Shown here piece by piece: positions 1 to 54,913 of a stretch of 54,913 nt of DNA. Every line of letters starts with the position of its first letter. Position 1 is the first letter of the stretch. The notes under the pieces were generated by a model. That model did no database searches and was not told the origin of the DNA. It saw nothing but the letters and a program-made list of their open reading frames with translations. Position numbers and translations under genes: made by a program. The DNA is from a virus (taxonomy: Duplodnaviria > Caudoviricetes), in the IMG/VR virus record IMGVR_UViG_3300025131_000048, positions 1-54,913 of that record. One strand, written 5' to 3'.

Positions 1-9
1 GTAATCAAG

Positions 10-792
10 ATGATCACGGACATAAAACAACAAAAGCTTAATATCGATTTAGATTCTATTAAGCCACAACTGGTGTCCGTCGCCGGCAAGAATTTTATAC
101 AGAGGCTTCAGACGAGCAGCCCGGTGGTCGACTATAATCCGTTTGGGACCGTGACGGGCCGATTGACCACGATGCGCGACACCTTTCCTATTCTGACTCT
201 TAACAAAGAGTTCCGCGGTTGTCTACATCCTAACAACGATTGGTTTCTAGAGTTAGATTATAACGCGGCCGAAATACGGACCCTCCTGGCTCTCTCTGGA
301 CTCCCTCAACCTAAAGGTGATATTCATGAGTGGAACCGTAAGCACGTCTACAAGGGGGAAGGCACCCGCGACGAAGTGAAGAAAAGAATATTTGCGTGGT
401 TGTATAACTCAAAGTCTGAAGACCAGTTGTCCTCGCGCGCATATGACAAAGAGTTAGTTAAAAACAAGTATTGGGATGGTCAGACCATTATAACTGAATT
501 TGACAGAGAGATAAAAGATGTTGACGACCATCACGCGTTGAATTATATTATTCAGAGTACAACTAGCGATTTGGTTCTTTCGAAAGCACTCCTTCTCCAC
601 GAACGACTCGCAGACATGGAAAGTCGAATAGCTTTTATGATGCATGACTCCATTGTTATTGATTTAAAGAATTCCGAGAGATCTGTTATTATAGAGCTTC
701 TGCAACTATTTGGCAATACTCGCTTTGGCAAGTACAAGGTAAATCTTTCTCTTGGCAAAAATTTTGGAGATATGAAGAGGACAAACCTATAG
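10..792 (+). CDS. polA: Divergent family A DNA polymerase, polymerase domain (probably 5'-truncated by the window edge)
   Basis: TVTGRLT, motif A-like ELDYNAAEIR, motif B-like RDEVKKRIFAWLY, NYIIQST and motif C-like MHDSIV; the frame is open to position 1. Confidence 0.8.
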   Translation: MITDIKQQKLNIDLDSIKPQLVSVAGKNFIQRLQTSSPVVDYNPFGTVTGRLTTMRDTFPILTLNKEFRGCLHPNNDWFLELDYNAAEIRTLLALSGLPQPKGDIHEWNRKHVYKGEGTRDEVKKRIFAWLYNSKSEDQLSSRAYDKELVKNKYWDGQTIITEFDREIKDVDDHHALNYIIQSTTSDLVLSKALLLHERLADMESRIAFMMHDSIVIDLKNSERSVIIELLQLFGNTRFGKYKVNLSLGKNFGDMKRTNL

Positions 793-1100
793 TGGCTAAA
801 AAACATTACCGAAAGCTTGTACGAGATAAAATTCCCGAGATTATTGAGAACGAGGGCAAGACTTGCAAATCACACCGTGCAACCGAAAAAACTTATTTGC
901 GCTTTCTAACTAAAAAGCTTGTGGAGGAGGCAAAAGAATTCCAGGCTGATCCGAGCGATGAAGAATTAGCAGACGTGTGGGAAGTAATGTGGGCGATTAC
1001 CCTTTATCGTGGTCATACCCATTGGGCCGCTCTAGCACAGAAGGCCAAGACCAAGGGACGCTTTAACGAGCGCCTTATATTAGATTGGGTGGAAGAATGA
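792..1100 (+). CDS. MazG-like/PRA-PH nucleoside triphosphate pyrophosphohydrolase
   Basis: KLVRDKIPEII and KLVEEAKEF...EELADVWEV (EExxE...ELAD pattern). Confidence 0.8.
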   Translation: MAKKHYRKLVRDKIPEIIENEGKTCKSHRATEKTYLRFLTKKLVEEAKEFQADPSDEELADVWEVMWAITLYRGHTHWAALAQKAKTKGRFNERLILDWVEE

Positions 1101-1954
1101 ACATAGTTGGTCTGGGTAAAGCTGGTTGCGCCATAGCGGACTGCTTCTCAAAATTCCCCCAGTATGAAATATATAAATTCGACCACAGTTTGGAAGGAAA
1201 TAATTGTTTTAGCCTTCCTCTCTGCTCTTCTCATGAAGAATATGAGCAAAAGTGCCCCGATTTCCGAAAAAGGCTTCAGAATGTCTCTGGAGAGCTTCTT
1301 TTTGTGGTCTCCGGCGCCGGAAAAGCCTCAGGATGCTCTCTGAGGCTCCTGGAGCAGTTCTCAGACGTTTTAGTCTCGATCCTATACGTGGAGCCGGATC
1401 GTACCCTTTTAAGCGAAGTAGAGACGACTCAGGAGACAATTGTGAAAAACATTCTCCAAGAATACGCCCGATCCGGCGTTTTTGAGAGAATCTACCTTAT
1501 TAGTAACTCATCTATTGAGAAAAGCATCGGAGAAATCCCCATTATAGGTTATTATGACACCCTGAACCAGGCAATTGTGAATACTTTGCATATGGTCAAT
1601 GTTTTTAAAAATTCAGAACCTGTTTTGGGGACTTTTACACAGCCTCACGAGATCGCTCGTGTTTCAACCCTCGGCGTGGTCGACATAGAAGAAAATGAAG
1701 AAAAGTGGTTTTTTGACTTGCAAGTTCCGCGAGATGTGGTATACTATTATGGTATTGGTGAAGAAGACCTAAGGACGGACACAACACTTTTGAAGAAAAT
1801 TACGGACTACGTGAAAAATAAGGTAGATGAAAAAATTAACGTATCATACGGAATTTATCAAACTGCCTATGAACAAAAATATTGTTATTGCATTAAGCAC
1901 AGTTCTGTGGTACAATCATATATAGATAAAGTAGACGATCAGGATATTGGCTGA
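1097..1954 (+). CDS. Tubulin/FtsZ-like GTPase (PhuZ-like), divergent
   Basis: N-terminal IVGLGKAGCAIAD loop and a degenerate GGGTGSG signature (SGAGKASG); ATGA overlap with the upstream stop. Confidence 0.6.
   Translation: MNIVGLGKAGCAIADCFSKFPQYEIYKFDHSLEGNNCFSLPLCSSHEEYEQKCPDFRKRLQNVSGELLFVVSGAGKASGCSLRLLEQFSDVLVSILYVEPDRTLLSEVETTQETIVKNILQEYARSGVFERIYLISNSSIEKSIGEIPIIGYYDTLNQAIVNTLHMVNVFKNSEPVLGTFTQPHEIARVSTLGVVDIEENEEKWFFDLQVPRDVVYYYGIGEEDLRTDTTLLKKITDYVKNKVDEKINVSYGIYQTAYEQKYCYCIKHSSVVQSYIDKVDDQDIG
1888..1916 (+). promoter_or_regulatory. sigma70-type promoter for the SSB gene
   Basis: TTGCAT-N17-TACAAT with extended TG. Confidence 0.5.
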
Positions 1955-1988
1955 TCGTACTCTAGCCTAACAAAAAGGAGAAATAATT

Positions 1989-2777
1989 ATGGCTATTAAT
2001 TTAGATAAGATGCGAGAGAAGCTCGCAACGGTGCGCGGTGAAAACCGCGATAAGGACACCTTCTGGCGTCCGAACGATGGTGATCAGGACATTCGAATTG
2101 TCCCGACTGCCGACCAGGACCCCTTCAAGGAGAAGTGGTTCCATTACAACCTGGGAAGCAACCCAGGCTTTTTATGCCCTAAGCGTAACTACAGCGATGA
2201 CTGTCCAGTTTGCGAATTCGCTTCGCAGCTGTGGCGTGACGGTGTAGAGAATAATGATGACGAAAGCAAGAAGCTCGCCAAGAGTCTTTTTGTGCGCGCT
2301 CGATTCTTTTCCCCGGTTTTGGTCCGCGGTATGGAAGACCGCGGCGTGCGTATTTGGGGTTACGGGAAGATGGCTTACGAGCAGCTTCTCGGTCTCGTGC
2401 TCAATCCGGAGTACGGAGATATTACAGACCCCGAGACCGGAACCGATCTCACCCTGAACTACGGAAAGCCCGCGGGAGCGTCTTTCCCACAGACCAAGCT
2501 GCAGCCTCGTCGCCGCAGCTCTGAGCTGTGCGAGGACATGACTCCCGACTCATGCTCCGAGCTTCTTGAGAGCATCCCCGATTTTGACGATCTCTTTGAG
2601 CGTAAGTCAACCGAAGAGGTTGGCACTATGCTGGATGGCTTCGTTAACGGCGGCGTCGAAGACGCCGAGGCGGTTTCTTCCGAAACCAGTAAGTTCGGTG
2701 GGACTCAGACTAGTGATACTACGTCTGGTGAGACAAATGCAGTTGACGCTGCTTTTGCAGAGCTGGGCGCTCTTTAA
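1989..2777 (+). CDS. T4 gp32-like single-stranded DNA-binding protein
   Basis: FWRP...IRIVP, H..CP...CPVCE zinc site, YGDITDP, acidic tail ending DAAFAEL; AAGGAG SD. Confidence 0.85.
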   Translation: MAINLDKMREKLATVRGENRDKDTFWRPNDGDQDIRIVPTADQDPFKEKWFHYNLGSNPGFLCPKRNYSDDCPVCEFASQLWRDGVENNDDESKKLAKSLFVRARFFSPVLVRGMEDRGVRIWGYGKMAYEQLLGLVLNPEYGDITDPETGTDLTLNYGKPAGASFPQTKLQPRRRSSELCEDMTPDSCSELLESIPDFDDLFERKSTEEVGTMLDGFVNGGVEDAEAVSSETSKFGGTQTSDTTSGETNAVDAAFAELGAL

Positions 2778-2835
2778 TTGTCTCCCGCAGGGAGGCCCGG
2801 GGTTACAGGGGTCTCAACTAATTTAGGAGATAGAT

Positions 2836-2961
2836 ATGGAACTGTTGCCCGCTCTTGCATTTTTTACCGGTGCAGGTTATTTGGTATATCGTCTGGTCAA
2901 GCTAGACACAGAGATTAGCCGCCTTAAGGCTAAGATTGAGGATCTTAATGGCGAGGAATAA
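2836..2961 (+). CDS. Small membrane protein (41 aa, not in the ORF track)
   Basis: AGGAG SD; MELLPALAFFTGAGYLVYRLVKLD hydrophobic N-terminus followed by a short coiled coil. Confidence 0.55.
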   Translation: MELLPALAFFTGAGYLVYRLVKLDTEISRLKAKIEDLNGEE

Positions 2962-4063
2962 ATCTAAGGTCGGCAACATAGAGATTGCCGATCTACGTTC
3001 TTTGATTAACAAGGCCTCCGGAATGGAAGTTGCCTATAATCTCAAGGACGAAAACCCTACAGAAGTTAAAGAGTGGATCCCTACCGGCTCTCGGTGGCTT
3101 AATAGTATTATCTGCCGCGGCAAGCTAGCTGGAATTCCAATTGGGAAGATTAGCGAGATAGCTGGACTGGAGGCTACAGGAAAATCTTTTATAGCTGCCC
3201 AGGTTGCCGGAAATGCTCAAAAGATGGGGATGTCCGTTATCTATATGGATGCCGAGTCGGCAATCGACCCCTCGTTCCTAGAACGCGCTGGATGCGACCT
3301 AGATGAGCTTATCTACGTTCAGGTACAATCTGTTGAGCAAGTGCTTGAAACTATTGAGAGTATCCTCAATGCCGGACACGAAAGGACACTGTTTATTTGG
3401 GATTCGCTGGCCCTTACACCGTCCATTTCAGATGTAGAGGGCGATTTCAACCCTCAATCATCCATGGCAGTAAAAGCCCGCATCCTGGCAAAGGGAATGT
3501 CAAAGTTGACGATCCCCATTGCGAACAGTCAGTCAAGCTTTCTGGTGTTGAATCAGCTTAAGACAAACATTACTCGCTTCCCAGCGGAAGCGATGACCAC
3601 CCCATATGTCACTCCGGGCGGAAAGGCAATGATTTATGCCTACTCTCTCAGAATCTGGCTCACGGGCCGAAAAGCCAAGGCAAGCTTTGTTCTTGACGAC
3701 AACGGGTTCCGTATTGGATCCGAGGTTAAAGTAAAGCTTGAGAAGTCTCGCTTCGGCACCCAGGGGCGAAATTGTGCCTTTAAAATTCTATGGGGCGAAG
3801 AAGTTGGAATTCAAGATGAAGAATCTTGGTTCGAAGCTATCAAAGGATCTGACAAGATTAAGAGAGCGGGCGCATGGTATGCGCTTGTCTACGACGACGG
3901 GACTGAAGAAAAGTTCATGGGCTCTCATTGGGTAGGAAAGCTTCAGGATGAAAAGTTCCGAAATCGTGTACTAGAAATCATGGATAAAGAAATTATTATG
4001 AAGTTTGATAAGCGCATCGGAGAAGCACAAGAATTTTATACTCTGGATGGCGAAGAAGAATAG
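2948..4063 (+). CDS. recA: RecA/UvsX recombinase
   Basis: IPTGS, Walker A GLEATGKS, YMDAE, WDSLA, LNQL, TPGG. Confidence 0.95.
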   Translation: MARNKSKVGNIEIADLRSLINKASGMEVAYNLKDENPTEVKEWIPTGSRWLNSIICRGKLAGIPIGKISEIAGLEATGKSFIAAQVAGNAQKMGMSVIYMDAESAIDPSFLERAGCDLDELIYVQVQSVEQVLETIESILNAGHERTLFIWDSLALTPSISDVEGDFNPQSSMAVKARILAKGMSKLTIPIANSQSSFLVLNQLKTNITRFPAEAMTTPYVTPGGKAMIYAYSLRIWLTGRKAKASFVLDDNGFRIGSEVKVKLEKSRFGTQGRNCAFKILWGEEVGIQDEESWFEAIKGSDKIKRAGAWYALVYDDGTEEKFMGSHWVGKLQDEKFRNRVLEIMDKEIIMKFDKRIGEAQEFYTLDGEEE

Positions 4064-4066
4064 TGG

Positions 4067-4085
4067 AGACTATTTATAGTGGAGA
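4067..4085 (+). promoter_or_regulatory. Putative late promoter plus SD
   Basis: AGACTATTTATAGTGGAGA, identical to 10490-10508. Confidence 0.6.
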
Positions 4086-4092
4086 CACACTT

Positions 4093-4977
4093 ATGAAACT
4101 TATAATGGAGAACTGGCGCAGGTATTTAAACGAACAAGAAGGGGCGGCATCGCCATTACAAAAGGTGGCAGGAAAACTAGGAGATCCCGGAACAAGTTTG
4201 TCACAATATGTTGCGATTCTTAAGAAGTACGCTAGCGACCCAGCCTTCCGCCAACTTGCTCTCGCAGGGCACACCGACACCGCCGGACCGGAGGATGAAC
4301 AGGTTTCCGTCGAGAGGACTTCTATCGGAGCCGATAAACTAACAGCTACACAAGCGGAAATTGGATTTAGTAACAGTCTAGCCGATCAGGTGACAAATAA
4401 ATATAATGCCACCAAGGCCGCTCTGGGACTAGAGGGCGAACCAATTATCATGCCCAGTCCGGACAATCCTCCTCCCGCAATTCTTATTTATAATGGCAGA
4501 TATATTTTGGACGGACACCATCGTTGGTCACAAGTTATGATGACAAACCCGACCGGCGTCGTAGCTGTCGACAATGTGACAGGTCCAGCGATAGATGATG
4601 AAGAAGAGGCCCTCAAGACAATGCAGTTAGCAATCGCTGCAGCAGCCGGCAACGTGGTGACTAAGCCATTTGAGGGCGCTAATTTGATGCAAGCAACTCC
4701 GGAACAAGTCTATGCATTCGTTGTAAAAGAGATTACGGACGAAGTATTGCAATTATTGGTAGAGAAAGGGAAGATACCAGAGCCCTCGAAAGAGCTTGCA
4801 GGCAAATATTACGCCGGTAACCTGGGGGTTATCAAGAAAGCTCAAGGCAAGTTCTCAAGAGAGAAGTCTATGCCCCAAGCCGGCAAGTCCGGAACCTCTC
4901 AGGGAGAGGTCAATGATTTGCTTGGCACTGGGAAAGTTAATTTCGACGCACCCGTCGCTAGCGATGTAAAGAAATAA
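4093..4977 (+). CDS. ParB/Srx-like domain protein with ENW leader (putative virion-internal protein)
   Basis: MKLIMENWRRYLNE leader; LTATQ and ILDGHHRW ParB-N motif. Confidence 0.7.
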   Translation: MKLIMENWRRYLNEQEGAASPLQKVAGKLGDPGTSLSQYVAILKKYASDPAFRQLALAGHTDTAGPEDEQVSVERTSIGADKLTATQAEIGFSNSLADQVTNKYNATKAALGLEGEPIIMPSPDNPPPAILIYNGRYILDGHHRWSQVMMTNPTGVVAVDNVTGPAIDDEEEALKTMQLAIAAAAGNVVTKPFEGANLMQATPEQVYAFVVKEITDEVLQLLVEKGKIPEPSKELAGKYYAGNLGVIKKAQGKFSREKSMPQAGKSGTSQGEVNDLLGTGKVNFDAPVASDVKK

Positions 4978-4992
4978 ACTCTAACTAAACCC

Positions 4993-5021
4993 TTGACACT
5001 GAAGCTCCTATAGGTTATACT
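4993..5021 (+). promoter_or_regulatory. sigma70-type promoter
   Basis: TTGACA-N17-TATACT. Confidence 0.75.
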
Positions 5022-5034
5022 TATAGGAGCTTTT
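5002..5034 (+). terminator. Intrinsic terminator hairpin overlapping the -10 box
   Basis: AAGCTCCTATAGG-TTATA-CTTATAGGAGCTT followed by TT. Confidence 0.65.
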
Positions 5035-5049
5035 ACTATTGGAGTCTCC

Positions 5050-5436
5050 TTGAAAAAGACCAAGCGTTATATATCCCTCGCCAAGAAAATTGCAGAACAG
5101 TCAGACTATGGAAAGTTTAGGCATGGTGCGGTTCTGGTTAGAGGAAGTTCAGTTCGAAATATGGCATGCAATAAGTATCGTCATTGTCATTTTGGAAAAA
5201 GGTTCCGCGAAGCCAACACTGGCAACGCCACACTTCACGCCGAACTGGGGGTTATCCTAGGAATGGATCGTTCAGTCACACAGGGGGCGACAGTATATAC
5301 TGCGCGTGTAAATAAAGAAGGATCGGCCCGAATGAGTAAGCCATGCCCCATGTGTGAGAACGCAATGCGACACGTGGGAATAAAAAGAGTTGTATATACC
5401 GACAGAAGTGGTAGAATAGAGACGATGACCCTATGA
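5050..5436 (+). CDS. Cytidine/dCMP deaminase-family Zn protein
   Basis: HGAVLV, HAE, KPCPMC, GIKRVVY. Confidence 0.8.
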   Translation: MKKTKRYISLAKKIAEQSDYGKFRHGAVLVRGSSVRNMACNKYRHCHFGKRFREANTGNATLHAELGVILGMDRSVTQGATVYTARVNKEGSARMSKPCPMCENAMRHVGIKRVVYTDRSGRIETMTL

Positions 5437-6401
5437 AAAGACTGATGATAGTAGATGCCCTCAATATGTATTTTAGGGCTTATATAGTAGATCCGAGTTT
5501 GTCTACAAACGGACACCCGATAGGCGGCGTCAAAGGATTTATGAAGATACTGCAAAAGCTTTCTCGGGATCTTAAGCCCGACCTTATAGCTATGTGCTGG
5601 GATGGCCCCGGAGGTTCTAACAAGAGAAGGCAGATAGTCAAAGAATATAAGGAGGGCCGAAAGCCCATCCGCCTCAATCGAGACACAGACTTGTCTGAGA
5701 ACGAGGAGCTAGAGAACAAAATATGGCAACAGACGAGGGCCATAGAGTACGTTAATCAGCTACCGGTCCCCCAGTTTATGTTTCCAGAAGTGGAGGCAGA
5801 CGACGTGATCGCTTACATAGCACACTCACCACAGTTTAAGGGATGGCAAAAAATTATAGTCTCCAGTGATAAAGACTTTTTGCAGCTCTGCGACGAGGAA
5901 ACAGTTTTATTCCGACCCATCCAAAAGAAAGTTCATAATCGCAACAACGTAATAGAAGACTTCGGCATCCACCCTCTCAACTTTGCGTTGGCCCGAGCCA
6001 TCGCCGGAGATAAGTCTGACAACCTCAAGGGTGTTCCCGGAGCGGGACTCCCCACGGTTCAAAAAAGATTGCCATTTTTATCTGAGGCAAAAGAGTACTC
6101 AATTCAAGAGGTTATGGATTATTGCGAGAATATCGACAGCAAGGTCCTATTTTTTGACCGCGTAACGGATCACAAAAGCCTAATTATAAGGAACTACAAG
6201 TTGATGCAATTGTATGATCCCACCCTTTCGCTTCAAGGCAGAAAAAAAATAGATCATGTTTTTGAAAATCTTGGATATGAATTTAATAAGACACAAGTAA
6301 TAAAAATGATGAATGAAGACGGGTTTGGGGTGTATAATTGGGGTGATTTATTTGCCGTCATGAATCGTATTTCTGTTGACAAAGCACTTAAAGTAAGATA
6401 G
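5433..6401 (+). CDS. 5'-3' exonuclease/flap endonuclease (PolI N-terminal, T4 RNase H-like)
   Basis: IVDALN, EADDVIA, SSDKDFLQL, GDKSDNLKGVPGAG. Confidence 0.92.
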   Translation: MKRLMIVDALNMYFRAYIVDPSLSTNGHPIGGVKGFMKILQKLSRDLKPDLIAMCWDGPGGSNKRRQIVKEYKEGRKPIRLNRDTDLSENEELENKIWQQTRAIEYVNQLPVPQFMFPEVEADDVIAYIAHSPQFKGWQKIIVSSDKDFLQLCDEETVLFRPIQKKVHNRNNVIEDFGIHPLNFALARAIAGDKSDNLKGVPGAGLPTVQKRLPFLSEAKEYSIQEVMDYCENIDSKVLFFDRVTDHKSLIIRNYKLMQLYDPTLSLQGRKKIDHVFENLGYEFNKTQVIKMMNEDGFGVYNWGDLFAVMNRISVDKALKVR

Positions 6402-6405
6402 AATA
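6377..6405 (+). promoter_or_regulatory. sigma70-type promoter for the helicase gene
   Basis: TTGACA-N17-TAGAAT. Confidence 0.6.
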
Positions 6406-6421
6406 CGATTAAGAGGAAAGA

Positions 6422-7786
6422 ATGAATTCACAGGAAAAGGTCAATTTTTCACGATATGGTAAAGCTTTTCAAGAGCAACTCTGCATGGTCATACTGGATG
6501 ACCGACCCTTCGCGGACCAGATAGAGGAAGTTCTAGACATTAATTTTCTAGAGCTGCGATACCTCAAACTATTCACAAAAAAGATTTTTGAATACCGGAA
6601 GAAGTATGGCGTACACCCCAGTCGTCAGATCTTTACAACGATTCTGCGCGTCGGCATCGAAGACGAAAATGAAATGACCCAGAAACAAGTGCGTGAATAT
6701 TATGCGCGGGTCATGTCTACCAAGGCGGAGAACGCAGAATATATTAAAGAAACGGCGCTGGATTTCTGCAGGAAACAAAATTTAAAGGGCGCCATGATTA
6801 AGTCTATTGGGCTTCTTCAGAGTTCTTCCTTCGATGAGATAGCTCTTCTTATCAACGACTCTCTCAAGCTTGGAGCCGACAACAATGAAGGATACGATTG
6901 GAAGAAAGATTTCGAAGAGAGATTCAAGCCCAAGTTTCGCAACCCCATTCCCACCGGCTGGACTCTCATTGATGACATATGTAAGGGTGGCCTAGGGCAA
7001 AAAGAGCTGGGTGTTGTTATTGCTCCCACTGGTGCCGGCAAATCTATGGCTCTTGTCCACCTGGGGACGCAAGCGGTTTTGGCGGGGAAGACCGTCATTC
7101 ATTATACTCTAGAGTTGCAAGACACTGTGGTGGGGTCTCGTTATGACAGCTGCATCACTAGGATTCCCCTCTCCAACCTAACTTCCTTCAAAGAAAAGAT
7201 ATATGAAGACATTCAGGAGATAGAGGGTCGACTAATAATCAAAGAATATCCAACCAAAGCAGCGTCTACTCACACCTTGAAAACACACCTTGAGCGACTA
7301 AAGATGAAGGACGTAGAGATAGATCTGATCATAGTAGACTACGCCGATTTGCTAAGACCAGTGATAGCCCAGCGAGAAAAAAGAAATGAGCTAGAGTCGA
7401 TTTATGAGGAATTACGCGGACTTGCGCAAGAATATAAGTGTCCCGTATGGACAGCTTCACAGACAAACCGTTCCGGATTAAACGCAGAAGTGATAACAAT
7501 GGAGTCTATATCCGAAGCTTTTAATAAATGTTTTGTTTCCGACTTCATTTTTAGTATCTCTCGTACCGTAGAAGATAAGCAGACCAACACGGGAAGAGTG
7601 TTTGTTGCCAAGAACAGGAACGGCCCCGATGGGATGGTGTTCCCGCTATTCATGGATACGAGTAATGTGTGCATTAAAGTTCTAGAGGGTGTTACCGACT
7701 CGGAGGACAGCGGCGTTAATTCTAAGACACAGAAGCAAAAGCTGGCCGAGAAATATAAAAAATTTAAGAAAAGCAATGGAGGGTAG
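6422..7786 (+). CDS. dnaB: Replicative DnaB/gp41-like helicase
   Basis: APTGAGKS, YTLE, IIVDYAD, TASQTNR, KNRNG. Confidence 0.92.
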   Translation: MNSQEKVNFSRYGKAFQEQLCMVILDDRPFADQIEEVLDINFLELRYLKLFTKKIFEYRKKYGVHPSRQIFTTILRVGIEDENEMTQKQVREYYARVMSTKAENAEYIKETALDFCRKQNLKGAMIKSIGLLQSSSFDEIALLINDSLKLGADNNEGYDWKKDFEERFKPKFRNPIPTGWTLIDDICKGGLGQKELGVVIAPTGAGKSMALVHLGTQAVLAGKTVIHYTLELQDTVVGSRYDSCITRIPLSNLTSFKEKIYEDIQEIEGRLIIKEYPTKAASTHTLKTHLERLKMKDVEIDLIIVDYADLLRPVIAQREKRNELESIYEELRGLAQEYKCPVWTASQTNRSGLNAEVITMESISEAFNKCFVSDFIFSISRTVEDKQTNTGRVFVAKNRNGPDGMVFPLFMDTSNVCIKVLEGVTDSEDSGVNSKTQKQKLAEKYKKFKKSNGG

Positions 7787-7789
7787 TTG

Positions 7790-10204
7790 ATGTACGACGA
7801 AAATGAAGTTCGAGAGGAGACTCTTAAATATTTTAATGGCGACAAGCTGGCTACCAACGTCTTCATAACAAAATATTGTTTACGTGACAAAAAGAGCCGC
7901 TGTGTAGAAAAGTCACCAGCCGACATGCATCATCGCCTGGCCAAAGAGTTTGCGAGGGTAGAAGAAAAGTTTGCTAATAATGCCCTCAGTGAAGAAACAA
8001 TCTATAGTTATTTGAAAGACTTCAAATATGTTGTCCCTCAAGGCTCCCCAATGATGGGAATAGGAAACGATTATGTTAAGGTATCTCTCTCCAACTGTGT
8101 GGTTATTGACAATCCGGCGGATAATATTTCGTCCATTATGGACTCTGGCAAAGACCTTGCTAATCTTTTTAAACGACGTTGTGGTGTTGGCCTTGACATT
8201 AGCGGGTTACGCCCTACTGGGGGCATTGTTAATAATTCTGCTCGTACTACTACTGGGGCTTGGAGCTTTGCTGATTTCTACTCTTACATCTGCCGTATGA
8301 TCGGCCAGAACGGCCGCCGCGGCGCGCTCATGATTTCCATGGATGTTCGCCACCCCGACATAGAGAAATTCGTTACAATGAAGCAGGACCTTAAAAAGGT
8401 CACCGGAGCAAATGTATCGGTCAAGATAAGCGATAGTTTCATGGAAGCTGTTGAGAACAAAGAGTCGTTTACGTTGCAGTTCCCGGTGGATTCGGACACC
8501 CCTGCTTATACATCTGAAATTCAAGCCGAAGACTTGTGGAATAAAATAATTATCTCCGCCACCAAAACAGCAGAGCCCGGGCTCCTTATGTGGGACAATA
8601 TTACGCGAAATTTGCCCGCCCACGAATACGAAGATTTTAAGACCCTAACGACCAATCCCTGTGGCGAGATCCCCCTTTCGGCATATGATAGCTGCCGCTT
8701 GATTTCATTAAATCTAAAACATTTAATTAAAAATCCCTTCTCAGAGAAAGCAAAATTTAATTTTAACAAATTAAAAGAGATAGCAGCCGTAGGGATGCGT
8801 CTTTCTGATGACCTAGTGGAACTAGAGCTTGAGAAATTAAAAAAGATTCGACGACACGCTGATACCGAAGACGAAAAAGAGTTGTGGGGAAAGCTGCTGC
8901 ACGCGGCAAAGGCCGGCCGACGGACAGGCCTAGGCACTCACGGACTCGCAGATGCTTTGGCTCGTCTGAACCTACCTTATGACTCACACGAGGCCCTACG
9001 CATTGTAGATAAAATTTATTCTACTATTCGAAACGTGGCCTACGAAGAAAGTATGCGACTCGCCCAGGAGCGCGGTGCTTTCCCGGCCTTTGACTGGCCA
9101 AAAGAAGAAAATAATGCATATATTAAAAGGCTGCCTGAAGAGTTGCAGCGGTTAATAGCTGAGCACGGCCGTCGTAACATTTCTATTTTGACTAACGCCC
9201 CTACGGGCTCTGTTTCTATAATGTCTCAGACTTCTTCCGGCCTAGAGCCGGTGTTTAGAAATTTTTATATTCGACGTCGTAAACTTTCTCACAACGAGCA
9301 AGAACTAGAAGCCGATTTTATTGACGATTTGGGAGACCGATGGGTAGAATATGAAGTATTCCATCATAATGTCCAAGAGTGGATAAATATGTATGGTACT
9401 GTCGACAAGGCCAAGCTTCCTTCTTTTTTTGTGGAATCCGATGGAATCGATTGGCCCCAACGCATAGCCCTGCAGGCAGCGATTCAACAGTATATTGACC
9501 ACAGCATCAGCTCGACCATCAACTTGCCTAAAGCTACAGACCCTCAGTTGGTTGGTAAACTATACCAAGAAGGATGGCGCCAGGGACTTAAAGGGATTAC
9601 TGTTTATGTTGACGGATCCAGAAGTGGGGTGCTCGTCTCTGATGCCCCAGAGTCCAAATTCCCTCACCACAAAGCACCCAAGCGCCCTGTTGAATTGCCC
9701 TGCAGTATTCACCACACCACCATCAAAGGAGAACGGTGGATTATATTGGTGGGTCTATTGGAGGAGAAGCCCTACGAAATCATGGGAGGTCTTTCAAATT
9801 TGATTGAGATTCCCAAACGAGAGACTGAAGGGATATTGGTAAAGCACCCCAGAAAGTCAATAAATTCAATATACGATTTAAAAATTGGAAGAAACGGTGA
9901 TAGCATTGTAGTAAAGGATTTGGTTAAGGTCTTCGACAACCCCAACCATTCGGCGTTTACTCGCATGATTTCCTTGGGCTTGCGCCACGGAGCGAACATT
10001 CACTACGTGGTCGAACAACTCCAAAAGGATCGTGACAGCGACATGTTTAGTTTTGCTAGATGTATCGCTCGTATTTTGAAGAACTATATTCCGAACGGCC
10101 AAGAGGCCACGGAAAGAACTTGTCCTGCATGTACAACCGAAGGATTGATTTATGTTGAGGGTTGCGCGACATGTCGAAACTGTGGCTTTGCTAAATGCGG
10201 ATAG
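7790..10204 (+). CDS. nrdJ: Ribonucleotide reductase, class II (B12-dependent), with C-terminal Zn-ribbon
   Basis: SLSNC, TNPCGE, DSCRL, APTGS, SSTINL; C-terminal CxxC/CxxC; no adjacent beta subunit. Confidence 0.85.
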   Translation: MYDENEVREETLKYFNGDKLATNVFITKYCLRDKKSRCVEKSPADMHHRLAKEFARVEEKFANNALSEETIYSYLKDFKYVVPQGSPMMGIGNDYVKVSLSNCVVIDNPADNISSIMDSGKDLANLFKRRCGVGLDISGLRPTGGIVNNSARTTTGAWSFADFYSYICRMIGQNGRRGALMISMDVRHPDIEKFVTMKQDLKKVTGANVSVKISDSFMEAVENKESFTLQFPVDSDTPAYTSEIQAEDLWNKIIISATKTAEPGLLMWDNITRNLPAHEYEDFKTLTTNPCGEIPLSAYDSCRLISLNLKHLIKNPFSEKAKFNFNKLKEIAAVGMRLSDDLVELELEKLKKIRRHADTEDEKELWGKLLHAAKAGRRTGLGTHGLADALARLNLPYDSHEALRIVDKIYSTIRNVAYEESMRLAQERGAFPAFDWPKEENNAYIKRLPEELQRLIAEHGRRNISILTNAPTGSVSIMSQTSSGLEPVFRNFYIRRRKLSHNEQELEADFIDDLGDRWVEYEVFHHNVQEWINMYGTVDKAKLPSFFVESDGIDWPQRIALQAAIQQYIDHSISSTINLPKATDPQLVGKLYQEGWRQGLKGITVYVDGSRSGVLVSDAPESKFPHHKAPKRPVELPCSIHHTTIKGERWIILVGLLEEKPYEIMGGLSNLIEIPKRETEGILVKHPRKSINSIYDLKIGRNGDSIVVKDLVKVFDNPNHSAFTRMISLGLRHGANIHYVVEQLQKDRDSDMFSFARCIARILKNYIPNGQEATERTCPACTTEGLIYVEGCATCRNCGFAKCG

Positions 10205-10212
10205 GAAAATAA

Positions 10213-10491
10213 ATGATATTTACACCAGTTAACAATTATCTCTACGTAAAAGCAGTAGAGAACAATAAGTCTGACGAGAGCGGTATTCTACTCCCCCAGG
10301 AGTACCGGTCAGCTGAGAACCCGCATGCGGTTGTCGAAGTACTTAATTGTGCCGGAGATTCCGGCACCCTGTGGGGGACTGGATTGCAGATTGTGGTTGA
10401 AGCCCATATGCTCAAAGATATTCAACATAACGGCGAGACCTTCACGGTCATCAAAGAAAACCACGTAATCGGCATTTTATCGGATAGTTAG
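10213..10491 (+). CDS. groES: GroES-like co-chaperonin
   Basis: FTPVNNYLYV...SGILLP...IKENHVIGIL; 92 aa. Confidence 0.75.
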   Translation: MIFTPVNNYLYVKAVENNKSDESGILLPQEYRSAENPHAVVEVLNCAGDSGTLWGTGLQIVVEAHMLKDIQHNGETFTVIKENHVIGILSDS

Positions 10492-10508
10492 ACTATTTAT
10501 AGTGGAGA
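10490..10508 (+). promoter_or_regulatory. Putative late promoter plus SD
   Basis: AGACTATTTATAGTGGAGA, identical to 4067-4085. Confidence 0.6.
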
Positions 10509-10515
10509 TCTCACC

Positions 10516-11136
10516 ATGAGCAAGTATTCAAGTTTTAAAGAGCACCAACTGATCACAGAGAGTTGGCGTCGTTACGTAAATGAAGGGCAAGAGGAACAAC
10601 TTGCCGACGAAGCCGAAAAGGTTCTAGAAAAATTAAGTGAAGATGAAATCCAGGACGCGATCTCCAATGCTATAAAAAAAGGTGAACTACCTCCCGAAAT
10701 TCAGGCCCAGATTGAGGCGGTTGCGGACAAAGTGGCCACTCAAGCAATTGCCCGCGGCAAAGAAGACCTCGATGAGGCTAAAGAAGATCGGTGGCGCTCG
10801 GGGTTCTCATGGTCCAGAAACGACGAGCCCCCCGAATACATCGAGGGGAATCCCTCCGAGGTCGAAGGGGAGCACGCGGTTACAGACGCCCTTGCCAAGC
10901 TCGGTGGCATGGCAGGCTTCGGTGCCGGTGTGGCCGCGGCCCCGTGGCTGATTGAAGATGCAATTGGAGGGCTGCAGCAGCTTGGCGCGCTAACCGCTCC
11001 ATTCAGCGGGGGCATGATAGGAGTACTAGGGGGAATAATTGTCGCCCAGACTATTCTCTCAGCGCGCCGAAAGATGGTTAAATCCCTCAGCACCACTCAG
11101 GTCGTAGAGCCAGTCTCTGGGCCTGATCCCGAATAG
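10516..11136 (+). CDS. Hypothetical protein with ESW leader and glycine-zipper-like hydrophobic C-terminal helices
   Basis: LITESWRRYVNE leader; GGMAGFGAGVAAA and GGMIGVLGGIIV. Confidence 0.7.
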   Translation: MSKYSSFKEHQLITESWRRYVNEGQEEQLADEAEKVLEKLSEDEIQDAISNAIKKGELPPEIQAQIEAVADKVATQAIARGKEDLDEAKEDRWRSGFSWSRNDEPPEYIEGNPSEVEGEHAVTDALAKLGGMAGFGAGVAAAPWLIEDAIGGLQQLGALTAPFSGGMIGVLGGIIVAQTILSARRKMVKSLSTTQVVEPVSGPDPE

Positions 11137-11152
11137 TGAACTAATTACAAAG

Positions 11153-11887
11153 ATGGTAAAGCTATCCTTAAATGAAATGAGGCAGATGGTAAACGGCCTA
11201 CTTCATACCAAAGGGAGACGGTCTTTTATGCTTTTGGCCAGTCCGGGCCTCAATTTGGTGGAACGTAAGCGATTCCAAGGTCAGTTTGAGAAAGTGCTTG
11301 ATAAGTTACGTGGAGTTGCTCCGGAAGCTGAAGGAATTGGAATCCTCACTGCCCAGAACCCTCTTAAATGGAGGGAAGAGCCAGAAAGCGCCCCTGCTAG
11401 TTCCCAAGGCCAAAGCGCCTACAACCTTGTATCCAACGAAGCTATGGAGCGCGACCTCCGCGCTGACGGTTATGAATTCTGGAAAATAGGTGGGCGCTTT
11501 GGAGGCGATGTGGAAGAGTCTTATCTGGTCAAAAATATAGATGCTGATGACGTTGAAAGACTCGCGAGAAAATATAACCAAGAAGCCTTTATACATGGAG
11601 AATTTATTAACATTGGGAAGTATGCGCGTAAGGGCGAAGAAGAAGACGGGAGCCCCTCAGAGGATCAATACGAATCTCACTTCACCTACTATGATGTAGA
11701 CTACGCCCAAGCTCTGGGCGCCTATCCTGTTGAAACTCGAACTAGAATCTTTACCGACGCTGATATACAATCCCGAGAAGATTTCTATTCTAAGGTTGCC
11801 GGTAAAAAGTTTTTGATACCGTTTTTCGACACAGACGCAGCGACAGTTGTGCGAACCAAGGCCCCCGAAAGAAAACCGGCAGCTTAG
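11153..11887 (+). CDS. DUF3293-like protein
   Basis: GILTAQNP...N..M..DL...EESYLV...LARKYNQEAFI; ACTAATTA immediately upstream. Confidence 0.6.
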   Translation: MVKLSLNEMRQMVNGLLHTKGRRSFMLLASPGLNLVERKRFQGQFEKVLDKLRGVAPEAEGIGILTAQNPLKWREEPESAPASSQGQSAYNLVSNEAMERDLRADGYEFWKIGGRFGGDVEESYLVKNIDADDVERLARKYNQEAFIHGEFINIGKYARKGEEEDGSPSEDQYESHFTYYDVDYAQALGAYPVETRTRIFTDADIQSREDFYSKVAGKKFLIPFFDTDAATVVRTKAPERKPAA

Positions 11888-12612
11888 TGATTGCTAGGCT
11901 AAAAGCCCAAAAACTGGTTATTGGGCACACTCTAGAAGCCCTTCAATTTGCGCAAGATAATGGGGCCGTCGTATTAATCAACGAGCAGCAAACCCCCCAT
12001 CCTATAGAGAACCCCAAAGAATGGAAAGAGTGGCACCGTCTCACTTTTTTACTTGGGATGAGGGGGTTGTCCCCCATCCCTTCGGACACCAATAGCATTA
12101 GAATTGAAGAAGGGTGTGCTAGTGTTTCCACAGAAGCACATCGCGTAATAAAAATAAACTTCGAGGAACTTCATATTTTTGATACTTCGCGCGTCCAAGG
12201 CCTCGGGATAGAAACAAAAGTCTTGAAGTTTTTAGTATATGATTGGTTTGATATAAAGCGTGGAGCCAAGCAGAGTATTAACAAGTTGGTCAACGACGAT
12301 GAGTTTGTAAGAGAGCTGTGTTTTTATCCCTCACTCCGAAAGGATGGTAACAATGGCTCCATTAAAGATTGCTACACTAAATCATATATTAATTCCGAGG
12401 ACCTAGAAAAGTTTGAATACTCAGAAACTGCGGCGCGCTTTGCTGCCATGAGACTAATAAAAGAAAACAATCTTACTGGGCCCAGTAGAAAGTTCGGGGA
12501 CAAGGTTCATCATTTAAATTTAGTGTTAAAACATAGCCGGCGCGAGCTTTATGAGCACACCAAAAAATATATTATAAATGAAAGCTTGCCAAAAAATATA
12601 TTTTTGTTATAA
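11887..12612 (+). CDS. Hypothetical protein (possible degenerate Rossmann N-terminus)
   Basis: 241-aa ORF fitting tightly between neighbours; LVIGHTLEAL. Confidence 0.6.
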   Translation: MIARLKAQKLVIGHTLEALQFAQDNGAVVLINEQQTPHPIENPKEWKEWHRLTFLLGMRGLSPIPSDTNSIRIEEGCASVSTEAHRVIKINFEELHIFDTSRVQGLGIETKVLKFLVYDWFDIKRGAKQSINKLVNDDEFVRELCFYPSLRKDGNNGSIKDCYTKSYINSEDLEKFEYSETAARFAAMRLIKENNLTGPSRKFGDKVHHLNLVLKHSRRELYEHTKKYIINESLPKNIFLL

Positions 12613-12623
12613 TATAACTATAA

Positions 12624-13514
12624 GTGAAGCAAGCGCAACAGAATCCACACTCATTTCATTTGGCCGGGATCATTCCTGTTGCCGCATCTACATCTGAATT
12701 CAATTTGCCGGGGCACGATGTGCTTATGCCTATAGCTCCCAATTATAGTCTTATAGAAAGAGCTGTTGCAGAGTGTTCTTATGCCGGCTGCGAATCAATT
12801 TGGATAGTGTGTAATGACGACATTGCCCCACTCCTTAAGCATCGGCTCGGAGAGTACGTAGAAGATTTAATAAGTGTGGAGAAGGGCGCCTTCGTGCGGT
12901 TTCCTTCCGAGGTGCGCAACACCATTCCAATTTACTATGTACCGATTCATCCGAAACATCGGGATAAGATAGATTGTTATGCTTGGTCCATTTTACATGG
13001 AGCCAATGTGGCCTACTGGATCTGCCGTAGACTTTCTCGATGGTTCATCCCTGATAGATATTATGTAGCTTTCCCCTTCGGGATATATAATCCTCACCAG
13101 GCAAAGGCGGCAAGAAAATTAATAGCATCCAAGAAGCCCTTTTATTTTTCTTATGAAGAGAAAACTGTTCGTGATGGAATTCCCCTCGGATTTACTTTTG
13201 ATGCTAACGAATGGAAACGAGCCCGAGACGTTATTAAATCTAACTCAAAAACCTACTACCCGCCTCTGGAGGGAGAGCAGATGCCAAGCAAAAGATTGCC
13301 TGCTGAAGAAAGACTTAAATCTAGGCATTATAATCTTCACGATGTATTTAACGAGGCGTCCCTAGTGGAGGCACAAATAAGTGAACTAGATTGGTTTTAT
13401 GACTTGACAAAGTGGGAAGAATATTGTAAACTATTAACATCTGGACATCATGAAGACCTGAAGCGGCCATACGGCTTTACGACGGGTCACCTACACGAAG
13501 GGGAAGAAGAATGA
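12624..13514 (+). CDS. Sugar-phosphate nucleotidyltransferase-like protein (divergent)
   Basis: LAGIIPVA...LMPIAP...LIERAV.EC.YAGCESIWIVC; TTGCCA-N16-TATAAT upstream. Confidence 0.6.
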   Translation: MKQAQQNPHSFHLAGIIPVAASTSEFNLPGHDVLMPIAPNYSLIERAVAECSYAGCESIWIVCNDDIAPLLKHRLGEYVEDLISVEKGAFVRFPSEVRNTIPIYYVPIHPKHRDKIDCYAWSILHGANVAYWICRRLSRWFIPDRYYVAFPFGIYNPHQAKAARKLIASKKPFYFSYEEKTVRDGIPLGFTFDANEWKRARDVIKSNSKTYYPPLEGEQMPSKRLPAEERLKSRHYNLHDVFNEASLVEAQISELDWFYDLTKWEEYCKLLTSGHHEDLKRPYGFTTGHLHEGEEE

Positions 13515-16500
13515 AAGATACGCGAGACAAGAGAGCAACATCATCAATCCCGTTTGTGGGATTACACGCTCATAGCGTAGCTGGTTCAATTTTTGATGCC
13601 ATAGGCTATCCTCCCGAACATATGGATTTTGCATATCAGAATGGATCTGATGCTCTAGCTCTCACTGACCATGGAAATATGAATGGGTTTAGTTATCAGC
13701 TTCTGCACTGGAAAAAGATGAAGGCGGAGGGCAAAAAGTTTAAAGCCGTTTTTGGAGTGGAAGCTTACTTCCTCCCCAGCCTAAAAGAGTGGAGAGAAGA
13801 GTATAACAAAGCAAAAGAGGATGCCAAGCTAGCCAGAAAGCTAGCCAAAGAAGAGGCCTCTGGGGCCACGGTCGAAGATGAGGGCGAGAGTAAGAAGGCG
13901 CAAGAAGTCTTAAAAAGGCGCCGTCACCTAATCCTCCTGGCGCAGAATCAAACCGGCCTAAATAATATCTTTAAAATAATCTCTGCAAGCTACAAAGCAG
14001 AAAACTACTATCGCTATCCTCGCGTTGATTATGAAATGCTAGAGAAGTATAGCGAAGGGGTCATCGCCGCATCGGCGTGTCTGGGTGGCGTATATGCTGG
14101 TAATTATTGGGAAAATCGAGAAGAGGGCCCCGAAGCCATCTTAGATGCAATGCGCGAAACCACTCGGCAGATGATAAAGATCTTTGGCGCCCGTTGGCAC
14201 GGAGAATTGCAATGGAACGGAATAGACGAACAGCACGAACTCAATCAGTATATTATTAAAATGCACGAGGAGTTCGGGATCCCCCTAATATCAACCGCTG
14301 ATAGTCATTACCCTAACCCAGACGCGTGGAAAGATAGAGAACTATACACACGCCTAGGCTGGCTTGGTAAAGGGGGACTCCCAGAATATATATCTTCGGA
14401 GCTGCCGATAGGTGTTGAAGACATAGGCTATGAGCTTTATCCCAAGAATGGCGATCAGGTGTGGGAGAGCTACAAGAAATATTCAGATTTAAACCAACAA
14501 GAGTACGATGATGATGTGGTGCTTGACTCAATCACCAGAACTCATGCCATCGCTCACGAATTGATTGAAGATTTTGAGCCCAACATCGAAGTAAAGCTGC
14601 CAGATTTTGTTGTACCAAAGGGGGCTACTGCCACTGGCGCATTGACCCAATTGGCAATAGATGGACTAAGATCAAAGGATCTACACAAAGACCAAGACTA
14701 TGTTGATCGCCTAAAGATGGAGCTGAAAGTTATTAGTGACCGAGGATTTAGTAAATATTTCTTAACGATGAAAGCGATTGTCGACAAGGCTAACGCATGT
14801 CAGCTTACAGGCCCTGGCCGCGGCTCCGCGGCAGGCTCCCTTGCGGCCTATGTTTTGAACATTACACAGATAGATCCTATCAAACACGGGCTGCTGTTCG
14901 AAAGGTTTTTACGCCGAGATGCAACAGACTACCCCGACATAGATTATGATGTAGCTGAGCCAATGGAGCTTAAAGAAATGTTGGCAGAAGAATGGGGGCA
15001 CAACACGGTGGTTCCCATTTCTAACTGGAACACATTACAACTACGTTCGTTGATCAAAGATATTTCAAAATTTTATGAAATTCCGTTTATTGAAGCAAAC
15101 AAAGTTACAGGCGTGATGATTAGAGAAGCAACTCCCGATGCCAAGCGTAAGAATGGTATTCGAGCCGGAGTGTATAATCCCACATGGGAAGAAGTAATGG
15201 AATTTAGTCCCTCCCTTAGAGGATTCTTACTAAAATATCCTCAGATTAAGCCTCACGTTGAGGCGTTGGTGGGCCAAGTTAGGTCTTGTTCTCGTCATGC
15301 CGGCGGCGTTTTGATCGCGGACGACTTAGATAAGCATATGCCTTTAATTAACTCGGGAGGAATACGACAAGCCCCTTGGGCCGAGGGACAGAACGTTCGT
15401 CACTTAGAGCCACTCGGGTTTATTAAATTTGATCTTCTCGGGCTATCGACATTGCGCATGATCGACGGCGCCGTCAGACATATTCTGCGCAGGCATCAAG
15501 GAATAGAAAATCCAAGCTTTGAGCAGGTACAACAGTTCTATAATGAAAATCTTCACCCAGATGTAATAGATTTTAATAATGCGGAAGTGTACGAGAACAT
15601 ATTTCATAAAGGAAACTGGGCCGGAGTATTTCAATTCACAGAGGAAAAGGCACAGCAGTTTTGTCAGCGCGCCACACCTCAAAGCTTAATTGATATATCC
15701 GCCATTACTTCTATTTATCGACCGGGACCTCTGGCCGCGAATGTACACGAACAATACATAGCTGCAAAAAATGACCCCGAAGAGGTGTACTATCTTAATG
15801 ACATAGTGAAGGACGTCACGGAAGAAAGTTACGGGTTCTTAATTTTTCAGGAGCAGATAGCTCTCTTGGCCCACAAGCTTGGGAAAGACCTCTCCCTGGA
15901 TGAAGGGAACCTTCTCCGCAAGGTTTTAACAAAGCGTGGGACAGGAAAGGGCGCCCAGACGAAAGAAAAGCTCTACACCAAGTTTATTGCCGGATGTGTT
16001 GAAAAGGGCATTAATAAGTTTAAGGCCGAGGACCTGTGGAAAACGTTTGAATATTTCTCAGGCTACGGTTTTAATAAGTCTCATGCTGTTTCTTATTCGG
16101 CAATTTCATTTCAGTGTGCGTGGCTTCTTAACTATTATCCCTCTGAGTGGATGGCAGCATTCCTCGACAAAGAGCCTGAGGCTCGCAAAGAGAAGGCCAT
16201 TAACATTGCCAAGAGCTACGGCTTTGCTATTCGGAAAGCTGATGTGAACAATTCTGGAGATGTATGGGAAATCAGCGACGACGACCCGATGATGCTCATT
16301 CAGCCTTTAAGCTCTATCAAGGGTTTGGGCGACAAAGCTATCGAGCAGATTTTAATGCATCGCCCCTTCGAAACCATCGAAGAGTTTATCTTTAATGACG
16401 AAATAGTTTATTCCAAACTGAACAAGAAAGCTCTAGATGTTTTGATTAGGTCTGGTACGGCCGATTGTTTAATGGACGAGAGGTTTACTGGTCGGAAACA

Positions 16501-16963
16501 TTTTTGGTCGGCTGTGGCCGTTGAAAGGCCCGCCAGCAAAAAGAAACTTAAAGAGCAAATAGAGTTGTATCAAGAAGAGGGAGACTTTACCGAGGAGGAA
16601 GAAATAGAAAATACTATCTCTTTGACAGGCATATTCCCTATGGATCTGGTTATAGACGAGACGGTCAGGAGTCGCCTGGACGAACTTTATGTCCCTCCGG
16701 TATCAGAATATGATCCAGACCTGGGTCTTGTGTGGTTTATTCCTCGCGAGATTGTTCAGAGGAACACCAAGAATGGAAAGCCGTATTGGATAGTTTCAGT
16801 GATTGATAGCAACTCGGCTTTAACAAAGATTAGGTGCTGGGGAGTCAACCCAGCCAGAGACAAGATTTTTATAAATCGCCCCTACATGGCTCGACTAGAT
16901 TATAGTGAAGAATGGGGCTTTTCAGCAAGAGCCATACGAAGGACAATGAAACTTTTAGGATAG
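13511..16963 (+). CDS. dnaE: DNA polymerase III alpha subunit
   Basis: PHP motifs LHAHS, ALTDHGN and TADSHY; GPGRGSAAGSL, PDIDYD, HAGG, KFDLLGL, FNKSHA. Confidence 0.97.
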   Translation: MKDTRDKRATSSIPFVGLHAHSVAGSIFDAIGYPPEHMDFAYQNGSDALALTDHGNMNGFSYQLLHWKKMKAEGKKFKAVFGVEAYFLPSLKEWREEYNKAKEDAKLARKLAKEEASGATVEDEGESKKAQEVLKRRRHLILLAQNQTGLNNIFKIISASYKAENYYRYPRVDYEMLEKYSEGVIAASACLGGVYAGNYWENREEGPEAILDAMRETTRQMIKIFGARWHGELQWNGIDEQHELNQYIIKMHEEFGIPLISTADSHYPNPDAWKDRELYTRLGWLGKGGLPEYISSELPIGVEDIGYELYPKNGDQVWESYKKYSDLNQQEYDDDVVLDSITRTHAIAHELIEDFEPNIEVKLPDFVVPKGATATGALTQLAIDGLRSKDLHKDQDYVDRLKMELKVISDRGFSKYFLTMKAIVDKANACQLTGPGRGSAAGSLAAYVLNITQIDPIKHGLLFERFLRRDATDYPDIDYDVAEPMELKEMLAEEWGHNTVVPISNWNTLQLRSLIKDISKFYEIPFIEANKVTGVMIREATPDAKRKNGIRAGVYNPTWEEVMEFSPSLRGFLLKYPQIKPHVEALVGQVRSCSRHAGGVLIADDLDKHMPLINSGGIRQAPWAEGQNVRHLEPLGFIKFDLLGLSTLRMIDGAVRHILRRHQGIENPSFEQVQQFYNENLHPDVIDFNNAEVYENIFHKGNWAGVFQFTEEKAQQFCQRATPQSLIDISAITSIYRPGPLAANVHEQYIAAKNDPEEVYYLNDIVKDVTEESYGFLIFQEQIALLAHKLGKDLSLDEGNLLRKVLTKRGTGKGAQTKEKLYTKFIAGCVEKGINKFKAEDLWKTFEYFSGYGFNKSHAVSYSAISFQCAWLLNYYPSEWMAAFLDKEPEARKEKAINIAKSYGFAIRKADVNNSGDVWEISDDDPMMLIQPLSSIKGLGDKAIEQILMHRPFETIEEFIFNDEIVYSKLNKKALDVLIRSGTADCLMDERFTGRKHFWSAVAVERPASKKKLKEQIELYQEEGDFTEEEEIENTISLTGIFPMDLVIDETVRSRLDELYVPPVSEYDPDLGLVWFIPREIVQRNTKNGKPYWIVSVIDSNSALTKIRCWGVNPARDKIFINRPYMARLDYSEEWGFSARAIRRTMKLLG

Positions 16964-16972
16964 GAGATAAAG

Positions 16973-18007
16973 ATGTCTAATGTAAATAGAAAAAAAGAGG
17001 AAGCGTCGACAATGATTGCGGATATAGTGCTCGGATTAAGTTACGGCGACGAGGGGAAGGGAAAGGTTACCCACCACCTCTTAAAAAGTGGAGACTATAC
17101 TCACTGCTTGCGTTTCAATGGGGGATGTAATGCTGGTCATACCATTTACCACGAGGGTAAGAAATTTGTCACCCACCATATTCCCGCGGGAGTTTTTTTT
17201 GGAGTGAAATCAATTATTGGCCCTGGGTGTGTAGTAAACTTAGATCAGTTCTTTAAAGAATTGAACGAACTTAAAGAGGGCGGCATAGACGTTGAAGATA
17301 AAGTTTTTATTGCCCAAAATGCTCATATTATCACAAGTCGGCATATGGCTGAAGATAGAAATGATTATCAAATAGGGACGACCAAGCAAGGAAATGGGCC
17401 GGCTTATAGAGACAAGTACAGTCGACAAGGTGAGCGCGCCGGAACTGTAAAGGTCTTGGAAGATTATATAATAGATATTTTTACTGAGTTCCATGAAAAT
17501 GAAGAAACTGTTGTTCTTTGCGAGGGCGCCCAAGGTTTTGGTCTTGACATTGATTGGGGCGACTATCCCTTTGTTACGTCAAGCCACTGCACCGCTGCTG
17601 GTGCGCTCTTGAATGGGATCCCGCCCCAAGCGGTGCGGAAAGTATATGGGATTGCAAAAGCCTACGACACCTATGTGGGAGCTAAAGCTTTCCACGGGAA
17701 AGGAAGAGAGTATGATTTGATGCAATCGGTAGGGAAGGAATTTGGCGCCACCACAGGGCGCCCCCGACAGTGTAACTGGTTAGATATGAAGAGTCTAGGG
17801 AAGGCTATTAAAGTAAATGGTGTGACGGATGTGATTATCAACAAGGTGGACGTTTTAAGAGAGATGGGGCTGTGGCGACTACGCTATTCTACCGATGACA
17901 GAATTAATATGACCTTCGGAAATGAACAAAGCTGGAAGCAGTATATTAAAAAGTTTTTGCCTGAGAGTTTAACAATTCAATTTTCAGATAGCCCCGAAAG
18001 GATTTAA
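16973..18007 (+). CDS. purA: Adenylosuccinate synthetase (short form; alternative start at 17012)
   Basis: GDEGKGK, GGCNAGHT, EGAQG, YPFVTSS, GATTGRPR, NKVD. Confidence 0.92.
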   Translation: MSNVNRKKEEASTMIADIVLGLSYGDEGKGKVTHHLLKSGDYTHCLRFNGGCNAGHTIYHEGKKFVTHHIPAGVFFGVKSIIGPGCVVNLDQFFKELNELKEGGIDVEDKVFIAQNAHIITSRHMAEDRNDYQIGTTKQGNGPAYRDKYSRQGERAGTVKVLEDYIIDIFTEFHENEETVVLCEGAQGFGLDIDWGDYPFVTSSHCTAAGALLNGIPPQAVRKVYGIAKAYDTYVGAKAFHGKGREYDLMQSVGKEFGATTGRPRQCNWLDMKSLGKAIKVNGVTDVIINKVDVLREMGLWRLRYSTDDRINMTFGNEQSWKQYIKKFLPESLTIQFSDSPERI

Positions 18008-18010
18008 AGA

Positions 18011-18472
18011 ATGATAGTACAATATGAGCGCACTCGGCCCGACGCATTGAAACCCACACGAGGTCATCCCAGTGATGCTGGCCTTGACGTCTATTATTGC
18101 CCCGAAGACGCGTCGACCACAGGACACATGATTAAGCCGGGCGAAAGTGTTCTGCTCCAAAGTGGATTGAAATTTGAAGTGCCTCACGGCTACATGTTGG
18201 AGGTAAAAAATCGCTCCAGCATAGCAGCACTCCGTAGCTTGGTGGTGGGCGCATGCGTAATAGATTCAGGATATAGCGGCGAAGTGTTTATAAATCTTCA
18301 TAACATCGGGAATGAGGATCAGGTGGTGGAAAAGGGTACGAAAATAGCGCAGCTGGTAATGGTGCCCATAATTTCATTTAGACCACGAGAAATATCCGGA
18401 GAATCTTTATACAGAGACTCTATCACCATTAGTGACCGAGGCCCCGGGGCCCTGGGGAGCACCAATGAGTAG
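18011..18472 (+). CDS. dut: Trimeric dUTPase
   Basis: DAGLD, RSS, IDSGYSGE, IAQLV, RGPGALGST. Confidence 0.95.
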   Translation: MIVQYERTRPDALKPTRGHPSDAGLDVYYCPEDASTTGHMIKPGESVLLQSGLKFEVPHGYMLEVKNRSSIAALRSLVVGACVIDSGYSGEVFINLHNIGNEDQVVEKGTKIAQLVMVPIISFRPREISGESLYRDSITISDRGPGALGSTNE

Positions 18473-18734
18473 GCCTAAAATACGTAAAATCGATACGAAC
18501 AAAAGAAAAAAGGATGCCAAGGCAGCGCAAAGGAGTTTGGCATCGCGCACAAGCCTTCTCCTTAATATGCCAGAAGAGTGTTGTGTATGCAAGGCAGCCT
18601 TTGATAAAAAAAACAAGGAAATGGCTACCACGTGGCATGTGGTAGTATATGAAGAAAAGAAGAAAGTGCATCTCACATGCCCGATATGCTGGCAAGCAGT
18701 TGAACAATTAGCGGAGGAAATAAATGCAACTTAA
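18465..18734 (+). CDS. Small Zn-finger hypothetical protein
   Basis: CCVC...CPIC; overlaps both neighbours. Confidence 0.65.
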   Translation: MSRPKIRKIDTNKRKKDAKAAQRSLASRTSLLLNMPEECCVCKAAFDKKNKEMATTWHVVVYEEKKKVHLTCPICWQAVEQLAEEINAT

Positions 18735-19758
18735 AGAAGCCCTGTCTTATGACGATATATTGTTGATACCTCAGTATTCTGATATTGTTTCTCGATCGGA
18801 GGTAGATATAGGCACCCAGCTGGGAGAATACAATCGATTTGAACTCCCCATAGTGTCTAGCCCAATGGACACAATCACCGAAACAGAAATGGCCAAAGCT
18901 ATGAACAAGGCCGGAGGTTTAGCTATCATACACCGCTATAATACAATCGAGGCCCAGGCGACCATGGTGCGTACATCTCTCAATATGAATGGGGACCGCT
19001 GCGCTGCCGCCGTTGGAGTGACGGGGGACTACTTCGAAAGAGCCCAGGAGTTGGTGAAATCAGGAGCGAAAATTCTCTGTTTGGACATAGCGCACGGGCA
19101 CCATTCGTTGATGAGAGATGCGCTGCGCATCTTACGCCGAGAAGTAGGCCCAGACATTCACCTAATGGCGGGAAATGTAGCCACCCTAGAAGGGTTTGTT
19201 GATTTGGCGACGTGGGGAGCTAACAGCGTGCGAGTGGGGATCGGCGGAGGAAGTATTTGTTCCACCCGAACTCAGACGGGACATGGTGTTCCGACCTTAG
19301 AATCTGTTGTGGCAGCCAAAATGGGCAAGTCACAGGGTAAGTTCAGTGATGTGGCCATTATAGCAGACGGCGGCATTAAAAACTCTGGCGATATTATTAA
19401 GGCTTTGGCGTGCGGTGCCAACATGGTGATGATTGGTTCGTTGCTAGCGGGCACCGACGAGTGTCCCGGAGAGGTTATAAAAACCTCCGAAGGTAAATTT
19501 AAAACTTATCGTGGTATGGCGAGTAAGGATGCTCAAATGGCATGGCGTGGTAAAACTGCGTCCTTGGAGGGAATATCTACGGTAGTCCCATATCGGGGCC
19601 CCGTACACACTGCACTTAAAAACCTGGAGAGGGGAATAAAGAGTGGGCTTTCCTACTCTGGCGCGCGCAGCATAAAAGAACTGCAACAGAAGGTTCGTTT
19701 TATAGTTCAAACTGCATCGGGTCAGGTTGAAAGCTCGACTCATATTTTAAAAAGATGA
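18724..19758 (+). CDS. guaB: IMP dehydrogenase/GMP reductase family (no CBS domains)
   Basis: [44 protein letters not shown]. Confidence 0.88.
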
Positions 19759-20075
19759 CAGATTTAACTAAAGTAACTTTTTTCGCGGACCCAAGGATGC
19801 ACGAGGACTTCAGAGTGCGGCTGCACTACGACGGGTTTAACACCTTAAGCGAGTTTTTTCGAGCATGCATGATTTCCTATTTAGAAAAAAATCATAAGTT
19901 TATGGAATTTATGGATCTATATAGGGCAGATACAAAGTTGCAATCAAAGGCTAATATAAAGAAGTCAATAAGATTGAGAGAGAGTGGTGCCAACCTAATG
20001 AAAAATTTGGGCATCACACAAGAAGACGTAGAAAATATATTTGATTTAATAGAAGAGGAGATGCCTGAGTTATGA
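19755..20075 (+). CDS. Hypothetical protein (possible ribbon-helix-helix N-terminus)
   Basis: Translationally coupled ORF (ATGA overlaps at both ends). Confidence 0.65.
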   Translation: MTDLTKVTFFADPRMHEDFRVRLHYDGFNTLSEFFRACMISYLEKNHKFMEFMDLYRADTKLQSKANIKKSIRLRESGANLMKNLGITQEDVENIFDLIEEEMPEL

Positions 20076-20311
20076 GAGAATGTTCTAGACGTTGTATATT
20101 AAAAGAGAGGTGCTGTTCAGAAAAGGAGTGTCGCATGTGGATAGATTTCCCAGAAGATAATAACTGCACTTTGGTGGCAGTAGATAAACATGGGGCGATG
20201 ACTTTAAAAGAAATAGCGCTACGCCACGACATCAGCATCGTAAGAGTCAAACAGATCGTAGATCAGACCTTGGCTAAAATAAAATCTGTCGTTAGTTCCG
20301 CAGGTTACTAA
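20072..20311 (+). CDS. Stand-alone sigma70 region 4-like HTH with Cys-rich N-terminus
   Basis: MTLKEIA...ISIVRVKQI...LAKIK matches the sigma4.2 TLxEIG...VSRERVRQIE pattern. Confidence 0.7.
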   Translation: MRECSRRCILKERCCSEKECRMWIDFPEDNNCTLVAVDKHGAMTLKEIALRHDISIVRVKQIVDQTLAKIKSVVSSAGY

Positions 20312-20350
20312 TTAATTGTAGCAATACTCTTTGTTTTTGGGAGATTTAAA

Positions 20351-21034
20351 ATGAGTAAAAGAGACAACACACTGCTTAGTGAAAGCCAGATTCGCAAGTT
20401 TATGAAATTGGCCGAACTGGCCCCTTTGGCAGACGGGTTTGTGGAAGGCCTAGTCGAAAAGAAAGATCCCGACTGGGGTGAGGGCAAGGACGAATATAAG
20501 CGCAAGACCGTCGCCGGCGTCAAGAAAAAGGCCGGCGATGTTAAAGGCCATTATAAAGACTACGAAGACGAAGATCTTGAAGAGTCGCACGGCCGCGGCC
20601 GCAAAGAGGGCGCTGCCGGCTATGGCCGCGAAGACCAAAACTCCCGACTAGAAGAGGCTGAAGCGGACCCAGAAGCACTGGAAGATTATGCCCTTGGCGA
20701 TGAAGAGCGCGGGGAGGACGAAGAGGCTGCCGACGACGAGCTTGAGGCTGCCGAGGAAGAGTTCCCTGTTGAAGATGAACTAGGTCCCGATCGTAGTGTG
20801 AGTGTGGACGACTTCCTTGCCGCCCTAGAGACCGCCCTAGAAGATGTTTTGGGTGATGAAGTTGAGGTCGAGCAGGAAGAGGGGGAAGAGGTTGAACTCG
20901 CCCCCGAAGAAGAAGAAGAAGTGGAACTAGCCGACGTCGAAGTAGAAGACGAGCTAGAACTTCAAGAAATGGTAAATCTTATTACGAAGCGTGTTGCTAA
21001 AAGAATTGTAAAAGAGGCTCTAAATAAAAAGTAA
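20351..21034 (+). CDS. Highly acidic protein, probable prohead core/scaffold
   Basis: LLSESQIRKFMKLA leader, many L-x-E sites, E/D-rich; ACTAATTA at 20307. Confidence 0.6.
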   Translation: MSKRDNTLLSESQIRKFMKLAELAPLADGFVEGLVEKKDPDWGEGKDEYKRKTVAGVKKKAGDVKGHYKDYEDEDLEESHGRGRKEGAAGYGREDQNSRLEEAEADPEALEDYALGDEERGEDEEAADDELEAAEEEFPVEDELGPDRSVSVDDFLAALETALEDVLGDEVEVEQEEGEEVELAPEEEEEVELADVEVEDELELQEMVNLITKRVAKRIVKEALNKK

Positions 21035-21042
21035 AAGTTTGG

Positions 21043-21071
21043 TTGACAAACCAAGCGGTGGTTGTTATAAT
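21043..21071 (+). promoter_or_regulatory. Consensus sigma70 promoter
   Basis: TTGACA-N17-TATAAT. Confidence 0.8.
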
Positions 21072-21107
21072 AAAGGCTGTGGGGTAACTCACAGCCTTTG
21101 TTGCTTT
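21072..21107 (+). terminator. Terminator-like hairpin directly after the -10 box
   Basis: AAAGGCTGTGGG-GTAA-CTCACAGCCTTT (GNRA loop) followed by a T-rich tail. Confidence 0.65.
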
Positions 21108-21117
21108 GGGGATTAAC

Positions 21118-21525
21118 ATGGAACCTACAACCATTCAGCTGGCAATTTTAGTATGCGTGTATTTTTTGGGCGTTTTCTCGTGCAGATTTTTTACACAGTT
21201 TTTCGAAGTATCTCATGCTGCACGTATTGTAGAAAAGACAATTTACAGATGCTTATTAATTTGTTCTAAAATCCACGAAGATGTTGTTTTCCTTAAGGAA
21301 ATCAAACGTAAGCACCTGCGCGACTCCGGCTACGATGAGAAAAAAATTCGCCAGTTTATGGAAGTAGATGATAAAATTACCGACGGCTGGAAAGAATCTA
21401 TTATCCAAAATATTTTAATTAATTCACCTCGCGTCTTCTCTTTTGTTACTAAGTTTACTAATTGGAGAGAGGCGATGCGTCAGCTTGACGAGATGCATGG
21501 CATACATCGAGGAGACAAAGAATGA
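21118..21525 (+). CDS. Hypothetical protein with N-terminal TM helix
   Basis: LAILVCVYFLGVFSC. Confidence 0.7.
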   Translation: MEPTTIQLAILVCVYFLGVFSCRFFTQFFEVSHAARIVEKTIYRCLLICSKIHEDVVFLKEIKRKHLRDSGYDEKKIRQFMEVDDKITDGWKESIIQNILINSPRVFSFVTKFTNWREAMRQLDEMHGIHRGDKE

Positions 21526-21842
21526 AGGCACACGCGTGGAAAGTGGACGCGCGCTTGAGCGAAAGCGAACAACATAAGTACTATATCCAGATAAATGACA
21601 TTCCGGGAAAAAGGTCTTTTAACCGACTCCTTAAAGAAATGACTATCGAGTGGGACATTTACGGCGACGGCTTTGACAAACATAAGGAAAGTTTTATGAT
21701 GTTGGGAGCCCGCGAGTTTGACTCTCCCGAAAAATGGATAGAATGGGCTAGAAATTTCCCTTACGATCTGGTAGAATATAACAGAAGCGGAAGCCCGAAG
21801 CCCATAAAGCTTGGGTCCAACTACCGCAGAAAGGCACATTAA
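21522..21842 (+). CDS. Hypothetical protein
   Basis: GAGGAG SD; coupled ORF. Confidence 0.7.
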   Translation: MKAHAWKVDARLSESEQHKYYIQINDIPGKRSFNRLLKEMTIEWDIYGDGFDKHKESFMMLGAREFDSPEKWIEWARNFPYDLVEYNRSGSPKPIKLGSNYRRKAH

Positions 21843-22444
21843 TGCAAGAGGAAGAAAATTCCGAACAGAACTCAGACATAGTTTTTGAAGAAGCGCCAGA
21901 GGCTCCCCCCAGAATTGTAGGGATCTATGGTGAAATAGCTGACGAGAGTGTTAGTGAATTTATAGGCTCTCTGTTGGGCTATTATCATGACCGACAATCG
22001 CCGCCCGACTCCGAGGGGAACTGTGTTGCTCTCCCTGTCGAGTTTATTATTTCAACGGGGGGAGGTAACGTGGCGGATATGTTCTCAGCCTACGACGTAA
22101 TGCGAATGGTTAGAGAAGAGTGCCCCATTCATACCCTAGGGGTCGGAAAGGTAATGTCGGCCGGCGTTCTATTATTGGCAGCCGGAACGAAAGGCAAAAG
22201 ACGTATAGGAAAGTACTGTCGCATTATGCTACATCATGTACTAGGCGCGGAGCAGGGGAGCGTCGTCGACATTGGTCAATCCTACGAGGAAGCCAAAGTT
22301 ATGGAACACAATATGTTTGAAGCAATTGCCCAGGAGAGCAATCTGACATTAGAGGAGCTACAGGAGATTGTTTCCAAGAACACGGACGTTTTCTTTAGTG
22401 CAGAAGAAGCAGTAGAAATGGGTATTGCGGATATAATTGTCTAA
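21842..22444 (+). CDS. clpP: ClpP-type serine protease (S14)
   Basis: ISTGGG, MSAG (Ser), MLHH (His), DVFFSAEEAVEMGIAD (Asp). Confidence 0.9.
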   Translation: MQEEENSEQNSDIVFEEAPEAPPRIVGIYGEIADESVSEFIGSLLGYYHDRQSPPDSEGNCVALPVEFIISTGGGNVADMFSAYDVMRMVREECPIHTLGVGKVMSAGVLLLAAGTKGKRRIGKYCRIMLHHVLGAEQGSVVDIGQSYEEAKVMEHNMFEAIAQESNLTLEELQEIVSKNTDVFFSAEEAVEMGIADIIV

Positions 22445-22463
22445 TTATAGTAGGAGCTTTAAC

Positions 22464-24344
22464 ATGTCATCAGATTTTGATTTATTGGTCGAGGACCACT
22501 TTAAAAAGAAAGACCTTCTAGGGTTTGATCAGCTTGCGGGTCTTATAGAGGAGGTTATCAATACGATGGGTGAGGCGGGCCTTCCGATGGTGGAGAACCA
22601 GGACCCAGGCCTCCTCACAGAAGGAATAAAAGATTTTTCTGCTGCTAAGTTCTTTGACACCATCTATACTCCCAATATTACCGAAGAGATTGGCGAGATA
22701 AAAGATAAAAATAAAACACGCCAGGCGTTTATACGCTCCATGAGCGGCGTCGGAGGGGGGTCTCTCCGGGAGAAGCTTAATAATGTAAAGCGCTTTATGA
22801 CGAAATATGATGAGTCGCGCTCGGTCGATGAGATTTTATCTTTCGTAACTTTCCTTAAATGTATGTCAGAGGTTTTTAAAGGCTATTCTCCGTCCGGAAG
22901 CGGGTTCCTTTTGGAAGCTTTTCTTGCGGGCCTCATGAAAGGAAGGCAGATTGTAGAGAACAGTGATGAGACGGGGGGCACCCTTCCCATTGTTGACTAC
23001 GAAGGTGGTGCTGGTGATCCCGTCTCACTTAAAAGACTCACCGGCGGAAAAGGTAAAACCCCCATCAAGGGATCTCTTAAAAATCTTGCAAATCATATAT
23101 CTAAGTTTCCCGATCGTGGGATAGACTATGTGCTTGCTGCGGTACACGCGGATGCAGCACAAGTGGGCTTTTATGAGTTCAATATCAACATTGAAAATTT
23201 TATTTATTGGGTGGGCAAGTTTATTGTTATCGATCCGGTCGAGTATCAGCATGCCCTGTCAGATCAGCCCGAGGACGCGGACGAGGAAGCGAGCGGGGAG
23301 GAGCCTAAGAAGCGCAAAAAGCGCCTCGGAAAGTATAAGCCGGGCCCCGAAGAGCGCGAGGATGAAGCCGCCGCGGCTACCCGGTTCAGAAAGGAAGTAC
23401 TAAAGATCCAGCCTGCGATAGGCATCCCCAAGGGTGACCTTGGCGATCAAACAATGGCAGACGGAAAGAAGGCACCAAGTTTTGTGTCCAGCAACCAATC
23501 CATCAAAAACGCTTGGGCCTCCTCACAAGCCGGGATCGTGCCGGCAGCTGAATACCTTCTGAGCCAACACGAGCTTCTCAAAAGCATGTACAAACATGCC
23601 ACGGACCTCAAAATCAATAATGGCCCAGAGTGGACGGCCGAATGGCTCGAACTCGACCCCGCGGGAGGCTACACAGGCCAACTAAAGATTGGACAGCCCC
23701 AGATTGACACAGCCTTGGGAGTTTTAGCACAAGGCGCACCGGACGACAGAGAATATGCGTTCGCATCCAAGATTCTTAACAATGCTTTCAGGAATGCTGT
23801 CCCTCAGTTGTCGCGCATCTCGGGTCGTTTTAGCACCGGTGGTTTTGTATATACGAGAACTCCTAGCGAGAAAGCCCAAAAATCGGCGGCTGAAAAGCTG
23901 GCCACAGTCCAGGCGGGAACTCTGGCTGGTCTAGACGACGCTGAGCAACAAAACTTTGTTGCGTGGGCGAAAGCCAATCCCAAAGACTTTTACACGCTAG
24001 TCCTAAGCTCCGCAAAAGGTCTTGACGAGAAGTCTCAGTTCACCATACCCCAGGAGAAGGTCACCTTTGGGGAAACTTCATATTTTATTGAAGAGATCGC
24101 ACTAGATAAGCGCTCTATTTATAAGGCGATTAATCTATATAACAAAGACATCAAGGCGCGCCTAATGCCGGTTTTTGTAAGTGTCGACAATCTGATGGCC
24201 CAGCTACAGTTGCTGTACACTCAGAACGACCTTGGAGCGGGCCAAGACGCCTCTGATGAGTGCATAGAACTTAGAGACAATGTAGACGCGGAAGTAACTA
24301 CGCGCAAAGAGGCAGAAGTCCTCCCTCAAGCAGCAGAAGAATAA
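22464..24344 (+). CDS. Large hypothetical protein with L-x-E leader and possible PD-(D/E)xK nuclease-like domain
   Basis: CTAATTATAGT-AGGAG upstream; LLVE/LLTE; GFLLEAFLAGL...PIVDY...VSLK. Confidence 0.65.
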   Translation: MSSDFDLLVEDHFKKKDLLGFDQLAGLIEEVINTMGEAGLPMVENQDPGLLTEGIKDFSAAKFFDTIYTPNITEEIGEIKDKNKTRQAFIRSMSGVGGGSLREKLNNVKRFMTKYDESRSVDEILSFVTFLKCMSEVFKGYSPSGSGFLLEAFLAGLMKGRQIVENSDETGGTLPIVDYEGGAGDPVSLKRLTGGKGKTPIKGSLKNLANHISKFPDRGIDYVLAAVHADAAQVGFYEFNINIENFIYWVGKFIVIDPVEYQHALSDQPEDADEEASGEEPKKRKKRLGKYKPGPEEREDEAAAATRFRKEVLKIQPAIGIPKGDLGDQTMADGKKAPSFVSSNQSIKNAWASSQAGIVPAAEYLLSQHELLKSMYKHATDLKINNGPEWTAEWLELDPAGGYTGQLKIGQPQIDTALGVLAQGAPDDREYAFASKILNNAFRNAVPQLSRISGRFSTGGFVYTRTPSEKAQKSAAEKLATVQAGTLAGLDDAEQQNFVAWAKANPKDFYTLVLSSAKGLDEKSQFTIPQEKVTFGETSYFIEEIALDKRSIYKAINLYNKDIKARLMPVFVSVDNLMAQLQLLYTQNDLGAGQDASDECIELRDNVDAEVTTRKEAEVLPQAAEE

Positions 24345-24350
24345 AATAGT

Positions 24351-24378
24351 TTGACATTAGACAATTTTGTGTTATAAT
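24351..24378 (+). promoter_or_regulatory. sigma70 promoter for groEL
   Basis: TTGACA-N16-TATAAT. Confidence 0.7.
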
Positions 24379-24402
24379 GTGTATAGTGAAAGAGAGGTAT
24401 GA

Positions 24403-25974
24403 ATGCCTACATGCAAATTTGAGAATCGACGCGTTCTCACTGATAAACTTTTAAACGGAGTAAACAAACTAGCAGACAACGTTGCAACAACGTTGGGCCC
24501 AAAAGGTAGAAATGTAATATTACAAGAAAAGGGTAAGGAACCCTTCGTTACCAAAGATGGGGTGACGGTAGCAACCTTTGTGCATCTAGAAGATGAATTC
24601 GAAAATGCGGCCGCACAAATTCTTAAGCAGGCCGCTTCCCAGACAAATATAGATGCCGGCGACGGCACGAGCACCGCAACGGTTTTAGCGCGAGAAATAT
24701 TTGTGCAAGCACAAAAATATTTATCAGCGGGAATTTCCCCAATCGAACTAAAACGCGGGATCGACAAGACCGTAGAACAGATTGTAGAAAACTTAGATAA
24801 GATTGCTCAGCCGGTTACGAGTCTTGACGACATTGAAAATATTGCCACCATTTCGGCCAACAACGATCCAGTTATAGGAAAGCTCATAGCGACCGCTATT
24901 GATAAAGCCGGCGCCGATGGAGCAATAACCATTGAGGAGGCTCGCTCTTTAGAAACCTCACTAGATATGTTAGAGGGATTCCGGATGCCGTCTGGCTACG
25001 CGGCCGGGGCATTTGTCACCGACGAACGCCGCGGCGCTGTCAAGTATGAAGCACCATTGCTGTTAGTAACTGACGCCAGGATTGATTCAGTGGAGCAGAT
25101 TCTTCCCATTCTGGAAATCGTAGCACGGGATGGGCGCCCATTGGTAATTATTGCCGAAGAGATAGAAGGGCAAGCGTTAGCAGCCCTAATTATGAACACG
25201 GTGCGAGGGACGATGAAGATTGCAGCCGTGAAAGCTCCCTTTTATGGAGAAGCCAGAAAGAGTATTTTAGAAGATCTGGCTGTTTCTACTGGTGCTGCAT
25301 TTATATCAAGAGAATCAGTCACCCCTCTCAGAGAAGCTACATTGGTAGACTTTGGACAATGTAAGTCGATTGACATAACAAATGCTCTTACTACTATCGT
25401 GGGCGGCAAAGGAGATTTTGAAGCAATCGATAAACGGATTGAGTTCCTTAAACAACAGGTTTCTAACACCGAGAGTATAAGTGAATGTGAAGTGATTCAA
25501 CGAAGAATTAGCCGGCTGGCCAGCGGGATCGCCGTCATTCGAGTAGGCGGCGCAACCGAGGTGGAAATGACCGAAAAGAAACATCGTGTAGAGGACGCCC
25601 TGGAGGCTGTTAAGGCCGCCCAAGAGGGGGGAATAGTGCCGGGAGGCGGAGTTGCGCTTGTTCGGGCACTAGAGGGCCTCGTCGTAGACAATTTAGAAGA
25701 TAACGAGGCCCTGGGGGCCGAAATAGTGAAAAAAGCTGCGGGAGCGCCCTTGCGACAGATGACAACCAATGCGGGAGAATCTGCCGATATAGTACAAAAT
25801 AGGGTTGAACGCGCCGACCTTCACGATGGATATGATTTCAGAAGTGGGGAGATGGTAGATATGTATGCAGCTGGAATTATTGATCCCCTCAAGGTGACCA
25901 AGAGCGCGCTCCAAAATGCTGCCTCTGCGGCCGGCACTTTAATCACCACTTCTCATGGAATTATAGAAATTTAA
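24403..25974 (+). CDS. groEL: Chaperonin GroEL (no GGM tail)
   Basis: TLGPKGRNV, TKDGVTVA, AGDGTSTAT, GGATEVE, GIVPGGG. Confidence 0.97.
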   Translation: MPTCKFENRRVLTDKLLNGVNKLADNVATTLGPKGRNVILQEKGKEPFVTKDGVTVATFVHLEDEFENAAAQILKQAASQTNIDAGDGTSTATVLAREIFVQAQKYLSAGISPIELKRGIDKTVEQIVENLDKIAQPVTSLDDIENIATISANNDPVIGKLIATAIDKAGADGAITIEEARSLETSLDMLEGFRMPSGYAAGAFVTDERRGAVKYEAPLLLVTDARIDSVEQILPILEIVARDGRPLVIIAEEIEGQALAALIMNTVRGTMKIAAVKAPFYGEARKSILEDLAVSTGAAFISRESVTPLREATLVDFGQCKSIDITNALTTIVGGKGDFEAIDKRIEFLKQQVSNTESISECEVIQRRISRLASGIAVIRVGGATEVEMTEKKHRVEDALEAVKAAQEGGIVPGGGVALVRALEGLVVDNLEDNEALGAEIVKKAAGAPLRQMTTNAGESADIVQNRVERADLHDGYDFRSGEMVDMYAAGIIDPLKVTKSALQNAASAAGTLITTSHGIIEI

Positions 25975-26018
25975 TACTAGTTAAAGAAGAATTCTCAGTA
26001 TCATGGAGTACCCCAGGA

Positions 26019-26303
26019 ATGCCCGAGCCCGAAGTCGCAGGACAAATAGCAATTGCAATAAACGAACTCGCCAACAAAATTCAAATTCTTTTGGAAAAGC
26101 AAGAAGAGTTGGCAGAGAACGTGAGTCAAATCAAGGAAGCGGTTTACAATCCCGACAAGGGTCTGTACGCTCGCTTAAAAGAACTAGATATGCGTCTAAT
26201 CTCTCTCGAAGCTTGGAAAGGAAGCAACACCAAATTTCTTTGGTTAGTTGTCACCATTTTAGTAGGACTTACAGCCACCGGCATATGGCAAGTTGTTTTT
26301 TAG
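26019..26303 (+). CDS. Coiled-coil protein with C-terminal TM (XhlA/holin-like architecture)
   Basis: Heptad pattern, then FLWLVVTILVGLTATGIW; ACTAGTTA at 25976. Confidence 0.6.
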   Translation: MPEPEVAGQIAIAINELANKIQILLEKQEELAENVSQIKEAVYNPDKGLYARLKELDMRLISLEAWKGSNTKFLWLVVTILVGLTATGIWQVVF

Positions 26304-26349
26304 CTTTAAACTTTCTCAAAAAAGATTATAATAGAGAAAAGGGAAATGA

Positions 26350-26688
26350 ATGAGAGTAAAACTCAGTTATACGGCCGACGTCGAAGAAATTTATTCAGAA
26401 GCGACGTTACTGTTGGGGAGCTTGAAAGAAACCATCCAAGGAGTGGTGAATAATTACAACAACGTCCTCCAGGAACTTCAAGGTACCCAACCAAATCTAC
26501 TAAAAATTCAGAAAAACATTTCTGAGACGCGCCAACTTTTAGAAAAAGTAGACAGGCGTTCAGGCGAAGTGGGCGATATATTATCCGGCTATCAGGAATA
26601 CGCACTTAGGGATCGAGAAGACCTCTTCTCGGAAGAGGATTTCTCCGAAACCAAGCCTTTGGGCGACGAAGGAGAAAAAGATGATTAA
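26350..26688 (+). CDS. Hypothetical coiled-coil protein
   Basis: ORF in operon-like spacing. Confidence 0.65.
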   Translation: MRVKLSYTADVEEIYSEATLLLGSLKETIQGVVNNYNNVLQELQGTQPNLLKIQKNISETRQLLEKVDRRSGEVGDILSGYQEYALRDREDLFSEEDFSETKPLGDEGEKDD

Positions 26689-26989
26689 GCTTGTTGAAGT
26701 TAAAAATACCCGAGAGTTTAATGCCATGGAGAGAAAAGCTATAGCCCATTTTCAGCTAGATGAAATTTGGATCAACCCTGATTCTATTTTGCAAATAAAA
26801 CCCGATGAGACAATGAAAAATAATCTCTCTAAGGGATATTTGCCCGGCAATTTGGATGCGCGTCAGGAGTTCTCGCGCATACTTTTTGGTAGCGGCAACA
26901 ATGTGTCGACGGTGACCGTGGTGGGAAAGCCAGAAGCGGTAGTAGAAAAAATTTATAAAGGGCTCGGTAAGGAAATCTTAACAGGATGA
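26681..26989 (+). CDS. FlbD-like hypothetical protein
   Basis: MIKL...IWINPDSILQI...VVGKPEAVVEKI. Confidence 0.5.
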   Translation: MIKLVEVKNTREFNAMERKAIAHFQLDEIWINPDSILQIKPDETMKNNLSKGYLPGNLDARQEFSRILFGSGNNVSTVTVVGKPEAVVEKIYKGLGKEILTG

Positions 26990-27408
26990 TAGAAGAAACT
27001 GAAATTAAATTGGCAGCGTTGTTGCGAGTAGACGAGGACATTCCTTATATTGAAAAGCCATGGGGTTATGAAAGAATATTTGCCCAGACGGACAAATACG
27101 TAGGTAAGTTTTTATTTATCGCCGGAGGACACAGACTGTCGCGCCAGTATCATGAAGAAAAAGATGAAACAATCACCGTGTTGAGCGGACCCCTTACTCT
27201 GGAAGTCGGCCCCATAGGGGATGATCAAACCATCACAAGTATAACTCTTTTAGTGGGAGAAGCGTTTCATATAGCCCCGGGCCTAATTCATCGCTTTTGC
27301 GCCCCCGAGGGTGTAGACGTAGAGTTGATAGAAGTGAGCACCCCCCAACTGGATGATATAATTCGCCTAGAAGATGATTACAAGCGGATCCCCGACATTA
27401 CCGCTTAG
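26986..27408 (+). CDS. Cupin, mannose-6-phosphate isomerase type II-like
   Basis: EKPWG, LSRQYH..KDET, HRF, IEVST...DDIIRLEDDY. Confidence 0.8.
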   Translation: MIEETEIKLAALLRVDEDIPYIEKPWGYERIFAQTDKYVGKFLFIAGGHRLSRQYHEEKDETITVLSGPLTLEVGPIGDDQTITSITLLVGEAFHIAPGLIHRFCAPEGVDVELIEVSTPQLDDIIRLEDDYKRIPDITA

Positions 27409-27443
27409 ACCACTTTTTTAAAATATTTATAGTTAAAATCCGT

Positions 27444-27584
27444 TAAAGACAGTTAGCCTCATAGTTACTAGTAGGGACCGTGTGTGCAGCTGCATATGCG
27501 AACCCACTTAAGTATGAAAGGGCTCGGAGGTTGATAGCTGTCGTTATATCCCGTTGAAGCTAATGGTGACTAGAAAGTGAGCTA
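27444..27584 (+). ncRNA. Candidate structured RNA/leader
   Basis: Nested stems with several G-U pairs, downstream of a TATTTATAGT motif (see findings). Confidence 0.4.
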
Positions 27585-27606
27585 AAATAAAGGGGAGGCG
27601 CGAAAA

Positions 27607-28416
27607 GTGCCCAATTGGACGCGGAACATAGTTTTTATATTCACGATACTCGCGTCATCGTGCACCGTTTCCTCACCCACCTCTACCCAATTAGATAAAG
27701 AATCCGGATTTTCTTCGGGCCCCACGCACATAGTTGATTCTGCGTTGGAGACCATGGAGGTCTCCAATCTAACCCTTGCAGAAAAAAAGAGCCGCTCTAG
27801 CGCCGTGCGTGTCGTACGCCCCTTCTCCGAAGGACACGGATCTGGCACCTACATGAAGATGCACGGACGCCTTGTGGTGGTCACTGCTGCTCATGTGGTG
27901 GAGGGCTACACTGTTATGTTTCTTCGCGAAGCGGACGGTACCCAATCTGCAGCGCGCGTCATATATAAGGATGACGAAGCCGACATAGCGGTTCTTCAGG
28001 CTCCCGAATTAAAAAGCAGGGTCGCCATTCCTTACCGCCCCAAGAAGAATGATAAAAACCTTTTGGGCGCGTACGTGAGCTACACCGGTTTTCCGGGTCG
28101 CCACGAGTTAATCACCATCCGCGGTCACGTCGCCAGCTTAGAGCGCAATATGATAGTGATCAATATGTTCGGGTGGTTTGGAGCATCTGGGTCGGGGGTT
28201 TTTGATCGAGAAGGGAGATTTCTGGGCGTTGTATCAGCAATCGACGTGGGAAACATAGGAGTTCCCATTCCTTTGGATAGCATAGTGTGGGTAGCCCCGG
28301 CATGGGATATCGACGAAGAAACACTTAAAATTCGTGTCGTCACGGCTCCTCCCTTAACGGCGTTTAATTCTTTTCCGGGCGCCCCCGCTCCCCGAAGGGG
28401 AGGACCGAGGGACTGA
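27607..28416 (+). CDS. Trypsin-like (S1) serine protease, exported or lipoprotein
   Basis: TAAHVV, DIAVL and GASGSG catalytic triad; signal peptide ending LASSC. Confidence 0.85.
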   Translation: MPNWTRNIVFIFTILASSCTVSSPTSTQLDKESGFSSGPTHIVDSALETMEVSNLTLAEKKSRSSAVRVVRPFSEGHGSGTYMKMHGRLVVVTAAHVVEGYTVMFLREADGTQSAARVIYKDDEADIAVLQAPELKSRVAIPYRPKKNDKNLLGAYVSYTGFPGRHELITIRGHVASLERNMIVINMFGWFGASGSGVFDREGRFLGVVSAIDVGNIGVPIPLDSIVWVAPAWDIDEETLKIRVVTAPPLTAFNSFPGAPAPRRGGPRD

Positions 28417-28418
28417 CC

Positions 28419-29420
28419 ATGAGACGCTTCCCTTTCATCCTGGTATTATTAATGCTGATTGGGTGTGACGGTGGCGACTACACAATATACGATCAGAGCC
28501 CTCCCCAAATTATTGAAGTCGAAGTCATCGTTGAGGTCCCGGTCGAAGTACCAGTGGAGGTGCTGGTACCGAGTGAAGGGGGGGATGTTTGGATTGATTC
28601 GTTTGAGCAGCCGTTCACCATGGACGGAATCGATATCATTTGGTTAATAGATCGGTCTGGCTCCATGAATTCTTTTACCAACGATGTCATACTAGGTATC
28701 GAGTCCATGATGAACGCCTTGCCGCCGGGAGGGTGGAGGCTTGGAATAGCAACCACCTCTCGCACAGCTTCCATAAATGTATCAGAGTTTCCTCTGGTCC
28801 CTGGAGATACGGTGCAGGATGCGTGGGATGCTTATAACAATTTATCTATCTACGGACACGAGGCTGGCTTTGATTCTCTTATAGGCTATCTCGACCACAA
28901 CTCTTACAACTCGACGTGGCTGCGTCCCGACGCTGGCCTCCTTGTGGTTTTTGTCAGTGATGAAGAGGAACAAAGCAACCAATACGTTAGCTCTCCACAA
29001 CAGTTCATAAATTGGTACCAAGTCCAAAGAAGTTCTGTTTTCATGGCAAGCATTGTTAATGTTCCGGCCGATGAGTCCGTGTGCCCGAATCCTCCGCACG
29101 CCATAAACGTAGGCGATGGATATATAGAAGCAACAAACTATTTTGGAGGAGTAGTGGTAGATATCTGCTCAGAGGATTGGTCGCCCGGTGTCCAAGCCGC
29201 GACGGCCCAGGTAGAGCCTCATGAAGAATGGGAACTTACCTACACTCCCATGGAAGATACCATTATAGTTTTTGTAAATTTTGTAGAATTTGAAGATTGG
29301 ACTTACAATTCTGCCACAAATAGTGTAGAATTTGATGTGATACCTCCGGAAGGCTCATTAGTCGAGATAGGATATGTTATTGACTACGGCGATGGCGACG
29401 ACGACGATTCCGGAAATTAA
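28419..29420 (+). CDS. VWA-domain lipoprotein
   Basis: Lipobox LIGC; MIDAS DRSGSM; FVSDEEEQS; VEVP repeats. Confidence 0.8.
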   Translation: MRRFPFILVLLMLIGCDGGDYTIYDQSPPQIIEVEVIVEVPVEVPVEVLVPSEGGDVWIDSFEQPFTMDGIDIIWLIDRSGSMNSFTNDVILGIESMMNALPPGGWRLGIATTSRTASINVSEFPLVPGDTVQDAWDAYNNLSIYGHEAGFDSLIGYLDHNSYNSTWLRPDAGLLVVFVSDEEEQSNQYVSSPQQFINWYQVQRSSVFMASIVNVPADESVCPNPPHAINVGDGYIEATNYFGGVVVDICSEDWSPGVQAATAQVEPHEEWELTYTPMEDTIIVFVNFVEFEDWTYNSATNSVEFDVIPPEGSLVEIGYVIDYGDGDDDDSGN

Positions 29421-29440
29421 TTTTACGAAAAGAGGAACTC

Positions 29441-29641
29441 ATGAAATCTTTAGATATGTTTGAGATCACACAGAACAATTATATTAAAAACCCCTTCCCC
29501 TTGGCGCTCGATGCACAAAAACGTTTATTAGAATTAATCTATAATCGAAAGTCAGGTATAATTACTAGACAGGAGTTAATAGATGTTCTCTTTAGTCCGG
29601 AAGACGCTAGCAAAGGCACGTTCATTCAAAACTCTCTTTGA
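29441..29641 (+). CDS. Hypothetical protein
   Basis: GAGG SD; 66 aa. Confidence 0.5.
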   Translation: MKSLDMFEITQNNYIKNPFPLALDAQKRLLELIYNRKSGIITRQELIDVLFSPEDASKGTFIQNSL

Positions 29642-29819
29642 GAGAGTAGAAGAACTGGAGCGCCGCCTTGGCACCCTCGAAAACATTTCAGAGGAATACG
29701 ACGCCCTGAAAGGCCTCATGGAGGAGTCTGCGCGACATGAAGAGGAGGTGTACCAAATACTCCAGCAAGAGCTGGACGATGCTCTTTTGCGTAAAATAAA
29801 ACCGTGGGGAGAGGCCTAA
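29583..29819 (+). CDS. Hypothetical coiled-coil protein
   Basis: AGGAG SD; abuts the next gene. Confidence 0.6.
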   Translation: MFSLVRKTLAKARSFKTLFERVEELERRLGTLENISEEYDALKGLMEESARHEEEVYQILQQELDDALLRKIKPWGEA

Positions 29820-30569
29820 GTGAAAACCGTATATCTCTTCGATGTTGACGGTACCCTCACCCCTTCTCGACAAGAGATAGATGAGGAGTTTGCTAGCGTT
29901 TTTCTAGACTGGGCCGAAAGGGATTCAAAGGAAATCTATCTTGTGAGCGGCAGCGATATCAAAAAAATTAAGCAGCAGCTATTTGGGGCCTTTCTGGATA
30001 GATTGGCCGGCATCTTCTGTTGCACCGCGAATGAGCTTTATAGGAAAGATAAGCTCGTATATGAAAATAAATTTACAGCTCCGGCCCAACTTCTTGAAGA
30101 TTTGGAAATATATTTAAGCGAAGCACAATATCATATTAAAACCGGAAACCACATTGAGCAACGCCCCGGGATGATAAATTTTAGTGTGGTGGGGAGAAAT
30201 GCCACCCTGTCACAACGAGAAGCATATACTAAGTGGGATGAGGATGTTCGCGAGAGAGAAGATGTGGTTGTCTATATAACTGAGAATTATCCCGAGCTTG
30301 ACGCGTCGATTGGGGGAGCCACCAGCGTGGACATATACCCTCTAGGGAGAGACAAATCCCAAGTGGTTCAGTACTTGAAAGATTACTACAAAGAAGAAAT
30401 ATCTATGGTATTCTTAGGAGATAAAAATATTCCCGGCGGCAATGACTATCCATTGGCGATGGCTCTGGAGGAAGATCCCAACTCTCATTGGTTTCAGGTG
30501 ACAAGTTATGAAGAAACAAGGGCCTTTATCGAATACTCAAAACTATTTATTGGAGAGGGGGGCGTTTAA
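29820..30569 (+). CDS. HAD-IIB phosphomannomutase (eukaryotic PMM-like)
   Basis: FDVDGTLTPSR, IEQRPGMINFS..GRNA, SIGG..SVDIYP.G.DK, FLGDK..PGGNDY. Confidence 0.88.
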   Translation: MKTVYLFDVDGTLTPSRQEIDEEFASVFLDWAERDSKEIYLVSGSDIKKIKQQLFGAFLDRLAGIFCCTANELYRKDKLVYENKFTAPAQLLEDLEIYLSEAQYHIKTGNHIEQRPGMINFSVVGRNATLSQREAYTKWDEDVREREDVVVYITENYPELDASIGGATSVDIYPLGRDKSQVVQYLKDYYKEEISMVFLGDKNIPGGNDYPLAMALEEDPNSHWFQVTSYEETRAFIEYSKLFIGEGGV

Positions 30570-31111
30570 TGAAAAATCTTTTTACAGAGTGGCGTACTTT
30601 TTTAACTGAGAAAAAAGATGACCCCAACTACGATCAAGAAACGTATAATGCGTTTCTCTTGTTAGCCATTTCTAACGAGCGTGGAGGCAACCGAGATGAA
30701 ATTAAAAATGATATACGTGCCATTGAAGATATATTAACGGTTACTCCCGTTGAGGCCTCCGACGGCGGTATACAAAAGAACTTAGGAGACTATTTTCTTT
30801 CTACAATGAAATTAAGGATACGTCTCCCTAGCGGCATAGAACGGGAAAGGCTAACCCAAGAGATAGTTAATGTGGTTAATAGAATGCGTGGTCTTACTGT
30901 TCGTCGCCATACATCCGAAAAGGGCACTGAATTGCGTGAGGAGTCTGACGAATATCCGGGGACTTTGCCGGCCTACGTTAAGGGCCACACACGCAAAAAG
31001 AAGCGATTGATAGGAAAAGGGGGACAGGCAAATAGTGCTCCCTATACTAAAAAACCCTCCTACAAAAGATCTAAATCTGCTCCTCTCGGTTTCGGCGGAT
31101 CCGAAGAATGA
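30569..31111 (+). CDS. Hypothetical protein with EW leader and basic tail
   Basis: MKNLFTEWRTFLTE; ACTATTTATTGGAG at 30542. Confidence 0.7.
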   Translation: MKNLFTEWRTFLTEKKDDPNYDQETYNAFLLLAISNERGGNRDEIKNDIRAIEDILTVTPVEASDGGIQKNLGDYFLSTMKLRIRLPSGIERERLTQEIVNVVNRMRGLTVRRHTSEKGTELREESDEYPGTLPAYVKGHTRKKKRLIGKGGQANSAPYTKKPSYKRSKSAPLGFGGSEE

Positions 31112-31851
31112 AAATTAAAATTAGGTCTCAGGCTCCTCTTCTGACTTCTTTTGAGATGCAGTCTACTTTAAATTCGTCCGTCTGGGACGACGGGGTAATG
31201 CGCCCTGCAGTTTCCCAAAGACTTCGACAGATAGCGGAAGAATTTATCGAAAAACTGGATATTCCCGGGCTAGAGATTATGGATATAATTCTTACAGGCT
31301 CGTTGGCCCACTACAATTGGTCCAAATATTCTGATCTAGATGTGCACATAATTGTTGACTTTAAAGCTATCAGCGATGACGAAGGGTTTGTAAAAAAGTA
31401 TTTTGACGCCGTCCGGTCGAACTGGAACCGAAGACATGATATCACCGTAAAGGGATTTGAAGTGGAACTGTATATACAGGACGACGATGAAAAGCATGAG
31501 TCAACAGGAATATATTCGTTGTTGCACAACGAGTGGCTAGCCAAGCCAATGCGCGAAGAACAAGTGATAAACAAAGCCGGCGTTCATAAAAAATCTAGAC
31601 ACCTGGTGAGAGAAATAGATAAAGTGGCAAACTTGTATGATAGTCAGAGATATGAGAAAGCCATAGAGCTGGGCAACCAACTAAAGAAAAAGATTAAGCG
31701 CATGCGGCAAAGCGGCCTTGAGCGCGCTGGTATATCTTCTACCGAGAATCTCGCATTTAAAGTATTGCGTAGAAGCGGTTATATGAAAAAGCTTTTTGAT
31801 ACTGTAAACGACGCTTATGACCGCAATAAATCTTTGGCGGAGCAAGAATAG
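31108..31851 (+). CDS. Pol-beta superfamily nucleotidyltransferase
   Basis: LTGSLA...SDLDVH...VELY (GS, DxD, third acidic residue). Confidence 0.8.
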   Translation: MKIKIRSQAPLLTSFEMQSTLNSSVWDDGVMRPAVSQRLRQIAEEFIEKLDIPGLEIMDIILTGSLAHYNWSKYSDLDVHIIVDFKAISDDEGFVKKYFDAVRSNWNRRHDITVKGFEVELYIQDDDEKHESTGIYSLLHNEWLAKPMREEQVINKAGVHKKSRHLVREIDKVANLYDSQRYEKAIELGNQLKKKIKRMRQSGLERAGISSTENLAFKVLRRSGYMKKLFDTVNDAYDRNKSLAEQE

Positions 31852-32236
31852 GTTGGAGCCTTTCGGCGCATCCATTGTTGTATTAAATGAAAAGAACGAA
31901 ATACTTTTACTTAAGAGAGTCGGCACGTGCAACTGGATGCCGGACAAGTGGGGCCTTCCGGGCGGTCTCATCGAAGCTAATGAAACCCATCACGCCGCTG
32001 CTTTGCGAGAAACATTTGAAGAAACAGAACTTAAAGTTGACCCGGCTAGCTTGGTGTTACTTTCTGTAGACAAAAAGGTTGCAATTTATTTTTCAATGGT
32101 GTATACTGGTGTAGTAAAGATTGATGAAGAGCATAGCGATTGGGCGTGGGTTAACCGAGAAAAGGTGACTACTTACGATACCGTTCCGCGAATTGCAGAG
32201 CTATTTGATAGGGCATTAAATTATGGCAAAAACTAA
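31817..32236 (+). CDS. Nudix hydrolase (start may be TTG at 31853)
   Basis: Nudix box GGLIEANETHHAAALRETFEET. Confidence 0.88.
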   Translation: MTAINLWRSKNRLEPFGASIVVLNEKNEILLLKRVGTCNWMPDKWGLPGGLIEANETHHAAALRETFEETELKVDPASLVLLSVDKKVAIYFSMVYTGVVKIDEEHSDWAWVNREKVTTYDTVPRIAELFDRALNYGKN

Positions 32237-32600
32237 ACAAAAAAAGACGGACGCCGCAGAGGCTGAAAATGGTACTCACGAAGAAGTATCCACGGAGCCC
32301 GAAGACCTAAAACCCAAGCGTCCCACAACTAAAGCGCCGGAGGGTATTAGAACATTTACTATCGCTCGGCAACATGATGAAACAGGTGTCTCCGGAGTGG
32401 GAGTGGTAATCGAAGGGGTGGTACTCGCTACCGGGCAAACCATTATTCATTGGCTCACTCCTGCTCCTCGCGGAGCGTTAGCAATTTTTGATTCAATGGC
32501 TGATTTTGCCAAAATTCATATACGTCCCCATCCTGACAATGCGAGCATTCTCACGTGGGACGACGGCGAACAAGATGTATTCGGAAATTTACCTGAATAG
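32223..32600 (+). CDS. Hypothetical phage protein
   Basis: RQHDETGVSGVGVVIEGV. Confidence 0.65.
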   Translation: MAKTKQKKTDAAEAENGTHEEVSTEPEDLKPKRPTTKAPEGIRTFTIARQHDETGVSGVGVVIEGVVLATGQTIIHWLTPAPRGALAIFDSMADFAKIHIRPHPDNASILTWDDGEQDVFGNLPE

Positions 32601-32608
32601 GTATCCTT

Positions 32609-32819
32609 GATGTCTGGAAAGAAAACCGATCGCACCTCCGAGTTGGAATGTGGGAACATAGTACTCCACTCGCCAGGAGGCGACCACATTTGTTTCGGGC
32701 CCGGCACCCTAATCAAAAAGAGGCCTCCCCAAATATGGGAGGTTAAATTTTTTGATGGGAGGGAATTTGAAATGGTACACTGGAGCCTAAAAAAGATTAC
32801 AGACCCCTTGACAAAGTAG
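32609..32819 (+). CDS. Small SH3-like hypothetical protein
   Basis: CGNIV...GTLI...WEVKF...LKKI. Confidence 0.5.
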
Positions 32820-32836
32820 AGTTTTTCAGATAGAAT
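32808..32836 (+). promoter_or_regulatory. sigma70 promoter with leaderless start
   Basis: TTGACA-N17-TAGAAT-N6-ATG. Confidence 0.65.
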
Positions 32837-32842
32837 AGAAGA

Positions 32843-33043
32843 ATGAATAATAAACAAGTAGATCGCTATACCAAACGATGGTTCGCTGCCCAACGAGGCG
32901 AGACGATCATAGATCCGGGAGTAGACTCCTACACTGAGAGGTGGTTTAAAACTCCCTCGACAACAGCTTATGCGTGCGATGTGGAATCAGTATTCCCCTA
33001 TATGCAGCAACGACTTAAAGAAATGAGTGATGAAAAAGATTAA
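32843..33043 (+). CDS. Hypothetical protein with internal VDxYTxRWF repeat
   Basis: VDRYTKRWF and VDSYTERWF. Confidence 0.6.
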   Translation: MNNKQVDRYTKRWFAAQRGETIIDPGVDSYTERWFKTPSTTAYACDVESVFPYMQQRLKEMSDEKD

Positions 33044-33203
33044 GGCCTTTATTACAAAACTATTAAAACAGTGCCCCGGGCATCATTCGCGAAATTGTGA
33101 TACAATTAGCAGGAAATGCAGCGATTGCATCCTTCGAGTTGATCACTCCGGTAAGTGTGAAGACGCATGGGGATATTGCTGGGAAAAGGGCGACAGCCTG
33201 TAG
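33030..33203 (+). CDS. Small Cys/His-rich protein (57 aa, not in the ORF track)
   Basis: Six Cys; overlaps the upstream gene. Confidence 0.45.
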   Translation: MKKIKAFITKLLKQCPGHHSRNCDTISRKCSDCILRVDHSGKCEDAWGYCWEKGDSL

Positions 33204-33213
33204 GGGCTTTTAA

Positions 33214-33321
33214 ATGACTTGTTTGGGGTCGTTAGTAGGGTTCTTTTTCATCCTGTTGTTCTTTTGTGGCCCAGCGGCCCTTGCGCTAGCGGCACGTATG
33301 TATGATAAGTACGACTCTTAA
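33214..33321 (+). CDS. Small membrane peptide (35 aa)
   Basis: LVGFFFILLFFCG. Confidence 0.35.
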   Translation: MTCLGSLVGFFFILLFFCGPAALALAARMYDKYDS

Positions 33322-33502
33322 GGCGGGCGAGAAGGTAAGGATTAGGCGTCTAAGGTCGTGGGGAATATGCGAGGTTCTTAAAAAAGAAATTGACTGCAGT
33401 TACGAGAAAGACATAAATAAAAACACAAGACTACAAATGTTGATGCGCTATGAAGAAGTAGACTGTGGCCCGTTACCTCCCAAAAATTTGTTTGACAAAT
33501 AA
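33302..33502 (+). CDS. Small SH3-like hypothetical protein
   Basis: LKAGEKVRI...GICEV. Confidence 0.5.
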   Translation: MISTTLKAGEKVRIRRLRSWGICEVLKKEIDCSYEKDINKNTRLQMLMRYEEVDCGPLPPKNLFDK

Positions 33503-33519
33503 TATTCAATGATTATAAT
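33492..33519 (+). promoter_or_regulatory. sigma70 promoter for hsp20, overlapping a late-type TAATTATAGT motif
   Basis: TTGACA-N16-TATAAT. Confidence 0.7.
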
Positions 33520-33587
33520 TATAGTGTAGGCAGATCCTTGCGACTGTCTACAGCTTTATACTAAGCATAGATAAAGGAGAAAACAAC

Positions 33588-34073
33588 ATGACAAGTATAA
33601 TCCGTAGAGGCGCTTTTCCTGCGCGCACAATTTCTAAGCGGGAACTCTTCAGTCCATTTGACGAGCTGATTAATTCTTTCTGGGGCGATATGTTCCCAGC
33701 CTTCCACAAAGAAGTCGGACAAGATTTCTTTCTTCAAGGAGGATACCCCAAAGTAAATGTTCTTACCTGGAATGATAAAATTGAGATTGAAGCAGCCATT
33801 CCAGGGTTGTCCAAAGAAAATGTGGACATCGAAATCAAAGATGGTATTTTGACCATCCGAGGGGATAGTAATCAGCGTTCTGGCGTAGAAGATTCTCAGT
33901 ATGCTCGACGGGAAGTGAAGCGTTCAGCTTTTGCTCGCTCGTTCCAGCTTGGTGATAATCTTGATCAAGCAAATGTTACGGCAGCCTATGAAAATGGAAT
34001 TTTGACTCTTACTGTTCCAAAGATGCATCCAACTGTGGAAGAATCTGTGGTAAGAAAGATTGAAATCAGCTAA
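33588..34073 (+). CDS. hsp20: Small heat-shock protein Hsp20
   Basis: YPKVN, AIPGLSKENVDI, FARSFQL, AAYENGILTLTVPK. Confidence 0.95.
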   Translation: MTSIIRRGAFPARTISKRELFSPFDELINSFWGDMFPAFHKEVGQDFFLQGGYPKVNVLTWNDKIEIEAAIPGLSKENVDIEIKDGILTIRGDSNQRSGVEDSQYARREVKRSAFARSFQLGDNLDQANVTAAYENGILTLTVPKMHPTVEESVVRKIEIS

Positions 34074-34182
34074 TTAAAGCGCTAATGAGATAACCCCGCT
34101 TTGTCGGGTGGATTTGATAGGTAGGTGGGACCTGTCGCCCTTCTCTTTTGGAGTCTCGCGACTATTTATATAGAGCAACTCT

Positions 34183-35856
34183 ATGCGCAGATTCAAAATA
34201 AAAATTAAGCGGCGCCTAACAGAAGGAAGAATTCTTCTTAATGAAATAACTTTTGCGTCTGCAGTTAATAATCTCGGCGCTAAAAAAATGCGAAAGGCTG
34301 TTCGTCGCTGGCACGATGAGCGGCCGCGATTCATGGTGACGGTGGCGGGAGGCCGGAGATTGGATCAGCTATCTCCCGAGGAAGAAGCCGAGTTTATACA
34401 GAACCGCGTGGGTCAGCTCAAAGACTGGCTGCTCGATATTGTACCCGAGGATTTAGAAGATAATCAGAAGGGCCTCGTCGTTACGTGGCTCGCTCGTCTC
34501 GCCCGAGATCTAGAAACGGGATATATGACCCAATTCTTAGAAGGCAACGCTCCTGGCCGCGACCCCTGGAGCGATTTTGAAATGTTTTTTCACTATCAAC
34601 AATTTATGGGTGAGAAAGATTTAAATAGAATCGCAGATCTGGACGAACTGTCTCAAGTTGTCCGAGCAGCCCGCCCCCAAATTGAGAAACACCAAGAAGG
34701 AAAAGACTATGGGGACGTATCAAAAGGAACAGAAGTTTTCCGCGATGATGACGAGTGGTTTATCGCCGCACTCCACAACAAGGGGGCCGCGTGTTCTTTC
34801 GGCAAAGGCACCGATTGGTGTACGGCTGCGCCGGGCCTAGATTATTTTGCAGACTACTACGAAGAAAACGATCCACTATTTTATTTCGAGGACCGCGATC
34901 CATCGGTTGCTTATCCGCGCAACCGCCCACCGGAGGACCTTGACACCGGGGACAGTCCACGCTACCAATTTCATTATGGCTCGCTACAATTTATGGACGA
35001 GAACGACAACCCGCTTGAACCCGACGATATGCACGCACTGCATCGTCGTCTGATGCAAACCAGGGCTCCCAATAAATATCCTATTATCAAGAAGTACGAC
35101 CGGAAAGTGAAAATAGAGCGCGAGGATACCTCTCCCGAGGAACTGCACCAACTGGTAGAGGATGACATGACCCACTATGAAGAACTCGTAGATATTGCCC
35201 TGCATAGTAATGTTTCGGAAGAATCTTTGAGAAAATTGATGGTAGTAGCTGACCCCGCAACTCCCGATTATGTTGGAGGCGGGGATCAACGCTATGCTAC
35301 CGCTCTTAAAGGTGCTGTTGCACGCAGAGCACACACCCCAGAGCTGCTTGAAGACTTATGGGAAATAACTAAATCTGCTGCCACCTCGGCAGCAGAAGAG
35401 ACGGAAAAACGTCTGCGTCGAGATCAAAAACATTACGAGGAAAAGTACGGTCCGAATTGGGCAGAGGAGAGATTGCCCCTCCAGTTAAGAATAGCCCGAG
35501 GTCAGTATGTTGCCGTGTGGAAATCAATAGCGTTTAACGCAAATGTTTCTAACGATCTTCTCAAACAAATAGCTGAGTACGATGGTGGAGAATATTTGAA
35601 AACTTTTGCAGCCGAGAAGATATTAGCCCGAGAAGAGGGGTTTGTCGGAGAGAAGGAATTGCGCCCCATCCAGATTCGCGGCCGCGTTGTCCGGCGAATA
35701 GCCGCCGAGGAGGACAGTCCAACTGCCGCTCGCTGGGACGAGGAAACCGCCCAGAACGCGCGCTCGCTCGTTCAGGGCCTCGGTGGCTTCGACCGCGACG
35801 ACCTCGACCTTGCTGAGTCAAAAATCTATGCTCAGTGGAAAAAAATCATAAATTAG
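34183..35856 (+). CDS. Hypothetical protein with L-x-E leader, G.GT.WCT (PcfJ-like) domain and LRV-like helical repeats
   Basis: ACTATTTATA at 34161; RLTEGRILLNE; AACSFGKGTDWCTA; C-terminal LAESKIYAQWKKII. Confidence 0.7.
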   Translation: MRRFKIKIKRRLTEGRILLNEITFASAVNNLGAKKMRKAVRRWHDERPRFMVTVAGGRRLDQLSPEEEAEFIQNRVGQLKDWLLDIVPEDLEDNQKGLVVTWLARLARDLETGYMTQFLEGNAPGRDPWSDFEMFFHYQQFMGEKDLNRIADLDELSQVVRAARPQIEKHQEGKDYGDVSKGTEVFRDDDEWFIAALHNKGAACSFGKGTDWCTAAPGLDYFADYYEENDPLFYFEDRDPSVAYPRNRPPEDLDTGDSPRYQFHYGSLQFMDENDNPLEPDDMHALHRRLMQTRAPNKYPIIKKYDRKVKIEREDTSPEELHQLVEDDMTHYEELVDIALHSNVSEESLRKLMVVADPATPDYVGGGDQRYATALKGAVARRAHTPELLEDLWEITKSAATSAAEETEKRLRRDQKHYEEKYGPNWAEERLPLQLRIARGQYVAVWKSIAFNANVSNDLLKQIAEYDGGEYLKTFAAEKILAREEGFVGEKELRPIQIRGRVVRRIAAEEDSPTAARWDEETAQNARSLVQGLGGFDRDDLDLAESKIYAQWKKIIN

Positions 35857-35858
35857 TG

Positions 35859-35887
35859 TTGACAAGCGGCGGGGCCTGTGGCATACT
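35859..35887 (+). promoter_or_regulatory. Early sigma70 promoter
   Basis: TTGACA-N17-CATACT. Confidence 0.65.
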
Positions 35888-35918
35888 ATAGCTACGATTG
35901 GATGATAGGAGTCGCCAA

Positions 35919-36158
35919 ATGAGTAAACCGAAGCCCGCCAAGTTGGGCGAGATCGACAAGCACGAAAATAAACTAGAAGTTTGGATTCAAGAATATAATG
36001 GGCACACTTACCTAGACGCCAGGGAGCGTTATCTCTGTAGAGAAACTAAAGAGTGGAAGCCAACCAAGAAGGGAATTACTCTCACAAGCGCCGACGAGGC
36101 CCAGAAGATTATTTCTCTTCTCAACGAGGGAGTTTCTAAGCTCGGTTGGGAAAAATAA
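35919..36158 (+). CDS. PC4/YdbC-like ssDNA-binding protein
   Basis: EYNG..YLDARE.Y...WKPTKKGITL; AGGAG SD. Confidence 0.8.
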   Translation: MSKPKPAKLGEIDKHENKLEVWIQEYNGHTYLDARERYLCRETKEWKPTKKGITLTSADEAQKIISLLNEGVSKLGWEK

Positions 36159-36161
36159 TCC

Positions 36162-36190
36162 TTGACAGACGCCCGTCATCATGATATGCT
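36162..36190 (+). promoter_or_regulatory. Early promoter, leaderless
   Basis: TTGACA-N17-TATGCT-N6-ATG. Confidence 0.65.
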
Positions 36191-36196
36191 ATAGGC

Positions 36197-36394
36197 ATGA
36201 CAGTGTTTAAGACAGGCGATTTGGTCCGCAAAAAGCGGATGGAGTGGGACAAGCACACTCTGGGTCTCGTACTGGAACACAACGAAGTCTTAGAAGGGTT
36301 CAACAGGCTCAAGGTCTGTTTTCTTACTGACAACAAGACTGAAATGGTCCTCGCGGACCAGTACGAGGTTGTGAGTAATAATAAACAATTATGA
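36197..36394 (+). CDS. GDLV-family mini SH3-like protein
   Basis: FKTGDLVR...GLVL...VCF...YEVVS. Confidence 0.7.
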   Translation: MTVFKTGDLVRKKRMEWDKHTLGLVLEHNEVLEGFNRLKVCFLTDNKTEMVLADQYEVVSNNKQL

Positions 36395-36561
36395 ATTTTA
36401 AGGTTGGAGATATAGTGCAACACAAGAAATTTAAGCTGCGCTTTCTAATACTAGAAGCAGAATATTGGGGGTACAAAATGGAAAACTTACGAGACAAAGA
36501 AAAAGAAAAATTCCCCCTCCAAGAGGCACACAAAGATTATATACTAATAAGTGAGGCATAA
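36391..36561 (+). CDS. GDLV-family mini protein (56 aa, not in the ORF track)
   Basis: MNFKVGDIVQ...YILISEA; ATGA overlap. Confidence 0.65.
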   Translation: MNFKVGDIVQHKKFKLRFLILEAEYWGYKMENLRDKEKEKFPLQEAHKDYILISEA

Positions 36562-36667
36562 TATCAGAGATGAATAAGTTTTTTTGCAGGTTCTGCGGTT
36601 GGCACAGTCACAAGCAGTGGCACAAGTGTTTGGCATGCGGAAGCGGCGTCCCCCTCAAGGAGCGCAA

Positions 36668-36823
36668 GTGAAAATCGGTGACTTGGTGAAACTTACTGAA
36701 TCCGTGGGGATTATTGTTGAGGTCGCGGAATGGGCAACGCTCGTACAGTGGCTTGACGATGGAACTATTGAAGATATAGAAAACTATTATCCCAAAGAAG
36801 CGGAGGTTATAAGTGAGTCGTAG
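36668..36823 (+). CDS. GDLV-family mini protein
   Basis: AAGGAG SD; GTG start; KIGDLVK...GIIV...VQW...EVISE. Confidence 0.7.
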   Translation: MKIGDLVKLTESVGIIVEVAEWATLVQWLDDGTIEDIENYYPKEAEVISES

Positions 36824-37145
36824 TCCTGCTGACGAAGTAGCGGCAGACTGGGGGTGGGAAGAATTTATCCCCCTTGACGTAAAGCAGGGCGATCTGATTT
36901 GGATGGAGTGTCTGCCGGGAGGAATATGTATTTTTCTCAATAAGCACCCCCACTCGAAACAGCGCGATAACCTCCGCGCAAACTGTGAGTTCAGTGTTTA
37001 TCACGCCGTTGGTGGCCGCATGAGAATACCCGATTATTATTTTATTTCGCTTGACGAAGCCCACCGCTTGGGGTATACTGTAAAGACAGATGAAGAAGAG
37101 TCCCCCAATGATTGGGAGACGACCCCCTACGGAGAACAAAAATGA
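36813..37145 (+). CDS. GDLV-family-like protein
   Basis: GGAGG SD; VKQGDLIW. Confidence 0.55.
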   Translation: MSRSPADEVAADWGWEEFIPLDVKQGDLIWMECLPGGICIFLNKHPHSKQRDNLRANCEFSVYHAVGGRMRIPDYYFISLDEAHRLGYTVKTDEEESPNDWETTPYGEQK

Positions 37146-37333
37146 GAGTGGGCGACATTGTAAAACTTGTCGATAGTCCTTCGATTGAGTGGATGGAAAA
37201 CTATCTTGATAAAACATTTGAGATTCAAGATTTTTTGACTGGTTCGATGAAAATAAAGATGGTAGACACCGACCCCGAGTGGGTTTGGTTCGCGACAAAA
37301 GATAATTTTGAGCTGGTCGAGAGGGAAGAATGA
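37142..37333 (+). CDS. GDLV-family mini protein
   Basis: MRVGDIVK...FELVE. Confidence 0.7.
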   Translation: MRVGDIVKLVDSPSIEWMENYLDKTFEIQDFLTGSMKIKMVDTDPEWVWFATKDNFELVEREE

Positions 37334-37536
37334 ACTTCCGAGTCGGTGACGTTGTACGATGCCGGGGGCACCTCGCGGTAATTGTAGCCCACAAGCTCTA
37401 TGACGCGAAGCGTGACGGCTATGTTCTTGAGTACCTCAATCAAGCTGTTCCCCGCTCAGGCCGTGGGGAAAGAGTGGTACTCTCCGAAAATCTCACCTTG
37501 GTGAGTTCCTCGCAAAAAAACGAAAAAGACGGTTGA
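37330..37536 (+). CDS. GDLV-family mini protein
   Basis: FRVGDVVR...LTLVS. Confidence 0.7.
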   Translation: MNFRVGDVVRCRGHLAVIVAHKLYDAKRDGYVLEYLNQAVPRSGRGERVVLSENLTLVSSSQKNEKDG

Positions 37537-37561
37537 CAGAGGCCCTCAACGATGCTATTAT
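37533..37561 (+). promoter_or_regulatory. Promoter for the tRNA cluster
   Basis: TTGACA-N17-TATTAT. Confidence 0.65.
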
Positions 37562-37585
37562 AGGAGTATGATGGTGATTGGCGAT

Positions 37586-37661
37586 GGACCCATAGCTCAA
37601 CTGGCAGAGCACTGGACTTTTAATCCATTGGTTGTAGGTTCAAGTCCTACTGGGTTCACCA
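37586..37661 (+). tRNA. trnK: tRNA-Lys (TTT)
   Basis: GGACCCA/TGGGTTC acceptor stem, CT-TTT-AA loop, GTTCAAG T-loop, encoded CCA. Confidence 0.93.
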
Positions 37662-37676
37662 ATCAAACAGTTTCAC

Positions 37677-37763
37677 GGCGCGGTGGTGGAATCGGTATAC
37701 ACAGCAGACTCAAAATCTGCCGCCAACTATGGCTTGCGAGTTCGAGTCTCGCCCGCGCTACCA
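37677..37763 (+). tRNA. trnL: tRNA-Leu (CAA)
   Basis: GCAGA-CT-CAA-AA-TCTGC anticodon arm, long variable arm, GTTCGAG, encoded CCA. Confidence 0.93.
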
Positions 37764-37779
37764 ACTTAGGAAAAATATT

Positions 37780-38064
37780 ATGAGTGTAATGGGACCAGAC
37801 GGAAAAATTGGAATTGCGGGAGGCGGCTGGTGGTCGCCCTACGGCGACACCGACGAAGAAATCCAAGAGAATATGAAAACCGGACAGATGCCGAACGCGC
37901 CCGACGCCTTCCGTGCCTCTCCATTCTCTGGGGCCACTGAAAAAAAGAACGAGGATCTCCAGGATTTTCTTGGGAGCATTGGCGCTCTGGGCGGTCCCGC
38001 GAAAGAAGAATACGAGAAGAGAAAAAAGAAGCACCGAGGCCGAAGCAGGCGACGAGGCCGATAA
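37780..38064 (+). CDS. Hypothetical protein with basic tail
   Basis: AGGA SD; MSVMGPDGKIGIAGGGWW. Confidence 0.6.
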   Translation: MSVMGPDGKIGIAGGGWWSPYGDTDEEIQENMKTGQMPNAPDAFRASPFSGATEKKNEDLQDFLGSIGALGGPAKEEYEKRKKKHRGRSRRRGR

Positions 38065-38132
38065 AAGAGAGAAGAGTTAGACGATGCTTATGAACCTAAG
38101 AGAATACTCAGAAATGACCTACACCCCTGCGC

Positions 38133-38209
38133 GGGGCAGTAACTCAGTAGGTCAGAGTAGCGTTCTTATAAAGCGCCGGTCGCGGGTTCAAGTCCCGCCT
38201 GCCCTACCA
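38133..38209 (+). tRNA. trnI: tRNA-Ile (TAT)
   Basis: GGGGCAG/CTGCCCT acceptor stem, GCGTT-CT-TAT-AA-AGCGC arm, GTTCAAG, encoded CCA. Confidence 0.9.
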
Positions 38210-38226
38210 ATATCAAATGAGGAATT

Positions 38227-38382
38227 ATGAAGCGCCGAATATTTGCTGTTGAAGGTGCTGATTATAAATCATACTGGCGACGAGCAACAATAAATCAGAT
38301 ACGTTTAGAAAATCTTAAGAAGCTGTTGGCACGCAATTCACGAGAAAAAGTAGAAATACTCAGAAAGTCAAAAGATGTATGA
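38227..38382 (+). CDS. Small basic protein (51 aa, not in the ORF track)
   Basis: GAGG SD; MKRRIFAVEG. Confidence 0.5.
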   Translation: MKRRIFAVEGADYKSYWRRATINQIRLENLKKLLARNSREKVEILRKSKDV

Positions 38383-38605
38383 AATAGGAGATCTGGTGCG
38401 CCGAGCGAAGGAGCCCGATGGCCGACGTTTCAAAGAAGGTTTTGGAATTGTGGTGAAAACACTCAGGCAAAAAGAAGGATGGGACGAGCCCACTGTTGAA
38501 GTAGATTGGGGCGACGGGTATGTGTTGAGCGCCCCTCTTCGCTGGATTGAAAAATGTAGTTCCATTCCGAAGAGGAGGATAGAATATGCGAGTCAAGCTG
38601 AATAA
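38375..38605 (+). CDS. GDLV-family mini protein
   Basis: YEIGDLVR...GIVV...VEVDW. Confidence 0.7.
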   Translation: MYEIGDLVRRAKEPDGRRFKEGFGIVVKTLRQKEGWDEPTVEVDWGDGYVLSAPLRWIEKCSSIPKRRIEYASQAE

Positions 38606-38927
38606 AAAAGTAATTTGTGCCGATGGATTTAGCGTGTCGGTCCAGGCGAACGAGGGGGCGTATTGTACTCCTCGTCAGGACAGTGCCGAGCAATATACGG
38701 AAGTGGAACTTGGCTTTCCTTCCGCACCCGAAGAACTTATTATGGACTGGATAGAATCTTATGGAGATCCTCCCCCCGACCCTACCGGGGCAGTTTATCC
38801 CTACGTTCCGGTATCTGTGGTCACGAATGTAATTGCAAAGCACGGTGGGATTGTTTCTGGAGAAGTACCACCGGGCATCCCGAGACTGGAGGCAATAAGT
38901 GGAAAATTTAAAATTCCAAGCGGGTGA
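38586..38927 (+). CDS. Hypothetical phage protein
   Basis: VICADGFSVSVQA...YCTPR...EVELGFPS; GAGGAGG SD. Confidence 0.7.
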   Translation: MRVKLNKKVICADGFSVSVQANEGAYCTPRQDSAEQYTEVELGFPSAPEELIMDWIESYGDPPPDPTGAVYPYVPVSVVTNVIAKHGGIVSGEVPPGIPRLEAISGKFKIPSG

Positions 38928-39114
38928 TCTCGTAAAGTTTTTTCCTCACAAGCCTCCTGTCTCCGGTATACCGGAGATTGGGGTGGTGGTGGAAAGCAAA
39001 AAGATTCACCACGCAGAGCGCGGCTATCTATATGAAATTACAACAGTCCAACTGGGAGAGCAACAATATTACCTCCCCTCCTGCGACTTTAAACTAATTC
39101 AGAGAGTGAAATGA
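38899..39114 (+). CDS. GDLV-family mini protein
   Basis: FQAGDLVKF...GVVV...FKLIQ. Confidence 0.7.
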   Translation: MENLKFQAGDLVKFFPHKPPVSGIPEIGVVVESKKIHHAERGYLYEITTVQLGEQQYYLPSCDFKLIQRVK

Positions 39115-39359
39115 AGAAGACTATTATTTTGTTTTTGTTTTTAACCGGATGCGCCCATGTTCATCCGGCAACCTACACCGGGACGTGTCCGACAGATTTT
39201 CCGATTAAGGGGAATGTAGATTCCCTCGTCTACCATACGAGCGGCTCCCCCTATTATATACGCACGCGCGCAGAGATTTGTTTCGAGAGCGAAGAAGCTG
39301 CGGAGCGTCATGGCTACCGAGCCATCCAGAAAAAAAACTGGAAGATTTCTGTTGACTAA
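39111..39359 (+). CDS. Small lipoprotein with Ada-metal-binding-like domain
   Basis: Lipobox LTGC; IKGN...YH...CFESEEAAERHGYRA. Confidence 0.65.
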   Translation: MKKTIILFLFLTGCAHVHPATYTGTCPTDFPIKGNVDSLVYHTSGSPYYIRTRAEICFESEEAAERHGYRAIQKKNWKISVD

Positions 39360-39380
39360 GGAAATACCCCGTGCTATAGT
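39352..39380 (+). promoter_or_regulatory. Early promoter, leaderless
   Basis: TTGACT-N17-TATAGT-N6-ATG. Confidence 0.65.
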
Positions 39381-39386
39381 ATAAGC

Positions 39387-39584
39387 ATGATGAAGATTGG
39401 CGACCTCGTGAAGCTCTCAACCCCCGACAGTGACGACGGGAAGGTGGGGCTATTGCTCCACCAAATCCGCCCGAGGGACCGCGACGAAGTGACTGCATAT
39501 GGAGTACAAATTCTTGGTGAAATAGAAGTCCGCGATTATCTTACATGGGAAGTGGGGATTGTAAAAAATGTTCCAACCCGGTGA
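39387..39584 (+). CDS. GDLV-family mini protein
   Basis: MMKIGDLVK. Confidence 0.7.
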   Translation: MMKIGDLVKLSTPDSDDGKVGLLLHQIRPRDRDEVTAYGVQILGEIEVRDYLTWEVGIVKNVPTR

Positions 39585-39765
39585 TTTGATAAGGTACGGA
39601 GCGGCCCTGGGCATCTTGCTGCGAAAGCTCCAGTGGGATGAATTTGAACAAGAAGATTACCTTAATTGGGACGGAGAGCCCGCGTGGTGGATTCAGTATA
39701 CGAAGCTACCAAACCGCGTGTGGAACTACGAAGAAGAACTAACTCTGGTATCGAAAGGAAATTAG
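39568..39765 (+). CDS. GDLV-family mini protein
   Basis: FQPGDLIR...LTLVS. Confidence 0.7.
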   Translation: MFQPGDLIRYGAALGILLRKLQWDEFEQEDYLNWDGEPAWWIQYTKLPNRVWNYEEELTLVSKGN

Positions 39766-39767
39766 AA

Positions 39768-39974
39768 ATGGAAATTGGAGATAAGGTACAACATTTTAAC
39801 ACCGGGTCAGTTGGCACGGTTCTTGACAGCAGCTACGAGATTGAAAGCCCTCGACAGCAGTTCCTCGTACAGTGGGAGGACGACCGAAGTTTCAGTCGAG
39901 ACTCGTGGGAGCGCACCACGGATTTGTCAATCATTCCGCACATTTACGAAACAAATACTTTTATTTCAGAATAA
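39768..39974 (+). CDS. GDLV-family mini protein
   Basis: MEIGDKVQ...GTVL...VQW...LSII. Confidence 0.7.
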   Translation: MEIGDKVQHFNTGSVGTVLDSSYEIESPRQQFLVQWEDDRSFSRDSWERTTDLSIIPHIYETNTFISE

Positions 39975-40023
39975 AGTTTCTGTCCTTGACTCTCGACCAT
40001 CGGCGTGCTATACTATAAGTACG
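39953..40023 (+). promoter_or_regulatory. Repeated early promoter cassette
   Basis: ACTTTTATTTCAGAATAAAGT dyad, then TTGACT-N17-TATACT-N6-ACGATG. Confidence 0.75.
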
Positions 40024-40233
40024 ATGAAGACTGGCGATTTGGCACGAGTGGTACAGCCCGAGGAGTTGGCGCTTACACCCCCTTATTTGGGGGAACTCTG
40101 TGTCATTGTCACCAGAAAAGATGGGCCGATTGCCCCTCCCTGGTATGAAGTCTGCATCGCTGACAGTCAGACGGGGCAGCAGTACCTTAGACTGATGCGC
40201 GACAACTACCTGGAATTACTCAATGCCTTGTGA
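40024..40233 (+). CDS. GDLV-family mini protein
   Basis: MKTGDLAR...LELLN. Confidence 0.7.
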   Translation: MKTGDLARVVQPEELALTPPYLGELCVIVTRKDGPIAPPWYEVCIADSQTGQQYLRLMRDNYLELLNAL

Positions 40234-40432
40234 GAACTGCCGCAAGAAAGCAAAACGACAGTTCAAAATTATTGAACCGGGCATCGTATATAAAATGAAT
40301 AACACCGACACCGAGGACGAGCGCATAGGAACTTTTTGTACAGCAGCTTGTGCAAAATCATTTGCAGCCTGGATGTACGGGCCGGGACTATCTAAAATGC
40401 CGAAGGGCTGGAAGGTTGAGGAAATTAAATGA
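40223..40432 (+). CDS. Small Zn-binding (TRASH-like) protein
   Basis: CENC...FCTAAC. Confidence 0.6.
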   Translation: MPCENCRKKAKRQFKIIEPGIVYKMNNTDTEDERIGTFCTAACAKSFAAWMYGPGLSKMPKGWKVEEIK

Positions 40433-40620
40433 AAATCGGTGACTTGGTAAGATCGCGGATCGGAAAACACGGTGTGGGAATCATAATAGATACTTATTGG
40501 AACAACGCCAATGGAGACTACAGTGAAATGCGTGTTAGGTGGTTCTCTGAGTGGGCGAATAACAGCGGGTGCCCTTGGTTCCTCACTCGCGATCTGGAGA
40601 TACTCAGTGAAAATCGGTGA
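40429..40620 (+). CDS. GDLV-family mini protein
   Basis: MKIGDLVR...LEILSENR. Confidence 0.75.
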   Translation: MKIGDLVRSRIGKHGVGIIIDTYWNNANGDYSEMRVRWFSEWANNSGCPWFLTRDLEILSENR

Positions 40621-40629
40621 CTTGGTAAA
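40595..40629 (+). repeat. Dual-coded junction repeat (34/35 identical to 41255-41289)
   Basis: TGGAGWTACTCAGTGAAAATCGGTGACTTGGTAAA. Confidence 0.9.
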
Positions 40630-40825
40630 ATATATTGCGGACGAAGACTTCGACGCAGACTTCTACGGAGGGGATATGTTTGGTATCATCGAGGAATTGG
40701 AGTACTACGTCCCGAGCCTTAAATGCTACGAGAAAATTTGGGTTCGATGGCTCGCCAGCGCCAATTTACAGTGGGCAGACTCAGACCACTTGGAAATTGT
40801 CAGCGAAGTGAAAACTTTTATTTGA
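40607..40825 (+). CDS. GDLV-family mini protein
   Basis: GTG start; KIGDLVK...LEIVSEVKTFI. Confidence 0.75.
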   Translation: MKIGDLVKYIADEDFDADFYGGDMFGIIEELEYYVPSLKCYEKIWVRWLASANLQWADSDHLEIVSEVKTFI

Positions 40826-40880
40826 CAATAAAGTTTTGGCCCTTGACTCTCGGCCCCTTCTGGGCTATACTGTAAGTACG
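40811..40880 (+). promoter_or_regulatory. Repeated early promoter cassette
   Basis: AAAACTTTTATTTGACAATAAAGTTTT, then TTGACT-N17-TATACT-N6-ACGATG. Confidence 0.8.
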
Positions 40881-41060
40881 ATGAAGGCTGGCGATTTGGT
40901 AAAGACTACAGGATTTGGCCCCGAGGGCACAACCGACGAGCTTGGCGTGATTGTCAAAGCCGACCCGAGATTCCAGAGAGTTTTTATTGTTTATTTTAAC
41001 AGCGGCGTGCGAATCCCATACGCCGCAGACGGCCTGGTGGTTGTAAATGAAAATCGGTGA
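40881..41060 (+). CDS. GDLV-family mini protein
   Basis: MKAGDLVK...VVVNENR. Confidence 0.75.
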   Translation: MKAGDLVKTTGFGPEGTTDELGVIVKADPRFQRVFIVYFNSGVRIPYAADGLVVVNENR

Positions 41061-41280
41061 CTTGGTAAAGTGGGGCGGTTTGCACTCTCGAAACGAGGGC
41101 TGGTCCGGCGAACGCTCCGACACAGGAATCATTGTGGACGGACCCCGCGACGAAGAGGCAAGAGAGGGTTCCGATGACGAAGACTCCCCCGCGACTTCTT
41201 ACGCTGTTGCGTGGTTCGACGCAAAAACAACATTCTGGCACCTCGATTTCAATTTGGAGTTACTCAGTGAAAATCGGTGA
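41047..41280 (+). CDS. GDLV-family mini protein
   Basis: MKIGDLVK...LELLSENR. Confidence 0.75.
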   Translation: MKIGDLVKWGGLHSRNEGWSGERSDTGIIVDGPRDEEAREGSDDEDSPATSYAVAWFDAKTTFWHLDFNLELLSENR

Positions 41281-41482
41281 CTTGGTAAAGGTAACCCCAG
41301 CCCCAAAGTGGGATATGAACCCCGAAGATCACACCCATATTGGTGTTGTAACTAAACTGGCTCATTCCTTCGACGGATACACAGAGCAGATTGCTCTCCT
41401 TAGTTTTGGGGACCATAATGGAATCTTTCGCACAAACGACTGGAGATTTGAGATTCTCAGTCAAGTAAAAACTTTTATTTGA
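41267..41482 (+). CDS. GDLV-family mini protein
   Basis: GTG start; KIGDLVK...FEILSQVKTFI. Confidence 0.75.
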   Translation: MKIGDLVKVTPAPKWDMNPEDHTHIGVVTKLAHSFDGYTEQIALLSFGDHNGIFRTNDWRFEILSQVKTFI

Positions 41483-41537
41483 CAATAAAGTTTTGCTTCT
41501 TGACTCCGCGCCTGGACCCTGCTATACTATAAGTACG
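41468..41537 (+). promoter_or_regulatory. Repeated early promoter cassette
   Basis: AAAACTTTTATTTGACAATAAAGTTTT, then TTGACT-N17-TATACT-N6-ACGATG. Confidence 0.8.
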
Positions 41538-41738
41538 ATGAAGGTTGGCGATTTAGTAACGATGGACACCCCACTCACACCCGAGAGGCATGAAGTGGGG
41601 ATTATTCAGAAGATAGTTCAGTCTCGACGTTTCGCTGGAACCCGAGCTTGGACCTCGCCGGTCTATCACATTCGCTGGCCCGATGGGGGAATCAGCAATC
41701 AGTACGATAATGAAATCGTCCTAGTTTCAGAGGCTTAG
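41538..41738 (+). CDS. GDLV-family mini protein
   Basis: MKVGDLVT...IVLVSEA. Confidence 0.75.
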   Translation: MKVGDLVTMDTPLTPERHEVGIIQKIVQSRRFAGTRAWTSPVYHIRWPDGGISNQYDNEIVLVSEA

Positions 41739-41740
41739 AT

Positions 41741-42121
41741 ATGGGCTATCGCTCGCAAGTAGTTTTGGCAATCGCCAAAGAAATTCAGCCACACTTCATG
41801 GCTGCTCTGTCGGTTTGCAACGCAGCGACCGTCCTCGTTTTTAATGACGCCGACCGTTTCGACAGAGATTATTATCAGGACGGCACCGGGCACTGGCTCA
41901 TTCATTGGGATTCAATCAAGTGGTACGATTCCTACGAGGAAATTGGTACTATTGAAAAGTTTGTGGATGCTGCGAATGATGACTGCATTGAACTTGGCGA
42001 AGACGAGGGAGACTCCAGCGACTATATTAAATTTGTGCGCGTGGGGGAGGAAACGGGCGATATTGAGCGCCGAGGCTTCGGTTTTGATGATATTCATGCC
42101 TCCACCTCAATTAGCTTCTAA
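41741..42121 (+). CDS. Hypothetical phage protein
   Basis: MGYRSQV...WDSIKWY...FVRVGEE. Confidence 0.7.
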   Translation: MGYRSQVVLAIAKEIQPHFMAALSVCNAATVLVFNDADRFDRDYYQDGTGHWLIHWDSIKWYDSYEEIGTIEKFVDAANDDCIELGEDEGDSSDYIKFVRVGEETGDIERRGFGFDDIHASTSISF

Positions 42122-42176
42122 AAAGTATTTCAAATAAAAGATTGACTTTCCTACAAAAAATGGTTATACTATAGGC
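42121..42176 (+). promoter_or_regulatory. Repeated early promoter cassette (second type), leaderless
   Basis: AAAAGTATTTCAAATAAAAGA-TTGACT-N17-TATACT-N6-ATG. Confidence 0.75.
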
Positions 42177-42413
42177 ATGATGATGAATACAAACACAGAC
42201 ATTCTTGGTTTTGAATCCGACGCGCTACAGCGGTTCACCGAAGCCCGACGACAAGGACAATCTCTACCTCCCGAGGTAGAATCGCTCTTTGATTCGATTG
42301 GGATTTGGTGGGATGAAATCTCGCAAGAATACTTTAGCATGCAGCAGGTTTATACTGATTCGATTAGCGACTTGCTGGCGACTCATGGACCCGAGCCCGA
42401 GCCGGAAAATTAA
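42177..42413 (+). CDS. Acidic hypothetical protein
   Basis: Starts at the predicted +1. Confidence 0.6.
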   Translation: MMMNTNTDILGFESDALQRFTEARRQGQSLPPEVESLFDSIGIWWDEISQEYFSMQQVYTDSISDLLATHGPEPEPEN

Positions 42414-42414
42414 G

Positions 42415-42666
42415 ATGGGTCGTAGACTTTACAAGGTTGGTGCCCTCGTTGAAGCTCGAAATACAAAGTACGAGCGCGGCAAGGGAATCATTCTGGCCGG
42501 CCCCCACGGCGTAAAAAACTATTGGAACGACAATATTATCGAAAACTTTACCGTTCACTGGTTTGACCGTCCCGGCATCATCGACCGCTGGGAATGGAAC
42601 AGAGAGAGCACCCGCAACTTTAAAATGACAAAGAATCAAATTAAAATTCTTAGGGCGTCTGGCTAA
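42415..42666 (+). CDS. GDLV-family mini protein
   Basis: YKVGALVE...GIIL...VHWF...IKIL. Confidence 0.7.
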   Translation: MGRRLYKVGALVEARNTKYERGKGIILAGPHGVKNYWNDNIIENFTVHWFDRPGIIDRWEWNRESTRNFKMTKNQIKILRASG

Positions 42667-42989
42667 TGACAAAGAAACTTCCTGTTATCTCCACGCACCC
42701 ACCTGTTATTCACAGGTCGATTGTGAGCGGCAAGCGTTATGCTATTGGTGGCGAGTGGGTGGAGATTCCCGAGGATGTTACGAGGGACACGCTGCACAAG
42801 TGGATGGTTTGGCGGCAAGATATGCCCAAACCAAAATCCCCGTTGCCGATGGAATGGACCGTCCCCGGCTCTGGAAATCGCCGCTACGTCGTTTCCTTTG
42901 TCGAGGGTCGATGGTCCTGTGAGTGTCAGGGATTTAAATTCCGTCGCGACTGCAAACACATCGAGAACCAAAAAAAGTATTTCAAATAA
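42666..42989 (+). CDS. SWIM Zn-finger protein
   Basis: YVV...WSCECQGF...CKHI. Confidence 0.75.
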   Translation: MTKKLPVISTHPPVIHRSIVSGKRYAIGGEWVEIPEDVTRDTLHKWMVWRQDMPKPKSPLPMEWTVPGSGNRRYVVSFVEGRWSCECQGFKFRRDCKHIENQKKYFK

Positions 42990-43028
42990 AAGATTGACTC
43001 TCGCCCGGTTCTGGGCTATACTGTAAGT
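42973..43028 (+). promoter_or_regulatory. Repeated early promoter cassette (second type), leaderless
   Basis: AAAAGTATTTCAAATAAAAGA-TTGACT-N17-TATACT-N6-ATG. Confidence 0.75.
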
Positions 43029-43241
43029 ATGATGAAGGCAGGCGATCTGGTGAGCTTCAACGCTCCCGATGATAAATTCCACGGTTCCAAGGGCTTGATT
43101 GTCCGGTGCGTGGAAAGCAATATATATCAGCAGGGTCGCCACTACGAAGTTCAAACATTTTGTGGGCATACTATCGTCGCCCTCGATTTTGAACTAGAAC
43201 CACTTGAGAACAAAGTAAGTATCCCGAGGCCTCGACAATGA
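43029..43241 (+). CDS. GDLV-family mini protein
   Basis: MMKAGDLVS. Confidence 0.75.
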   Translation: MMKAGDLVSFNAPDDKFHGSKGLIVRCVESNIYQQGRHYEVQTFCGHTIVALDFELEPLENKVSIPRPRQ

Positions 43242-43423
43242 TTATTGGTGATTTGGTAAAGTACCGGAACACAGGTTTTAGGTCTTGGCTTGGAATTATA
43301 ATCAAGGAAGTGCCCGGTAGTGCAGAATACAAAACGGTGCAGTGGCTAAACACTGACGACGGAAGTCAGGCTAGAGTCACCCACAAACCAGGGGAGTTGT
43401 TCAAACTAAATGAAAATCGGTGA
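43238..43423 (+). CDS. GDLV-family mini protein
   Basis: MIIGDLVK...KLNENR. Confidence 0.75.
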   Translation: MIIGDLVKYRNTGFRSWLGIIIKEVPGSAEYKTVQWLNTDDGSQARVTHKPGELFKLNENR

Positions 43424-43580
43424 CTTGGTAATGCGTACTTATGGTGAAGGCCGACGACCAGTGGCAATCCTTGTGGGTTGGCGTTGGGAAGGTGCGGTGG
43501 TCCAAGTAAGATGGTTGGGCAGCGACGAGACAGAAGAAATCGGTTCTCAATATGTGGAGTTGGCATATGAAGCCCGGTGA
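43410..43580 (+). CDS. GDLV-family mini protein (56 aa, not in the ORF track)
   Basis: MKIGDLVM...VQVRW...VELAYEAR. Confidence 0.7.
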   Translation: MKIGDLVMRTYGEGRRPVAILVGWRWEGAVVQVRWLGSDETEEIGSQYVELAYEAR

Positions 43581-43764
43581 TTTGGTAAAATTTGATTGGA
43601 AGAATACGCCCGCTGGGAGAGGTCCCGATGAAATGGGAATTTGTTTGAAGGTTAGTCAACCAAATCCACTAGAGAAGCCCATCGCAAAAGTGCATTGGTT
43701 CTCGATGAAGCACCCACTTCAGCATTTGACTGAAGTTTTGGAGGTTGTAAGTGAAAATCGGTGA
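43567..43764 (+). CDS. GDLV-family mini protein
   Basis: MKPGDLVK...LEVVSENR. Confidence 0.75.
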   Translation: MKPGDLVKFDWKNTPAGRGPDEMGICLKVSQPNPLEKPIAKVHWFSMKHPLQHLTEVLEVVSENR

Positions 43765-43778
43765 TTTGGTAAGATTTA
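43739..43778 (+). repeat. 40-bp dual-coded junction repeat (identical to 43941-43980)
   Basis: TGGAGGTTGTAAGTGAAAATCGGTGATTTGGTAAGATTTA. Confidence 0.95.
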
Positions 43779-43966
43779 ATGACTCGCCTGACGAACGCGA
43801 CCCCTGCGGGCGGCCTAGCCGCGTAGGTTGCCGTTCTCCCGAGTTGGGAATCATTACAAAAACTGACCCAGGCATGCCTAAACGCTGTCATGTTGAATGG
43901 TTCAGTTGTGACAACCGAGGTTGGTGGAGCTACAAGAATCTGGAGGTTGTAAGTGAAAATCGGTGA
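43751..43966 (+). CDS. GDLV-family mini protein
   Basis: KIGDLVRF...LEVVSENR. Confidence 0.75.
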   Translation: MKIGDLVRFNDSPDERDPCGRPSRVGCRSPELGIITKTDPGMPKRCHVEWFSCDNRGWWSYKNLEVVSENR

Positions 43967-44159
43967 TTTGGTAAGATTTACAGCCGAAAGCTGGGGGACT
44001 CCGCTGGAGGACCGCCCGCTCGGCATTGTGGTTAAAGAACCCTACACTCCCGAAGTCCGCGCCCACCCCGTTGTGGTTGACATTCGGTTCCCCGGCGACA
44101 CCGGGATTTACTCAATTACCCCCAACGACCTGGAGCTTCTCAGTGGCACAAGAAACTAA
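43953..44159 (+). CDS. GDLV-family mini protein
   Basis: KIGDLVRF...LELLS. Confidence 0.75.
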   Translation: MKIGDLVRFTAESWGTPLEDRPLGIVVKEPYTPEVRAHPVVVDIRFPGDTGIYSITPNDLELLSGTRN

Positions 44160-44176
44160 ATATAATTTAACCGGTT

Positions 44177-44244
44177 AACTTTTATTTGAGAATAAAGTTT
44201 TGGAGCTTGACTCCCGTCCGCTTCTGAGCTATACTATAGGTACG
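44177..44244 (+). promoter_or_regulatory. Repeated early promoter cassette
   Basis: AACTTTTATTTGAGAATAAAGTTTT, then TTGACT-N17-TATACT-N6-ACGATG. Confidence 0.8.
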
Positions 44245-44472
44245 ATGAAGGTTGGCGATTTGATTATTTGGGATGAAGAGGGCAACGGTTTTTACTCTGG
44301 AGCCGTCGCGGGGCTGATCATCGAACGAGACGACAGCGACCACGATGAACCTGCGGTGCTGGTACAATTTATTGAGTCTCCTCCGTGTCCCCCGAACTAC
44401 CTGCACTATTACGACAGGGAAATCGAATTGTGGACGAAAGAAGGAACAGTGAGAGTTCAGAGTGCGACGTAA
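44245..44472 (+). CDS. GDLV-family mini protein
   Basis: MKVGDLII. Confidence 0.75.
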   Translation: MKVGDLIIWDEEGNGFYSGAVAGLIIERDDSDHDEPAVLVQFIESPPCPPNYLHYYDREIELWTKEGTVRVQSAT

Positions 44473-44659
44473 AAAGCCAGAAATCGGGGACCTTGTTAGG
44501 GTTTCAGCGACATTGTACATCTCGACCGCTCCTTTCACCTGTCTCGTAACGAGCACTCAGGGTATTCACCTTTGGGTTCAACCATTGAACCGGGCTCTGA
44601 AGCCCGTTTACGTCCGACGCGACAGCGTGGAGGTTATTTCTCGTGCCAACTCACACTGA
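44462..44659 (+). CDS. GDLV-family mini protein
   Basis: PEIGDLVR...VEVIS. Confidence 0.7.
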   Translation: MRRKKPEIGDLVRVSATLYISTAPFTCLVTSTQGIHLWVQPLNRALKPVYVRRDSVEVISRANSH

Positions 44660-44879
44660 TTTGAGAATTGGGATGCTGGTTCGCTGGCATGGCGACGACT
44701 GCTGCGACGACGACCCCAACGATTTGGGGATTGTGGTGAAGATGCCAGGACAGAGCTTCCACGGTTACTATCATATTGCGTGGTCTGTAACCAATACCCT
44801 GAGTCATCACAGTGCTGAAATGATTGAGGAATCTTTGTATCAGGGGCATATGGAGATTATCCCCGCAGCCCCCGCCTAA
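44643..44879 (+). CDS. GDLV-family mini protein
   Basis: LRIGMLVRW...GIVV...MEII; GGAGG SD. Confidence 0.65.
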   Translation: MPTHTDLRIGMLVRWHGDDCCDDDPNDLGIVVKMPGQSFHGYYHIAWSVTNTLSHHSAEMIEESLYQGHMEIIPAAPA

Positions 44880-44928
44880 AAAGTATTTCAAATAAAAGAT
44901 TGACAAAGCCTGAAGTCTCAGGCATAAT
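44879..44928 (+). promoter_or_regulatory. Early promoter cassette
   Basis: AAAAGTATTTCAAATAAAAGA-TTGACA-N17-CATAAT (TCAGGCATAAT). Confidence 0.75.
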
Positions 44929-44968
44929 ATAGATAGTAGGGTGATGAACACCCGACCCCGGAGAGAAG

Positions 44969-45121
44969 ATGGACACAAATAACCTTGAAAATATGATTCG
45001 CGATAAGCTGACTGATGATGATCTGATTTCAGACCTTATTGAACAGGATGATGTCTTTGAACATCTAATAGATTTGATTGGCGAGACTATTGATGAATGG
45101 GGCCAGACGGAGAGAAAATGA
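44969..45121 (+). CDS. Small acidic protein (50 aa, not in the ORF track)
   Basis: GGAG SD; D/E-rich; ATGA overlap with the next gene. Confidence 0.5.
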   Translation: MDTNNLENMIRDKLTDDDLISDLIEQDDVFEHLIDLIGETIDEWGQTERK

Positions 45122-45735
45122 AAGACAACTACACTTCACCCTACGCAAAAAACGTGCCAAGTATGTACAATTCCGAAGTTGTGGCTCTGGCGAAGAATCG
45201 CTGGACTGACGGCGAGACTCAGCTTGCTATAGCGAAGCACTGGTACAGGCTAGGCAGAGAATATCTTGCTGGCAACCCGAACATTACCGAGGAAGCCGCA
45301 GAAGAACTGTGGAAGGTTCGCGGATACGTCCTAAAGGCCCGCCTGCTGGCGAAGGGCAGCATAAAGCTGAAGAAGGGGGAATATACCGAAGTTTATCGTA
45401 AGTATTTCAAGAACAATCGTCGTTCGCACTGGCGCATGATGCAAGCGTTTCTGGGTGGCTACTCTTATTGGGACAGCACCGGCAACAAAAGTAATACCCC
45501 GAGTGAATTGCTACAAGAGATTTATGACGACTTGCCCGATGAAGAAAAGCGAGCGTATACCCTGGAACGATTTATCAGTCACCAGAATTGCTCTCTGGAG
45601 CTTGCTATCAGGTTGTCTACAATAAAGACACCCGAAGTGCCCAATCACTACTATCCCGCCAACTTCGACAAAATTCGACAATCGGCTTTGATGAAGGTTG
45701 CCGAGCTTACTAAGAAGCAGCTTGAAGGAAAGTAA
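45118..45735 (+). CDS. Helical (LRV-like) repeat hypothetical protein
   Basis: NPNITEEAAEEL, NTPSELLQEI, HQNCSLEL. Confidence 0.65.
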   Translation: MKDNYTSPYAKNVPSMYNSEVVALAKNRWTDGETQLAIAKHWYRLGREYLAGNPNITEEAAEELWKVRGYVLKARLLAKGSIKLKKGEYTEVYRKYFKNNRRSHWRMMQAFLGGYSYWDSTGNKSNTPSELLQEIYDDLPDEEKRAYTLERFISHQNCSLELAIRLSTIKTPEVPNHYYPANFDKIRQSALMKVAELTKKQLEGK

Positions 45736-45739
45736 AAAG

Positions 45740-45925
45740 ATGACGAAGCCCCGTGGAATGATTATGATTGGTGCCTTGGTCCGAGAGAGCCAGGGCACCG
45801 GAATCCTAAAAATTGTCACCGGATATAAGTGTGATGCGTCCTGCGAGTTCGTTCATTTTGCGGGCGACAGCGCAACAACTTGGTATCCCCTGTACGACTA
45901 CGAGATTCTTTCCGATGGACACTAA
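45740..45925 (+). CDS. GDLV-family mini protein
   Basis: IMIGALVR...YEILS. Confidence 0.65.
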   Translation: MTKPRGMIMIGALVRESQGTGILKIVTGYKCDASCEFVHFAGDSATTWYPLYDYEILSDGH

Positions 45926-46139
45926 ATGCCACGGCATTAAAATTGGCGACCTTGTGAAGTTTAAGCATCACATTTTTGATGGTATGCAACCCATTCATCT
46001 TGTAGTCGAGGTCTTCGCCCGCGACCGTTATACCTGGGAGCAGCCGGCACGCCGGGATGAACCGATGAATATCCGACTTCACGGAAACAGCGGCATTACT
46101 CACCGTGCAAATAATTTTGTGGTGGTGAAGCGAGCCTAA
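45915..46139 (+). CDS. GDLV-family mini protein
   Basis: IKIGDLVKF...FVVVK. Confidence 0.7.
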   Translation: MDTKCHGIKIGDLVKFKHHIFDGMQPIHLVVEVFARDRYTWEQPARRDEPMNIRLHGNSGITHRANNFVVVKRA

Positions 46140-46188
46140 AAAGTATTTCAAATAAAAGTTTGACATCCACAAGATGTTCAGGCATAAT
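46139..46188 (+). promoter_or_regulatory. Early promoter cassette
   Basis: AAAAGTATTTCAAATAAAAGT-TTGACA-N17-CATAAT. Confidence 0.75.
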
Positions 46189-46208
46189 ATAGATACTGGA
46201 GAAACGCG

Positions 46209-46484
46209 ATGAAGACTGTACTCGTTTTTGATACTGAGGATGACAAGGGCATGCGTGCCACAATCAAGATTGTGGAGCACCTTGCAGAGCAATATCTTCC
46301 GTCCCGAAGGTCGGCTCGTCACGATGTTTCTTTCGGGAAGATTGAATTTATCAAGACGCTCCGCACTTTTATGAAGGATGCGGAGGAACTTGAGGACCCG
46401 TCTGACGGAACCAGCCTGCGGTTCGCCAAGGGATTTGCCGACAAGGTGTGGAAGCGGAAGAACAAGGACCTGGGAATCTCCTAA
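46209..46484 (+). CDS. Hypothetical protein
   Basis: GGAG SD; KIEFIKTLR...SLRFAKGFAD resembles the ribosomal L7/L12 C-terminal motif. Confidence 0.65.
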   Translation: MKTVLVFDTEDDKGMRATIKIVEHLAEQYLPSRRSARHDVSFGKIEFIKTLRTFMKDAEELEDPSDGTSLRFAKGFADKVWKRKNKDLGIS

Positions 46485-46543
46485 ACTTTATTTTCAAATA
46501 AAAGATTGACAGCAAGAAGTTTCTCAGGCATAATATAGGTACG
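46484..46543 (+). promoter_or_regulatory. Early promoter cassette
   Basis: AT-rich dyad, then TTGACA-N17-CATAAT-N6-ACGATG. Confidence 0.75.
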
Positions 46544-46699
46544 ATGAAACGTGAGGGACGAAACCTGATTGCACTCGCTGCCTGGAACCACCGGGGAGCA
46601 GGAAAGCACAAGAACAAGTCCAACCGTGGAAGCGGCAAGGGCAGCGGCAAAGCTGCTCGTCACGCGAAGCACAAGGGGCGACGATATGCCCGCGATTGA
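46544..46699 (+). CDS. Small basic ArfA-like peptide (51 aa, not in the ORF track)
   Basis: RNLIALAAWNHRGAGKHKNKSNRGSGKGSGKAARHAKHKG. Confidence 0.55.
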   Translation: MKREGRNLIALAAWNHRGAGKHKNKSNRGSGKGSGKAARHAKHKGRRYARD

Positions 46700-46907
46700 G
46701 GTCGGAGATTTGGTAAAAAGAAATCCCCCCCACCTGGGACCAGACAACAAAGTTTATCTGGTGGCAGAAATAGAAAAACGCGAACATTCCGATGGAAGGC
46801 CGATTCTCGGCCCGCACGGTGCACCGAGTTGGTGCATACTCCACGACGACGAGGACCGCTTGACTGCCGTCAAGTCTTTGACGGTCGTACTCAAGGCCCG
46901 ACGATGA
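46686..46907 (+). CDS. GDLV-family mini protein
   Basis: IEVGDLVK...LTVVL. Confidence 0.7.
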   Translation: MPAIEVGDLVKRNPPHLGPDNKVYLVAEIEKREHSDGRPILGPHGAPSWCILHDDEDRLTAVKSLTVVLKARR

Positions 46908-47125
46908 GAAGAACAGACGCATGGGGAAAGCCCATCTTGCGAGTGGGCGACATTGTACAATGTTTGCCACAAAAGGACCCCGGCACAGTAGTAAAGATTC
47001 TCCAGGTGAACGCAAACGGCGCTTGGGTTGTCGCGGTCAAGTGGTTCACTTGGGACAACGGCAGAACCACAGAAGAATACATCACAGAACTTGAACTTAT
47101 AAGCGAGGCACAAAATGAGAAATAA
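46904..47125 (+). CDS. GDLV-family mini protein
   Basis: LRVGDIVQ...GTVV...VKWF...LELISE. Confidence 0.7.
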   Translation: MRRTDAWGKPILRVGDIVQCLPQKDPGTVVKILQVNANGAWVVAVKWFTWDNGRTTEEYITELELISEAQNEK

Positions 47126-47423
47126 TCAAGTAATTCAAGCATTTAGACGAGGCGACAAGGCTCGTAGCTGGACCGAAAACCTCCGCACGGATGGAACAAC
47201 ACTCTGGTCGTACAACAAGAAAATCGCTCACCGCACCAGCGGAGGCGTGATTGTTGTGGGCGACTTCACCGCACCGGGCGGGCAGTTCCATTCGGTGACG
47301 ACTTCGGGCCATGTAAATCGTGCGAAGGGTGTAGCCCATCACGTTTTTCACCCGAGAATCTATATCGAATCTGAGCAGTTCTTTGTGCACGGCGACAACC
47401 TAACTTTTACTAATTTTATTTGA
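47115..47423 (+). CDS. Hypothetical phage protein
   Basis: LWSYNKKIA...SVTTSGHVN. Confidence 0.7.
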   Translation: MRNNQVIQAFRRGDKARSWTENLRTDGTTLWSYNKKIAHRTSGGVIVVGDFTAPGGQFHSVTTSGHVNRAKGVAHHVFHPRIYIESEQFFVHGDNLTFTNFI

Positions 47424-47475
47424 AAATAAAGTTTAAAGGGTTGACTTCTTACTGAAACTCAGGCATAATTAGAAC
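47412..47475 (+). promoter_or_regulatory. Early promoter cassette, leaderless
   Basis: TTTTATTTGAAAATAAAGTTT, then TTGACT-N17-CATAAT-N6-ATG. Confidence 0.75.
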
Positions 47476-48099
47476 ATGGACAACAACGGAGACACTACGA
47501 TGATAGAACGAGTTGAACGACTAACCACCCGTGTGCCTGAAAATGGCGGTTGGGACCGAGGTTTTATTGAGTCCGTCAAAGAGCAACTAGAAGCAGGCCG
47601 AACGCTCTCCCCTCGACAGATTGAAACAGTAGAGAAGATTGAGGGCAAGTTTTCCGACGAAGCCATCGAGGCTGCTGCAACCTGGGCCGAAAGGTGGGAC
47701 GACGAGAAGCAGGCGCGATTTAATGTCGCCCTGAAATATTATGGACGCACGGGCTACTATCAAAACATTGTTCAGAAAGCCTGGGGCAGTGAGAAGTTTA
47801 TTCCATCCCAAAAGGAATACAACGCGATGGCATGCAACAAGTATGCCAATGCTGTTATCAACAACGCGATGAGTGAGGCAAAGTGGCCCCTTGGTTCGCT
47901 GGTTAAGTTCCGCACTGCGAATCGAATTCGCAGCTTCTATCGCGGCAAGATTGCCGTGGTGGTTTCCCATCCTACTGACGTAAAGACGCACGCGAAGGGT
48001 GGCAAGCCCTACGGTGTTGTCCTCATTGGCAATTCTGCCATTATTCAATGCGAGGAACGCGACTTGAAAAACGCGCCGAAGAAGGCGAAGCGTTCCTAA
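47476..48099 (+). CDS. Hypothetical protein with C-terminal SH3-like domain
   Basis: FIESV...LSPRQ; WPLGSLVKF...EERDLK. Confidence 0.7.
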   Translation: MDNNGDTTMIERVERLTTRVPENGGWDRGFIESVKEQLEAGRTLSPRQIETVEKIEGKFSDEAIEAAATWAERWDDEKQARFNVALKYYGRTGYYQNIVQKAWGSEKFIPSQKEYNAMACNKYANAVINNAMSEAKWPLGSLVKFRTANRIRSFYRGKIAVVVSHPTDVKTHAKGGKPYGVVLIGNSAIIQCEERDLKNAPKKAKRS

Positions 48100-48127
48100 C
48101 AGGGCGACGGGTAATATCTATATATAG

Positions 48128-48153
48128 GGGATTCAATGTCTCTCATGAATCCC
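48128..48153 (+). terminator. Hairpin after the 47476 gene
   Basis: GGGATTCA-N10-TGAATCCC (no U-tract). Confidence 0.35.
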
Positions 48154-48272
48154 GGCGAGAACATCAACAATTAATTTGGTGGGCGCGAAAACAATATTAA
48201 ATTTAATATTGTAGGTTGCAAGGAGACTAGGCACCAGGGACCGAAGAGAACCTGGACCCCGACCCCGAATAG

Positions 48273-48351
48273 AATCAATGACTTAGAGCAATAACTTTTT
48301 TTTCACAATAAACTTTAACAGCTTGACTTCTTGCCTGGACTCAGGCATAAT
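48273..48351 (+). promoter_or_regulatory. Early promoter cassette with IHF-like site
   Basis: AATCAATGACTTA 50 bp upstream of TTGACT-N17-CATAAT. Confidence 0.7.
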
Positions 48352-48388
48352 ATAAGGACAGTGGCAATCAAGCCACGCGGAGACAACA

Positions 48389-48703
48389 ATGAAACTTGAA
48401 CTGACCGACGACGAGTGGACGACTGTCCTCGTCGCCCTCGACCACTACAGGGCGCACAAGGCGGCGATGGCAGCCGAACTGTACGACCCTCAACTGATGG
48501 AAGATGCTGGGTCCGCTGAGTGGTGCTGGCAGAAGATTTGGGGTGCAATCTGCATCGAGCGCAACGCAACCGCCGACGCGGTGGGCGAAGGCGAACAGCC
48601 CCAACTTCCTTTCAACACACAAACAAATTCAGGGCGCTCCGCTTCGGTGGACCCCTTCGACTTGGGTATGGCTAGCCAGTACGACAATATGGGAGACAAG
48701 TAA
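48389..48703 (+). CDS. Hypothetical protein
   Basis: GGAG SD; 104 aa. Confidence 0.65.
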   Translation: MKLELTDDEWTTVLVALDHYRAHKAAMAAELYDPQLMEDAGSAEWCWQKIWGAICIERNATADAVGEGEQPQLPFNTQTNSGRSASVDPFDLGMASQYDNMGDK

Positions 48704-48857
48704 ATGTTGGTACTCGCAGCGGTTAGTGTGACTCTTGGAATCATCGGGAGTCTGTAAAAGTGGAGTATTATCAGTCACTTAGGTATGGTTTCGACCCCGA
48801 TTATGACCCTCCGGTCTTTGACGACGAGGAGGAAACCCCCGAGGTAAAACCCAATGA

Positions 48858-48942
48858 TTCCGAGGACATAGAAGAATAACTTTTATTTGACTATAAAGTT
48901 CTAACTCTTGACTTTCAAGTAAATCTCAGGCATAATATACCT
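48858..48942 (+). promoter_or_regulatory. Early promoter cassette, leaderless
   Basis: AACTTTTATTTGACTATAAAGTT, then TTGACT-N17-CATAAT-N6-ATG. Confidence 0.75.
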
Positions 48943-49131
48943 ATGATGAAGGTTGGCGATTTGGTAAAATACTCTGCCCCGCGAGGGCGCAGCACATGGC
49001 TGAAAGGTATCGGAGTGGTGACAGAAACCAACCTGGACCGGCCAGCCCATGTGAGAGTTAGCTTTCCCAATGTTGGAGTCCACGCATGGATGTTCAAAGA
49101 AACTTTGGAGGTTCTCAATGAAACCCGGTGA
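48943..49131 (+). CDS. GDLV-family mini protein
   Basis: MMKVGDLVK...LEVLNETR. Confidence 0.75.
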   Translation: MMKVGDLVKYSAPRGRSTWLKGIGVVTETNLDRPAHVRVSFPNVGVHAWMFKETLEVLNETR

Positions 49132-49318
49132 TTTAGTTGTATGGACGGAGTATGCCGCAGGTTGGTCTAACGGACCCAAAGCGGGCGAGTACGCGGGCAC
49201 AGTTGTTCGCGTCATTCCTCCGACCCGCCGCAAACGCAGCCGCGCTAAGATTGAAATCTTGGCCGAAGAAACTTTCATTGTCGGACGAAGATTTATTGAG
49301 GTTGTCAGTGGAGTCTGA
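49118..49318 (+). CDS. GDLV-family mini protein
   Basis: MKPGDLVV...IEVVS. Confidence 0.75.
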   Translation: MKPGDLVVWTEYAAGWSNGPKAGEYAGTVVRVIPPTRRKRSRAKIEILAEETFIVGRRFIEVVSGV

Positions 49319-49511
49319 TTATATTCCCCTCCATCCCGGCGATTTAGTGGAAATCTCGCGGAATTCAATTCTTTTCAGGCATGGCGACCGAGGCTGGGTC
49401 GAATCAATGGGCTGGGGCTCCGGCGTACTCATTTGTGTGGTGCAACTATTTGAGAAGTCCAACAAAGTACGGATTCTCGTTAATGATTTGATAAAGATTT
49501 CAAACACTTAG
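49308..49511 (+). CDS. GDLV-family mini protein
   Basis: LHPGDLVE...LIKIS. Confidence 0.7.
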   Translation: MESDYIPLHPGDLVEISRNSILFRHGDRGWVESMGWGSGVLICVVQLFEKSNKVRILVNDLIKISNT

Positions 49512-49605
49512 AAAAAGAAAACTTTTATTTGACAATAAAGTTTTACTTGTTGACTTTTGCCTCCCACTCAGGCATAATATAGAGAGTGGAAGGGCGCTTA
49601 AGCCC
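49498..49605 (+). promoter_or_regulatory. Early promoter cassette with IHF-like site and hairpin leader
   Basis: TTTCAAACACTTA; dyad; TTGACT-N17-CATAAT; 26-bp leader identical to 50551-50576. Confidence 0.75.
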
Positions 49606-49621
49606 CGATGGAGATTACAGA

Positions 49622-50470
49622 ATGTCTTACAATGGAACGGTTCGATGCGGCCACTGCTACAGTCAGGGTCACAACAAGCGTGGGTGCCCCGCACTCAAGA
49701 AGATTATCGAAGAAAATCCCGACAGTTATGAAGCGAAGCACGGAGCCGGGAAGGCTCGACAGTGCTCGTACTGCCAGGGTGAGGGACACAATCGAGCATC
49801 ATGCTCTGGCCGCAAGACTCACGAGGCCACTTTCCGAGCCGATAACACGCTCTGGCGAAAGGCTTTCGACAAGTGGGCGACCTCGCAAGGTCTGGGCTAC
49901 GGTGCCCTGCTTCGTGCGCCGATTACATGGCGCAACACAAAGCAAGAACGCATCGACGGCGAGAGCACTCCCGCTCTGGGGATGTTCAAGGGTCTGAGGA
50001 CTCACGAAGAGGATGACCCGCTCACGAGAGAGTGGGCGCGGAAACCAGCCTATCAGAACCGAGGGGCTCTGTGGATGGACCTCATTGGTGCGGAGCTTGG
50101 CTATAACGACCGTGCACAGTCGGCCCACCTTCAGCTTCCTGACATTCCGGTGATTGCTCCAGCCCACGGCAAGGATTCCTGGGGCTACGAGCGCAGCCGC
50201 GACGGTGGCGACTCTAAGTGGACCGTCGCTTCCCCTTCGCCTGTTCCGGGCCTGGGTCCTGAGTTTACTTCGACCGCTGCAATTGACGCACTAGTCAAGG
50301 ACTACTTCAAGACGGGCAAGTACGCAAAGACCGAGAGCAACTGGAACGAGTTGACGAAGGAAACTCGTCAGGCTCTCGTGGATTACCTCAATGATTCCGC
50401 GACGTTGGAGGAGCTTGGCCGACGCCTCAACCCCGAGGACGACGCAAACTCCGAGAGTGATAACCAGTAA
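49622..50470 (+). CDS. Protein with two CCHC zinc knuckles
   Basis: CGHCYSQGHNKRGC and CSYCQGEGHNRASC. Confidence 0.8.
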   Translation: MSYNGTVRCGHCYSQGHNKRGCPALKKIIEENPDSYEAKHGAGKARQCSYCQGEGHNRASCSGRKTHEATFRADNTLWRKAFDKWATSQGLGYGALLRAPITWRNTKQERIDGESTPALGMFKGLRTHEEDDPLTREWARKPAYQNRGALWMDLIGAELGYNDRAQSAHLQLPDIPVIAPAHGKDSWGYERSRDGGDSKWTVASPSPVPGLGPEFTSTAAIDALVKDYFKTGKYAKTESNWNELTKETRQALVDYLNDSATLEELGRRLNPEDDANSESDNQ

Positions 50471-50576
50471 TTTCAACTACTTAGAGTAGCTAAAAGAGTT
50501 TTGACAATAAAGTTTAATTACTTGCAATTCACCCCCACATGGGGTATACTTAGAGAGTGGAAGGGCGCTTAAGCCC
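50471..50576 (+). promoter_or_regulatory. Early promoter cassette with IHF-like site and hairpin leader
   Basis: TTTCAACTACTTA; TTGCAA-N17-TATACT; GGGC-GCTTAA-GCCC. Confidence 0.7.
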
Positions 50577-50593
50577 GCTAGGAGACACAAAAC

Positions 50594-51658
50594 ATGGCAA
50601 TCGATTTCAAAACACTTCTTACCGTCCTTCCCCACGTCACGGACGCGAACCACCCGGTACTGCTCCGAGGACGACACGGCATTGGCAAGTCCAGCGTCGT
50701 CTATCAGTTCGCTGAGACTGTCGGCCTGCGGGTTGTCGAGCGGCGAGCCAGCCAGATGACCGAAGGCGACCTCTTGGGTCTGCCGAAGACCGATGGTGAC
50801 GTGACCTCTTTCTGCCCGCCTGATTGGTTCGCGGAGGCTTGCAGCACTGGCGTGCTTCTTTTCCTCGATGAAGTGGACCGGGCGACTCTGGAAGTCCGTC
50901 AGGGCATCTTTGAGCTTTGCGACTCTCGCAAGCTCGCGGGACACGTCCTGCACCCCGAGACTCTGATTTTCGCTGCCGTCAACGGTGGCACTCACGCGGG
51001 CGCGGCCTCCTATCAGGTGGGCGAGATGGACCCTGCCGAGCTTGACCGCTACACCACTTTCGACGTTGAGCCGACCGTGGACGACTGGTTGACTTGGGCG
51101 CAGGACCGACTGGACCCGCTGGTTGTGGATTTCATTCGTAACAACGTCGTACACTTGGAGCACAACGACGACCCAGAACCCAACAAGGTCTACCCGTCCC
51201 GTCGCTCTTGGCAGCGGTTCAGCGACACTGTGAGCACTGCTGCTCTCGTCGTCGCCGGCGAAACGAACCCAACCGTGTACTCGCTGGCGAGTGCCTACGT
51301 TGGCTTTGAGGCTGCGGTGTCGTTCAACGACTTCGTGGCGAACTACAGCAAGGTGGTTTCCGTGGGCGATGTCCTCGACCGGGGCAAGGTCCCCGAGGAC
51401 CTCGACCTGAACGACCACTGTGCCCTGATTGACAAGCTGGGTGCCTCCGGTCGGCTGGCGGCTGAAGTCTCCGATAGCGTGCGAGTGAACCTCGCGAGCT
51501 ACTTCCTGAGCCTTCCGAGCGAGCCCGCGATGAAGCTCTGGACCGTTATCGGACAGGCGAACAGCGACCTTGCGATTGCGATGCACTCCACCGAGGTCAA
51601 GGACAAGAGCGTTGGAGCGTACCTTGTCGAGATTCTCACCGGAAAGGAAATCCAGTAA
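50594..51658 (+). CDS. MoxR-like AAA+ ATPase
   Basis: GRHGIGKS, DLLGLP, LFLDEVDRA, AAVN, MDPAELDR, PSRRSW. Confidence 0.88.
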   Translation: MAIDFKTLLTVLPHVTDANHPVLLRGRHGIGKSSVVYQFAETVGLRVVERRASQMTEGDLLGLPKTDGDVTSFCPPDWFAEACSTGVLLFLDEVDRATLEVRQGIFELCDSRKLAGHVLHPETLIFAAVNGGTHAGAASYQVGEMDPAELDRYTTFDVEPTVDDWLTWAQDRLDPLVVDFIRNNVVHLEHNDDPEPNKVYPSRRSWQRFSDTVSTAALVVAGETNPTVYSLASAYVGFEAAVSFNDFVANYSKVVSVGDVLDRGKVPEDLDLNDHCALIDKLGASGRLAAEVSDSVRVNLASYFLSLPSEPAMKLWTVIGQANSDLAIAMHSTEVKDKSVGAYLVEILTGKEIQ

Positions 51659-51667
51659 AAACAGAGT

Positions 51668-51711
51668 CATTCCGAGGGGTTGCGGGTTTCCCGCGCCCCG
51701 AAGACGAATGA
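51668..51711 (+). terminator. Intergenic hairpin
   Basis: TCATTC/GAATGA, GGGG/CCCC and GCGGG-TTT-CCCGC nested stems. Confidence 0.45.
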
Positions 51712-51790
51712 TTCCGAGGACTTAGAAGAACAAAGTTTCTTTCAAAGAATAGTTTAATTACTTGCAATTCGCCCCCCGATGCGGTATACT
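51712..51790 (+). promoter_or_regulatory. Early promoter cassette
   Basis: AGTTTAATTACTTGCAATTC shared with the 50511-50530 cassette; TTGCAA-N17-TATACT. Confidence 0.7.
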
Positions 51791-51809
51791 TAGAGAGTAA
51801 GGAATTCAT

Positions 51810-53105
51810 ATGACGACAACGACCGACATGACCGACGACACTTCAGACGCCCAGGATGCGCCTGTGAGCCCTTTCAACCTGAACGTGCATATGCACCGAT
51901 TGCTGCTCGACGAGCCTTTCTTCGCTGCACTGTCGCGCCGGATGGACAAGCGGCGAACGACGAGCGTTCCGACTGCCGGGGTCCGCGTGACCGAGGAAGG
52001 CAAGCTGGAGCTTGTCTACAACCCGACGTTTTTCCAGGGGCTCTCCGACGAGGAGCAGCGGGACGTGCTCAAGCACGAATTCTATCACATCGTCTTTCAG
52101 CACGTCACGGGTGGACGCTTCGCGTCTTTCCGCGACCTGACGCCCGAGCAGCGCAAGCGACACAATATTGCGATGGACCTGTCTATCAACTGCCACTTGC
52201 CGAATCTGCCCGAGGGCTGCTGCATGCCGGGTGTTGGTCCCTTCGCGGAGCTTCCGAGCTTCAAGACTGCCGAATGGTACTTGAGCAACCTCCCCGAGTC
52301 CGAAGGTGGCGGCGAAGGTGGCGGCGAAGGCGGCGGCGAGGGTGGCGGCGAGGGTGAAGGTCCCGGCGAAGGCGGCGGCAGCGGTCCCTTTGAGGATGGC
52401 GTCTTTGACGACCACGAGGGCTGGGGCGACTGCGACGACCAGTTGAAGCAGATTGCCGAGGAGCGGGTGAAGGATTTTATCAAGGAGGCTGCCGAGGAGG
52501 CGAACAAGACTTCTCGCGGCTGGGGCTCCGTCCCGGCAGACTGCAAGAAGGCTATCATGGACGCTATCAGCAACAAGGTTGACTGGAAGTCCGTCCTGCG
52601 CTACTTCGTCAAGCAGAGTCAGAAGGCTAACAAGCGTTCGACCGTGCGGAAGATTAACAAGCGTTACCCCTACATGCACCCAGGCAAGAAGGCGACCCGG
52701 CGAGCAAAGGTGGCGATTGCCATCGACCAGTCCGGTTCCGTCAGTGATTCGATGCTCGCGGCCTTCTTCGCGGAGCTAAACTCTCTGGCGAAGCTCGCAG
52801 AGTTCACGGTCATTCCGTTCGACACTCGCGTGGACGAATCGAAGAATTGGGTCTGGAAGAAGGGGCAGACGCGCAAGCGTGAGCGGACCATGCACGGTGG
52901 TACCTGCTTCAACGCTCCGACGAACTTCGTCAACGAAAAGGGCGGATTCGATGGGCTCATCGTCCTGACGGACATGGAAGCCCCGAAGCCTGTTCCTTGC
53001 AGGGTGCAACGAATGTGGCTTACCACCGAGTACTACGCGAAGCGACCGTATTTCGACCCGAAGCCCGAAAGGCTCGTGTCCATCCCCGAAAAGGATATGG
53101 AGTAG
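51810..53105 (+). CDS. DUF2201-like metallopeptidase plus VWA protein
   Basis: VPTAGV, HEFYH, NIAMDLSIN, DDHEGW, IDQSGSV, GGTCF, LTD. Confidence 0.85.
   Translation: MTTTTDMTDDTSDAQDAPVSPFNLNVHMHRLLLDEPFFAALSRRMDKRRTTSVPTAGVRVTEEGKLELVYNPTFFQGLSDEEQRDVLKHEFYHIVFQHVTGGRFASFRDLTPEQRKRHNIAMDLSINCHLPNLPEGCCMPGVGPFAELPSFKTAEWYLSNLPESEGGGEGGGEGGGEGGGEGEGPGEGGGSGPFEDGVFDDHEGWGDCDDQLKQIAEERVKDFIKEAAEEANKTSRGWGSVPADCKKAIMDAISNKVDWKSVLRYFVKQSQKANKRSTVRKINKRYPYMHPGKKATRRAKVAIAIDQSGSVSDSMLAAFFAELNSLAKLAEFTVIPFDTRVDESKNWVWKKGQTRKRERTMHGGTCFNAPTNFVNEKGGFDGLIVLTDMEAPKPVPCRVQRMWLTTEYYAKRPYFDPKPERLVSIPEKDME
52302..52380 (+). repeat. 12-bp tandem repeat encoding an EGGG linker
   Basis: (GARGGYGGCGGC)x4 plus degenerate copies. 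Confidence 0.85.
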
Positions 53106-53114
53106 CTCAGAGAG

Positions 53115-53240
53115 TCGCCCTGGAAGGCCCTGACGGGCCGGGATAGGGGTTGGGTATGAAGTCGCCTAATCGGCGGCTCAGAGCCTCTCAGGAGGTTTTG
53201 CGATCCAGGGCGAGAACGACACCCCGGCGAAGCCGGTCGG
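53115..53240 (+). other. Multibranch structured intergenic element
   Basis: 10-bp perfect inverted repeat TCGCCCTGGA/TCCAGGGCGA enclosing three hairpins. Confidence 0.5.
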
Positions 53241-53244
53241 AAGA

Positions 53245-53308
53245 ATTTTTCTTTGAAATAAAAGTTTATTTCCTTGCAATCAGAGCAGAAGTCAGGCATA
53301 ATAGGTAT
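53245..53308 (+). promoter_or_regulatory. Early promoter cassette, leaderless
   Basis: AT-rich tract, then TTGCAA-N17-CATAAT-N6-ATG. Confidence 0.7.
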
Positions 53309-53440
53309 ATGAGTGAGGTGAAGCCAACCCCAGAGCAAGTCAAAGAAGACTTCCGGTCGGCTTTTCCTCTTAACGAGAACAAAAATGCGACCCGGCGCAC
53401 ACCCCGGTGGAGACAACAAAATGGCCGCAGTTCAGTTTAA
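53309..53440 (+). CDS. Small hypothetical protein (43 aa)
   Basis: ATG at the predicted +1. Confidence 0.4.
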   Translation: MSEVKPTPEQVKEDFRSAFPLNENKNATRRTPRWRQQNGRSSV

Positions 53441-53693
53441 TAGCCCGCCCCGAGTCACCCACTCTTTCAGCATGCGCGTCGAGGGCGAAGTGGTTGAGTT
53501 CCGCTTCACTCACGCCCTCGCGCAGACCGCGAACATGCACAAGATTGGTTATCCCAATAGCACGGAGGCTCTCAACAAGTCTCTAGAGGATGCAGCGACC
53601 CGCGCCGTCGAAGCCGGGGCTAGCTCGCTGCATTGGGTTGATTTATACGACGAGCCGAAGGCTTCTGTCCTTCTAAACACGGAGAGCAACTAA
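53421..53693 (+). CDS. Hypothetical protein
   Basis: GGAGA SD. Confidence 0.6.
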   Translation: MAAVQFNSPPRVTHSFSMRVEGEVVEFRFTHALAQTANMHKIGYPNSTEALNKSLEDAATRAVEAGASSLHWVDLYDEPKASVLLNTESN

Positions 53694-53694
53694 A

Positions 53695-54465
53695 ATGACT
53701 TTCAAGCAAGCCCTCGCCGGCAACGGTTTCAAGCCGCACAACAACAAGAGCAAAGAACTTGTTGCCAGCAAGTTTCATTCGTCCATTCGGAACGTCCGAA
53801 TCGTCGTGAACACTGGTACCGACAAGAACACGGGCAAGCCGATTGCCGGCAAGCAGGCACAGTTCAAAGCAGTTTATATCAATAATCAGTCGCAGTGGCG
53901 AACCATCGCTACCGGCTCGTACTTTAAGCCGGGAGCGTTCAAGTCGGAGATTCCCTCAAAGCTGATTGCCATCGAGGCAGGAGCCGAGAGCGCGTCTTCC
54001 TGTAAGTGCGGAGCTAAGAAGTTCAAGGCAAAGTCCGGCAACGTCGTCTGCGCCAACGCATGCTGGGCCAACAAGGGTTGGAGCAGCAAGAAGAAGTGGC
54101 AGGGCACAAAGAAGAATACTTCTCAGCCCCAGAAGCGGACTGCTCGCACTCCCGCAAAGAAGAAGGCAATCCGAGCAGAGATTCTTCAGAAGCGTGCAGA
54201 GGAGAAGAAGGCACAAGAAAAGATTGACGAAGGAAAGTTCACCACTTTCGTTCCAGGTCAGCTTGTCAAGATTGTCGAGCCCCAGCAGAACACCCTGAGC
54301 GACTTCGTTGGAACCGTGATTAAGGTTGAGCATGCGACCGGTCGCCCATCGACCTCAAAGCTCATGAACGTGAGCGTGATGTGGATGCACTCAGGGAAGA
54401 CCTCACGGCACAACAACTACAACGCTGGCACCGGCACCTCGACCTATCTGGTCGCAGTGGCTTAG
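53695..54465 (+). CDS. Basic hypothetical protein with Zn-ribbon and C-terminal SH3-like domain
   Basis: CKCG...CANAC; FVPGQLVK...GTVI...VSVMW. Confidence 0.7.
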   Translation: MTFKQALAGNGFKPHNNKSKELVASKFHSSIRNVRIVVNTGTDKNTGKPIAGKQAQFKAVYINNQSQWRTIATGSYFKPGAFKSEIPSKLIAIEAGAESASSCKCGAKKFKAKSGNVVCANACWANKGWSSKKKWQGTKKNTSQPQKRTARTPAKKKAIRAEILQKRAEEKKAQEKIDEGKFTTFVPGQLVKIVEPQQNTLSDFVGTVIKVEHATGRPSTSKLMNVSVMWMHSGKTSRHNNYNAGTGTSTYLVAVA

Positions 54466-54570
54466 GGGGAACGACGGATGACTGCTCCGCTGGTTTTGTT
54501 TGGGGTGTCCCTTTTAATTATTGCAAAGGTCGCCTTTGGTGTGACCCGCACAAGTACATGAGCTAGCCGC

Positions 54571-54905
54571 GTGAGTCAAGCAGTGAGTTTTGTGAGTTCC
54601 GTGAGCGCCCTGTGAGCCCCGTGAGGCGTGAGCGCAGAAAGCTCACGGTCGAGGAGAGAGAAAGAAAGATATGAGAACCCTCACCCCCAGATACGCAGGC
54701 TACCTAGAAGCCTATAGCCCTCACAGTTCCGACACTGCCCGCGTTGTTGCGGGGAAGCCGGGCGACATGGTGGAGGAGATCACGCGCTGGGTGTGCCTGG
54801 ACACTCACACCACCTGGCTTCTTGTGAGTCTCCGTGAGCGTGAGCCGCGTGAGGACCGTGAGCCCATCGGGTGGCTCCTTGAATCCGAAACTGTGAGCTT
54901 GTGAG
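54571..54905 (+). repeat. Cluster of 14 GTGAG pentamer repeats
   Basis: Copies at 54571, 54583, 54592, 54601, 54612, 54621, 54628, 54824, 54834, 54840, 54849, 54858, 54893 and 54901, with inverted CTCAC copies between the two groups. Confidence 0.85.
54671..54904 (+). CDS. Hypothetical protein (possibly SH3-like)
   Basis: GAGGAG upstream; KPGDMVE. Confidence 0.4.
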   Translation: MRTLTPRYAGYLEAYSPHSSDTARVVAGKPGDMVEEITRWVCLDTHTTWLLVSLREREPREDREPIGWLLESETVSL

Positions 54906-54913
54906 TTCCGCGA

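What the first reader, a model, noticed from the sequence alone, without database searches (positions are those of the whole stretch)
36197..49511. Array of about 35 tiny SH3/KOW-like genes chained by dual-coded junction repeats: a candidate shufflable effector library
Seen: by my count 35 ORFs, nearly all 50-85 aa, share one scaffold ([KR]-[IVPA]-G-D-L-V ... G-[IV]-[IV] ... V-x-[WF] ... L-E-[VIL]-[VIL]-S) but have unrelated loop sequences. The junction TGAAAATCGGTGAYTTGGT occurs 8 times (36669, 40430, 40608, 41048, 41268, 43411, 43752, 43954). In 6 of these it is both the end of the upstream gene (E-N-R-stop) and the start of the next (M-K-I-G-D-L-V); in the best cases the L-E-[VIL] codons (TG GAG GTT) also supply the SD. 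Variants end EAR*, ETR*, PTR* or PSG*. 43739-43778 and 43941-43980 are identical 40-mers that bracket exactly one gene, and 40595-40629 and 41255-41289 match at 34/35. Inference: crossover inside these repeats (the phage encodes its own RecA) would delete, duplicate or swap whole genes while regenerating stop, SD and start. That is an integrase-free cassette accordion of small beta-barrel binders, plausibly anti-defence or host-takeover effectors.
Basis: partly seen in the sequence, partly recalled or inferred. Interest (0 to 1): 0.9.

Follow-up and report, generated by a model that had tools for sequence, protein, structure and literature searches.

The report
Shuffled array of tiny phage genes
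A large uncultured marine phage carries about 33 tiny related genes for small barrel-shaped proteins, joined by overlapping stop/start signals, and related phages hold the same genes next to different neighbours, which points to a built-in way of reshuffling small genes.

Summary
The 19-mer occurs 8 times at the stated places, against 0 in shuffles. I found 33 firm and 1 marginal paralogues of 51-78 aa, all on the + strand between 36197 and 49511. Eight junctions overlap by 14 nt, and there the upstream TGA is built from the next gene's Gly-Asp codons. Two AlphaFold models (pLDDT 90 and 82) give a five-strand SH3/Tudor/KOW-like barrel. No member passes Pfam or PHROGs.

The family is large and unnamed in uncultured marine phages, and the 14-nt overlap is its usual junction (120 of 176 overlaps).

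A second repeat class was missed: 18 sigma70-type promoter cassettes split the array into short operons.

Relatives hold orthologues joined to different neighbours. Homology ends at or near the start codon. This is modular reshuffling like the PeSL system of T4-type phages.

There are no recent duplicates, so "accordion" is not supported. An effector role is untested. The crossover mechanism is inferred, and chimeric assembly is not excluded. Verdict: a new variant of a known kind, of moderate to high interest.

The parts
36197..49511 (+). whole array: 33 firm and 1 marginal family genes, about 14 unrelated small genes and 3 tRNAs, all on the + strand
36197..36394 (+). family gene, starts 6 nt after a -10 box
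36391..36561 (+). family gene, 4-nt ATGA overlap
36668..36823 (+). family gene with the exact 19-mer, GTG start, after a 106-nt gap
37142..37333 (+). family gene, 4-nt overlap
37330..37536 (+). family gene, 4-nt overlap
37586..38209 (+). tRNA-Lys(UUU), tRNA-Leu(CAA) and tRNA-Ile(UAU), inside the array
38375..38605 (+). family gene, 8-nt overlap
38899..39114 (+). family gene, 29-nt overlap; the upstream P-S-G-stop uses its GGT GAT codons
39390..39584 (+). family gene, ATG 9 nt after the -10 box (first cistron)
39568..39765 (+). family gene, 17-nt overlap (upstream P-T-R-stop)
39768..39974 (+). family gene (M-E-I-G-D-K-V)
40024..40233 (+). family gene, ATG 9 nt after the -10 box
40429..40620 (+). 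family gene with the exact 19-mer, 4-nt overlap with non-family gene 40223-40432; AlphaFold model 1
40607..40825 (+). family gene, 14-nt dual-coded junction, GTG start
40881..41060 (+). family gene, ATG 9 nt after the -10 box
41047..41280 (+). family gene, 14-nt junction
41267..41482 (+). family gene, 14-nt junction, GTG start
41538..41738 (+). family gene, ATG 9 nt after the -10 box
42415..42666 (+). marginal 34th member (K-V-G-A-L-V), HMM E 0.0017
43032..43241 (+). family gene, ATG 9 nt after the -10 box
43238..43423 (+). family gene, 4-nt overlap
43410..43580 (+). family gene, 14-nt junction; a 97-99% identical 5' part sits at another position in L064 and L070
43567..43764 (+). family gene, 14-nt junction (upstream E-A-R-stop)
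43751..43966 (+). family gene, 14-nt junction, bracketed by the identical 40-mers
43953..44159 (+). family gene, 14-nt junction; its 84% orthologue in L070 has a different upstream partner
44245..44472 (+). family gene, first cistron here but 14-nt-joined in L055 (90% aa) and L054
44462..44659 (+). family gene, 11-nt overlap
44643..44879 (+). family gene, 17-nt overlap; orthologues in 17 loci
45097..45735 (+). non-family 212-aa gene used as an anchor; 166 relatives in metagenome contigs
45758..45925 (+). family gene (I-G-A-L-V)
45915..46139 (+). family gene, 11-nt overlap
46686..46907 (+). family gene, about 150 nt after promoter 46506
46904..47125 (+). family gene, 4-nt overlap; the most conserved member (31 loci); AlphaFold model 2; homology with L093 (99.95%) begins at its ATG
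48946..49131 (+). family gene, ATG 9 nt after the -10 box
49118..49318 (+). family gene, 14-nt junction (upstream E-T-R-stop)
49308..49511 (+). family gene, 11-nt overlap, weakest firm member (E 3.3e-4)
35859..35887 (+). sigma70-type promoter-like site
36162..36190 (+). promoter-like site
37533..37561 (+). promoter-like site before the tRNAs
39352..39380 (+). promoter cassette (TTGACT-N17-TATAGT)
39986..40014 (+). promoter cassette
40843..40871 (+). promoter cassette, part of the 116-nt repeat D1
41500..41528 (+). promoter cassette (D1)
42142..42170 (+). promoter cassette
42994..43022 (+). promoter cassette
44207..44235 (+). promoter cassette (D1)
44900..44928 (+). promoter cassette with a strong spacer hairpin (-9.7 kcal/mol, z -4.2)
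46160..46188 (+). promoter cassette
46506..46534 (+). promoter cassette
47441..47469 (+). promoter cassette
48323..48351 (+). promoter cassette with a spacer hairpin (-9.2 kcal/mol, z -2.8)
48908..48936 (+). promoter cassette (D1)
49550..49578 (+). promoter cassette just after the array
2936..4063 (+). UvsX/RecA-like recombinase, the candidate enzyme for the exchanges

Best explanation
This is a hyperplastic, probably early-expressed region of a large uncultured marine phage. The phage has a DnaE-like polymerase, a gp32-like SSB and a UvsX-like recombinase, and no cultured relative.

The region holds an old, highly diversified family of about 65-aa SH3/Tudor/KOW-like beta-barrel proteins, with 33-34 copies here.

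Eighteen near-consensus sigma70-type promoter cassettes divide it into operons of 1-6 genes. The first cistron starts 9 nt after the -10 box and has no Shine-Dalgarno sequence, so its mRNA is probably leaderless. Later cistrons are translationally coupled through a stop/start overlap that is conserved across the family. In that overlap the upstream TGA is made from the next gene's invariant Gly-Asp codons (RTG-AAA-NNC-GGT-GA), and the upstream L-E-V codons supply GGAG.

Every gene body therefore lies between the same short DNA 'ends', or next to a promoter cassette. As a result genes can be, and have been, re-joined to new neighbours with nucleotide precision. The most likely route is short-homology recombination by the phage's own recombinase, the logic described for PeSL cassettes of T4-type phages.

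Shown: the anatomy, the fold, purifying selection, the family-wide junction, and the different neighbours and orders in relatives.

Inferred: early expression, leaderless initiation and coupling, recombination in the repeats as the mechanism, and any role as host-directed binders.
For: Anatomy
- Junction types in the window are 8 of 14 nt, 6 of 4 nt, 3 of 11 nt, 2 of 17 nt, and one each of 8 and 29 nt.
- Eight first cistrons have -10-to-ATG spacing of exactly 9 nt, and all 8 begin ATG AAG nnn GGC GAT. The 14-nt-joined genes use GGT GAY, which creates the TGA.
- The promoter scan found 44 sites against 15.8 +/- 3.7 in shuffles. Of the 23 best sites, 20 are on the + strand.

DNA-level conservation beyond the protein
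- Leu in the motif is TTG in 17 of 26 cases, against 18-21% in the background (p 1.3e-6).
- Val is GTA in 17 of 27 cases, against 17-23% (p 1e-5).

Fold
- Model 1 has pLDDT 90.3 and model 2, built from orthologues only, has 81.7. Both have five strands.
- The best PDB matches are the PcrA/UvrD Tudor domain, PetP, PWWP and Spt5/NusG KOW, with probability about 1 and TM up to 0.76.
- Profile matches to PDB sequences are all SH3-like but sub-threshold.
- Fused distant homologues hit DUF1918 at E 3.6e-16.

Real genes
- dN/dS medians are 0.06-0.51 in 17 orthologue clusters.

Breadth
- There are 1551 representatives at E<=1e-3.
- The 19-mer occurs in 39 IMG/VR stretches, with 1-23 members per locus.
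- Among 426 distinct genes of other loci, 120 of 176 overlaps between consecutive family genes are 14 nt. C-termini are ESR in 78, ENR in 56 and EGR in 18.

Reassortment
- Gene order differs among relatives.
- The orthologue of 44245 (90% aa) is a first cistron in the window, L064 and L070, but is 14-nt-joined to another gene in L055. The break lies in codons 2-5.
- L093 is 99.95% identical over 8015 nt, and the sequence becomes unrelated exactly at the ATG of 46904.
- L064 and L070 carry the 5' 123 nt of gene 43410 at 97-99% identity, in the slot that 46686 occupies in the window. The switch lies in codon 2.
- Of 38 orthologue pairs at least 90% identical, 11 (in 9 clusters) break at -4..+12 of the start, and 6 more break at the true ATG of 46904.
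- Adjacency is lost at 147 of 178 promoter or gap boundaries, against 34 of 67 overlap junctions.
Against: - No recent duplicate or deletion variant was seen within one population. The 33 genes fall in 33 clusters, and the read-level test was uninformative.
- The junction DNA could be conserved by function alone: the stop, the SD, the start and two structural strands.
- In two of the three best-resolved cases (L093 and L064/L070) the switch is at the start codon with only a few bases of shared sequence, not inside a long repeat. This fits illegitimate recombination plus selection as well.
- Orthologous promoter cassettes appear, on reading the alignment and the repeat table (about 90% against about 80%, not counted by a script), more alike between genomes than paralogous ones within the window. 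That is no sign of concerted evolution.
- All comparisons rest on metagenome assemblies. These can be chimeric at repeats, and the loci and orthologue pairs are not independent.
- Stem-loops, a PeSL hallmark, are convincing in only 2 of 17 cassettes.
- Timing of expression and protein function are unknown.
Confidence: 0.6

Rival explanations
1. Constraint only. The junction and the N- and C-terminal motifs are conserved because they encode two beta-strands plus the stop, SD and start used for translational coupling. Rearrangements arise from rare illegitimate joins anywhere. Selection keeps only the joins that fall at gene boundaries, as is usually argued for phage mosaicism (recalled, no call). 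On this view the repeats are not preferred crossover sites.
For: - GGT is needed to make the TGA.
- L-E-V-V-S is kept even in the last genes of operons.
- The switches in L093 and L064/L070 lie at the ATG with only microhomology.
- Orthologous cassettes appear closer than paralogous ones on reading (not counted by a script).
- There are no recent duplicates.
Against: - TTG and GTA are strongly over-used in codons that are not dual-coded.
- Identical 40-mers join genes whose bodies are far apart.
- With overlapping genes an illegitimate join must be exact to the base, yet many different partners are found joined through the same 14-nt form.
- The promoter spacer sequence is shared between cassettes.
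Confidence: 0.25
2. The array expands and contracts quickly by unequal crossover, giving recent duplicates and deletions of whole genes as a fast response to host defences.
For: - Identical 40-mers bracket one gene.
- L064 lacks the three window genes between 43431 and 43934, and its two flanking alignments overlap by 40 nt on the junction repeat.
Against: - The 33 genes fall in 33 clusters at 60% identity. The maximum pairwise identity is 44% and the median is 21%.
- Orthologues are kept across many lineages under purifying selection.
- L054 and L056 are collinear with the window over 44245-47649 at about 80-85% identity.
Confidence: 0.1
3. Assembly artefact. The apparent shuffling and mosaic joints are chimeric contigs made by assemblers at shared repeats among co-occurring strains.
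For: - L064 and L070 end 123 nt into the near-identical segment.
- L064, L070 and L093 have contig names with one prefix.
- Logan contigs break at the repeats, and none spans them.
Against: - The two gene orders around the anchor recur in many contigs with different name prefixes, and in IMG/VR records.
- The 14-nt junction form with varied partners is seen in 120 junctions across about 40 contigs.
- Window pieces are matched with 0 differences in two runs.
Confidence: 0.05

Closest known systems
PeSL (promoter-early stem-loop) cassettes of T4-type phages (Arbiol et al. 2010, PMC2839356: abstract and sections 13 and 16 read; Comeau et al. 2014, PMC4122927: abstract read)
   Same: - Repeated strong sigma70-like promoters with AT-rich upstream parts.
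- They are dense in a region of small genes of unknown function.
- Gene content and order differ between relatives at these cassettes.
- The phage has its own recombinase.
- The proposed exchange is at about 100-bp conserved cassettes that carry their own expression signals.
   Different: - The host phage is not T4-type: its polymerase is DnaE-like.
- Stem-loops are convincing in only 2 of 17 cassettes.
- Many exchanges here lie at an intragenic, dual-coded stop/start overlap between paralogues, not in intergenic DNA.
- The shuffled genes are one family, not unrelated ORFans.
- Mini-circles could not be looked for.
Small beta-barrel domains: SH3, Tudor, KOW and PWWP; Pfam DUF1918 (PF08940); the C-terminal Tudor domain of PcrA/UvrD
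   Same: - A five-strand barrel of about 60 aa.
- The best structural matches are 5dma, 6yi2 and 7egs (UvrD/PcrA Tudor domains, which bind RNA polymerase), 2n5u (PetP), and Spt5/NusG KOW.
- Fused homologues hit DUF1918.
   Different: - None of the 33 members reaches any Pfam threshold.
- No Foldseek E-value is <=1e-3.
- The proteins stand alone as single domains.
- pI ranges from 4.05 to 10.5.
- No ligand is known.
Translational coupling by overlapping stop and start codons (ATGA and the like; textbook knowledge, recalled)
   Same: The stop of one gene lies within or just after the start of the next, with the SD inside the upstream gene.
   Different: - A fixed 14-nt overlap is conserved across hundreds of paralogous junctions.
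- The stop is built from the invariant Gly-Asp codons.
- The same motif also offers a TGA for a second frame (ATGA).
Multigene families and 'genomic accordions' of large DNA viruses (poxviruses; recalled, no paper read)
   Same: Many tandem paralogues of a small host-interaction-type gene in a large virus.
   Different: No recent copy-number change is seen here. The paralogues are old and individually conserved.
Integron gene cassettes (recalled)
   Same: Promoterless single-gene units are strung behind a promoter and re-ordered.
   Different: Neither attC-type sites nor an integrase were searched for in the window. Only 20 of the larger non-family ORFs were put to PHROGs and 40 to Pfam, and none of those hits is an integrase. 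The exchange here would be by homology, not by site-specific recombination.

Membership tests
PeSL-type regulatory cassette | sigma70-like promoter with an AT-rich upstream region, repeated in the region | tested here: met
   18 TTGAC[ATG]-N16-18-[TC]AT..T sites on the + strand between 35859 and 49578. They share flanks such as AACTTTTATTTGACAATAAAGTTTT and TTTCAAATAAAAGATTGAC.
PeSL-type regulatory cassette | stable stem-loop (terminator/attenuator) within the cassette | tested here: inconclusive
   Spacer hairpins of <=-4.7 kcal/mol are present in 7 of 17 cassettes, and only 2 beat the shuffles (0 and 3 of 200). The AT-rich palindrome folds weakly, at 0 to -7.3 kcal/mol, and 3 of 8 copies have z<-2.
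PeSL-type regulatory cassette | indels or replacements between relatives lie at the cassettes | tested here: met
   Adjacency is lost at 147 of 178 gap or promoter boundaries, against 34 of 67 overlap junctions (Fisher p 1.3e-6). The counts are not independent, and 6 redundant loci were dropped.
PeSL-type regulatory cassette | mini-circles formed by exchange between neighbouring cassettes | not testable with these tools
   Only Logan contigs were available. All joints had sides of <=34 nt.
PeSL-type regulatory cassette | carried by a T4-type myovirus | tested here: not met
   The polymerase is DnaE-like (phrog_405; best tblastn 30% to Bacillus phage DnaE-like genes). UvsX-like and gp32-like genes are present. 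No megablast match was found among 50,697 phage records.
SH3-like small beta-barrel fold (SH3/Tudor/KOW) | five-strand barrel of about 60 residues | tested here: met
   There are two models from different alignments, with pLDDT 90.3 and 81.7. Foldseek probability is about 1 and TM reaches 0.76 for Tudor, KOW and PWWP domains, but all E-values are >=0.018.
Pfam DUF1918 / KOW / SH3 families (sequence membership) | score above the family's gathering threshold | tested here: not met
   0 of 33 members pass any Pfam family. 0 of the 10 tested hit PHROGs at E<0.06. Only the fused distant homologues P0003-P0005 hit DUF1918.
Genomic accordion (recent tandem amplification) | near-identical tandem copies of one gene | tested here: not met
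   The 33 genes fall in 33 clusters at >=60% identity. The maximum pairwise identity is 44%.
Translationally coupled operon | stop/start overlap with an SD in the upstream gene | tested here: met
   21 of the 33 family genes overlap the gene before them. GGAG is present in 6 of the 8 14-nt junctions. Coupling itself was not measured.

The most novel reading that the evidence does not exclude
The conserved gene ends are a selected, built-in adaptor. The motif RTG-AAA-NNC-GGT-GA stops an incoming reading frame in either of the two other frames (at ATGA or at GGTGA) and restarts translation. This would make each ~200-bp barrel gene a self-contained cassette that the phage's UvsX-type recombinase can move, delete or insert anywhere in the array, or behind any promoter cassette. 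That would be an integrase-free cassette system, spread through a whole clade of marine phages, that assembles custom sets of host-protein binders. A bolder side reading is that a low rate of +1 slippage at CGG-TGA fuses neighbouring domains, as in the naturally fused forms such as P0003. I found no evidence for that.
Probability: 0.3. Interest if true: 0.8.

Novelty: new variant of a known kind. Interest (0 to 1): 0.65.

Why it matters
Much of the gene content of phages is small genes of unknown function, and how such genes are gained, lost and re-ordered is still largely unexplained. This array offers a clean natural system:
- one fold;
- hundreds of diverged versions (322 clusters among 545 genes in about 130 loci);
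- a fixed junction to the nucleotide;
- the same genes found with different partners.

If the junction is a preferred crossover site, it extends the PeSL idea from intergenic promoters to dual-coded gene ends. That would be a second, finer-grained shuffling unit.

The family is also a large, unannotated set of stand-alone Tudor/KOW-like barrels in abundant marine phages. Their closest solved look-alikes include RNA-polymerase-binding domains, which gives concrete targets to test.

Tried and rejected
- Read-level test of deletions and circles. Logan contigs of 4 runs were laid on 35800-49700. All listed joints had sides of 22-34 nt and many loose ends at the repeat. The tool itself warns that such joints come from repeats or other organisms, so I take nothing from them. 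No listed piece spans a repeat. Pieces in X1 and X2 match the window with 0-1 differences.
- No RNA holder was listed.
- The search for related loci with the family alignment failed because it has no conserved 7-10-column stretch. I used the 19-mer and flanking proteins instead. The 107-aa gene 42666 gave no relative.
- Pfam and PHROGs gave no valid hit on family members.
- The PDB sequence-profile search gave a best E of 0.059.
- tblastn of one member against 50,697 phage records gave no match.
- ESM Atlas returned only unnamed viral clusters. The nearest named ones were SH3-C_UBE2O (carried by 52% of that cluster's members) and DUF4314.
- The earlier-findings index returned nothing.
- The 19-mer in 596 Gb of prokaryote genomes gave 44 single matches, and only 5 of those loci hold family genes. 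This gives no usable host clue.
- I looked for a link between the fused homologue P0001 and the 557-aa gene upstream of the array and found none (best E 0.2).
- Full-text searches for this family or architecture found nothing relevant. DUF1918 appears in only 2 papers, both on mycobacteria.
- My first, ungapped breakpoint scan on pairs of 60-75% identity was uninformative. It was redone on pairs at least 90% identical.
- Rfam finds only the 3 tRNAs.
- Complex prediction was not used. The host is unknown and no binding claim is made.
- Supplementary figure S1 of PMC2839356 (promoter and terminator assays) could not be seen.

Full report
**What the window is.** The window is a 54,913-base linear virus record, estimated at about 30% complete. 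It has no megablast match among 50,697 deposited phage genomes.

Its left part encodes several recognisable proteins:
- a gp32-like SSB, a UvsX/RecA-like recombinase (2936-4063, phrog_97, E 1.5e-55), a DnaB-like helicase, a ribonucleotide reductase and a DnaE-like polymerase;
- an IMPDH/GMP-reductase-type enzyme, ClpP, Cpn60 and an adenylosuccinate-synthetase-like protein.

The best cultured relatives of the polymerase and the recombinase are only about 30% identical. Sequencing runs that hold the stretch are labelled marine or hydrothermal-vent metagenomes.

**The observation.**
- The 19-mer occurs 8 times at the stated places, with none in 100 shuffles.
- Six of the 8 sites are a 14-nt overlap in which AGT/AAT-GAA-AAT-CGG-TGA ends one gene and RTG-AAA-ATC-GGT-GAY starts the next.
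- The 40-mers are identical, and the 35-mers match at 34 of 35.
- I count 33 firm members of 51-78 aa plus one marginal member, 42415-42666. All lie on the + strand, and there are none elsewhere in the window.
- Median pairwise identity is 21% and the maximum is 44%. pI ranges from 4.05 to 10.5.

**Anatomy beyond the finding.** A second repeat class divides the array. There are 18 near-consensus sigma70-type promoters on the + strand, with shared AT-rich upstream parts and partly shared spacers.

Eight family genes are first cistrons. Their ATG lies exactly 9 nt after the -10 box with no Shine-Dalgarno sequence. That suggests leaderless mRNAs, which is an inference. All 8 begin ATG AAG nnn GGC GAT.

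Downstream genes overlap their predecessor by 14 nt (8 genes), 4 nt (6), 11 nt (3), 17 nt (2), 8 nt or 29 nt. In the 14-, 17- and 29-nt forms the upstream TGA is made from the T of GGT and the GA of GAY, the invariant Gly-Asp codons. This explains why GGT is used in this context and GGC in first cistrons. The same motif also contains ATGA, so an upstream frame arriving in either of the two other frames is stopped inside it. GGAG lies in the upstream L-E-V codons in 6 of the 8 14-nt junctions.

Codons that are not dual-coded are also unusually uniform. Leu is TTG in 17 of 26 cases, against about 20% in the background. Val is GTA in 17 of 27 cases, against about 20%.

**Are they real genes with one fold?** In 17 orthologue clusters, median dN/dS is 0.06-0.51, and the median of those medians is 0.32. 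The first 8 and last 6 codons were excluded.

AlphaFold gives a five-strand barrel twice:
- for 40429-40620 with the paralogue alignment (pLDDT 90.3);
- for 46904-47125 with an orthologue-only alignment (pLDDT 81.7).

The best Foldseek matches to solved structures are the RNA-polymerase-binding Tudor domain of PcrA/UvrD, PetP, PWWP, and the Spt5/NusG/ribosomal KOW domains. Probability is about 1 and TM is 0.5-0.76, but no E-value is below 0.018. Among predicted viral structures the best matches are unnamed proteins of 53-85 aa.

No member reaches any Pfam or PHROG threshold. Distant homologues in which 3-6 copies of the domain are fused in one chain hit DUF1918, PsaE and the C-terminal domain of nitrile hydratase beta. 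I therefore call the fold SH3/Tudor/KOW-like. I do not file the family under any named family.

**Distribution.** The profile finds 1551 cluster representatives at E<=1e-3, mostly single-domain proteins of 50-80 aa. The 120 best of the 760 further hits that one search lists are unnamed or 'hypothetical' and carry no Pfam domain.

The exact 19-mer occurs in 39 stretches of IMG/VR contigs of up to 293 kb, and these loci hold 1-23 members each. Across 426 distinct family genes from other loci, 120 of 176 overlaps between consecutive members are the 14-nt form and 22 are the 4-nt form. C-termini are E-S-R (78), E-N-R (56) and E-G-R (18), which is the mirror of downstream K-V, K-I and similar residues. 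The dual-coded junction is therefore a property of the whole family, not of this genome.

**Test of the shuffling idea.** The non-family gene 45097-45735 has 166 relatives in metagenome contigs, which gave many neighbourhoods to compare. Orthologue mapping shows two arrangements around this anchor. It also shows array genes in different orders. For example, L093 and L121 have the order 44643, 43238, 41047, 37142, whereas L054 and L056 are collinear with the window.

Four cases are well resolved:
- (a) The orthologue of 44245 is a first cistron in the window, L064 and L070. In L055 (90% aa) and L054 it is 14-nt-joined to another family gene. The sequences become identical from GAT-TTG of codon 5 onward.
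- (b) L093 is 99.95% identical to the window over 8015 nt and unrelated upstream. The switch is at the ATGA of 46904.
- (c) L064 and L070 carry the first 123 nt of gene 43410 at 97-99% identity, in the slot that 46686 occupies in the window. The switch is in codon 2. Both contigs end there.
- (d) L064 lacks the three genes between 43431 and 43934, and its flanking alignments overlap by 40 nt on the junction repeat.

I also examined 38 orthologue pairs, from 18 clusters, that are at least 90% identical at the start of the gene:
- 11 pairs (9 clusters) lose homology between -4 and +12 of the start codon.
- 6 pairs of the 46904 cluster lose it at that gene's ATG.
- 7 pairs lose it in codons 4-5 of the 46904 gene.
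- 9 pairs lose it further upstream.
- 5 pairs are conserved throughout.

Adjacency relative to the window is lost at 147 of 178 promoter or gap boundaries and at 34 of 67 overlap junctions. Whole operons are therefore the commoner unit of rearrangement, but single genes also change partners through overlap junctions. These counts are not independent, and six redundant loci were dropped.

**What is not supported.** There are no recent duplicates, since the 33 genes fall in 33 clusters at 60% identity. 'Accordion' is therefore the wrong picture. This is an old repertoire that is re-ordered. On reading the alignment and the repeat table, orthologous cassettes look closer between genomes than paralogous ones within the window. 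This was not counted by a script. It gives no sign of concerted evolution.

Stem-loops are convincing in only 2 of 17 cassettes. The AT-rich palindrome folds weakly. The read-level test for deletions or circles failed for technical reasons. Chimeric assembly at repeats remains a caveat for cases (b) to (d). Nothing here bears on an anti-defence or takeover function.

**Comparison with known systems.** The closest described system is the PeSL cassette of T4-type phages. These are repeated early promoters, with stem-loops, in hyperplastic regions. Recombination at them deletes, inserts or replaces small genes and produces mini-circles (PMC2839356, abstract and sections 13 and 16; PMC4122927, abstract).

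The present locus works like that at its promoter cassettes. It adds a finer unit, the dual-coded overlap between paralogues. It lies in a phage that is not T4-type. My literature searches found no description of this family or junction.

**Verdict.** The feature is real and statistically solid. I rate it a new variant of a known kind, with interest 0.65.

Noticed in passing
window 37586-38209: Three tRNA genes (Lys-UUU, Leu-CAA, Ile-UAU) sit inside the array behind their own promoter-like site at 37533-37561.
   Followed up: partly
window 40813-40837, 41470-41494, 44177-44201, 47411-47435, 48293-48317, 48878-48902, 49520-49544: An AT-rich palindrome (AACTTTTATT-TGACA-AATAAAGTT) lies directly upstream of the -35 box in 7 cassettes. 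It folds only weakly as RNA, so it may be an UP element or the operator of a dimeric regulator. In 40607-40825 and 41267-41482 it also encodes the tail K-T-F-I-stop.
   Followed up: partly
window 39381-39392, 40015-40026, 40872-40883, 41529-41540, 43023-43034, 44236-44247, 48937-48948: The -10 box to ATG spacing is exactly 9 nt, with no Shine-Dalgarno sequence, in 8 first cistrons (seven of them are listed here). All of these, plus a ninth first cistron at 6 nt, use ATG, while 9 of the other 24 family genes use GTG. In other loci, 10 of 10 genes with a promoter within 12 nt use ATG. This suggests leaderless mRNAs.
   Followed up: partly
window 13511-18472: A short (344 aa) adenylosuccinate-synthetase-like protein (16973-18007; PF00709, E 4.9e-84) and a dUTPase/dCTP-deaminase-like protein (18011-18472) directly follow the DnaE-like polymerase. 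This resembles PurZ-type modules for 2-aminoadenine DNA (recalled). It was not tested.
   Followed up: no
window 50594-53105; L093 5169-7628: A MoxR-like AAA ATPase and a DUF2201/VWA metallopeptidase-like pair lie downstream of the array here, but upstream of the anchor gene in many relatives. L093 has two copies, one about 73% and one 99.95% identical to the window's.
   Followed up: partly
P0003, P0004, P0005, P0001: In other, unnamed sources the same domain occurs as 3-6 in-frame tandem repeats in one protein, each repeat still beginning M-K/E-F-K-V-G-D. Tandem genes and tandem domains thus look like two states of one family.
   Followed up: partly
L170: A 305-kb contig binned as a Methylococcaceae MAG carries 8 family genes. 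It could be a mis-binned jumbo phage or a host clue.
   Followed up: no
window 18724-29420: The phage encodes IMPDH/GMP-reductase-type, ClpP, Cpn60, trypsin-like peptidase and VWA proteins. It also has cupin and phosphomannomutase-like genes at 26986-30569.
   Followed up: partly
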